DNA of 64,000 nt from Leucoraja ocellata. Taxonomy: Eukaryota. Where the stretch lies: the NCBI GenBank assembly GCA_036785375.1, contig JAWMAR010000009.1, forward strand, positions 16,554,001 through 16,618,000, written 5' to 3'. Of the stretch, positions 1-64,000 are shown in pieces (position 1 is the stretch's first letter; each line of letters starts with the position of its first letter). Position numbers and translations under genes: made by a program. The notes beneath the pieces were generated by a model, which saw only the letters and a program-made list of their open reading frames with translations, was not told the origin of the DNA and did not search any database.

Positions 1-1255
1 AGATGCTGGGTTTTTGTGTAAAACACAAAGTGCTGGAGTAACTTTTTTTTTGCAGCGGTCCAGGCAACATTTCTGGCGGCGTTTCGGGTCAGGAACCTTC
101 TTCAGTCTGACTCAAAGTCTGAAGACCCAAAATGCCGCCTATCCTCCAGAGATGCTGCCCGACTCACTGCGTTACTCCAGCGCTCTCTCGTTTACGCCTC
201 CCCCCCGAATCTAGTACCAGTCCATTCAATCTTAAACCCACGTATAGACCGTATAAATGTACAAACTGTCTGTGACAATAGAACACTTACGAACAATGAA
301 ACACTTAAGATAGACACAGAAATGCTGGAGTAACTCAGCGGGGGACAGGCAGCTTCTCTGGAGAGAAAGAATGGGTGACCCTTTCGGGTCGAGACCCATC
401 GTCAGAACACTTACTCCGGCTAATCAAGCGACTGATTACATTTTACAAACTTCTAAAGTTCATACAGACTTTGACCCCCGACTCCGTCAATGGCGGAACC
501 GGGTGAACGTGGAATTACCGAGTGCATGTGTCCCTCCTACAGTAGCTAGATGCGTCTGTCCCATTGCCAGGCAGAGCGTGGCTGAAAGATCATCGAACTA
601 ACACGTTAACCGTTTATCCCCAGACGACCCGCTGAATGTCGCCAGTATTCTCTGCTTTATGTTTCAGAATTCCAGCACCATGTGTGTGTGTATATATATA
701 TATACATACATAAAGAAAATAGAAATCAAACTGGAGTAACTCAGCGGGACAGGCAGCATCTCTGGAGAGAAGAAATGGGTGACGTTTCGGGTCGTCTGAA
801 TATAATATATATAAATATAAACTTTTATTTTACGTGGTATGAACGAATATTGATATATATTTTATATATAATATTCGTTTATAAACGGTTTTGTAACTAA
901 CGGCCCCTTACTTTAAAATTATCCTCGATCACAAGATATTCGCTGCCTCTGTAATCCCGGCACAGGTGTCAATATCATGCATTTCTCTCCCCCCGTCTAT
1001 AAACACATTTTCAGACTGATTTCTCGAGAAGATGACGTGAGAATCTAGAACAGGAATAAGCCACCACCTGCAGCGAGAACGGTTTTGTAAACAAGACTGG
1101 CAGGGGGGGGGGGGGGCGGTTTTGGAAGCCGTGCTATGGGGGAAGAGTCTCTGCAACTTCTGAAACCATCGTTCGACGTTCAAACAAAACTGCTCGACAT
1201 TTCAACTGGGTGGAACTGTCGCCGACTCGCCCCGCGCTACCATTAACCCCATGTT

Positions 1256-1441
1256 ACACAAAAAAGCTGGAGAAACCCTCAGCGGGTGCAGCAGCATCTA
1301 TGGAGCGAAGGAAATAGGCAACGTTTCGGGACGAAACGTTGCCTATTTCCTTCGCTCCATAGATGCTGCTGCACCCGCTGAGTTTCTCCAGCTTTTTTGT
1401 GTAACCTTCGATTCTCCAGCATCTGCAGGTCCCTCTTAAAC
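1256..1441. mobile_element. Young fold-back (inverted) Penelope-derived insertion in intron 1
   Basis: Near-perfect palindrome 1256-1401 centred on gtttcgggacgaaac. 17-bp TSD accattaaccccatgtt at 1239-1255 and 1442-1458. Confidence 0.85.
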
Positions 1442-2631
1442 ACCATTAACCCCATGTTGTCGCCGCCCGTCCTGCTTCTGGGAAGTGACTGCGCGCTGTA
1501 TTGGAATCAGTGCGAATTTCAAAGCCAAAATGTACACAAGGACCGTTTTCAATTAGGGGTTGTTAATGACCCCTAACCCCCCCCCCCCCCACCCCCACCC
1601 TTGGAAGGTGTGGAAACCCCCCTTTCTTGGCATTACTTGAAAGAGTGGGGTAGTTATTCCCAGAGTCCAAAACTTAATTAAAACTAGTTATTTTTTCAGC
1701 TGACTTTAGATCGGTAACAAGCGTAAATAAGTGGAAGATATAGGATTCTATGGAAATGTTTCTCAAACTTCCATCCAGATATTGCATCATATTATTGCAA
1801 GTTTGACGTGCTCTTCATCATGTTCCCCGCTAATTAAAGTCGAAGACACACAAAGGGCAGCAGATGCTGGAATCAATGGCAGAGAAACTCGGCGGGTCAG
1901 TCAGCATCTGTGGGGGGAATCACCTCCAGCGCTTTGTATTTAACTGAAGTGAATTGTGACTCCCACGCTAACCAAGGGGCAACTTGCAGGGTCAAAGACG
2001 TTATGGTCTTGGAGTAAAGGGTGGGAACGTTGGACTTAGGGTCAGAGTCACAGGCGCGGAAAGAGGCCATTCGGCCCAACTAGCCGACGCCGGGCAACAT
2101 GCCCCATCTACACCAGTCTAACCTGCCGGCGCTTTAACCCATATATGTCCACATGTCTCTTGAACACAACGATAGAACCTGCCTCAACTACCTGAAAGAA
2201 GGGACTCGACCTGAAACGTCACCCACCCCTTCCCTCCAGAGACGCTGCCTGTCCAGCTGAGTTACTCCAGCACTTTGTGGCTATCTTCGGTGTAAACCAG
2301 CTTCTGCAGTTCCTTCCTACACATGCCTCAACCACCTCCTCTGAAGGGTTTCGGCCCGAAACGTCGCCTATTTCCTTCGCTCCATAGATGCTGCTGCACC
2401 CGCTGAGTTTCTCCAGCAATTTTGTGTACCCACCTACTCTGGCATTCGTCCCATGTACCCACCAGCCTTTGTATGCAAAAAAAGTTACCCATCAGGTTCC
2501 TATTAAACCTCCCCCCCCCCCCCCCCTTCACCTTAAACCTATGTATTCTGGATTTGTCGACGTGGGTTTAACCGTCCTGCTACACATGATACACACGTTA
2601 ATAGAAACAGTGGTGTCAATATTCTTGTGGG

Positions 2632-2717
2632 GGGAGAGAGAGAGATAATTGTTATATATATATCTCAATTGTTATATACATAGATCTCAATTCTATCTCT
2701 CTGTCTCTCTCTCTCTC

Positions 2718-2767
<50 letters not shown>

Positions 2768-2860
2768 TATATATATAACAATTCTACCTCTCTCTCCCCA
2801 AAACAACATTATCACCACTGTTTATAATACATATATATATATATATATATATACATATAT
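2632..2860. repeat. (TA)n/(GA)n/(TC)n compound microsatellite
   Basis: Seen directly. Confidence 0.9.
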
Positions 2861-3555
2861 ACACTGTATAAGGAAGGGTGTGTGTTTAACACTCTGTAAA
2901 AATACCACCCGGAAACGAGTAAGTGGTGGCTCCAAATGTTCTGACGGGTGTGGTATCAGATCAAACTTTACGTGACTGATTTTTCTTTTCGTTGCCCCAA
3001 ATGTTCTTATCCACAAGATAATTCAGAAAGAAACAAAAAAAGATCTCTATAATGTTAAAAAAAAAAGCGGAAGAGATTTTCAAGTTTGAAAACCGCACGA
3101 ACGCAGTGTAATTCTGAAACCCTTGGGGTTGGTTTATAATCAGTCCCCGTTTAACCTCAGCCGTTTTCAAAAGTAATTGGAAACATTACAGTTAAATAAA
3201 CGCGGGGACAAGGCAGGATTCGGTTAGCGTTCGCCCTGAAATCCAATGTCTTGAAACCCCTTCTCTTGCAAATGTGCTTCCTCACGTTGCAAAAGCCAGT
3301 TGGCGTTTCTAGTTTATATCAGCAATATTCTGCATTTTGCCTACTGTTTATATCCGAACGTTCTGCAATAATTTGGGCATTTAATACATTATTTCTCTGA
3401 AACCGTTGCAATTGGAGCCGAAACGAGATGGGAGAGATGAAAATGGGTTTCGACCCGAAACAAGTCACCCATCCCTTCTCTCCAGAGATGCTGCCCGAGT
3501 TACTCCAGCGTTTTTGTGTCTATCTTGGGGGAAATGGGAGAAACCAGTCACTCAC

Positions 3556-4082
3556 CTGCCCTGTTTGGTGATTATCATCTCCGTTTGATGCTTGTGAAAT
3601 TTAGACCAGAGTTGGTAGTTGCATAGCATAATCTGCACCTTCCCCGATGCTTGCAACCCCGGCACCGCGCAGAGTGAAGTCCGTTGATAGGTGTGAGGGT
3701 AGGGGGCAGAGAAGGAGTCGGTGCCTGCCGCGTAGACTTCAGTTCCTGGGCTCGGGTAGCTGGGCACTCCAGCGACTTGCGGTCTATTGCCGGGGTAGGG
3801 GCAATTAGACAAGGCCGGTGTCAAATACCTGCTGGCATTGCCCACGGTGATCCCGGCGGCCGAGATGTGCTGGCTTGGGTAAGGGAGAGGGACAGAGTCC
3901 GGGGAACCCTGGCACTGGTCTCCCATTAAGTAGAACCTATCCTGCATCCCATATCTCAGGTCCTGGTAGTCTTGCATCGACTTATTCCTCTCGGCGTCTT
4001 TGTTGAAATTCTCGCTGCTCTCTGGCTGGTTCAACATAGCGATGGGAAAGTTGGGGCCGGAGTCTGGACTCGTTCCTCCCAT
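3556..4082 (-). CDS. TBX21: T-box transcription factor, Tbr1 subfamily, most likely TBX21/T-bet; coding exon 1 (N-terminus and start of the T-box)
   Basis: ATG at 4082 (MGGTSPD...). The frame ends ...PGLQASGKVQIMLCNYQLWSKFHKHQTEMIITKQGR, followed by a phase-2 donor AG|GTGAGT at 3556/3555, the conserved first-intron position. PGLQxxGK and LWSKF resemble T-bet more than EOMES/TBR1 (VYLCNRPLWLKFH). No later exon was found in 1-3555. Confidence 0.88.
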
Positions 4083-4199
4083 GGACTGTCCAGAGAGGGA
4101 GGGGGTAGAAAATGTAAACTTAAAAAAAAAAAAAAAATCACCCACCCCCCCACACACACACACACACACACAATGGGAAACGATCAAAGTTTGTTGGAG

Positions 4200-4420
4200 C
4201 GACCACAAGGTGTGATAATGTCCATCAGGGGTACTCAAAGACTCGTTGTCTCAATCTCCCAGGTACCAGCTCCTATTAAAGATCACACTCCTCCTGCCTC
4301 GGGGTCTTTTCTACACGATTGGTGTAGCTCTGGTGTAGTCATAGCAGTATTTGTCTCATTGGTTTAGGCTCACGCCGTATGTACAGACGCGGCAGATTTA
4401 CACAAACCACGCCCAGCGCG
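4200..4420 (-). promoter_or_regulatory. Putative proximal promoter / 5' UTR region of the T-box gene
   Basis: Unique CpG-containing sequence just 5' of the ATG. Minus-strand CCAAT at 4318-4322 and 4358-4362, SP/KLF-like CCACGCCC near 4407, ACCACA (4202-4207) next to AGGTGTGA (4208-4215). The TSS cannot be placed from sequence. Confidence 0.45.
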
Positions 4421-4692
4421 AAGTAGAGAGGAAACCTCGAATGAATTTCGATTAAAACAAAAAAACAGGTCTGAACAAGGGTCTCGACCCGAAACGTCAC
4501 CCATTCCCTCTCTCCGGAGATACTGCCGAACCCGCTGAGTTACTCCAGTCTACTGGAATTTAAAAAAAACGTTTGGACATGAATTTAAGGCTAATCCTAT
4601 TTTTATTTCTGTAAAACGTTACCCTGCAAATGGCTTAATGAAAAAGGAAAAAAGAGGTTCTGATTATTGCGAGGAAAGGTGTATGAAGGAAC

Positions 4693-4884
4693 CGAAGATA
4701 GACACAAAAAGCTGGAGTAACTCAGCGGGTCAGGCAGCATCTCTGGGGAGAAGGGGTAGGTGTTGGTTTGGGGGCGAGAGCCTTCTTCAGACTTCAGAAG
4801 TGGCTCGACCCGAAACGTCACCCATTCATTCTCTCCAGAGATGCTGCCTGTCCCGCTGAGTTACTCCAGCATTTTTGTGTCTAT
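4693..4884. mobile_element. Fold-back Penelope-derived repeat about 0.6 kb upstream of the ATG
   Basis: Inverted arms atagacacaaaaagctggagtaactc...gagttactccagcatttttgtgtctat around a broken hammerhead core. Confidence 0.75.
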
Positions 4885-5167
4885 GGCCGACTCGTGTATC
4901 AAAACTGGAATTGACTCTGAATATCTCAAGTCAGATCACCCCATGATGGCAATCCCAACCCAGGATGTTCGTGTTATCGGTTTTACTTCAACCGGGCATG
5001 AATTATGTAGACTCTGAAAGGTCCTTTCTCGACACGCCGTCTATCTAGAAATGCTGCTTGACTCGCCGAATTACTCCAGCACTTTGTGTCTTTTTTTGTC
5101 GTTGTAAACCAGCATCCGCAGTTCCTCGTGTTTCATTAACATTCCCCAGTCGGCCTGGTCTGACTGT

Positions 5168-5349
5168 ACACAAAAATGCTGGAGAAACTCAGCGGGTGCA
5201 GCAGCATCTATGGAGCGAAGGAAATAGGCAACGTTTCGTTGCCTATTTCCTTCGCTCCATAGATGCTGCTGCACCCGCTGAGTTTCTCCAGCATTTTTGT
5301 GTACCTTCGATTTTCCAGCATCTGCAGTTCCTTGCTTTAGCGCTTTAGT
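5168..5349. mobile_element. Fold-back Penelope-derived insertion
   Basis: Inverted arms meet at acgtttcgtt (~5231). TSD tctgactgt at 5159-5167 and 5350-5358. Confidence 0.8.
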
Positions 5350-5841
5350 TCTGACTGTTCTTAGACGTTGAAATGCTTAAATTCTACTTGCAATTGTAAA
5401 TGCCACAATAACTTCCATACAATGGAAATATCAATTCTGGATTTTAATTGACACCAAAAAAAAAAAATCAGAAGTGAATTTGGAAAATATCAACTTCCAC
5501 CTGTGTGTGACCCGGTCGGTTGGGATAATGTTAAGCAGCAACATACAGAACATCACCGGCTGAGTTTGCAGAAATACAGATGAATTTACAAGCAGAGAGC
5601 CATCGTTAACAAGAGACAGAACGGTCGCCATAATAGGGGTGGGGTTGGAAATAAATCATCGACTAAAAAGTGGATGAATATTTTTTTTTTTTAAAGAGCA
5701 GATACTGAACATGTGAATTAAAACAAGAAATGCTGGAAACACACAGCATCTACGGAAAGATAGACTGTTACTCTGCTTAAGGTGGAAAAAGTGATGCAGG
5801 TTATACTAATTAACAATGTAGATCAGCTACTGGTTATGAGA

Positions 5842-6035
5842 TGGAGACGCAAGGAACTGCAGATGCTGGAATCTTGAGCAGAACGCAAAGTGTCGGAGGA
5901 ACTCAGCAGGTCAGGCAGCATCTGCGGGGGGAGTTGACAGGCGATGTTTTGGGTCAGGGCCCCTTCTCCCGACCCCAGGAGTGTCTTCCATTCCCTCCAC
6001 AGATGCTGCCTGACCTGCTGAGTTCCTCCAGCTCT
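5842..6035. mobile_element. Older fold-back Penelope-derived repeat
   Basis: ggaggaactcagcaggtcaggcagcatctg ... cagatgctgcctgacctgctgagttcctcc. Confidence 0.65.
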
Positions 6036-7096
6036 CTTGAACTTGGAGATGTTTTGGATCAACGAATTGCTCATGAAACCCCCATTCACATTTGCCACCA
6101 ACATGTCGATTGGCAATCTGTATGTTGTAAGGAACACACTTGTAGATAGTAGTACTAAATCTCATTAATGATTAAGATGAAGGAAATGAGCAATATTGGT
6201 ATATAGTGCAGCACCCCACATCAAATACGTGTTAACCATTGGACAAAAATGTGTTCGAATTCGAAATGAAGACTTTTCTAAAAAAATCGACGACATCTTA
6301 TAGTTTGAGTCTGAAGAAGGATGTCGACCCGAAACATCACCCATTCCTTCTCTCTCGGGATGCTGCCTGTCCCGCTGAGTTACCCCAGCATTTTGTGTCT
6401 ATCTGCCGGGTTAGTGTCGAACATTTTTCGTTATACTTTGTATCATGAGTGTGGGGAGAATTTGTTTTCTTCTCCTCCCCACCGCTGAAATAAAGGTGAA
6501 GGCGGTATCTGTAATGAAATTTACAGGAAGATTGTTGCCCCCCCCCCCCCCCCCCACACACACACATCCTTGTGCGTGTTACAGGCAGCCTTGAGTTCCA
6601 GGCGATCGCTGGGATTGTGTACTCAGATCTAGACAGTGTGGCCTCATCGCTCACGTTAAACCATTAGCCTCTTGATTAAGTGCGAATCGCGAATCATCAA
6701 GCTGAGACATGTCCCCATTGTGGCAGACCTTTCCCAACCTGCACTCCACAAAGCAGCCAACTAGCGACACGTTAAAACTTCTCGCCCGAGACCGCCATAG
6801 CAATCACACGATGTCCACCACACTTTGCATACACGGCAGCATCTTCAAAGAGCCACTGAGATTGAGTTGCCTTTTACACTGATTACATTTTACGATTAAA
6901 CTGAACGGCTGCGGTCAAGAACGATTCCATATTTATGTCGCAGGTTGGTCTTTTTTTGACGTTTATTCCGACAGCAAAATAATTAAATATATTGCGGAGG
7001 AATTCTGAAAGTAAATTAAATCAATAAACAATAAATAAAAAGTTTACATATGCTGGGCACACTGAGTGTGGTGTTTGGGTCAGAATTATATACAAC

Positions 7097-7244
7097 NNNN
7101 NNNNNNNNNNNNNNNNNNNNNNNNNNNNNNNNNNNNNNNNNNNNNNNNNNNNNNNNNNNNNNNNNNNNNNNNNNNNNNNNNNNNNNNNNNNNNNNNNNNN
7201 NNNNNNNNNNNNNNNNNNNNNNNNNNNNNNNNNNNNNNNNNNNN
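7097..7244. other. N run (gap or hard-masked repeat); others at 10054-10269, 12349-12679, 12722-12944, 20849-21003, 21277-21476, 53600-53802
   Basis: Irregular lengths, mostly flanked by microsatellite or retroelement tails. Confidence 0.95.
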
Positions 7245-7629
7245 ACATATACATGTCTATTTGTGTGTATATATAAATACATGTATATATTTATATTTTA
7301 AATATGTATATATGTAAATATATATATGTGTATTTATATTGTAATATAAATATACTATATATATATATATATTTACATATATACATATACACACGCACAC
7401 TCACACATATTTATTTATTTTTGAGTGCGTGTTTGTATCTGTATAAGCATATTAATTTATTAAATGTACACTGTTGCACATTAATGAAATCCTTTCTTGT
7501 TCCCTCCAGTAGCTTTATTTTTCGTATGTAGGTGATCTAATTTGTTGATTTGAATATCTGTGGGGGTGATCAAAGAGAGGCATTTTAACGAGAAAAGCGG
7601 TCTTCTGTAAAGTCTGAAGAAGGATCAGA

Positions 7630-7657
7630 CTGAAGAAGGGTCTCGACCCGAAACGTC
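7630..7657 (+). ncRNA. Minimal hammerhead ribozyme motif (Penelope-associated)
   Basis: CTGAAGA-A-GGGTCTCGACCC-GAAA-CGTC. Confidence 0.6.
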
Positions 7658-8324
7658 ACCTATTTCCTTCGCTCCATAGATTCTGCCTCACCCGCCGAGT
7701 TGCTCCAGCATTTTTTTTATCTACCTTCTGTAAACCCTGATAACATTCCAGGTTTCCAGTCAAATCCTCTCAGCAATGTCAGATCATCCTCGTTATTGAT
7801 AGTTTATCTTGCAGAAATCTTCACCTCTTTACTTGCACAAAACCCCGCACTCATTCACAGATTGAATGTTTTGGAAGATTCTGTAAGATTTCTCCAGCGC
7901 TCTCCCACACGTAATAACCATCCGATCAGTGTTTTACTTGGTCTCTGTCGAGAAAATGTCTCAGCCTAGTTAATCCCCACACCTAGGTATATTTAATGCC
8001 GCGGGTTGGTTTATTTAATCTAAACGAACTGTTGCATTCATACATTTAGTTGTCCGAAGCAGAACTAAAATCAAACCGCAAAATAAGAAAATAAAGGATA
8101 ACTTGGCATAATTGGGCGTTTGTGGGGGATTCTGATAGTGGGTACAACTAGAGAGATGAGATGAAACAGCCGCGTTATTTTATTTTTAAATCTCACCCCA
8201 TCCAGATTCTTTCTCGGTGGGAAATAAATGTCATGAAGTGTCATGGGTTAAATGTGTAGGAGGGAACTGTAGATGCTGGTTTACACCGAAGAGAGACACA
8301 AAATGCTGGAGTAACTTCTTCAGA

Positions 8325-8360
8325 GGGTCTGAAGAAAGGTCCCGACCTGAAACGTCACCA
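8325..8360 (+). ncRNA. Minimal hammerhead ribozyme motif with a compensatory stem II pair and short stem I
   Basis: GGGT-CTGAAGA-A-AGGT-CCCG-ACCT-GAAA-CGTC-ACCA. An A-T pair replaces the usual G-C in stem II; GGT/ACC forms stem I. Confidence 0.6.
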
Positions 8361-8679
8361 ATTCCTTCTCTCCAGAGATACTGTCTGAACCGCTGAGTTA
8401 CTCCAGCATTTTGTGTCTATCATGGGCTAAATGCAGCTCTCTTCTTAAAAGCGTCGATCTGCCGTCGCGGTAGAGACATGTCTGAACGTCAGACTGTTTA
8501 GAAAATACAAATTGTTGACTGAATATTACTGTTATTCTTCATACAAGTGACCATATATATCAGGCTCCAATTCGCCTTGATCATCGTTACTTTTTTTTGC
8601 ATTTGTTCATTTGTTCTGGATCTCTCTCTATATCTCGTTATCCTTTTCCCTGACTCTCCTTCTGAAGCATTGGAACATA

Positions 8680-9298
8680 GAGACAGATAGGTGCAGGAGT
8701 GGGCCATTCGGCCCTTCGAGCCAGCACCACCATTCAATGTGATCATGGCTGATCATCTAAAATCAGTGCCCCATTCCTGCTTTCTCCCCATATCTCTTGA
8801 TTACCTTAGCCCTAAGAGCTAAATCTTACTCTCTCTTGCAAACAAATCCAGTGAATTGGCCTCCACCGCCTTCTGTGGCAGAGAATTCCACAGATTCACA
8901 ACTCTCTGGGTGAAGATGTTTTTCCTCATCTCAGTTCTAATTGGCCTACCACTTATTCTTAAACTGTGACTCCTGGTTCTGGACTCCCCCAACATCGGGA
9001 ACATTTTTCCTGCATCTAGCCTGTCCAATCCTTTAAGAATTTTATATGTTTCTATACCAGGTATCCTCTCATTCTTCTAAGTTCCAGTGAATACAAGCCC
9101 AGTCAACACATTCTTTCATCGTATGTCAGTCCAGCCATCCGAGGAATTAACCTGGTGAAACTATGCTGCACTCCCTCAATAGCAATAATATACTTCCTCA
9201 AATTGGGTGACCAAAATTGCACACCATACTCCAGGTGCGGTCTCACCAGGGCCCCGTACAACTACAGTAGGACCTCCTTGCTTCTAAACTCAAATCCT
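8680..9298 (-). mobile_element. CR1/HER1-like LINE 3' fragment
   Basis: LDRLDAGKMFPMLGESRTRSHSLRI...FTQRVVNLWNSLPQ and the CR1 3' tail. Confidence 0.88.
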
Positions 9299-11099
9299 TA
9301 GATTTGGAGATCTGAAAAAGGGTCTCAACCCGAACCGTCACATATTCCTTTTCTCCAGAGATGCTGCGTGACCCGCTGAGTTACTCCAGCTTTTTGTGTC
9401 TACCTTCGATTTAAACCAGCATCTGCAGTTTCCTCCTACACCATACACAGCCTATCGCCTCTCTAGCCTATAACAATAGTGAGGACAAGAGATTTCATCT
9501 CTACCACATTGTGGACATTGGACTCTGTCCATGGAACTGAGTACATTGTTGAGAACTGTATTCTGCCCTCTAACTCTCCTTTGCTCTATCTACTGTACTT
9601 GAGTTTGACTTGATTGTATTTAGTTATAGTATTATCTGGTCTGTTTGGACAGCTTGCAAATCAAAGGGTTTTTATGTACTTAGGTACCACATGACAATAA
9701 TAAACCTAAACTTAGGCTGGAAACACGTGACAAAATAAAAAGCAAATGTGCTGGAGGAACTCAGCGGGCCAGGTAGGATCTGCAGAAATAGACAGGTGGT
9801 GGCTCAGGTGGAACAGAAAGATCCCATTAGCCTGAAGAAGGGTCCAGGCCTGAAACATAGTCTAGCCATTTCCCTTCACAGATGCTGCCCGACCCGCTAA
9901 TTTTCTCCAGCGCTTTGCGTTTTTTTTAAACAAATAAAGTGGCCATTTGCTTGCAATTTAATTGTGTAATTACTTTCTTAAGTCAATTTTAATAGCATAC
10001 ACTTTAGCAAAACGATTACATTTGGCAGGAAATCTTTCTATTAATTCAATTTGNNNNNNNNNNNNNNNNNNNNNNNNNNNNNNNNNNNNNNNNNNNNNNN
10101 NNNNNNNNNNNNNNNNNNNNNNNNNNNNNNNNNNNNNNNNNNNNNNNNNNNNNNNNNNNNNNNNNNNNNNNNNNNNNNNNNNNNNNNNNNNNNNNNNNNN
10201 NNNNNNNNNNNNNNNNNNNNNNNNNNNNNNNNNNNNNNNNNNNNNNNNNNNNNNNNNNNNNNNNNNNNNTACTTTATTAGCCAAGTATGTTTTGCAATAT
10301 ACGAGAAATTTGATTTGCCATACAGTCATACCAGTCAGTTTTATTCTCCAAATTGTGCTTTATAATTCATGTTAATTTCTCGAGGGACCTGCCAAGCAAG
10401 GCCTTGCTGCAGACAACGAGAATTCTTTGCGGGGGAGAATGACAGTCTAGCCGCTTCTGGGCATCGAGGGCCTCAAAGCCCTTAAACAAGGGAAGGGATC
10501 TTACCCCTGGGTGTGGGAATGACTGACATGTAAAGGCAGGAGCAACACTATTGAGTATGACGATAGCAATATTGAATGTATAGATCGACACTAAGAATGT
10601 ATTCAGAGTTTTTGTTTTGTATACACATTTTTTATTACAATTAAAGTTTATTTTTGAAATAAAACAAACATTCTTGCTGTGATCATTACAACAGCGAACA
10701 CAGTTGGAAAGTAAAATACTAAAGATGCTGGAAAACTGGAAGCAAAGAAAAGATCCTGATATACTCAGAAGATTGGGCAACATCTACCGAGAGAAATGGA
10801 GAGGTAACCTTCTGTCAGAACCAATTGTTTCACAAAGGCAGGTTATAAATGCAAGTTTTCCTAAATCTAGGAACTGATAGGGACTGCGGAATTTGCAGCA
10901 AATTGTTTTAATCAAAGAAATCCACGTATTTATATAACTATACAACTGTACAAGCTTTTTCGATATTCTAAGACATTTTACAATCAATGTTGTTACTATG
11001 AAATATTTTTATTCATGGATTATCATAAATATAGTAGTTGAGTTGTGTAATCGAGCATAGGAATCTGCCACAAGCAGCAGTGGGCAATACTGATTTACT

Positions 11100-11398
11100 T
11101 AGGACTTTAGAGATAAAACGTGGAAATAGGCCACTCGGCCCAACGAATCCATGCCGACCAGCAATCATTCCATACACTCGCACTATTCTACACCGTAGGG
11201 ACAATTTACAGAAGCCAATTAGCCTGCGACCCCGTATGTCTTTCGAGTGTGGGAAGAAACCAGAGCACCCGGAGAAAACCCACGCGGTCACAGGAAGAAC
11301 GTACAGACTCTGTACATACAGCACCCATAATCAGGATCTAACTCCAGTCTCTGGCACTGTAAGGCAGCAACTCTACCGCTGCTCCACTGTGCTGCCCT
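11100..11398 (-). mobile_element. HE1-like tRNA-derived V-SINE
   Basis: tRNA-like head, V-domain-like core (CGCGTGGGTTTTCTCCGGGTGCTC...TTCCCACA), and a 3' end shared with the CR1 tail (gggccgaagggcctgtttcc). Confidence 0.85.
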
Positions 11399-13332
11399 TG
11401 GACAAAATACTTGGAAGGGTAAGTCCTGCCCTGGATTTTTTTTTTCCCATCCAACAAAGAGAGAGGAGTCAGGCTTTAGTTAAATGTCCCACAAGAGAAG
11501 CAGCACCTCTGACCATGTGGCTTTGTCCGAAGAAGGGTCCTGACCCAAAACGTTGCCTGTCCATTCCCTCCGCAGATGTTGCCTGACCCACTGAGTTACT
11601 CCAACACTTTATGATTCAGTTCCTTGTGTTTCCTCTATTGTTCATTTGTGTCAGCCTAGATTTTGGCTGTCAAGTTGCTAAAACGGGATTTGAATGACTA
11701 GCAATTGACTCAGTGGCAAATAGTCGGACACAGTGATCAGCAACTGAATTCTAATTGGAATAGAAATGAACACCCTACGCAGCTCAGTATTGTAAATGGA
11801 GATGTTATGTCGGAATTAATAGGTCGTTGATCGGAAATTTAATATAATAAAGGTAAACAAAAGACTGGATTATATGAGGTGAGCAGGTGAGAGGGTATTT
11901 AAAGAGGGAGAAACAAACTCAACATTTCAGTTCAATAGTCTTATAGGATGTTAATTCTACTTTTGTCTTCATAGATCCTTCTTGACTAGCTGAGTAATTT
12001 TATAATATTCATATTTTTATTTCAGATAGCCAGCATCTTGTGGATGATTTATGCAGATGTTTTAAGTCCTGTGTAATGCATACATTTATTATTAATAATG
12101 TATATTTTTAATTCTTATTTGAGAAATATGCCAAATGTCATGATTATTTTACATGTACAATGCTTCTGTACATGTAAAATGTGCGATGTTAATGTCGGAG
12201 ATGACTGAGTTCCTTTACCCACTTAGATCGTAATTTCTAAGGAAATTATGTTACAATTAATTTAACACTATACACTAACACTCTTTCTCTCACTCTTTGA
12301 ACAGACGTAGGCACATGCACAGACACGGAGACAGACACACGGCCTCACNNNNNNNNNNNNNNNNNNNNNNNNNNNNNNNNNNNNNNNNNNNNNNNNNNNN
12401 NNNNNNNNNNNNNNNNNNNNNNNNNNNNNNNNNNNNNNNNNNNNNNNNNNNNNNNNNNNNNNNNNNNNNNNNNNNNNNNNNNNNNNNNNNNNNNNNNNNN
12501 NNNNNNNNNNNNNNNNNNNNNNNNNNNNNNNNNNNNNNNNNNNNNNNNNNNNNNNNNNNNNNNNNNNNNNNNNNNNNNNNNNNNNNNNNNNNNNNNNNNN
12601 NNNNNNNNNNNNNNNNNNNNNNNNNNNNNNNNNNNNNNNNNNNNNNNNNNNNNNNNNNNNNNNNNNNNNNNNNNNNNNNATCCCATGCACACACATACAC
12701 ATACGCAGACACACATATACGNNNNNNNNNNNNNNNNNNNNNNNNNNNNNNNNNNNNNNNNNNNNNNNNNNNNNNNNNNNNNNNNNNNNNNNNNNNNNNN
12801 NNNNNNNNNNNNNNNNNNNNNNNNNNNNNNNNNNNNNNNNNNNNNNNNNNNNNNNNNNNNNNNNNNNNNNNNNNNNNNNNNNNNNNNNNNNNNNNNNNNN
12901 NNNNNNNNNNNNNNNNNNNNNNNNNNNNNNNNNNNNNNNNNNNNCATCAAAGACTGAAAAGGCCCGGTGCAGGAATCAGAAAATGTTGTGCAAGGCTGCA
13001 TAAAATAAACTGAAAATCCCGGATACGTAATGGAATGTTAGCCTTAAATTTAAAGAACTGAAGTTCCTTAAGAACTGAACAGAGAGTGGTGAGTCTGTGG
13101 AATTCTCTGCCTCAGAGGGTGGTGGAGGCCGGATCTCTGGATGCTTTCAAGAGAGAGCTAGATAGGGCTCTTAAAAATAGCGGAGTCAGGGGATATGGGG
13201 AGAAGGCAGGAATGATTGGGGATGATCAGCCATGATCACGTTGAATGGCGGTGCTGGTTCGAAGGGCCAAACGGCCTACTCACGTACCTATTGTCTATTG
13301 TCTATTGTCTAAAACTTTCAAAATAATATTTT

Positions 13333-13675
13333 GATTTCCCGATGGCCCAGCACTTCAACTCCCTCTCCCATTTCCAATCTGACTTTTCTGTCCTTGGGCC
13401 TCCTCCGTTATCAGAGAGGCATAGCACAAATTGGAGGAACAGCACCTCATATTTTGCGTGGGTAGTTTACACCCCAGTGGTATGAACATTGACTTCTCTA
13501 ACTTCAGATAGCCCTTGCTTTCTCTCTCCATCCCCTTCCCCATCCCATTTCTCCCACTAGTCTTACTGTCTCCGCCTACATTCTATCTTTGTCCCGCCCC
13601 CTCCCCTGACATTCCTTCTCTCCAGAGCTGCTGCCTCACCCGCTGAGTTACTCCAGCATTGTGTGCCTACCTTCG
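13333..13675 (+). mobile_element. Penelope-like element 3' fragment: GIY-YIG endonuclease C-terminus plus 3' repeat
   Basis: Frameshifted FPMAQHFNSLSHFQSDFSVLG...KLEEQHLIFCVGSLHPSGMNIDFSNFR* (TAG 13509-13511). It continues into the ccttctctccagag...gctgagttactccagc repeat found throughout the window. Confidence 0.8.
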
Positions 13676-14169
13676 AAGGAATAGCATGCAACAAATGCTT
13701 TTCACCGTAACTCACTGCACATGACAATAAACTAAACTAAACTAAACTGAACTAAATAAAACATGCTGGAGATACTCAGCAGGTCAGGCAGCATCTGTGG
13801 AGAGAGTTAACAAATAATGACCCTTTATCAGAAATGAATTCTATTGGGGTGCCTCTTGCAGTTTCTGCTTATTTCCTTATTTCCAGAATCTGCAGTTAAA
13901 AAAAAAAAAATATATATATATATATCTGATTGCAGTCAACTTAAAACATGTAATCTTGTTACTTATTGGAAACAGTGAGTTCCCAAAACATTCGAGGTGT
14001 TTATTAATCTGCAGAAAACTGTGAAATGTGCTTTTCTCTCTATGATATGTTACTGCTCTTCACACAGAACAACCTCATCTGCTCCAGTTTAGCTTGATGC
14101 TCTTGTCCACACACTGACACGGCCAATCTGAAGTGGTTTTTATAAGCTGGAAAGGGTGCAGAGAAGATT

Positions 14170-14756
14170 TAGGTTATGTGATAGGAACAGAATTGGGCCA
14201 TTCGGCCTATCAAGTCTACTCCGCCATTCAATCATGGCTGATCTATCTTTCCCTCCTAACCCCATTCTCCTGCCTTCTTCCCATGACCCCTGACAGCCGC
14301 CCTGATCAAGAATCTATCTATCTCTGCCTTAAAAATATCCATTGACTTGGCCTCCACAACCTTATGTGGCAACAAATCCCACAGATTCACCACCGTCTGA
14401 CTCAAGAAATTCCTCTGGGGGGGGGGGGGGGGGGGGGGGGGGGAGGGGGAGGGGATGGGAGGGAGGGGGAGGGGAGGGAGGGGGAGGGGAGGGAGGGTGG
14501 AAGTTTTAATACAAACCGGAGGGGAAACTTTTTTATACAAAACAATAATAGAATGAGCTGCTGAAGGAGTAGATGAGGCAGGCACTATCACAGCATTTAA
14601 TAACCAATTGGACAGGTGCATGGACAGGATAGGGTTAGAGGAATATAGGGCGAAACGTAGGCAGGTGGGACTAGTGTAGATGGGACATGTTGGGTGGTAT
14701 GGGCAAGTTGGGCCGAAGGGCCTGTTTCCATGCTGTAAGACTCTATGACTCCATAA
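14170..14756. mobile_element. Two divergent CR1 3' fragments joined by a poly-G/(GGGA)n tract (14417-14500)
   Basis: Minus-strand tail at 14170-14415, plus-strand tail at 14500-14756. Confidence 0.75.
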
Positions 14757-14964
14757 CATAGAAACAAGGAAATGCAGGCACTGGTTTACCAAGAGTGACT
14801 CAGCGGGTCAGGCAGCATCCCTGGAGAACATGGATAGGTGACGTTTTGGGTCAGGAACCTTCTTCAAACTGATTGCAAAGGTGGGAGGAAAGAAAGCTGT
14901 ACGTTTGGAGGAGCAGGACAAAGCATAGCTGGTCATAGGTGAACACAGGCTGCTGGGAAGAATC

Positions 14965-15210
14965 TGGAGGTGTGCGTTTTCACACTTCTATACCTTTTGC
15001 CTGATGGGAGAGGGAGAAGAGGGAGTGGTCAGGGTGCGACTCATCCTTTGATGATACTGCCGGCCTTGCCGAGGCAGAGTGAGGTGTAGATGGAGTCAAT
15101 AGAATGGAGGTTGGTTTGTGTGATGGTCCGGGCTGCGACCACAATTTGCCGCAATTCCTTGGGGTTTCTGGTTGGAGCTGTTCCCAAACCAACCCGATAA
15201 AATGCTTTCT
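14965..15210 (-). mobile_element. Rex1/Babar-like LINE fragment
   Basis: KDESHPDHSLFSL motif; similar to the 44.8-kb copy. Confidence 0.7.
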
Positions 15211-15419
15211 GAAGACACAACCTCCTGTCCTGTTGCTGAGGAAATCAAAGGAAATCTTTCAAGGGAATCTACTTGTCTATCATTGCACAACTCTCCACCG
15301 CGTTTCCAATGTAGGCTGCAAGATTTTACATTGCTGATTCGTAACAGAAAGAGGGAAGGGGAAAGATGAAAAACAGAGAGGGAGGGGAAGGTCCAATCAT
15401 CCTGCAAGGTAGAGACATG

Positions 15420-15642
15420 TTAATAATAATAATAATAATAATCTTATTTATATAGCACATTTTAGTCAACTTGCATTGACCCCAAAGTGCTTCACATAAT
15501 TACATTACATTTTACACACAGGCAAAGGGGTGGGTGAAGTGTCTTGCCCCAAGGACACAACGACAGTATGCACTCCAAGCGGGATTCGAACCGGCTACCT
15601 TCCGGTCGCTAGCCGAACACTTAGCCCATTGCGCCATCTGTC
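15420..15642 (-). mobile_element. Compact CORE-type tRNA-SINE with an L2-like tail
   Basis: Minus strand: box A TGGCGCAATGGG, box B GGTTCGAATCC, CORE motif GTGTCCTTGGGGCAAGACACTT, tail gtgctatataataaga(TTA)n. Confidence 0.75.
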
Positions 15643-15671
15643 TCTGCGCCAGCAGAGCTGAAAGATGCTTA

Positions 15672-15961
15672 AGGGCCTGTCCCACTTACGTGATTTGTTT
15701 CGGCGATAGCCGCAGCAGGTCGCCGAAAAATGTCAAAATGTTGATAATCCAGCGGCGATCAGAAAAAGGTACGACTCTTTGGGCGACTACTCACGACCGT
15801 ACAGGTGTCACCGCACGATATGTATGGTCGCGACTAGTCGCCCAAAGAGTTGTACCTTTTTCTGATCGCTGCGGGATTTTCATCGTTTTGAAAATTTTCG
15901 GAGACCCGCTGCGACTATGACGGGTGCCGGCAGAAAAAAAAGCGCATGTCGGATAGGCCTC
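15672..15961. mobile_element. Related, largely palindromic Harbinger-type MITE
   Basis: Left end agggcctgtcccac, degenerate right end, TTA/TAA flanks. Long internal inverted repeat gcgatcagaaaaaggtacgactctttgggcgacta / tagtcgcccaaagagttgtacctttttctgatcgc. Confidence 0.75.
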
Positions 15962-17196
15962 TAAGTGTAGGAAGGAACTACAGGGTGCTGGTTTACACCG
16001 GAGATAGACACAAAACGCTGGAGTAACTCAGCGGGACAGGCAGCATCTCTGGAGTGAAGGAATGGGTGATGTTTCGGGTCGAGACCCTTCTTCAGTCTGA
16101 AGGCCCGACCCAAAACGTCACCCATTCTGCCTGTTCCGCTGATTTACTCCAGCATTTTGTGTCCATCTTCGGAAGATACTAAGGATTGGTTACGTGGAAA
16201 AACACTGAAACAGAGAGTCAATGGCTCTGCGCAGTTTGATTTCAATCTTAGCTTGACTTTGAAGCGGTTTGACATTCAGGTACTCGATGGCAGACTCTTC
16301 AATCATGACATTTGCATTTATACTGATCAAGATGTCGAATCCCCTACCCTACACCTCACTCTACGCCCCTACTCAGCCCACAAGCTGTACGATACAGGAA
16401 TTGAAGGCAGACACCATTTGCACTTTGTTAACCCTTTGATACCTGGTACCTATCCCCAACCATCAACATTAAGGGACAGAAGTTTAGGGGTAACATGAGG
16501 GGGAACTTCTTTACTCAGAGAGTGGTAGCGGTGTGGAATGAGCTTCCAGTGGAAGTGGTGGAGGCAGGTTCATTGGTATCATTTAAAAAATAAATGGATA
16601 GGCATATGGATGAGAAGGGAATGGAGGGTTATGGTATGAGTGCAGGCAGGTGGGACTAAGGGAAAAAAAGTTGATCGGCACGGACTTGTAGGGCCGAGAT
16701 GGCCTGTTTCCGTGCTGTAATTGTTATATGGTTATATGGTTATATCACAAAACACCTTTCGCAGCTAAGGTCAGCAGCAATACAGAGTGTGAAGAAGGGT
16801 CTCGACCCGAAACGTCACCCATTCCTTCTCTCCAGAGATGCTGCCTGTCCCGCTGAGTTACTCGCCAGCTTTTTGTGGCTATCTCCGGTTTAAACCAGCA
16901 GTTCCTTCCGATACATTTTCTGCTCTTCTCAATGCTACATTGTAGAATTTCAAGTTAATTTTGTTGAAAAGAAAATCCTGACATGAATATAAGTGATGTT
17001 TGAATAATGTTAGGAATCCAGACACCTTCCCACAGCGATACCTTACACAGTCAGAATCTTGTACGTGCAACATCTCAGATTGATGACGTCTCAGTCTGCT
17101 CGACTATCCAGGAGCTTTGTTGCTTTTGCACATCTTTCATTTATTGATTCTATTTCCATTCTAAACCTCTCATTCCCCTTTCCCCTGACTCTCAGC

Positions 17197-17224
17197 CTGA
17201 TGAAGGGTCTCGACCCGAAACGTC
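17197..17224 (+). ncRNA. Minimal type-I hammerhead ribozyme motif in a Penelope-derived repeat
   Basis: CTGATGA-A-GGGT-CTCG-ACCC-GAAA-CGTC: canonical core, stem II, palindromic ACGT stem III and GTC cleavage triplet. Stem I pairing is poor. Confidence 0.65.
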
Positions 17225-17369
17225 ACCTATCCCCTTTCTCCAGGCTGATCGCTGGTCAGCACAGCCTTGGCGGGCAGAATGGCCTGTTTCCACGCTGGAT
17301 CTCTACAGCCTAAATGGGGTGCCTTGACTTTCTGACCCGTAGGACCACAACCAGTAAAGAGAGGCAACA

Positions 17370-18190
17370 TAATTCTCATCACTCGGTGCCCGCAAGGCTG
17401 CGTTCTCAGCCCCTTGCTATGCACTCACGACAGTGTGGCCATATTCTGCTCTGACTCCATTTACATGCTTGCAGGTCACACCATTGTAGTGGGCAAGACC
17501 TCAAACAAAAATGAGAACAGGAAGGAAATAGCGAGCTTAGTAGCATAGTGTCAAGACAACATCTTCTCCCTGAATGTCAATACCACAAAGAAGATGGTCA
17601 TCGACTACAGGAAGTGGGGTGGAGGGCACACCCCATGTCTGTATCACTTGTGTTGGAGATGGTCGAGAGCTACAAGTAAATATCGCCAACAATTTGTTGT
17701 GGTCTAATTAGAAACATAGAAAATAGGTGCAGGAGTAGGCCATTCGGCCCTTCGAGCCTGCACCGCCATTCAATAGGATCATGGCTGATCATCCAAATCA
17801 ATATCCCATACCTGCCTTCTCTCCATACCCCCTGATCCCTTTAGCCACAAGGGCCACATCTAACTCCCTCTTAAATATAGCCAATGTACTGGCCTCAACT
17901 ACCTTCTGTGGCAGAGAATTCCACAGATTGGTTTGGGTAATGGTCTGGCTTGCTATGGCAATTGCTCTGCCCAAGAGCACATGAAGTTGTGAGCGCAACC
18001 CAGCCTAGTCCACTGTGAAAACCAGCCTCCGCCATCATCAGCTCATCCATACATCACACTGCCTCGGAAGAGCAGCCAACATAATCAATGCCACTCACAC
18101 TTATTCTCTCTTCTCCCCACTTACATTGGACAGAAGATCCAACAATCTGAAAACAACCTACCACCAGTTTCAGGAACAGCTTCTTCCTTG
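17370..18190 (+). mobile_element. Degenerate Rex1/Babar-like RT fragment interrupted by a CR1 3' end (17710-17928, minus)
   Basis: PQGCVLSPLL-like DNA (cccgcaaggctgcgttctcagccccttg), LNVNTTKKMVIDYRK-like segment and an NSFF end. Confidence 0.6.
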
Positions 18191-18202
18191 ATTTGCCTGT
18201 AT

Positions 18203-18375
18203 AGCCATTAGCGAGTCTTCCCGAATACCTGCCGTTAGCGTTACGAGCTGCCAAGGGACGTCCCTGAGCTCCGACGTACCCGCTACGTTCATTCACCATG
18301 CTTACCACGAGTTTTGATTTTTTCTAAACTCAGGAGAGCTCTTGGAATGAACTCCGTACTGTGGGGACAGGGCTT
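18203..18375. mobile_element. Right half of the same MITE family
   Basis: gccattagcgagtcttcccgaatacctgccgttagcg...gtggggacagggctt. Confidence 0.8.
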
Positions 18376-18682
18376 TAGGTTTAATTTAGTGATACAGCAC
18401 AGAAGCGGGCCCCCTGGCCCACTGAGTCCACGCCGACCAGCAAACCCTGCACACTAACACTATCCTACACACACTCGGGACAATTATAATTTTTCCAAGC
18501 CAATTAACCTACAAACATGTACGCCTTTGGAGTGAGGGAGGAAACCGGAGCTCCTGGAGACAACTCAAGCAGGTCATGGGGAGAACGTACAAACTCCACA
18601 CAGGCAGCACCCGTAGTCAGGATTCGAACCCAGGTCTCTAGCGCTGTAAGGGGCAACTCTACCGCTGCACACACCGTGCCGG
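18376..18682 (-). mobile_element. HE1-like V-SINE
   Basis: Same head, core and tail. Confidence 0.8.
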
Positions 18683-20789
18683 CGTTATTTATTCAAGGAA
18701 GAACGAGTGATGCTCTTCGAATTTCATTTGTTGTCAAGTCAAGTCAAGTCAAGTTTATTTGTCACATACACATACGAGATGTGCAGTGAAATGAAAGTGG
18801 CAATGCTCGCGGACTTTTGTGCAAAAGACAAACAACAAAACAACCAAACAAATTATAAACACAATCATAACACACATATTCTTTTACATAATAAATAATG
18901 GAAGGAAAAACGTTCTGTAGAGTTAGTCCCTGGTGAGATAGGCGTTTACAGTCCGAATTGCCTGTGTGAAGAATTTTGAAATATTTCAACCTAAGAACAT
19001 ATGACCTGATAAGGCGCTATATTAATGCAAGTATCACTATTCCATCCAACTGTTGTGATTTAATGAGCAACAAACAGCACATCTGTTGGTTGAAAAGTGA
19101 TTAATCAACGGGAGAGAAATGCTGTTTGCAATTGAATTCAGTGTGAAAGAAAACGTCAATAAGACTGGTCATACATTGAACAAGAAGTTCGGAGTCTGGC
19201 TCACTGTTCAGTACGCCATGGTGCACTGGACAGGAGTCCTAAAAAGTTAATTTGCAAGTCGAATCCTTCGAATTGAATGATTGGGAATCCGCTCCCTCTG
19301 AGATGGGCAATGGACGATATTCTCAATGGATTTTTATGATGTGTGAATTTTTCCAGCTTCACTGCAGAGTTTTGGAGGAAACTTTCTCCCCAGCTTCTGG
19401 CTCCATGCTGTGCCCTTTTGGTGAAGAAAATCTAATGTTCCCCATCAGGATGTCACAAGAGCGTCTCCAAACGACTTTGAACACGAATGAAAAGCCTTAA
19501 ATGTATATTCTGGATGGTGCAACCGTCTGCATGTCTTTGTGGGAGCACAGCTCCGCAATTTGCAACTGAAAGGAATGAAACCAACAGCGATCCTGCAGCT
19601 GTGTCCAAATCCCCTGGGATGTGGTAGAGGGTGGGGGGTGGGGGACAGGATGTGTATGGGTGCCGCATGAAAGGGGACTCTGTAAAGTTCAGCAGTGCAA
19701 AAGGCCACATTGTGGACTCATCCAGGGTCTGATCCCAAATGTGAAGGCGATCAGTGACGGAAATAACATGAAGTAGACATAAGAAACTGCAGGTGCTGGT
19801 TTACAAAAAAAAACACAAAAATACTGGAGTAACTTAACGGTTGGCAGCATCTCTGGAAAATATGGATAAGCCATTTAGAACGGAGACGAGGAACCACTTT
19901 TGTCTCACAGAGAGTGGTGAATCTGTGGAATTCTCTGCCTCAGAGGGCGGTGGAGGCAGGTTCTCTGGATGCTTTCAAGAGAGAGCTCGATAGGGCTCTT
20001 AAATATAGCGGAGTCAGGCGATATGGGGAGAAGGCAGGAACGGGGTACTGATTGGGGATGATCAGCCATAATAACATTGAATGGCGGTGCTGGGCTTGAA
20101 GGGCCGAATGGCCTACTCCTGTGACCTATTGTCTATTGTCTATTGTCTATAGGTGATGTTATAGGTTGGGACAGAAGGATTCTGACCCGAAACATCATGG
20201 GGTCATACGATACGTTACGATGCGATGCGATAGACCTTTATTTATTTAGGAGGAAAATTGGTCTGTCAACCGTCACAAAACACAAGACACATGAAACATG
20301 ACATTAAAATGATGAAATTAAATTGATTAAATTAATTGAATGAATTAATACAGCCTGTAAACAGGTCTTTTGGCCCCCAACTTTGCCACGCTGACCAACA
20401 TGTCCCTAGTCTCTAGTCCCTATGCACCTAGTCTCTAGTCTCATGCCCCTAGTCTCTAGACACTAGTCTCACCTGCCTGTGTTAGACCTCCCCACCATCG
20501 AGAGATATATCCTCTCATTTTGTTGTCTCTGTACTGTACACTGACAATGACAATTAAAGTTGAATCTGAATCTGAAACTGATATCGGAGTCGCTGCCTCA
20601 AAACGGCAGCCAACATCATCAGAGACCCACACCATCCTGGCCACACGCTCATCTCACCACTGCCATCGGGAAGAAGGTACAGGAGCCTGAAAACTGTAAC
20701 ACCCAGGTTCAGGAACAGATTCTTCCCTGCATCTCATCACTAAACACTACAACCTCATATATTCTCTGAACATCAATAGACTATTATCA

Positions 20790-20835
<46 letters not shown>

Positions 20836-21801
20836 ATTATTGCACTATNNNNNNNNNNNNNNNNNNNNNNNNNNNNNNNNNNNNNNNNNNNNNNNNNNNN
20901 NNNNNNNNNNNNNNNNNNNNNNNNNNNNNNNNNNNNNNNNNNNNNNNNNNNNNNNNNNNNNNNNNNNNNNNNNNNNNNNNNNNNNNNNNNNNNNNNNNNN
21001 NNNACATATTGCACATGTTTCTCTCTCAATTATTATATTGTTTACAGTGTGCTATGTTTGCATATTCTGTTGTGCTGTAGCAAGTAAGCAGATGCTGAAA
21101 GATCGAAGGTACACAAAATTGCTGGAGAAACTCAGTGGGTGCAGCAGCGGGTGCAGCAGCATCTATGGAGTGAAGGAAATAGGCAACGTTTCGGGCCGAA
21201 ACCCTTCTTCATTGTTCTGTCTGGGACACATGACAATAAAACACTCTTGACTCTTGACTCCTTCTAAACCTACCCTNNNNNNNNNNNNNNNNNNNNNNNN
21301 NNNNNNNNNNNNNNNNNNNNNNNNNNNNNNNNNNNNNNNNNNNNNNNNNNNNNNNNNNNNNNNNNNNNNNNNNNNNNNNNNNNNNNNNNNNNNNNNNNNN
21401 NNNNNNNNNNNNNNNNNNNNNNNNNNNNNNNNNNNNNNNNNNNNNNNNNNNNNNNNNNNNNNNNNNNNNNNNNNNNAAGATAGGCACAAAATGCTGGAGT
21501 GCCTCAGCAGGACAGGCAGCATCTCTGGAGAGAAGGAATGGGTGACGTTTCGGGACGAGACCCTTCTTTTCTCTCTCTCTCTCTCGCAAAACAGTTAAAA
21601 GGTGGGGAAACGTACACAGCCAAACACGTTGACATCATTGGATGAAGATGGATTGAGGATGTAGTCAAATCTTTAAGATGATTACTGGGACGGATAATAA
21701 AGACACAAAGAAGATTGTTAACTCATACCCTTGGAGCACCAGGATGTGAATATAAAATAAATGGTTGGGAATCAGAAGAATATTTCCTTCCTGCGGAGAC
21801 G

Positions 21802-22935
21802 TAGACATGGGGCTTCATCTTGTGAAATGTAGTTAGTGCTGAGTTGATGAGTTGGGTTCTAAAGAATAGCTGAACGTTATGTGAATTATCATAGACAGAT
21901 GATCAATACTCCATAAAACTGTGTAGCTCCAGTCCTGATGTAAACTCCGTTCTCATAAAATACAGGGCAACTGGTTTACACTGTGTTGCATGCACTGTTC
22001 AACCATAGATCTTTTAAGCTGCAACCTCTCTATTTGTTTATTTCCATTGCTATGCAAGCAGTTCTGAAGCTGGATATAAGGCTTGGATAGAATGAATGGG
22101 AAGATGATGTTTCCACTAGTGGGAGAGTCTAGGACCAGAGGGCACAGCCTCAGAATAAAAGGACGCACCTTAAGAAAGGAGATGAGGGGGAATTTCTTTG
22201 GTCAGAGGGTGGTGAATCTGTTGACGTTATTGCCAGAGAAGGCTGTGGGGGACGTCAATGGATATTTTTAAGGCAGGGATAGGCAGATTCTGAAGAAGGT
22301 TCTCGACCTGAAACGTCGCCCATTCCTTCTCTCCAAAGATGCTGCCTCACCCACTGAGTTACTCCAGCAATTTGTATCTACCTTAGACATGGAGCTTCAT
22401 GTTATGAAATGTAGTTAGTGCTGAGTTGATGAGGTGTGTTTTAAAGAGTAGCTGAACGCTATGTGAATTATCATAGACAGATGATCAATATTCCATAAAA
22501 CAGTGTAGTTCCAGTCCACTTGTGAACATTAAAGTGGCAAGATAAAATACATGCTAACTGGTTTAAACTGTGTTGTGTACACTGTTCAACCATAGATCTT
22601 TTAAGCTGCAACCTAACTATTTGTTTATTTCCATTGCTGTACAAGCAGTTATGAAGCTGGATCTGAGGCTTGGGAAAGTCTAGGACCAGAGACCATAGCC
22701 TCAGAATAAAAGGATATACCTTTAGAAAGGAAATTAGGAGGAATTTATTTGGTCAGAGGGTGGTGAATCTGTGTAATTTATTGCCACAGAAGGCTGTGGA
22801 GGATGTCAATGGATATTTTTAAGGCAGAGATAGACAGATTCTGAAGAAGGGTCTCGACCCGAAACGTCACCTATTCCTTCTCTCCAGAGATGCTGCCTGG
22901 CCCGCTGAGTTACTCCAGCTTTTTGTGTCTATCTT
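21802..22935 (+). repeat. Diverged tandem duplication, unit about 580 bp
   Basis: tagacatgg..cttcat..gaaatgtagttagtgctgagttgatgag at 21802 and 22384; both units carry the same CR1-Penelope junction. Confidence 0.9.
22841..22868 (+). ncRNA. Minimal hammerhead ribozyme motif (Penelope-associated)
   Basis: CTGAAGAAGGGTCTCGACCCGAAACGTC at the 5' end of a Penelope fragment inserted in a CR1. Confidence 0.6.
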
Positions 22936-24624
22936 CGATTTAAAACAGCATCTACAGTTCTTTATGAAACATGGGCAGATTCCTAATTAGTAGGGTTGTC
23001 AGGGGTTGTGGGGAGAAGGCAGGGTAATGGGGTTGAGATGGATAGATCAGCCATGATTGAATGGCAGAGTCGACGATGGGCCGAATGGCCTAATTGTACT
23101 CCTAGAACACATGAACTGTGTTGTAATTATATCACTGTTTCCCAGAATAAGTAACACTATTTTTTGGGAGTCAGGGAGATGAGTGGGAGACCTTTGCAGA
23201 GTTTATGGGTGGAGACCCTGGAACAATGTACATGCCTAGAAAACTATCAAAGCCACTATTTAAACTTACCTGCCAACCTTTCATTTTTTGCTGCTAATTT
23301 TGTTGCATCATATCTAGTGTCGAGTTATGCTTGTAATAAGGCTCGTACCACGACGTAAACAGAGTATACCTTCAATCTGTACAACAGCAGCAACCTCGTG
23401 TGCAAGCCCAGGCAACTCCTTAACTGCCCACACCCTGGGTTCCAGTCACATCCGGTTACTGGAGCCTGGCTTCTGGCACACAGGGTCCTAGTGCCCCTCT
23501 GCTCAGCCTTACACTATTATTGCATAATACCACATCTAGTTGTTAAGGAAGTGTTGGTGAAGAGAAGATAATTGTTAGACCTAGATATACCTTGTTGCCT
23601 ATTCTCTAACTGTGGAGAGGAGAGGAGATATTGGTGCGAAATCCACGTGCAGAGGAGAGGCCACTTACAGGGTAAAGTCTTTGTCTGAAGAAGGGTCTCG
23701 ACCCTAAACGTCACCAGTTCCTTCTCTCCAGAGATGCTGCCTGTCCCACTGAGTTACTCCAGCTTTTCGTGTCTATCTTCAGGGTTAATACTGATGCTTT
23801 CAAAGCACAACTCCAGTAGACCCTGTAAAACTTTTTACGTTCTCTACAAACTACTGAGCCATTTTGGTTTTGGGCATGTTTGGGTACCGAGACTTTGAAT
23901 ATTTCGCAAAACACAAAGTGTTGGTGGAACTCAGCGGATCAGGCAGCATCTGCGGAGGGAATGGACAGGGGACATCTCAGATCGGGAACCCTTCTTCAGT
24001 CTGTTCATTCCCTTCACGAATGCTGCCTGACCTGCTGAGTTCATCCGGCACTTTGTGTTGTGCTCAAGATTCCAGCATCTACAGTTTCACGCGCCTGGAA
24101 TATTTCCAGTACGCATCGATACAGTGCAGCAGGTGGGTCGGAAAGGGAAGTGTCAGCACAGTGTAACATCAGCGAGATGAGTGGGGTTATATTACAATGA
24201 CAGTGGCTTCCTATACTCCAGGGGTTATTCAGGTGTGTCAGAAAAGGGGGTGTAAACAAGACACTTGAAAATGAGCAGATGGGTGGAATGGATCAGAGGA
24301 AGAATTATGTGACTTTCAATATGATTGTGTTTCCCTTTTGATGACATGAAAGGCAGCACATCCTTCAGTTTCCCATACCGAATCGAGCCATGCCATTTGA
24401 TATACAATTCCAGTAAATAATTCAGACTGCAGAGATCTTAGTGATATAACCTTTAATTACAGCTACAGGCTGTCAACCTTGACATAGCAGTGGAAGTAAA
24501 ATATTCTGTCATTACTCATGGCATCCCCATTGAGAAGAACACATCTGAATATAGTCACCGGCTGGGCAAGCCGTTCCTTACTTAAAAATAAGTTGTGTCT
24601 ATCTCACTACCACCATCAGGCATC

Positions 24625-25455
24625 GAGTCATGATCACAGTCATACGGCATGTAAACAGGCCCTTCAGCCCATCTCCTCTCTGCTGACCAAGATACCCAAT
24701 CTTAGATTGTTTCATCCCATTTGCCCACATTCGGCCCATATCTCTCTAAACCTTTCCTATCCTTGTCCCTATCCAAATATCTTTTAAATGTTATTATAGC
24801 AGCTGCCTCAGCTACCTCCTCTGGCAAATCGTTCCACATACAAAATTCTTAAGGGGTTGGACAGGCTGGATGCAGGAACATTGTTCCCGATGTTGGGGAA
24901 GTCCAGAACAAGGGGTCACAGTTTAAGGATAAGGGAGAAGCCTTTTAGGACCGAGATAAGAAAAACATTTTTCACACAGAGTGTTGAATCTGTGGAATTC
25001 TGCCACAGAAGGTAGTCGAGGCCAGTTCATTGGCTATATTTAAGAGGGAGTTAGATGTGGCCCTTGTGGCTAAAGGGATCAGGGGGTATGGAGAGAAGGC
25101 AGGTACAGGATACTGAGTTGGATGATCAGCCATGATTATATTGAATGGCGGTGCAAGCTCGAAGGGCCGAATGGCCTACTCCTGCACCTATTTTCTATGT
25201 TTCTATGTTTCTATACCCACCATCCTCTGAGTGAAAAAGTTGTCCCTCAGGTTCCTAATAAATCTTGCCCCTCTCATCTTAAAACTATGTAATTGTCCTT
25301 GATTCCCCTACCCTGGGTGAAAGGCTCTGTGCATTCACCCTACCTATTCCCCTCGTGATATTAATAAGATTATCCCCCATTTCCCGTGCTCCAAGGAATA
25401 GAACAATAGCCTGCCCAGACTTTCCCTATAGCTCAGATCACTGATGCCTAGCAAC
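24625..25455. mobile_element. Older minus-strand CR1 with a younger plus-strand CR1 (~24841-25213) nested inside
   Basis: Host reads ...ttccacata|cccaccatcc... across the insert; the insert ends in (TTCTATGT)n. Confidence 0.8.
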
Positions 25456-26076
25456 TGAAGATAGACACAAAAAGCTGGAGTAACTCAGCAGGTCAGACAG
25501 CATCTCTGGAGAAAAGGAATAGGTGATGTTTCGGGTCGAGACCCTTCTTCAGACTGAGAGCCAGGTGAAAGGGGAGGGAGATATATAGGAGGGAGATATA
25601 TAGGATATCGGAGGGTGATCCTAGCAACATCCTCATAAATCTTCCGTGCACTCTTTCCAACTTGAATTATTCAAAGATCAAATGTTAGTTCGTTCATGAG
25701 GATAATGGTATAGCTTTGGCTCAAGGAGACACCAAAGGAATTCGTCTTCCTCTGAGCCCTGCAAGTTTTCCACAGGTGCCTGCACAACTCTGGAGATGAG
25801 CCTGGTATCTAATTTTAAAATTTCTACACTGAAATGTGTCAAAAGTTACACCACCTGTCCCTTCTGATAATTGGGTGGATAACATATCCGAAATTCATGG
25901 AGAAGTGATTTGTGATTAAGCTGTCATTAAAAACCTGAAGTGCTCGAATATTAATAAGGTAACAGGGCCAGGTGGAATCTATCCAAGAATATTTAATGAA
26001 AGAGATAAAGCTACGACATATATTTTATGCAGCTCGTTAAGAATAGCACAAATTAATTACCAAATAGCTGATTATG

Positions 26077-26388
26077 TTTAGTTTAGTTTAGTTTAGTTTA
26101 GAGGTACAGCGCAGAAACAGACACTTCGGCCCACCAGCGATCCCCGCACATTAACACTACCCTGTACATACGAGGGACAATTTTTACATTTACCAAACCA
26201 ATTAACCTACAAACCTGTATGTCTTTGGAGTGTGGGAGGAAACTGATGATCTTGGAGAAAACCCACGTGGGTGACGGGGAGAAGGTACAAACTCCACACA
26301 AGCAGCACCCGTAGTTGGGATCGAGCCAGGGTCTCCGGTGCTGCATTCACTGTAAGGTAGCAACTCTACTGCTGCGACACAGTGCCAC
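26077..26388 (-). mobile_element. HE1-like V-SINE
   Basis: (TAAAC)n tail, V core, tRNA-like head. Confidence 0.85.
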
Positions 26389-26603
26389 CATTTAAAATGA
26401 TTGAGGAACCTGAGACAAGTTAGGTATCAGCCGAGAGTAAATATTCTGTAAGGGGAGCATCAGACATTGAGCAGAATTTTCACAAGATGGCATCGAGAAA
26501 TTGGACTGAAAAAGAGTTCTGCTGATCAAAAAAATATATTGTCTTATTATTATTATTGGGCAGTCTTTTATTTCAACACTTGCACTACCCTTTGTTTCCA
26601 CGT

Positions 26604-27368
26604 AGGGCAGCACGGTGGCACAGCGCTAGAGTTGCTGCCTTACAGCGCTTACAGCGCCAGATTGCCAGGTTCAATCCCGACTACAGGTGCTGTCTGTACG
26701 GAGTTTGAAACATAGAAACATAGAAAATAGGTGCAGAAGTAGGCCATTCGGCCCTTCGAGCCTGCACCGCCATTCAATATGATCATGGCTGATCATCCAA
26801 CTCAGTATCCTGTACCTGCCTTCTCTCCATACCCCCTGATCCCTTTAGCCACAAGGGCCACATCTAACTCCCTCTTAAATATAGCCAATGAACTGGCCTC
26901 AACTACCTTCTGTGGCAGAGAATTCCACAGATTCACCACTCTCTGTGTGAAAAATGTTTTTCTCATCTCGGTCCTAAAAGATTTCCCCTTTATCCTTAAA
27001 CTGTGACCCCTTGTTCTGGACTTCCCCAACATCGGGAACAATCGTCCTGCATCTAGCCTGTCCAACCCCTTAAGAATTTTGAAAGTTTCTATAAGATCCC
27101 CCCTCAATCTTCTAAGTTCTAGCGAGTACAAGCTGAGTCTATCCAGTCTTTCTTCATACGTTCATGAACGTTCTCCCCGTGACCGCGTGGGTTTTTCTCC
27201 GAGATCTTCGGTGTCCTCCCACACTCCAATTAGGTTAACTGGCGTGATATAAATGTAAATATCGTCCCAAGCGTGTGTGGGATAGTGTTAGTGTACGGGG
27301 ATCGATGGTCGGTGCGTACTTGGGCTGAAGGGCCTGTTTTCGTGCTGCATCTCTAAACCAAACTAAAT
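26604..27368 (+). mobile_element. HE1-like V-SINE split by a CR1
   Basis: Head at 26604-26707; body resumes at ~27167. Confidence 0.8.
26708..27158 (-). mobile_element. Young CR1/HER1-like LINE 3' fragment inserted in a V-SINE
   Basis: Open frame LYSLELRRLRGDLIETFKILKGLDRLDAGRLFPMLGKSRTRGHSL...; (TTCTATGT)n tail. Confidence 0.9.
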
Positions 27369-27593
27369 CATAGTCTCCCTTCCATATTTGTGAGAAACTA
27401 GAATCGAAGCAGACACAAGATGCTGGAGTAACTCAGTGGGTCAGGCAGCATCTCTGGAGAAAAGGAATAGGTGACATTTCGGGTCGGAACCTTCTTCCGA
27501 ATGAAAGATAGAGAAGGAAAGAACAAAACAGGACCGCCAACAGATGACCTCAGGGAGGATGCAGTCCATAATGGCCCATTGTTGGTTGGGGAA

Positions 27594-28035
27594 TTGACAA
27601 TAGACAATAGGTGCAGGAGTAGGCCATTCGGCCCTTTGAGCCAGCACCGCCATTCAATATGATCATGGCTGATCATCCCCAATCAGTACCCAGTTCCTGC
27701 CTTCTTCCCATATCCCCTGACTCCACTATCTTTAAGAGCCCTATCTAGCTCTCTCTTAAAAGTATCCAGAGAACCGGCCTCCACCGCCCTCTGAGGCTGA
27801 GAATTCCACAGACTCACTACTCTCTGTGTGAAAAAGTGTTTCCTCATCTCCGTTCTAAATGGCTTACCCCTTATTCTTAAACTGTGGCTCCTGGTTCTAG
27901 ACTCCCCCAACATCGGGAACATGGTTCCTGCGTGTCCAAACCTTTAATAATCTTATATGTTTCAACAAGATTCCCTCTCATCTTTCTAAATTCCAGAGTG
28001 TACAAGCCCAGCCGCTCCATTCTCTCAGCATTTGA
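27594..28035 (-). mobile_element. CR1-like LINE 3' fragment
   Basis: GESRTRSHSLRIRGKPFRTEMRKHFFTQRVVSLWNS; (CTATTGT)n tail. Confidence 0.88.
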
Positions 28036-30054
28036 TAGTTAAGGCTAGAATCGTTATGGGGTGAAGATGAGTTACGGCCAGAATCAAAGCAGGTTGAACT
28101 GAGCTATAGCACATCAAATTACTAGTACAAAGCATGTTTTACAGGTAAATGGAAACTTGGGATGTAAGTTGGAGCAGCCCACATGACATATTGAGAGTTA
28201 CAAATGTGACCCATGAGTAGGTTGAGACCTTGTGGCGTTGGGCTATAGGGATTCCTCACATCAAGCACCGGTTTTTCCCATCCCCAGAATTACTGCTGCA
28301 CCAGCTCTAAAGCATACAATCTGGTGAAAAGCTATTGATCTAAAAAGTTTAAGAAAGAACTGCAGATGCTGGAAAAATCGAAGGTAGACAAAAAATGCTG
28401 GAGAAACTCGAATGATGCTGCCTCACCCGCTGAGTTTCTCCAGCATCTTTCGTCTACCTAGTGATCTAAAAAGTTGACTGATTCTGCATTCTGTTGAACA
28501 TGACTCAACCTGAAAAACCTGGATAACTTTATTTCCCTTTCCACACAGATGCTGCCTGACCTGGTGAGTATTTCTGGAATTTGCCGTCTCCATTACACTT
28601 GCTCTTGCCTGCTGTCCAAAAGAAAATGGGTGTCATGGTTAAGATGACAAGTTGACAAGCCGTTGTTAAGGTCAGAGACCAGTAAAATGTCCAGTAGGAG
28701 GTAAGGTCCTGATTCTCATCCATGACTGGAACAGTGAGGTCAAATGGGGAGGTCAAGTTAGCGGAGCAAGCCACTGGAGATTGCGAGTATTGTGAGCAGA
28801 AATAGTCAGAAGAACAATCATAGTCGTAAGTTCATAAGATCATAAGTGATAGGAGCAGAATTAGGCCATTCGGCCCATCATGTCTACTCCTCCATTCAAT
28901 CATGGCTGATCCATCTCTCCCTATCAACCCCATTCTCCCGCCTTCTCCCCATGACCCCTGACACTAGAGTCATAGAGACACAAGGCACTGAATCAGCCCA
29001 ACTTGTCCATTCTCAATGAAAATGTCTCATCTCTGCCTGTCCCACCTGCCCACATTGAGGCCATATCCCGCTAAACCTTTCCTATCCATGTAAGCTACTC
29101 TGTGCATTCATTCACCCAATCTGCATTTGCTTTTCCTGATGCTTCACAGTTGGAAATGGTAGAAATGGTTCTCTCACCGAAGGTGTATTTGGGGGGGGGG
29201 GCTGCATAGTGTACGGAAGGAGCTGAAAGTTCTGCCTGGCTATTGCAAATTGTTTTGTTTGCTTAGCTCCGCAATGTAGACTTTACTCAAGGCTTTGTAG
29301 GTCACCTTTTCACCTGTCAAGCTGCATGGACTTCAAATAGGTTGCTCATGGCAAGGTAAGGCTATCAGTAAAATTATCAGTACTTGCTTGTCAATCCATG
29401 GTGTGAGGAAATTGGTGTGATTTACCTCATACTGAGACATGTTATATAGAGAGGAGTAAGTGATGTCAAGGTAAACCTTTTTCATGTTTTCATTAATAAG
29501 TTATAACCTCCAGTGCTATTGATATGTGACTTTGGGTGAAGGGTATAATTAGACAGTGAATAGGAATTAGATATTGATTATGATAATTATATCTAATCTC
29601 CAAGTCCAAAGTAGGCTAATTAAAAAAATGGACTTCCATTATAACTGAAACAGGAAGGCAATTAATAGAATCATAATTCCATTAGGGATAATGTATTTGG
29701 ACAAGCCATGAAACATGCCTGACCTCAGCCACCAAAGTTAAAGGGACTTTAACTCAAAGTTTAAAATTTTTGCTGGATTTATGAACCTTTTGAGGCAAAG
29801 GTAAACTTTAGGGATTGTTCCCTCTCTAAGGTGTAACACATTGAGATATATTCCACAGAGTTCAAATTGCTGGGTGAGATTATACTTTCCCATTAATCTT
29901 GTGACTAAGCCCGAAATTCTACCTTTCTGATGTCTAAGCTGCATTTGAGTTTATGAAGTTTGGATCACCTGTTCACGGGGTTAAATTTAACACACATAAT
30001 TTCAGAAAAATGTTTGACAGCCAACCTTTATATTTATATTTAATGGTAACGTAT

Positions 30055-30572
30055 GATGAGCGTTGGACCTGTACCCTCTGGAGTTTAGACGGATGAAGAG
30101 GGGGACCTCATTGCAATTTACCAAATCGTGAAAGGCCTGGATAGAGTGGATGTGTTTCCACTAGTGGGAGAGTCTAGGACCAGAGGGCACAGCCTCAGAA
30201 TAAAGGGACGCACTTTTGGAAAGGACATAAGGATGAATTTCTTTAGTCAGAGGGTGGCGAATCGTGGGAATCATTGCCACAGACACCAGGGGAAGTCAAG
30301 CCAATGGATATTTTTAAGGTGGAGATTGATTAGTTCTTGATTAGTGTGGGTGTCGGGGGTTACGGGGAGAAGGCAGGAGAATGGGGTTGAGAGAGAAAGA
30401 TAGATCAGCCATGATTGAATGACGGAGTAGACTTGATGGGTCGAATGGCCTCATTCTGCTCCTAGAACTTATGAATTTATGAGGGAAAAATAGATCAGCC
30501 ATGAATGAATGGCCAAGCAGACTCAATGGTCTGAATGACATAATTCTGCTCCTGTGACTTACTTATGAACTT
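30055..30572 (+). mobile_element. CR1-like LINE 3' fragment with a tandemly duplicated 3' tail
   Basis: KGLDRVDVFPLVGESRTRGHSLRIKG; the tagatcagccatga...ttctgctcct...ttatgaa unit occurs twice (~30400-30480 and ~30490-30572). Confidence 0.8.
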
Positions 30573-32593
30573 ATTCCTTACAACCCAGAGGAGGCCGTTT
30601 GGCCCATCGAGTCTCTGACAGCTCTATGAGCTCTTCCATCAATCTTATTTGCCCCCCTATTTCCCTGAAATCAACTTCCTCACCTCCGGTTCTCCTGCCA
30701 TCGAGGCAGGTTTGGGGTTGTTTAACAAAAGCCAACTCACCCACCGACCAGCATGGTTAAAGTCAGCGGAAGGAAACCGGAGTGCCTGGCGGAAGCCCAC
30801 ATGATCAACGGGGAAATGTGCAAACTCCACACCGACAGTACCATAGTGAAGATCAAACCCAGGGCCCTAGGACTGCAGGATAACTACACCACCCGCAACA
30901 TTACCCCAAATGTTTCAATGGCTTTGAATTCTGATGAAAGCTCAGCAGTCTGAAACACTGGCTGTGATTCCCTCTCCACATTTGCTGCCCGACCTGATGT
31001 GCTTTCCTGGCACGGTGCAACTATCTCAAGAGTGTGAACCTTTTCCTTTTCCAGCAGGGGAAAAAATTAATTAATTAAATAATCAATCAGGCAATTAATT
31101 AATTAATTAATTGATTGATTAATGACCACTTTATTTTATTGACCCATGTGACAAGTCACAGGGAAATCCTGGAAGCCGAGCAGACGTTTTCTATCCATAT
31201 CCCTGCAAAATGTTTTCTAAATGTTGTTTTGTTTAGTTTAGAGATACAGTGCGGAAACAGGCCCTTCGGCCCATCAATGCCGATCAGCAATCCCCGCACG
31301 CTAACTCTACCCCACACACACACTAGGAACAGTGTATAATTATACCAAGTCAATGAACCCAAAAAACTTTGAAGTGTGGGAGGAAACAGGAGTTCCTGGA
31401 GAAAACCCATGCAGGTCATGGGGAGAAGGTACAAACTCAGCACAGACAAGCACCGGTAGTCAGGATCAAACTCGGGTATCTGGCGCTGTAGTGCAGCAAA
31501 TCTACTGCTGCACCATCATCCACAGTTGTTATTATACCTGCCTCGACCTCTTCCTCTAGCAGCTCGTTCCATGTACATATGACACACTGTGTGAAAACGT
31601 CGCATCTCAGGTTCCTATTAGATCTTTCCCCTCTCACCTTTAACCTATGCCCTCCAGTTCTTGATTGCCCAACACTGGTACAGTATTCGACCTAGCAATT
31701 CCGAAGTCTACCGAGTGTGTGGGAATTTGAGTCTCAAGAATTGCAAAACGCAACCGTCGTTAGAGTAGATTAGTACGGGTGTCAAGGGGCAAGGCTTGAT
31801 GGGCCGAATGGCCTAATTCTGATCCTATCACTGATGACCTCAGACCTTATGGGATTGTTTCCACTGTTCAGTTTACTTCAGTACAGATGCTGTAGTGTGT
31901 CTTCCATCCAGTGCTGCAGTTCTGTTGGGATCAGACACCGAGCACATCTAATTCGCACTGCTTCCATTTGTAAACGTGTTGTGATCTCATGTTGCTTCAA
32001 GCAGAGGGCGGTAAACAATTACACAGTCCCCTGCTGTTGGCTGTCGAATAGTAAATGAGAGATCACTGCATCTTGGCAACATCGTACGACTCTGAACTAG
32101 AATGTGCATCAATCAAGTAACACGGAAATATGAGGGCAGAATCACCTTGCAGAGAGTACAGTGCTGCTGAGAAGTATGAAGGGCAACTCATTAATCCAAG
32201 CTGGGTCAACTCACCCCTACCATGGTGAAGAAAGTATCGGAGTCTGAAAAACCATGACCACCAGGTTCAAGAATAGCTTCTGGAACTCTCTGCCACAGAG
32301 GGTAGTTGAGGCCAGTTCATTGGCTATATTTAAGAGGGAGTTAGATGTGGCCCTTGTGGCTAAGGGGATCAGGGGGTATGGAGAGAAGGCAGGTACGGGA
32401 TACTGAGTTGGATGATCAGCCATGATCATATTGAATGGCGGTGCAGGCTCGAAGGGCCGAATGGCCTACTCCTGAACCTAATTTCTATGTTTCTATGTTT
32501 CTTCCCAACAACAATCAAGCTCTTGAACACTCTCTGATATTTTTCTCAACTATGAACTTCTATGGACTGTCTCAGATTGCACTTATGTCATTG

Positions 32594-33236
32594 GACTTTA
32601 GAGTTTTAGAATTTAGAGATACAAGTGGAAACAAGCCATTCAGCCCACCGGGTCCATGCCGACCAGCATGAGCACTGACACTGGCACTATCCTACACACA
32701 AGTGGCAATTTACAATTCTGCCGAGGCCAATTAACCAGCAAGCCTGTGGAGTGTGCGGGGAAAGCGGAGGACCCGGAGAAAACCCACGCGGTCACAGGGA
32801 GAACATACCAACTCCATACAGAGAGCATTCCTAATCAGGATCCAACCCGGGTCTCTGGAGCTGTAAAACCCCTGTCCCACGGTACGAGTTCATTCCAAGA
32901 GCTCTCCCGAGTTTGCCCTGGAGTTCGAACTCGGAGATTTACGGTAATGGCCACTCGTCTGGTACTCGGGGCTCTCGTGGACATTTTTCATCATGTTGAA
33001 AAATCTTCACGAGTCTTCCCGTGCTTACCTGCCATTAGCGAGTCTTCCCGAGTACCTGCCGTTAGAGTTACGAGGAGCTAAGAAACGTCCCCGAGCTCCG
33101 ACGTACCCGCTACGTTCATTCTCCGTGCTTACCACGAGTTTGATTTTTTTTAACTCGGGAGAGCTCTTGGAATGAACTCGTACCGTGGGACAGGGCTTTA
33201 AAGCAGCAACTCTACCACTGAGCCAATACACCGCCC
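32594..33236 (-). mobile_element. HE1-like V-SINE carrying a MITE
   Basis: SINE sequence is contiguous across the TAA TSD. Confidence 0.85.
32867..33198. mobile_element. PIF/Harbinger-type MITE (332 bp) inserted in a V-SINE head
   Basis: TIRs AACCCCTGTCCCACGGTACGAGTTCATTCCAAGAGCTCTCCCGAGTT / reverse complement ending GTGGGACAGGGCTT. TAA TSD at 32864-32866 and 33199-33201. Confidence 0.88.
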
Positions 33237-33449
33237 CTTTTTAATGGCTGGGTTCGAGTGGTTGGATTCCTTTTCAATTGTATTGTGGTGACTAATTTAT
33301 TGAATTTCTGTTCATTATATATTATCTACGTGCATTGCATTCACAAGCCTGTTATGCTGCTGCAAGGAAGAATTTCATTGTTCCATTATCGGTGGGTATG
33401 ACAATGAAGCACTCTTGATTCTCAACTTGACGTAAGCTGGGACATGTTT

Positions 33450-34490
33450 GGTAATAATCACATCTGTGAATCCGAAGGCTGCGAAGTCTCGGTTCTCCTC
33501 TAGAGGCTTGAAGATAATAGTCTAGGCTGACAATGCAGTACAGTATATAGACATAGAAAACATAGAAAAAAGGTGCAGGAGGAGGCCATTTGGCCCTTCG
33601 AGCCAGCACCGCCATTCATTGTGATCTTGGCTCATCATCCACAATCAGTAACCCGTGCCTGCCTTCTCCCCATATCCCTTGATTCCCGCTAGCCCCTAGA
33701 GCTCGATCTAACTCTCTCTTAAATCCATCCAGTGACTTGGCCTCCACTGCCTTCTGTGGCAGAGAATTCAACAAATTCAAGAGTCAAGAGAATCAAGTCA
33801 AGAGTGTTTTATTGTCATGTGTCCCAGACAGAACAAGGACATTCTTACTTGCTGCAGCACGACAGAATATGTAAACATATGATAAACGAGTGAGAGAGAA
33901 TAGAAAACTTCAGTGTGTTGCTGGTGTCTGCAGTTTCATTTATACAGGTTAGCTGAGAGTTACTATATTTGATGATTTTCTGTTGTGCTGACAAACATGT
34001 CACCACAGACCGGTGAAAAATGTTTTTTTCTCATCTCAGTTTTAAATGGCCTCCCCTTTATTCTTAGACTGTGGCCCCTGGTTCTGGACTCCCCCAGCAT
34101 TGGGGACATTTTTCCTGCATCTAGCTTGTCCAGTCCTTTTATACTGAGACGGTGTTGATACTGAGGCATTGCTGAAAATGTCATCAAATACGAAAAATGA
34201 TTAAACAAAGGGTAGTCTGGTCTCCTGTAGTTGTAAAAGACTGTGTGGCACTCCTTTGGAGAGGCGCAGTGAGCAATTGTCCCTTGTACGTGTCTCTACG
34301 TGCCAATATGTATCCTTCATTCCCATTGCCAAAACATTATTGCATTGATGTTCGCAGAAGTTTACTGTCTGTACAATGGCCACATCATTTTCCAGTTCAT
34401 AACCGTGAACATGGTATTTCATGACCTATAAACTTTCCTGTACATCCTGAAATTGTAAAAAGCATTTTATAAATGATAGTTTTTTTTAAC
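33450..34490 (+). mobile_element. Ancient Deu-domain SINE (SacSINE1-like) split by a CR1 at ~33548-34141
   Basis: Head ...tctaggctgacaatgcagtacagtat|atactgag..., then a Deu-like core tggcactc...gccaatatgtatcc. Related remnants at 11460-11750 (-) and ~61690-61750. Recognised from memory of the consensus. Confidence 0.55.
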
Positions 34491-35213
34491 TGTAAGCATA
34501 TAAATGGAATCAAAAAGCAAAATGCTGAAGGAACTCAGCAGGTCAGAACGGTTTGCAGAGTCTTTCAGGAGGGTCCCGACCCGAATCACTGCCTGTCCAT
34601 TCCCTCCACAGATGCTATCCAATCCACTGAGTCCCTCTAGCATAGAGTCCTAGAGTCATACAGCATGGAAACAGGCCCTTCAGCACAACATGTCCCAGCT
34701 ACACTAGTCCCACAACATATCCCAGCTACACTGTCTGCATCTGGTCCATATCCCTCCAAACCTGTCCTATCCATGTACCTGTCTAAACGTTGTGATAGTC
34801 CCTTCCTCAACTACCTCCTCCGGCAGCTCGTTCCATACACCCACCACCCTTTGTGTGAACTTTGTATTGTATTCATGCTTCCAGTGTCTCCAATAAACAT
34901 CTCCAATGTCTCCAATATATGTTTTTCTTTACGGAACAAATAGAGGCGAATATACAGAAATAAACATACTAAGTGCTGACAATATTAGATATTGATTATA
35001 TAATGACTACAGATTTGGGAAATAGCATTGAGAATGATACAAGGAATTATAGCCCCTCTTAACATAGAATGAAATATACAAATATATAGATACATATACA
35101 TAAATATATTAAATATATATATATACAATTCCAAATTGACAGACCTTTGAAAACACTGCATCATTCCAACTCGTCTCCTGTGCATTCCCAGAATCTTCCC
35201 CCCCAGCCCCCCC

Positions 35214-35255
<42 letters not shown>

Positions 35256-38019
35256 CACACACTATTTCAGCAAACTAGACCTTGCCTGAGATTCCTTCCC
35301 AATATCTGTCCAAACTTCAGATCTCCCACAAGGTTCCTGTTACCATTCTGAGCATTCCCTTTGTTTCAATATTGATCTTGTCTCAATAGACTCCTCATGC
35401 AGAAACCTTTGATGCTCTATGTAAAATGCACCTTGCTTATGTTGTGTAGTATGCACAAACATGATGTGCCTTCAACACTGCGTCTATCTAAAATAACAGT
35501 TTGCATTTAATAAACAGCTTTGAGATGGTAAATCGGATTCACACATACCTGATGCCAAAGAATATTGGGCAAATGGACCAAACACGCTTTGCATATTAAT
35601 CAGGATTTCTAAAGGAAATTATTTGTTGGATTCATTTTTAGCACAGAATGTTGCCTTCTTATGCAACGCTGGACTAACCCTCAGAGATAGAGAGAAATAA
35701 AGTTAAATTCTGCAGTTCCAAATATTTAGTTTCTGCCTATTAGCGTTGATTTCATGCACAGTAGTTGCTGTCTCTTCAAAGAATTCTCTTTGGCCTAAAT
35801 CCAAAATGAAACAATTAATTTTAATAACTATCTGTCGCTATTTACTGAAAGTGATCTTGTTGTACCTCTGCTCAGCAAACCTTACCGCTTACAGTTTCAG
35901 GCTGTTGCAGGGGGTTCTTAATATCCCACCAATTTAGGGGTTGGGATCTTTGGACACTTACTCGTAATCGAGAATTCAATTTAAAGCGAGCACTTCACTT
36001 TCCATACACGGTGTGCGAATTATAGAGGCCAATCAGTGGGTTGGGTAAACAAATATCTGAAAGCAATTTGTTTTGTGGAAATTTTGAATCACCGTGCAAT
36101 GATTAGCACAGTAAAACTCTCACTGTCAAGTTTATTTATAGGGACTGAAAGAGCTGAATCTAAACTAGCAACGAGTTTTAGTTTAGACTACGGTGGCAAT
36201 TTATGCCTGTCCTTTGCCCTATTTTCTGCATGAATTGACAGACGGGAATTGTCCTGAAGGCTTTTGCAGAAGAACTTCAATAACCTGGCATGCGTGTGAT
36301 TTTGGAGGTGCCTGATTGCTAGGTTTTCTGGACTATTTTGGCTGATACTTTTACAAACACCTAAACACTCTTTTAATTCAGAGGACGTGTCATGGAAACA
36401 GGCCCTTCAGCCCATCTCATCCATGCTGATTCATCCAATTCATCTAAAATGCCCGTCTAAGCTCATCCCATTTGCCCAGGGTAGCAGAGCTGCTGCCTTA
36501 CAGCGCCAGAGACCCAGGGTCATTCCTGACTATGGATGCCTGTCTCTCCAGAGTTTGTACATTCTCCCCGTGACCTGCGTGGGTTTTCTCCGGGATCTTC
36601 GGTTTCCTCCCACACTCCAAATGTTTACAGGTTTGCAGGTTAATTGTGTACAATTAAAATACCTGAAATTAGAAAAGTCAATGTTCATACTGCTGAGAAT
36701 TAGAAATTCCTTAATTTCAGGCGGTCCTTACTTTCTCCTCCCCTTCTCAGCTCTCCCTCAGCCCACTGGCTCCTCCTCTTCCTTTCTTCTTCCCCCCCCA
36801 TGCTCACATCATTCTGAAGAAGAAGATTGCACCTGCTTCAACGCTCTATCTGACAGCTTGTTCCATATATGCACCACCCTCTGTGTGAAAACATTGCCCA
36901 TCAGGTTCCCTGTTAAATCTTTTCCCTCTTACATTAAACCTATTCCCTCTAGTTTTTGTTTCCTCCACACTGCGGATAGGACTGCGAGCATTCACCCTAT
37001 CTGTGCCCTTCATAATTTTATACATTTCCATAAATTGTGAGGGATTATTGCCCTAAATCGGAGGCAAGAGGCCAAGCAACACATCAAATCCAGTTCTGGC
37101 TTTTGATCAACGGTGCTGGGGTCTCTCCATGCCAGAGAAATGTTGTGCTGTTTCATCTTTCCCGTCCTCTCGGCCGTGGCTGGGTGAATGATGAGTTGGC
37201 CCGGGTGCTGGACTGCACGCAAAGCCCAGCCGGCGGGCCAGCTGAGGAGTTTTAGCCCGGGCCGCGCAAAGTCCGGCGCCCCATCCAACTGATGAACCGA
37301 TGATCAGCCATGAGAAGGAGGGGTGGTGGTGGTGTCGGCGGTCAGCGAAGGTCCAAAGGTCGGACAGCTGGCCGGGCTGCCAACCAACAGGGCCACGGGC
37401 GAGGCTCTGCTGCTGCACTCCATGGGCTGCACTACATCGAAATGGGTGAGGCGGGGCTCACCCATCCTTGTTAACAGACATTATCCATTGGTCATTGAGA
37501 ACGACAACCCAAGCACATTGACATCAATTAAAGGGAACATTTTGAGGTCAATTAGAAAGCATTTTCTGTTGCTGGTGATGGTTTTTCTTCAAACTAATAT
37601 AAAATTAATTGCCTTTCATTACAAAGTGCGAGGCTGAGATTTGCATCTGTGACAAATGATGTGGGATTGCTGTTTCTGGCATTGTGTGGCAGCTGGGTCT
37701 GTCTTGCCTGAGGAGTCACACTTTGCCATTGCACCTTTATTAATGCAATTTTACAGTGTCACATTTGCACTTAATTAGCACTAATGTCATGTTCCTCAGA
37801 CAGAATGATAACTGGGAGAGCCAGGGAACTGATCAAACGCAAGGAAAGAGGACAAATTATATTCCAAATTCTAATGGAGAAAAACATGAAATAAGCATGT
37901 ATGATGCAAGTTAGAGAAATCCACAGAGCAAAATTCAACTTCTTTACTTGCTCCCTTCATTGTAAGTCATGTTTGTGGCATAACCGGCATCGTGGCATAT
38001 AGAATTATAATTCCTGAGG

Positions 38020-50699: not shown

Positions 50700-51060
50700 C
50701 CACTTCTACAAAGAGGAGAATAGACAAGGAAACCTCAGGGATGCCATAGTTAAGGAGATATTCAGGAAAGGACAAAAAATAATCAGTGTGGATTCTGTCT
50801 ATCTATACACACAAGGGATGTGATCTTCACATTGTGGCAACACAAAGAATACGGGGACCAATACTGCCTACTATGGCCTCTTTACTAAGCCTTTGACTCC
50901 ATGAATCAGGAGGATCCTGGAACCATCCCCATCCTTACACCTCCCAAATTCATCTACACACTGAAATTCACTGTAATTTTATGTGTGTTTCATGATGGCA
51001 TGAAGGCCATGATCCTAAACAATGGATCTGCAACAATGTCAAGACCAATGTCGAACTGGG
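50700..51060 (+). mobile_element. Highly degenerate RTE-clade reverse transcriptase remnant
   Basis: Residual motifs DVIF, TKAFDS-like (tttactaagcctttgactcc), PPKFI and FHDGMKA. Confidence 0.55.
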
Positions 51061-51722
51061 CTGCACAGGTCATTGTCCCAGCACTTCCCCACAACCTTTC
51101 TCACCTTGATTTTGCACCTTATTTCGAATGGCTTTTCCACTGGACTGTAGCTAATCTTCAGATAGAGCCAGGCCCAGCACTCCGGATCTCCAACACTGGC
51201 GTTCCCCGGCAAGGGATCGCCCTGCTCCGCAATGGTAATTCTGTGCTGCAAGCTCTGGGCCGGTCTCCGGTAGGAAAGGCTACGTCAATCCACTTGGTAG
51301 GCCGCGAGGGGGCGGGAGAGGGGGAAGATGCGACATGGAGAAAAGACGCATCTCCGTCCAGGTAAGTGACTGAAAAACAGTTTCCCCCTATTCCCCGCCA
51401 CCACCACACACATAAAACACACTAAGAAACATTAAAACATACATATAGTCACACTAAAAATAACAAGAAGGGTGAAAGGACGAATGAGCTGCTGGCGAGG
51501 CAGCCATTACGGTCAGCATTCTTAACTTTTTTTTAGAAAATAAAGCATAGTGCTCATTAATGTGAAGTCCAATGAAGATCATGGAAGTAGGCTTTAAAAT
51601 CCACACGTCTTGAGGATATGATTTCATTGCACAGCACCAACAAGGAAAGCAATCAATGTTCCTTCACATCCCTCAGGCGCGACCCAACTGGGATAAAAGT
51701 TGGAATGTTCTTCAGAGCGGCT

Positions 51723-51860
51723 GAAAATTCAAGACGCGAAAAGGGACGAAAATACAGGACGTGAAAAGTAACGAGAATTCCGGGCGCAAAAAGCAATCAA
51801 GATGCGAAAAGCGACGAATAATCAAGACGCTAAAGGCGACGAAAATTCAAGATGCAAACT
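51723..51860 (+). repeat. Degenerate CpG-rich minisatellite (~24-25 bp unit)
   Basis: Approximate unit gaaaattcaagacgcgaaaagcgac, about 5-6 copies. Confidence 0.7.
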
Positions 51861-54800
51861 TTCTCAATCTCAATCAAAGAAAGTGGTTGAATGCCAGTTT
51901 GATTTATCCTGAAATCACTCTCTGTCTGTACAGCATGGTAGCCCTCAGGGTTGCAGGACTTTGATGGATTTATTTTTGCACCTGCTCACTCACAAACATA
52001 ATAGCACAATAAGACAATAAGACATACAAACAGAATTAGGCCATTCAGCCCTTCGAGTCTACTACGACATTCAAACACAGGCAATCTATTGTTCCCTCTG
52101 AACCCCATTCTCCTGACTTCTCCCCGTAACCTTTATCGCACTTCCTATTTTGACATGGGAGCCGTATGACTAAATACAAGGAATTCCCAGGCGTTTCCTT
52201 GTCCCATGATGACAAACCTCTTCTCTTCTCATCACCCTTCGCCCAATGGTCCAGGTGAAGCTGCCATTTTTTCCAGGTCCACAGCAATTTGTTCACCCTT
52301 CCTGCTGGTCTTGTGTTTTGCAGTCAGTCTTCAAAATTTGGTCTATTTTATACTGAGGAAGTTGCAAAGCATCTGCATTTAGCCTGCGGGAGAATCCGAT
52401 AAGTGCCGAGTCTTACCTGGATAAATGCAATGATTAATTCTGTGCGGAACTTCAAGCAAACTCTAGTGAACACCCAGGGCAATGTTTTGATGCAGTTACT
52501 GTAGTAGGCCAACCCCAACCAAAATATATTTTCCTCACACTTTCTCCTTTGAGAGAATTGTATTGGGAGCTTACTAAGGATCAATGAGAGAAAATTAAGC
52601 TATTAATATCTAATAATAGCTCTTAATATGTTGAGATTTGTGAGATAAATGCTAACCTTCAGTACCACTCTGCTAACCCATGGCTGATCGCAGTCATGTT
52701 TTGTTTCCTAACCTCACAGACCAGTGGTGTAATGATATGACAGTAGCTACATACAGAGAGAACAGTGACAATGAGGAATTAGTCTATGCCCTGGAATCTT
52801 GGCTGCAGTTTCATAAGACTTCTTTGCATCATCTGGAGTCAACAGATGTGCAGATGGATTAAACAGATTGAGCCTGGGATGTGAAATGTGTTTTTTTAAT
52901 ATATGGTGATGGATTGTGGCTTGTGTGTTACACTGGGCCAAAAATAGAGACTTCCCGCCTCAGCTGTATCAACTTCCCCTGCTGCAGAAAACCGTGCTAC
53001 CAAACAGGAAATAAGAAGCAACCTCTGAGTGCCAATTAACACTTCTATTCTAAACATTTTACACAGATGAGGCTTGAGCTGTGTGAGGGAAATCTGTGGC
53101 GGAATCCCAGTGAGTGGAAGACTATGAACAAGAGGCATTAGACGATGAAGCTGATTGTGAATGGCAATAGCTGGCACAGTGCACTAGATGGACAAGGAGG
53201 TGAATAGTGAAGGGTCTTCCATCGGAAACATTCACTGAATGTCCTTCCACAGATGCTGCCTGACCTGATGAGCTTTTCCAGAATTTCAGATTTTGTTTCA
53301 GATTTTCCGTGTCTGCAGTTTTGATTATTTTCATAAAATTATATTGACATTTGCAGAGTAAAGGTGGTTCATGATTCTTGTTTATGCAGAGACGGAGGGA
53401 GGAGATAGCCATCCGGAAAACCTTTACATCCATCCACTTTTTCTATCTATCTGTCTGTCTGTCTATCTATCTGTCTGAAGAAGGGTCTTACACTAGCACC
53501 TAAAACGTCACCCATTCTTTCTCTCCAGAGATGCTGCCTGTCCCGCTGAGTTACTACAGCATTTTGTGTCTATTTTCAGTTTAAACCAGCATCTGCAGTN
53601 NNNNNNNNNNNNNNNNNNNNNNNNNNNNNNNNNNNNNNNNNNNNNNNNNNNNNNNNNNNNNNNNNNNNNNNNNNNNNNNNNNNNNNNNNNNNNNNNNNNN
53701 NNNNNNNNNNNNNNNNNNNNNNNNNNNNNNNNNNNNNNNNNNNNNNNNNNNNNNNNNNNNNNNNNNNNNNNNNNNNNNNNNNNNNNNNNNNNNNNNNNNN
53801 NNACTCAGCAGGACAGACAGCATCTCTGGAGGGAAGGAATGGGTGACGTTTCGGGTCGATTCCCTTCTTTAGTTTGGTTTAGTTTATTGTCTCGCAAACC
53901 AAGGTACAGTGAAAAGCTTTTCATCAGAACTTTGTCAGTTAACTCTGACCTGAAACGTTAACCCTGTTTCTCTTTCCACAGATGATGCCTGACTTGCTGA
54001 GTCTTTCCTGCATTTCCTGATTTTACTACAAATGATGGTGTGAGTTGGGCTGACATTTTTATTTCTCGGCTTAACTTCTTTCTACACTCATTGGCAAGTT
54101 GCTGCCTTGCTCGTGACCCAGATCCCAGTCAATATTTCAAAATCTTGGATATCCCCAAAGAACAAATTAAGGACTTTTCACACAAAGTCACTCCATTGTA
54201 ACTTTGATTTTTACCTTTATTTCATTCCCAACACCCATTCCGTGTAAATTATACAGGGAGCTATTGCTTTCATCTCTCTACAAACCCCGGCTTTATTCAA
54301 ATCAGTAACAAAGCTAATTGTAGATGTAAGAGGACATTTGGCCCAATGGCACCACATAGTCCAACATCAAATAATCCACTGTGCTTCAAATGATCTAAAG
54401 TTTCATCATTCACTGGGCATTTTAAAGAATTACATTAGTAAAAGCCTGAGAGGAGCTTACCTTTTACTGGTTACTATCCCCAGTCTAATGAACTCTTCAG
54501 GAGTGAGGTGCTGGACACCACAGATAGACCTGGAAACGAGCTGAGAAGAATTGATCATTTGGTACAAAAGATCAATATTTTCTCTGCCGCTGGAGAGCGG
54601 TAGCACGTCAACATGGCGAGTTATAGAGTGATGCAGCGTGGAAACAGACCCTTCGGCCCAACTTGCCCACACCAGCCAACATGTCCCAGCTACATTAGTC
54701 CCACCTGCCCGTGTTTGGTCCATATCCCTCCAAACCTGTCCTATCCATGTGCCTCTCTGGCTGTTTCTTAAATGTTGGGATAGTCCCTGCCTCAACTGCC

Positions 54801-55832
54801 TCCTCTGGCAGCTCGTTCCATACACCCACCACCCTTTGTGTGAAAAAGTCACCCCTTAGATTACTATTAAATCTTTTCACCTTCACCTTAAACCTATGTC
54901 CTCTGGTCCTCAATATGCCTACTCTGGGCAAAAGTCATGAAGGTAAAGGCGGAGCTGGGCAACAAGTTGTCCAGCCACACGTAGCATAAGACCAGGCACA
55001 TTTTCCCAAGCTGAGCCTTTTGTAGTCTTAATCACGTTTGCTCGAGTAAACTGATGCAAAGTAGCAGTTGGTCAACTGATGCAAGTGAAAATCCATGCAG
55101 CTCCCAACATCAGGTTCATGTGATTTTGGTGTGTTTCATAATTGTTAACTGGGTGAGGTCAGCCTAAATAGGAACGACCTAAACTTCCCTTCTGGGCTGT
55201 ACACATTTGCTCACTTTGGACTTTAGAGATACAGCGCGGAAACAGGCTCTTTGGACTACTGAGACCGCCACGACCACTGATCATCCCATACACTAGCACT
55301 ATCCTACACACTAAGGATATTTTACATTTTTACAGAAGCCAATTAACCAACAAACCTGTACGTCTTTGGCCTGTGGGAAGAAACTGGAGCAGCCGGAGAA
55401 AACTCACACGGACACAGGGAGAACGTGCAAACTCTGTACAGACAGCACCAGTAGCCAGGATGGAACCTAGGTCTCTGGCGCTGTGAGGCAGCAACTCTAC
55501 CGCTGTGCTACTGTGCTGCCCTCCTCTTGAAGAGCAGTGTCGTTCTCATGAATCCCACAGAAAAAGATATATTTTGCCTTGAAGTAAACTTATGGAATCT
55601 TCTGGTCTTGAGTCCTTTTCCCCCCACTGTGACCCGACACTATTTAACTGAAACTGGACTCATGCACTGAAGAAGTGGTTTTCTGATTTGTAGCACGAGT
55701 CTCTGGCTTGTGTGAAGACCAGTTTAAAAGTGGAATTTGCAAGAAAAGAGTAGGACTTCAGTGAATGAGATGGAAGAAGAAATGAATGACTGTGTGGCCT
55801 CCCCAATCCAAGCTTGGACCGAGAAAGTAAGA

Positions 55833-56572
55833 GACAATACAACACAATACAATAATACTTTATTAGCCAAATATACTTTACATACCAGGAGTTTTATTTG
55901 CCAAGTCAGTCATACAAATAAAAAGCAACAGAACACACAAAATACATTTTAATGTAAACATCCACCACAGTGACTCCTCCACAATCCTCACTGTGATGGA
56001 AGGCAAACTAAAATGTTCAATCTCTTCCCTTCTTTGTCCTCCCGTAGTCGGGGGCCTCGAGCCTTCCGTTCACGGGACGATCTTGACTCCCATAGCCGGC
56101 GGCGGGCACTCCGCGTCGGGGCGATCAGCTCCCGCATCGGGGGGGATGTCAGCTCCACCGCTCCGGGCGTTCGACCCCGAGACGGGGCTTGTCGAACCTC
56201 TGCGTCGTTGCAGCCTCCCGACTCAGCCTCTACCGAGACTGCGAGCTCTCAATGTAGATTCCGCAGGCCGCGGTCGAAGCGATCCCAGGCGAGGGATCGG
56301 CTCCGATGTAAGTCCACGCCCCGCCGTGGGGCTCAAAGTCAGTCCGAGGAGCGGCCGGAGATCCAACCCAAAAATTAATCGCATCTCCAGCAGGATATGA
56401 GATTGAAAAAAAGTCTCCTCCGACCTCCTCCCCCTTCCCCCTTCCCCCCGCATAAAACAAACCAGAGAACATTTACACAGACTTTTAAAATGCACTAAAA
56501 ATAACAAAAAAAAGTCAAAAAAACAGACAGACTGTTGGCAGCGCTGCCAATCGTGCGGCGCCCCTAGTGGTT
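55833..56572 (-). mobile_element. GC-rich non-autonomous retroelement with an (ATTGT)n tail
   Basis: Architecture shared with 51150-51512. The ggctaataaag tail resembles LINE tails at 10270 and 60541. Confidence 0.6.
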
Positions 56573-57342
56573 AAATGTGTCAGTAAAATGAAGCACGGGA
56601 TCTTGAAGAACCAGTTACATGATTAGGATGGGAAATACATGGGCAAGTTGGCAGAAAGAAGAGAAATAAATGTATTAAGCGGGTAATGAAAATACAAGTT
56701 AATTAATACTGAGAGAAAATATCCAGAGCCCAGAGCAGTTCCTAAACTGCTGAATGGAAAAATGGGAACAGACCTTCTGAGGCTGATGAAGCATAATAAA
56801 AAAAAGCAACCTGGTAACTTTGACGGAAAGGTTAATTTGCTTAGAAATATAGAGACAAATCCTGAACAATAACAGAACATGATGGAAATACTCAGCAGGT
56901 CAGGCTGCATCTGTGGGAAAAGAAACCTTATAATGGTTTCAAAGGCGGTCAAGGTTATCCTAGATGATCCACAGAATTATTCAAGGTTACAGTTCCAGAG
57001 ACGTATAACAGGGAAAGTCTTACATTTTTAATGTGAACTGAGACCAAATCTTTGAGCTAATGGTAAAAGCTGGTTTACAAGACGTTAGTAGATGCTGATG
57101 TAAAATCAAAATGCCATTTAATCTTTTATAAAATGCCACAGTCTAAAATTATAGGATATAGGTTTAAGAGTGGAATTATTTAAAAGGGACCTAAGGGATA
57201 ATGTATTCACACAGACGATAATGTGTATATGGAACGAGTTGCCAGAAAAAATACTAGAGACAGATACTATTGTGAAATTTAATGCAGTTTGGTAGGTACT
57301 TGAGATAAAGGTTTGGAGAGATACATGACGCTAGCTTAGTTA

Positions 57343-59093
57343 TGGGGCTGTCACACTGTACGAGCTAATTCAAGAGTTCTCCCAAGTTTCCCCTAATTCG
57401 AACTCGGAGAATTACGGTAATAGCCGCTCGTAGGTACTCGAGGCTCCCGTGGACATTTTTCAACATGTTGAAAAATCTTCACGAGTCTTCCCGAGTACCT
57501 GCCGTTAGCGTTACGAGCCGCTAAGAGACGTCCCAAGGAACTTCCGGTGGCGCCATGGAGCACTAAGGCGCGGCATTGAGCTCCTCTCCCGTAAAAATTG
57601 CAAAAAAGCCGTTTTAAAGTCAGTACCGATTTAAAAAAAACTCACCGGAGCTGCTTAGTGTCGTGTAAAGGTGACATCATCAGAAGGTGACGTGAGAATT
57701 GGGGAGCTTAACGGTAAAAATCGGGAGTTTTAAATGAGCAAAGAAAAAAGTTCAAGGGCACCTAAGAAAAACACTATTAGTCTTCAGCTCGAGAAAGTAT
57801 TGGATACTCTGCAAACGACAGAACAAGGCTCAGAAGAAGAAGAATCCAAGGGCCTCTGCTTGAAATGGCTACAAAAGGAGACAAGAAGGAGAAAGAGGTA
57901 AAGCAAATGCTTTTAGATATGACTGCTACAATCAATATTACACTGGAAAAGATGCAGAGTATGGAGTCTCATATGGAGAGTAATAAGCAGAGTATGGAGA
58001 CTAATATGGAGAGAATTTCTCAAAAAATTGAAAATACTTGCAGTGAATTAAAAGAACTGAAGAAGCAATATAAGGAATTTGATTTTAAAAAAAACTAAAG
58101 TCATAGTGTGTTAGAATCGAAAATGACTATAACAAGATGTGAAGGATGATATCGTAAAACTGGATGAAATAATGGAAGAGATGGAGAATGAGATAAAAGA
58201 GATGGTCACGGAAATAATGAGTTTGAAAAAATCACAGAAAACTGAAGAGGAAAAATTTGGAAGAATGACTGACAAATGTCTGGACTTAGAGGCAAGATCG
58301 CGAAGACAAAATCTGAGGATTCTTGGAGTGGAAGAAGGACGAGAGGGACATGAATCTCAAGCATGTACTTTTGTTACTGATTTACTCAAAGATGTCTTTG
58401 AACTGTCGGAAGAACCAAGAATAGACGTCGCTCACCGAGTTGGGCGTGTTGCAATAGGAACAAATTATTCAAGACAGATAATTGTGAAATTCCGTGATAT
58501 CTCTTCAGTGGAATTTATATTGAGAAAGATTACCCATGGGAAGAAGCTGACATACCGTGGGGATAATATTCCAATTTTTCCGTGATTACCCACCTGAGGT
58601 CGTCCCGAGAATGAAATTGTTCACACCGGCAAGACACACTCTGAAGGATGTCCCCGGAGATAGATATGGGGTCGTTTTTCCTGGGAGAATGAAGGTGTCT
58701 TATAACGGCACTGAACACTCATTTACAGATCCCGGAAAAGCTTTTAAGTATGCAGAGGATATCGTAAAGAAAATATCGGGGGAAGCTGTCGACAAGGAAG
58801 AAGATTGAACTTTTTAATTCTTATGATAAGAGTTTTGAACTGGTTAAAATGGCGGAGCTTTCCAGACAATTACAAAGCTTATCTCTCTGGAATGTGTTTT
58901 TGAGAGTGCTGGCCATATTTAACCTTGAACGAAAAGCTCAAAGTTTAACCCCTTGGTACCTGCTTGTATGGTAGTTAACCTTTTAGAGCTCCAACATACC
59001 CGCCACGTACATTCTACGCGCTTACCACGAGTTTGATTTTTTTTTTAAATTCGGGAGAGCTCTTGGGTGAACTCGTACAGTGGGACAACCCCA
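57343..59093. mobile_element. PIF/Harbinger-type MITE interrupted by an L1-like insert
   Basis: TIRs tggggctgtcacac / gtgggacaacccca. TTA TSD at 57340-57342 and 59094-59096. The MITE body breaks at ~57536 and resumes at ~58985. Confidence 0.85.
57537..58984 (+). mobile_element. L1-clade LINE 5' portion: 5' UTR and frameshifted ORF1 (coiled coil, RRM, CTD); ORF2 essentially absent
   Basis: Starts GGAACTTCCGGTGGCGCCATGG. ORF1 pieces span 57734-58808 and include DLEARSRRQNLRILGVEEG, IDVAHRVG, RQIIVKF, FRDYPPEV and YGVVFPGRMKV. Possible ISWNV endonuclease start remnant at ~58880. Confidence 0.85.
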
Positions 59094-61500
59094 TTAGGCA
59101 ATTTGGTTGGACTGAAGGGCCTATTTCATGCAGTATGGATCTTTGACTTTGCAACTTTAGTTGCACCCCAGGTTTGGGCCTGACGCAAAGCAAAATACAG
59201 TAATTAAACTAATCTTGCTGCAATGTCCAGGTAGGATAGGAAATGTACTCCTTTAGAGCAGTGGCAACAATAAAGGAATTCATAATTTGATGGTGAGGTC
59301 CAAGTTTAAACAAGGCCACAAAATGCAATTGCTACAATTACGATTTCATGCATGTGGCATCCAATGTAAAATATGTAGATGTTTCTGGTCCCAAGTCAGA
59401 AGAAACCAGAGAAGATGACTGCTTTTCTTTCTTACTGATTCTGGTCTGAAAATTATATTTGTGCACATTTACAAGCCATATAATCTCAACATCCAAACAG
59501 TTAACTTAATCTGTAATGTTAAATTGAAACACGGTAGTTTAGTTTACCGCACGGAAACAGGCCCTTCGGCCCACCAAGTCCGCGCTGACCAGTGATCACC
59601 GCACACTAACAGTAACCTACACACACTAGGGACAATTTACATTTTTACTGAAGCCAATTAACATACAAACCTACATATCTTTGGAGTGTGGGAGGAAACC
59701 GGAGCACCCAGAGAAAGCCCATGCAGGTCAGGGGAAAACGTACAAACTCCATACTGACAAGCACCTGTGGTCAGGATCGAACCTGGGTCTCTGGTGACTC
59801 GACCGCTGTGCCCCATGGTAGGTTTCTGTTATTCAGTCTGTAATGCCATTTACCCTCCTCTCTCTGAAGATGTCTGAAATATTCTCTGGAGATATTGGAC
59901 GTGTGGCTTCTTCTGTTAATAACTTTATATGACTGATATTTTAACTTGATCCAATTATAAATCACTTATTTCAAATTATGTAATGCAGAGGAGTAAACTG
60001 AGTCACCATGGATTATCACGTTATTTGCGAATTATAGAATTGTGATCAAAATGCTGTATTTATACCACAATAATAGCACCCAGATCGTGGTGAATCTGTG
60101 GAATTCATTGCCACAGACAGCTGTGGAGGCCGTCATTGAGTATTTTTAAGGCAGAAGTTGACAGATTCTTGATTAATGCAGGTGTCAAGGGTTATAGGGA
60201 GAAGGCAGGAGAATGGGGTTGAGTTGGAGAGTTAGATCAGAAATGGATTATTAAACTGAGCAGTAAGTCTGTTTTTCAGACCAGTTTTGGCACGGCACAG
60301 TGGCGCAGCAGTACAGTTGCTGCCTTACAGCACCAGAGGCCAAGATTCTGTGGGTTGAATGGAAGACAGATGAAATCTTCAAAGGTTCAAAGGTTCTTTA
60401 TTAGCCACATACACCAATTGGTGTAGTGAAATGCTTATTGCCAATGCAGCACATAAAAAATTTTTTTTAAATTAAAAAAAAAAAAATCTTCTCCTACTTA
60501 CAGGCTTGGGATGAGCTCAGTAATGAATGAATGAATGAATAAGTTTATTGGCCAAGTATGTACACATACAAGGAATTTGCCTTGGTGCTCCGCTCGCAAG
60601 TAACAACACGACATACAGTAAACAATTAAGAATAAAACATAAAACATTAAGAATAAAATATCATAGTTTAAACATGTGAATGAAATAAAATACCAGAGCA
60701 AAAGGAGGCAACAGACTTTTGGTTATTGAGTAGAGCTACTGCTCGTGGAAAAACGTTGTTGTTATATCTGGCTGTGGCGGCTTTAACAGTCCGGAGTCGC
60801 CTTCCAGAGGGAAGTGCTCCGTAATGCACATGAGGTGTGATAGAAATCAGCAGCAGCCTGGAATGATGAAGTTAGTAAGCTGGCTGATACTGTGACTCCA
60901 CAAACAAAGTGGTCCAAAGCACATGCATTAGAATGCATTTAAAGCCTGAGAGGGGTATAGATCTCATCATGGGCTAACAAGTGTTGGTCCTTTCAGTAAT
61001 ATAGTTTCAAAGGAAATGGATTATTAAACTGAGCAATGTCTTTTTTTTAAGAGACCAGTTTTGGAGCGGCACGGTGGCGCAGCAGTAGAGTTGCTGCCTT
61101 GCAGCGCCAGAGACCCAGATTCAATCCTGACTACGGGTGCTGTCTGTACGGAGTTTGTACATTCTCCCGTTTTCTTCCGGTGCTCCAGTTTCCTCCCACA
61201 CTCCAAAGATATACGTAGGTGAAATCTACAAAATTGTAGAAAATTGTAAAATATAGTTAATTGTCCCTAGTGTGAAGGATAGTGAGAATGGACGTTGGCG
61301 CTGGTTGGCGCGGAAACGGTGGGATGAAGAGCCTGTTTCTACGCTGAAGTCTGAAGAAGGGTCTCGACCCAAAACGTCACCCATTCCTTCTCTCCAGAGA
61401 TGCCGCCTTACCCGCTAAGTTACTCCAGCATTTTGTGTCTACCGTTGATTTAAACCAGCATCTGCAGTTCTTTCTTACACACTGATTCTGTGCTGTATCT

Positions 61501-61639
61501 ACTTCTTCTTGCATCTGGCGTCCACAGCCTAAAGTTGCAGCACTACTTGTTCTATTTGATCTTATTTTATTGTGCACGCCGGGTTGATTGCATTCATCGA
61601 AACAGGGTGGACCACGTGAAGGTTGCAATCTTCCACCCC
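61501..61639 (-). mobile_element. Short non-autonomous retroelement with an HDV-like ribozyme head and an (AAG)n-like tail
   Basis: Flanked by near-identical direct repeats tgctgtatct (61491-61500) and cgctgtgtct (61640-61649). The 3' end reads ...GCAAGAAGAAGT on the minus strand. It lies in the 3' tail of a V-SINE. Confidence 0.75.
61586..61639 (-). ncRNA. Minimal HDV/CPEB3-like ribozyme fold (catalytic C position is T in this copy)
   Basis: Minus strand reads GGGGTGG-AA-GATTGCA-ACC-TTCACGT-GGT-CCACCCT-GTTTCGA-TGAA-TGCAATC. P1 is 7 bp with a G1.U wobble, P2 is 7 bp, P3 is 3 bp, and L3 is TTCACGT as in CPEB3. Confidence 0.8.
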
Positions 61640-62889
61640 CGCTGTGTCTCTAAAGCATAAAGTAAAGTGAGTCTGTGCAATTTTCTAAGTACAGTGGAGT
61701 TATCCCTGGTGTCGTGGCTAATATTTATCCAGATCACAGAAACAGAGATCTTTTTTTTTAAAATATTTTTATTTAGTAGAAGCAAATGTACAAGAGTAGA
61801 ACAAACGGCATATAAAATTATACAGTTATTGTACAGCTTCAATTTTGACTTTTTAGTTTTGTAGAAGAAAAGAAAAGAGAAAAAGAACAAGAAAGAGAAA
61901 AGGTGAGATGTGCAAAGATAGGACCCGTAGACCACCAAAGTAGTGTAGCCAAAGGAACACAAAAATGCTGGAGAAACTCAGCGGGTGCGAAGGAAATAGG
62001 CAACGTTTCGGGCCGAAACCCCTTCTTCAGACTGTAGCCAAACAGTGGGTAAAAGAAAGAGAGAAGAGAGAAATAGAAAAAAAAAAGAACAAAAAGAAAA
62101 AGAGAGAGAAAAGTGGTGATATACCTGCCTCTCGTCCCTCCCCACCCACCTCACCCAACCCATAATTGGATTTAAGTCCAAAGTTGTGTTGCGCCATGTA
62201 AGAAATCAGTAAAGGGTGGCCATGACTTGGAAAAATGATCTGGTTTTTCTGCCATGACAAGTCTAATATTTTCAAGATGTAGTGTCTTGGACATGTTTGT
62301 AATCTACATCTTAAGAGACAGAAATCTGTCGTCACTATGTTTATTGGCGGTAAAACAATGCTGCCTGTCTGTGAAAACCACATCAAGAACAAGAAGCAAG
62401 TCTCTGGGTTTATGGAAGACCATTTCCCACTGATATCTTGCATCATGTGAGCAAATAGGCAGCAGCACATCATTTTATTGTCTCCTGTGTAAAAGATCAC
62501 AAGTGCTTCTGCATTACTGCATTTCAAAAGACCAACATGTTTTAATTTGTTGTTTATGTTTGTTGAATGCCAAACGCCTGGGTTTATTTTCTTAATCTTG
62601 AGTGGTCTGTTTCAGCTTGGGGACTGAACCGTTCACCAGGGATGTTAATTAGCTCAAGTCTGCTGCTTGGCAATCATTGGTAATTGTTTTAAGAGTCGTT
62701 CATTCAATTCTAAAACGAAAACCATTCAGGATTAATGAGTATGCCCACAATATGCTCCGGTTTTAATGACCTCTTCATTGAAATATTCATTTGCCACAGA
62801 TTTAAGAATGGCTTCACCATCCCAAACCACATGAAGACACAAAAAGAGCTGGAATGTACCGCAGACTGCTGCAAAGTCTCCGATCTCCT

Positions 62890-63072
62890 TGTGTAGGAAG
62901 AAACTGCAGCTGCTGGTTTGAATCAAAGATAGACACAAAATGCTGGAGTAACTCAGCGGGGACAGGCAGCATCTCTGGAGAGAAGGAATGGGTGACGTTT
63001 GAAGCACCGCCCATTCCTTCTCTCCAGATATGCTGCCTCTCCCGCTGAGTTACTCCAGCATTTTGTGTGTCT
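62890..63072. mobile_element. Fold-back Penelope-derived repeat
   Basis: Inverted arms join at gacgtttgaagcac (~62993-63008). Confidence 0.7.
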
Positions 63073-63614
63073 CTCTCTGATCTCCTTGCTCAGCTTCCCA
63101 ACATCCTTCAGCCAGAGGGTCAGCCAGACACGTCCCGTCCTCCGACGTCTACCCTCAAGAATGGAGGACAAGAACTTAAACCTTGGATGCAGTTGAATTT
63201 TGATGCCGAGGGGAAACAATTAATATTTACTCTCTCCGTTTGCACACGCCTAGTTACATGCATGGTTTAGGGGTGCATTCAAACTTCCACACGCCCTGAA
63301 GTTCTATTTGTGGAATAAAGATGTCAAACATCACTAATTTTACCAACAATCTTGCCAAAAACTGAAAGAGACAAGATAGTTTAGTTTAGTTTTTTATTGT
63401 TACGTGTACCGAAGTTCAGTGAAAAGCTTTTTAGCTCCGGGCTATCCAGCCAGCGAAACGACTGTCTATAACTACAATCAAGCTGATACAGGATAAAGGG
63501 AATAACATTTAGTGCAAGATAAGGTCAGATGAAAGATGGTTCAAAAGTCTCCAATGAGGTAGATGGGAGATGAAGACTGCTCTCCAGGTTGTAATAGGAT
63601 GACAACCGTTTAAT

Positions 63615-64000
63615 CCTGGCTGATCTACCTCTCCAACTCAACCCCATTCTCCCGTCTTCTCCCCATAACCCTTGACACCCATACTAATCAAGAACCTGCC
63701 AATCTCCGCCTTAAAAATACTCAATGACTTGGCCTCCACAGCTGTCTGTGGCAATGTATTCCATAGATTCACCAGCCTATAACTAAATAAATTCCTCCTC
63801 ATCTCCTTTCTGTAGATACGTCCTTTTATACCGAGGCTGTGCCCTCTAGTCCTAGACTCTCCCACTAATGAAATAATCCTCTCCACATCCACTCTATCTA
63901 GATCTTTCATTATTCTGTTAGTTTTAATGAGGTCCCCCCCCCCCCCCCCACCCCTTACCCTTCTAAACTCCAGTGAGTAAAGGCACAGTGCCATTAAATA
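63615..64000 (-). mobile_element. CR1-like LINE 3' fragment
   Basis: ORF 63638-63994 YSLEFRR...GESRTRGHSL...LWNTLPQ. Confidence 0.85.

Follow-up and report, generated by a model that had tools for sequence, protein, structure and literature searches.

The 64,000 nucleotides of elasmobranch DNA analysed here (the window) carry hammerhead-like motifs at many sites, which raises the question of what these motifs belong to, how they came to be so numerous, and whether any of them could cut host transcripts. A preliminary description had presented them as a dense array of minimal hammerhead ribozymes associated with Penelope-like elements (PLEs).

A repeat carrying minimal hammerhead cores

The window contains a dispersed repeat of about 100 or 135 nt, whose 62 copies make up 8.6% of its length, about one copy per kb. 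Searching with nhmmer gave 67 repeat matches at E<=0.1 and 62 at E<=1e-4, and none in the reversed window. This is the largest direct-repeat family in the window's repeat comparison, in line with its earlier description as the most abundant short repeat, and all 19 sites listed at that time are present as copies of it (the minus-strand sites had been given by their low coordinate; C3 lies at 105, 16095, 21212, 25552, 38477 and 62030). The word array proved inappropriate, as the copies are dispersed, Tandem Repeats Finder returned no array of the unit in its 19 rows, and head-to-tail orientation occurs in just one of 15 close neighbour pairs, in which both hammerhead cores are damaged.

Using a descriptor of the minimal hammerhead (CTGANGA, an optional extra nucleotide, a stem II of at least 3 bp, GAAA, paired positions 15.2/16.2, and T-H), we found eight complete cores in the window, against a mean of 0.025 and a maximum of 1 in 200 first-order Markov resamplings. 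The six cores previously called intact all pass this descriptor, but three of them have no stem I at all (7630, 17197, 38477) and a fourth has a single pair (22841). Among the 13 sites previously called variants, 22290 and 62030 turned out to be complete, and the other 11 carry core-breaking changes, for example C3>G at 16789, G8>C at 4471, G12>A or G12>T at 61351 and 23685, and G16.2>A at 6311, 16095 and 25552. The stem II variation noted earlier at 8329 and 62030 is confirmed, the latter core also having a GUU triplet and U.G wobbles in both stem I and stem II. Stem I falls short of the 2–3 bp attributed to most copies, since it reaches at least 2 bp in only three of the eight complete cores (8329, 45010 and 62030, with one wobble among the 2 bp of the last); the consensus has 2 bp, and 62.5% of cells are paired across the window copies. 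The best-preserved subfamily A hammerhead is that at 45010, with one change across positions 2–36 of the reference repeat (ref). A partial duplicate of the core start lies at ~7611-7623, upstream of core 7630.

The catalytic core, CUGANGA / GAAA / UH, is unchanged in all three subfamily consensuses, and the motif has the four marks published for PLE minimal hammerheads: an unpaired nucleotide between 9 and 10.1 (an extra A in 7/8 descriptor matches), the G10.1-C11.1 pair (in window copies G-C 15, G-U 4, A-U 1, unpaired 2), palindromic 15.2/16.2 (potentially dimer-competent ACGU without a helix III loop in 8/8 complete cores, and also in L001, an outside element described below) and a site in the pseudo-LTR (pLTR). 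These marks, the PLE-type insertion anatomy and the presence of the same core in L001 support the proposed identity as a Penelope minimal type I hammerhead. An E-value scan of the window with Rfam gave no hammerhead family in 54 matches at E<=10, which is probably not surprising for hammerheads that lack helix III, and its miRNA-family matches, all below gathering scores, were inverted pairs and microsatellites.

Table 1 Features of the repeat family and its surroundings in the window.
Feature	Position	Strand	Remarks
Head-to-head inverted pair	23..181	.	both hammerheads damaged
Head-to-head inverted pair, subfamily B	1256..1442	.	one tailed arm; 17-nt target duplication; in TBX21 intron 1
First coding exon of TBX21 (T-bet), not element	3556..4082	-	bases 1-3555 are TBX21 intron 1
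Head-to-head inverted pair	4690..4884	.	
Head-to-head inverted pair	5168..5336	.	one tailed arm; 9-nt target duplication
Head-to-head inverted pair, older subfamily C	5851..6032	.	one tailed arm
Complete core, stem I 0 bp	7630..7657	+	in solo pLTR fragment 7627-7736
Head-to-head inverted pair	8251..8421	.	one tailed arm; fold-back centre is hammerhead 5' end
Complete core, stem I 3 bp	8329..8356	+	A-U replaces G10.1-C11.1; plus arm of inverted pair 8251-8421
Head-to-head inverted pair, old	9749..9931	.	
PLE GIY-YIG endonuclease C-terminal coding end, broken	13333..13511	+	two frames, one in-frame stop; terminal stop 13509-13511
Pyrimidine-rich 3' UTR/pLTR	13512..13676	+	joined to repeat at ref position 36
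Head-to-head inverted pair	15965..16171	.	one tailed arm; centre is TCAG-T-CTGA palindrome, hammerhead 5' end
Complete core (N7=U), stem I 0 bp	17197..17224	+	copy 3'-truncated at 17243
Complete core by descriptor, stem I 1 bp	22290..22317	+	host sequence is LINE-like fragment
Complete core, stem I 1 bp	22841..22868	+	tailed copy 22840-22963; 7-nt target duplication; within LINE-like fragment
Head-to-head inverted pair, subfamily C	23911..24086	.	one tailed arm; 9-nt target duplication
Head-to-head inverted pair without hammerhead	28344..28459	.	one tailed arm; 14-nt target duplication
Head-to-head inverted pair, old	34518..34643	.	
Complete core, stem I 0 bp	38450..38477	-	target DNA replaces 5' arm; copy 38381-38477; 10-nt target duplication
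Head-to-head inverted pair, subfamily B	39606..39758	.	one tailed arm
Complete core, stem I 2 bp	45010..45037	+	copy 45006-45102
Complete subfamily B core	62002..62030	-	copy 61957-62033; 10-nt target duplication
Head-to-head inverted pair	62890..63074	.	one tailed arm; 10-nt target duplication
Solo copies	most of 36 within 307..61481	.	including individually itemised solo copies
Damaged/truncated solo hammerheads, examples (1)	406-, 2196+, 2343+, 3438+, 4469+, 6308+, 9311+, 11525+, 14870-		
Damaged/truncated solo hammerheads, examples (2)	16786+, 21211-, 21568-, 23683+, 25555-, 27500-, 53473+, 53872-, 61347+		

Insertion anatomy and the endonuclease link

Target-site duplications of at least 8 nt were found at 13 of 49 insertion units, compared with 0.46 expected from mismatched flanks. 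Adjacent copies are head-to-head in 13 of 15 pairs (binomial p 9e-7), and nine of these 13 inverted pairs have exactly one arm with a tail of ~35 nt, two-tailed pairs being absent. The pair at 1256..1442 is predicted to form a hairpin of ~70 bp (-144 kcal/mol).

The 3' ends of the copies are bimodal, falling at ref ~92-104 and ~122-137, with none before ref 51. Half of the 5' ends (31/62) fall at ref 1-6, that is 0-4 nt ahead of the ribozyme core, being ragged across these 6 nt, and only 2/62 fall at the cut site (ref 31-36). Upstream pLTR is clearly retained in only four of the 62 copies (13610, 14870, 17194 and 25555), amounting in copy 17197 to ~30 nt of pyrimidine-rich sequence. The first conserved ATG lies 21 nt past the cut site. 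We rejected a splice-acceptor origin of the 5' boundary, for which a shared upstream exon would be expected, as the bases before ref 1 look random in 22 solo copies.

The repeat had been reported as attached to a GIY-YIG C-terminus at 13333-13675; the downstream part of the repeat is indeed in this copy (13333-13676), but the whole hammerhead is missing, deleted at 13609/13610 with a 39-nt gap relative to copy 17197. The fragment 13333-13508 matches the C-termini of the endonucleases P0122 and P0125 (55-84% in both frames) and of L001. Pfam gave no match for the two short endonuclease frames of the window, and a word-index protein search with the 43-aa frame returned three candidates, none at E<=10. 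The repetitive protein P0121, the best match to the fragment, was set aside as spurious. The link between repeat and endonuclease consists of one copy, itself without a hammerhead.

Among the outside relatives, P0125 matches GIY-YIG at E 0.002, which falls below the curated cut-off, and P0140, 44% identical to it, is a full RT+GIY-YIG protein with the telomerase-like RT in the same ORF, its GIY-YIG Pfam match also being below the cut-off. The Cys-rich CX2-5CxxC linker that marks Neptune/Nematis is present in P0125 (as CxxxCxxC), L001 and P0140, the corresponding part being missing from the window. A tblastn search of the window with P0140 found nothing at E<=1, and with no RT-coding body of the element in the window the autonomous partner is a presumed one. 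In the GTDB collection a degenerate core pattern matched L001 alone; the L001 core sits 87 nt past a GIY-YIG stop codon (Pfam E 4e-5, above the cut-off), with a different loop II and a 4-bp stem I in which both innermost pairs are swapped in a compensatory manner, and its flanks show no similarity to the window. As L001 was chosen by the core pattern, with about 1.6 chance matches expected, only its position and its stem I count as independent evidence.

Origin and decay of the copies

The repeat is very probably the 3'-terminal 100–135 nt (a pLTR with an optional ~35-nt tail) of an elasmobranch PLE, probably of the Neptune clade, whose RT/GIY-YIG protein inserted heavily 5'-truncated pieces that have decayed neutrally since. 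The active parent carries a minimal type I hammerhead ~100 nt past the endonuclease stop codon, as both homology and L001 indicate. Reverse transcription may have two start points within the RNA, separated by ~35 nt, which would account for the two classes of 3' ends; a start at two internal sites has been shown in vitro for a lizard PLE (PMC11167929). The template was uncleaved RNA, because the copies run through the cut site, and the cDNA would usually stop or fold back on the short palindrome at the hammerhead 5' arm, leaving either solo fragments or head-to-head pairs. The ribozyme was presumably selected in the parent, where, judging from published PLE motifs, cleavage most likely requires a dimer or the assistance of the element's protein. 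The dispersed genomic copies would then be passengers which, with rare exceptions, do not cut host RNA.

A more speculative reading, which we regard as rather unlikely, takes the copies as run-off ("strong-stop"-like) cDNA of a PLE transcript that starts at the initiator-like TCAGT 2-4 nt before the core, with the hammerhead acting as a 5'-leader switch. The RT would use the internal start sites in the upstream pLTR for priming and run off the 5' end of the RNA or, alternatively, fold back on the TCAG-W-CTGA palindrome. The hammerhead, placed at the very 5' end of the PLE mRNA and held off by pairing with the downstream pyrimidine tract, would remove a capped leader before the first ATG rather than process tandem precursors. 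If this were true, the dense solo pLTRs would be either an abortive by-product or a self-sustaining SINE-like family.

It is also possible, if doubtful, that the short unit has master copies of its own and represents a non-autonomous, SINE-like PLE derivative, transcribed from the hammerhead 5' arm and mobilised in trans, instead of being cut down from full-length elements, a variant of the preferred explanation that is compatible with it. The 5' boundary is very sharp (ref 1-6 has 19 stops over an exposure of 93 nt, against 13 over 1333 nt for ref 7-50; p 4e-15), the TCAGT at this boundary fits the initiator consensus YYANWYY, and upstream pLTR is rarely retained, all as such a unit would have it. 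The raggedness of the 5' ends and the fact that longer copies with 3' UTR and endonuclease have the same subfamily A sequence nevertheless argue against it, and the available text of PMC3846280 already describes pLTRs whose 5' ends are preferred and palindromic.

The preliminary description had also suggested that some copies could cut host transcripts, which we consider very unlikely. Three cores do have a stem I of 2-3 bp, and a dimer in cis is conceivable for 7630 and 8329, complete on one strand and 699 nt apart, or for 22290 and 22841, 551 nt apart. However, the cores appear to change like their flanks: across 28 copies, non-CpG substitutions affect 10/254 core positions (3.9%) and 66/1247 flank positions (5.3%; p=0.43), and CpG changes 6/28 and 10/54, respectively. 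Keeping two polymorphic non-CpG flank sites makes the core slightly more conserved (3.9% vs 7.5%, p=0.043). Between the subfamily consensuses, projected on subfamily A, variable sites number 0/11 in the core and 7/60 in the flanks (p=0.59), the whole 90 nt being conserved. Judged by the comparison across the 28 copies, the dispersed cores decay at the flank rate, apparently neutrally. Nor is the hammerhead fold favoured, as the closing pair of stem II has P<=0.18 in 8/8 copies folded as monomers in context, the CUGANGA strand is predicted to be 50-84% paired elsewhere, and neither monomer nor homodimer predictions gave the active shape. Stem covariation among 30 window copies was not above shuffles.

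The host context points in the same direction. Within the visible part of TBX21 intron 1, five copies are in sense orientation and none of them has a complete core, and host-RNA cutting is therefore unsupported; the complete cores also have no tandem partner. Apart from the T-box exon, only a LINE ORF2 tail scored above the Pfam cut-off among 294 of 534 candidate unique ORFs plus six of the longest, a scan which covers Pfam-recognisable coding exons, with short or non-Pfam exons and non-coding transcripts outside its scope. Published PLE minimal hammerheads, moreover, show no activity as monomers and only little as dimers (Cervera & de la Pena 2014, PMC4209133), or depend on the element's own protein for cleavage (Frangieh et al. 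2024, PMC11167929). For published PLEs it is also reported that no RNA-seq ends map to the cut site and that one of nine Xenopus dimers cleaved. The content of the window is thus mostly ordinary transposon debris and not a set of working ribozymes.

Two further explanations have little to recommend them. A non-LTR retrozyme, in which tandem hammerhead units give circular RNA that is re-inserted as cleavage-defined monomers, is reported from one chondrichthyan as a relative of PLE pLTRs (available text of bioRxiv 10.64898/2026.07.22.740005); it is most improbable here, as the dispersed copies include no tandem array of the unit and neither start nor end at the cut site, and both the tandem form and the cleavage-defined monomers are contradicted within the window. 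That the resemblance to a hammerhead is due to chance, a single ancestral sequence having been counted repeatedly in an amplified repeat, is scarcely credible, for although the eight cores are not independent and neither covariation nor Rfam supports them, all four PLE features outside the descriptor are present, the core lies at the expected place past the endonuclease stop, and the unrelated PLE L001 shares both the core and its location and shows compensatory changes in stem I.

Comparison with known systems

The class of PLE minimal hammerheads is already published, at thousands per genome in fish, coelacanth and frog according to the available texts; what the window adds is an elasmobranch family at very high local density. 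Our literature searches, mostly of titles and abstracts, found no paper that deals with this elasmobranch family or with copies whose 5' ends lie at the hammerhead, and Repbase or Dfam may contain the family. From dozens of insertions here one can read the start points of PLE reverse transcription, two sites ~35 nt apart, and its stopping point, the hammerhead 5' arm as opposed to the cut site; these end statistics are of specialist value and bear on the role of the hammerhead in the PLE cycle. The family is also a warning for ribozyme scans, as such cores are dead passengers that inflate counts.

The metazoan PLE hammerheads of PMC4209133, as far as the available text describes them, resemble those of the window in having CUGANGA, an extra nucleotide before stem II, G10.1-C11.1, GAAA and palindromic 15.2/16.2 without helix III, in lying in the pLTR, mostly as single dispersed motifs from truncated PLEs, and in forming some close pairs on opposite strands. 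The same text gives thousands per genome in coelacanth and Xenopus, does not name cartilaginous fish among the hosts, and describes longer stems in Schistosoma (7-8 bp for stem II and 4-5 bp for stem I) than the 4 and 2 bp of the main subfamily here.

Neptune-clade insertions, in the available texts of Craig et al. 2021 (PMC8557442) and Arkhipova et al. 2013 (PMC3846280), share with the window head-to-head inverted pLTRs with palindromic junctions, a 30-40 bp tail on one arm, target duplications of 8-10 bp and solo pLTRs. The Cys-rich linker before GIY-YIG, a mark of this clade in the same accounts, is seen here in the relatives P0125, P0140 and L001. Unlike those insertions, nearly all window copies are 100-135 nt long and begin at the hammerhead 5' arm, and there is no full-length element.

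The Poseidon element PAc of Anolis carolinensis (PMC11167929) belongs to a different PLE clade, but has a pLTR hammerhead with two downstream internal RT starts that define the tail, as is likely for the window family, and uses uncleaved RNA as template, as that family does. Its ORF starts at stem II, whereas the first conserved ATG of the window family lies past the cut site, and its activity has been demonstrated, whereas the window family comprises candidate hammerheads. Finally, non-LTR retrozymes (Cervera & de la Pena 2020, PMC7229834; Li et al., bioRxiv 10.64898/2026.07.22.740005), as described in the available texts, are likewise repeats that are short and non-coding, carry type I hammerheads, are related to PLE pLTRs and are found in a chondrichthyan, but they form tandem arrays of cleavage-defined units, whereas the window copies run across the cut site and lie dispersed or inverted.

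The repeat as the probable end of a Penelope-like element

A profile built from 20 window copies of the repeat returned 67 matches in the window at E<=0.1, of which 62 reach E<=1e-4; the reversed window gave none. The 62 copies amount to 8.6% of the window's non-N sequence (5,395 bases); 34 lie on the plus strand and 28 on the minus strand, and each site listed in the preliminary description, made from the sequence alone, is a copy of this single repeat. The dense array proposed there was not borne out: the copies are dispersed, and a tandem array of the unit is absent from the window. Seven assembly gaps (1,476 N) lie at 7097-7244, 10054-10269, 12349-12679, 12722-12944, 20849-21003, 21277-21476 and 53600-53802; two adjoin repeat copies, which leaves it uncertain where those copies end and whether 53473-53872 is a tail-to-tail pair.

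Direct repeats of at least 8 nt flank 13 of 49 insertion units (0.46 expected), and 10 of 49 have at least 9 nt (0.15 expected). The 15 adjacent pairs comprise 13 head-to-head, one head-to-tail and one tail-to-tail (p 9e-7 for the head-to-head excess); exactly one arm is tailed in 9 of the 13 head-to-head pairs, and both arms in none. The available portions of PMC8557442 and PMC3846280 describe Penelope-like element (PLE) insertions with a 5'-truncated copy in inverted orientation, a tail of 30-40 bp at one end, palindromic sequence at the junctions, and duplications of 8-10 bp, a layout matched exactly here. The repeat is very probably the end of a PLE.

Several of the 13 head-to-head pairs fold into extended RNA hairpins with almost perfect pairing (for the pair at 1256-1442 in the TBX21 intron, -144 kcal/mol and z -22), which are possible editing or small-RNA substrates and account for spurious Rfam miRNA matches. 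The copies with cores at 22290 and 22841, 551 nt apart, occupy the equivalent base in two LINE-like fragments of ~85% similarity. Either the sequence was duplicated locally long ago, or insertion favoured one target with microhomology at the junction.

The repeat had also been described as joined to a GIY-YIG C-terminus at 13333-13675. This copy, at 13333-13676, does bear a broken endonuclease end and the downstream repeat; the hammerhead is missing, as the copy rejoins the repeat at reference position (ref) 36, with a 39-nt deletion relative to copy 17197. A 31-residue piece of the window endonuclease end has 19 protein matches at E<=0.001, several of which align to both endonuclease frames of 13333-13676. 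The match P0125 has a GIY-YIG match below threshold and a CxxxCxxC linker, and shares 44% identity with P0140, a full reverse transcriptase (RT) plus GIY-YIG protein. A Cys-rich linker marks the Neptune/Nematis type, according to the available portions of PMC8557442 and PMC3846280; because it is seen in relatives, the Neptune label rests on these and not on the window, from which RT sequence of the element is absent. A second, inverted remnant of a PLE endonuclease end and 3' UTR, without the downstream repeat, lies at 36660-36799. In four proteins (P0122, P0124, P0127 and P0132), a host gene model (for a GPCR, VKOR, a LAMP-like protein and ATP synthase c, respectively) is fused to the PLE endonuclease C-terminus, probably through mis-annotation or exonisation of this element in related genomes.

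Anatomy, 5' boundary and proposed insertion

In a reference computed from window copies, the hammerhead spans ref 3-34 and consists, in order, of a 2-bp stem I, CTGAAGA, an extra A, stem II (GGGT/ACCC, 4-nt loop), GAAA and the palindrome ACGT, with a predicted cut site 3' of the C at ref 32. Downstream lie a pyrimidine tract, an ATG (ref 54), a short hairpin (ref 68-83) and, in some copies, a tail; 3' ends are bimodal (ref ~92-104 and ~122-137). The copies form groups A (34 copies, mean identity to own consensus 92%), B (12, 95%) and C (16, 86%), across which the core is unchanged. Within ref 33-56, all three groups keep the pyrimidine tract and a YAG, 0 or 2 nt before the conserved ATG. The reading frame from this ATG meets a stop in group A; B copies (e.g. 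5247, 39684) and one C copy (5974) keep it open through the tail. By analogy with the pLTRs (pseudo-LTRs) of other PLEs, which include first codons, the ref 33-56 stretch may be a splice acceptor and ORF start. An 8-bp complement joins ref 52-59 to the tail (ref ~110-117), and the ref 68-83 hairpin has a loop that differs between groups, 91% of cells paired and no double-sided changes; together they are a candidate RT recognition structure.

Of 36 solo copies, 19 stop in ref 1-6 (over 93 nt of exposure) and 13 in ref 7-50 (over 1333 nt), so that the stop rate is 20-fold higher in the former (p 4e-15). The DNA upstream of three of the 19 is pyrimidine-rich, and these might be longer copies; the excess would still stand. 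Bases upstream of ref 1 look random among copies, so this is a genuine boundary and no artefact of where the computed reference begins. Candidate causes are a transcript 5' end, since TCAGT at the boundary fits an initiator consensus, the palindrome, an RT block in a C/U-rich UTR, or a non-autonomous master. Preferred palindromic pLTR 5' ends are already described in PLEs in the available part of PMC3846280. We found no account in the literature of a 5' boundary at a hammerhead arm, although the family may be treated in supplements or repeat databases.

We propose, as the most likely course, that the parent PLE transcript would be bound by its RT-endonuclease, which would nick the target, and that reverse transcription would begin internally on the RNA, at either of two sites ~35 nt apart. 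Internal starts at two sites occur in vitro for PAc, a Poseidon PLE of Anolis carolinensis (PMC11167929), and we infer two for the window PLE from its two 3'-end classes. The template is uncleaved RNA, since 31 of 62 copies extend past the cut site as far as ref 1-6, against just 2 of 62 that start at ref 31-36. Synthesis would usually end, or fold back, at the 5' arm of the hammerhead; in 5 of 13 inverted pairs the centre coincides with the TCAG-W-CTGA palindrome at this arm or lies no more than a few bases from it. The product would be a solo or inverted pLTR fragment, later decaying.

Host context

The first coding exon of TBX21 best matches epaulette shark Hemiscyllium ocellatum (78%; next 39-42%), which places the window in a shark or ray. 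The ~60 kb upstream of the exon hold no other Pfam-recognisable host exon, and scanning 294 of 534 candidate unique ORFs against Pfam revealed no further host genes. Broken frames at 57781-58808 (+), which lack Pfam matches above cut-off, resemble a LINE-1-type ORF1 (coiled coil, then a transposase-22-like part), and we take many 200-300 nt repeats in both orientations to be 3' fragments of CR1-like LINEs.

Coordinates of features in the window and in the outside PLE contig L001
Feature	Position	Strand	Basis or source
Complete hammerhead cores	7630, 8329, 17197, 22290, 22841, 45010	plus	descriptor
Complete hammerhead cores	38477, 62030	minus	descriptor
Inverted pairs centred near TCAG-W-CTGA	23-181, 4690-4884, 8251-8421, 15965-16171, 23911-24086		
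Pyrimidine tract/YAG/ATG, examples	5247-5336, 5988-6032, 22873-22896		
LINE-like fragments bearing copies 22290, 22841	22080-22390, 22630-23060		
Second endonuclease remnant, arm	36695-36660	minus	
Second endonuclease remnant, arm	36707-36799	plus	
TBX21 (T-bet) start, first coding exon	3556-4082	minus	protein match
TBX21 intron	1-3555		
tRNA gene, anticodon GCA (Cys)	43001-43072	plus	Rfam 70.3 bits
LINE ORF2 tail	48252-49028	plus	Pfam ALKBH8_N match
Presumed CR1-like LINE fragments, examples	26707-27086, 38011-38343, 42632-42876		
Short tandem repeat, 25/68-nt periods, unrelated to hammerhead repeat	51723-51858		
PLE endonuclease end with hammerhead	L001 601-1229 (CBDDTI010000588.1)	minus	GTDB bacterial MAG contig

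The hammerhead in genomic copies and in the inferred parent element

The descriptor found eight complete minimal type I cores, against a mean of 0.025 (maximum 1) in 200 resampled windows; because the eight derive from one repeat, this excess reflects amplification, not eight independent ribozymes. The stem I of 2-3 bp noted previously holds for cores 8329, 45010 and 62030 (at least 2 bp) and fails for the other five. Hammerhead families were absent from an Rfam scan of the window at E<=10, stem covariation within window copies showed no excess over shuffles, and variable sites across subfamilies were uninformative (core 0/11 vs flank 7/60, p=0.59).

Among 28 motif-spanning copies, non-CpG differences from the reference affect 10/254 core positions (3.9%) and 66/1247 flank positions (5.3%; p=0.43), and CpG decay 6/28 and 10/54. 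Keeping two polymorphic non-CpG flank sites gives 7.5% for the flanks (p=0.043), a contrast that reflects subfamily differences, not decay. When folded in native context, all eight of the copies tested have a stem II closing pair probability of at most 0.18, and the CUGANGA strand is 50-84% paired, mostly to the pyrimidine tract 3' of the cut site. Damage or truncation affects all five sense copies in the part of the TBX21 intron that falls within the window. Dimers of such hammerhead variants reportedly cleave, according to Lunse et al. The available portion of PMC4209133 reports no monomer and low dimer cleavage for PLE minimal hammerheads, and that of bioRxiv 10.64898/2026.07.22.740005 cleavage of 1/9 Xenopus retrozyme dimers. 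The Anolis PLE hammerhead cleaves only with the element's protein and is dispensable for insertion, and RNA-seq ends at its cut site are absent (PMC11167929). The dispersed copies are therefore probably not working ribozymes. The suggestion that they cut host transcripts is unsupported, given that the core decays like its flanks, native folds disfavour the hammerhead and the intronic sense copies are damaged or truncated.

A degenerate core pattern matched the GTDB collection once, in a MAG contig (L001) whose PLE DNA is evidently eukaryotic, most likely animal DNA binned into a bacterial MAG. As ~1.6 chance matches are expected, only the position of the L001 core, 87 nt 3' of the stop codon of a GIY-YIG ORF (Pfam E 4e-5; 45% identity to P0125), and its stem I are independent evidence. 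L001 differs from the window hammerhead in loop II and has a 4-bp stem I whose two inner pairs are swapped relative to the window, no similarity to the window in its flanks, and a folding probability of 0.99 for stem II.

The preliminary description thus recognised a real motif and its kind rightly, as judged from the insertion layout, L001 and features beyond the published descriptor. Three traits of PLE minimal hammerheads that the descriptor of PMC4209133 did not include are listed in the available portion of that paper: an additional nucleotide separating 9 from 10.1, a G10.1-C11.1 pair, and a palindrome at 15.2-16.2; all are found in the window motif too, and the repeat adds to this published class.
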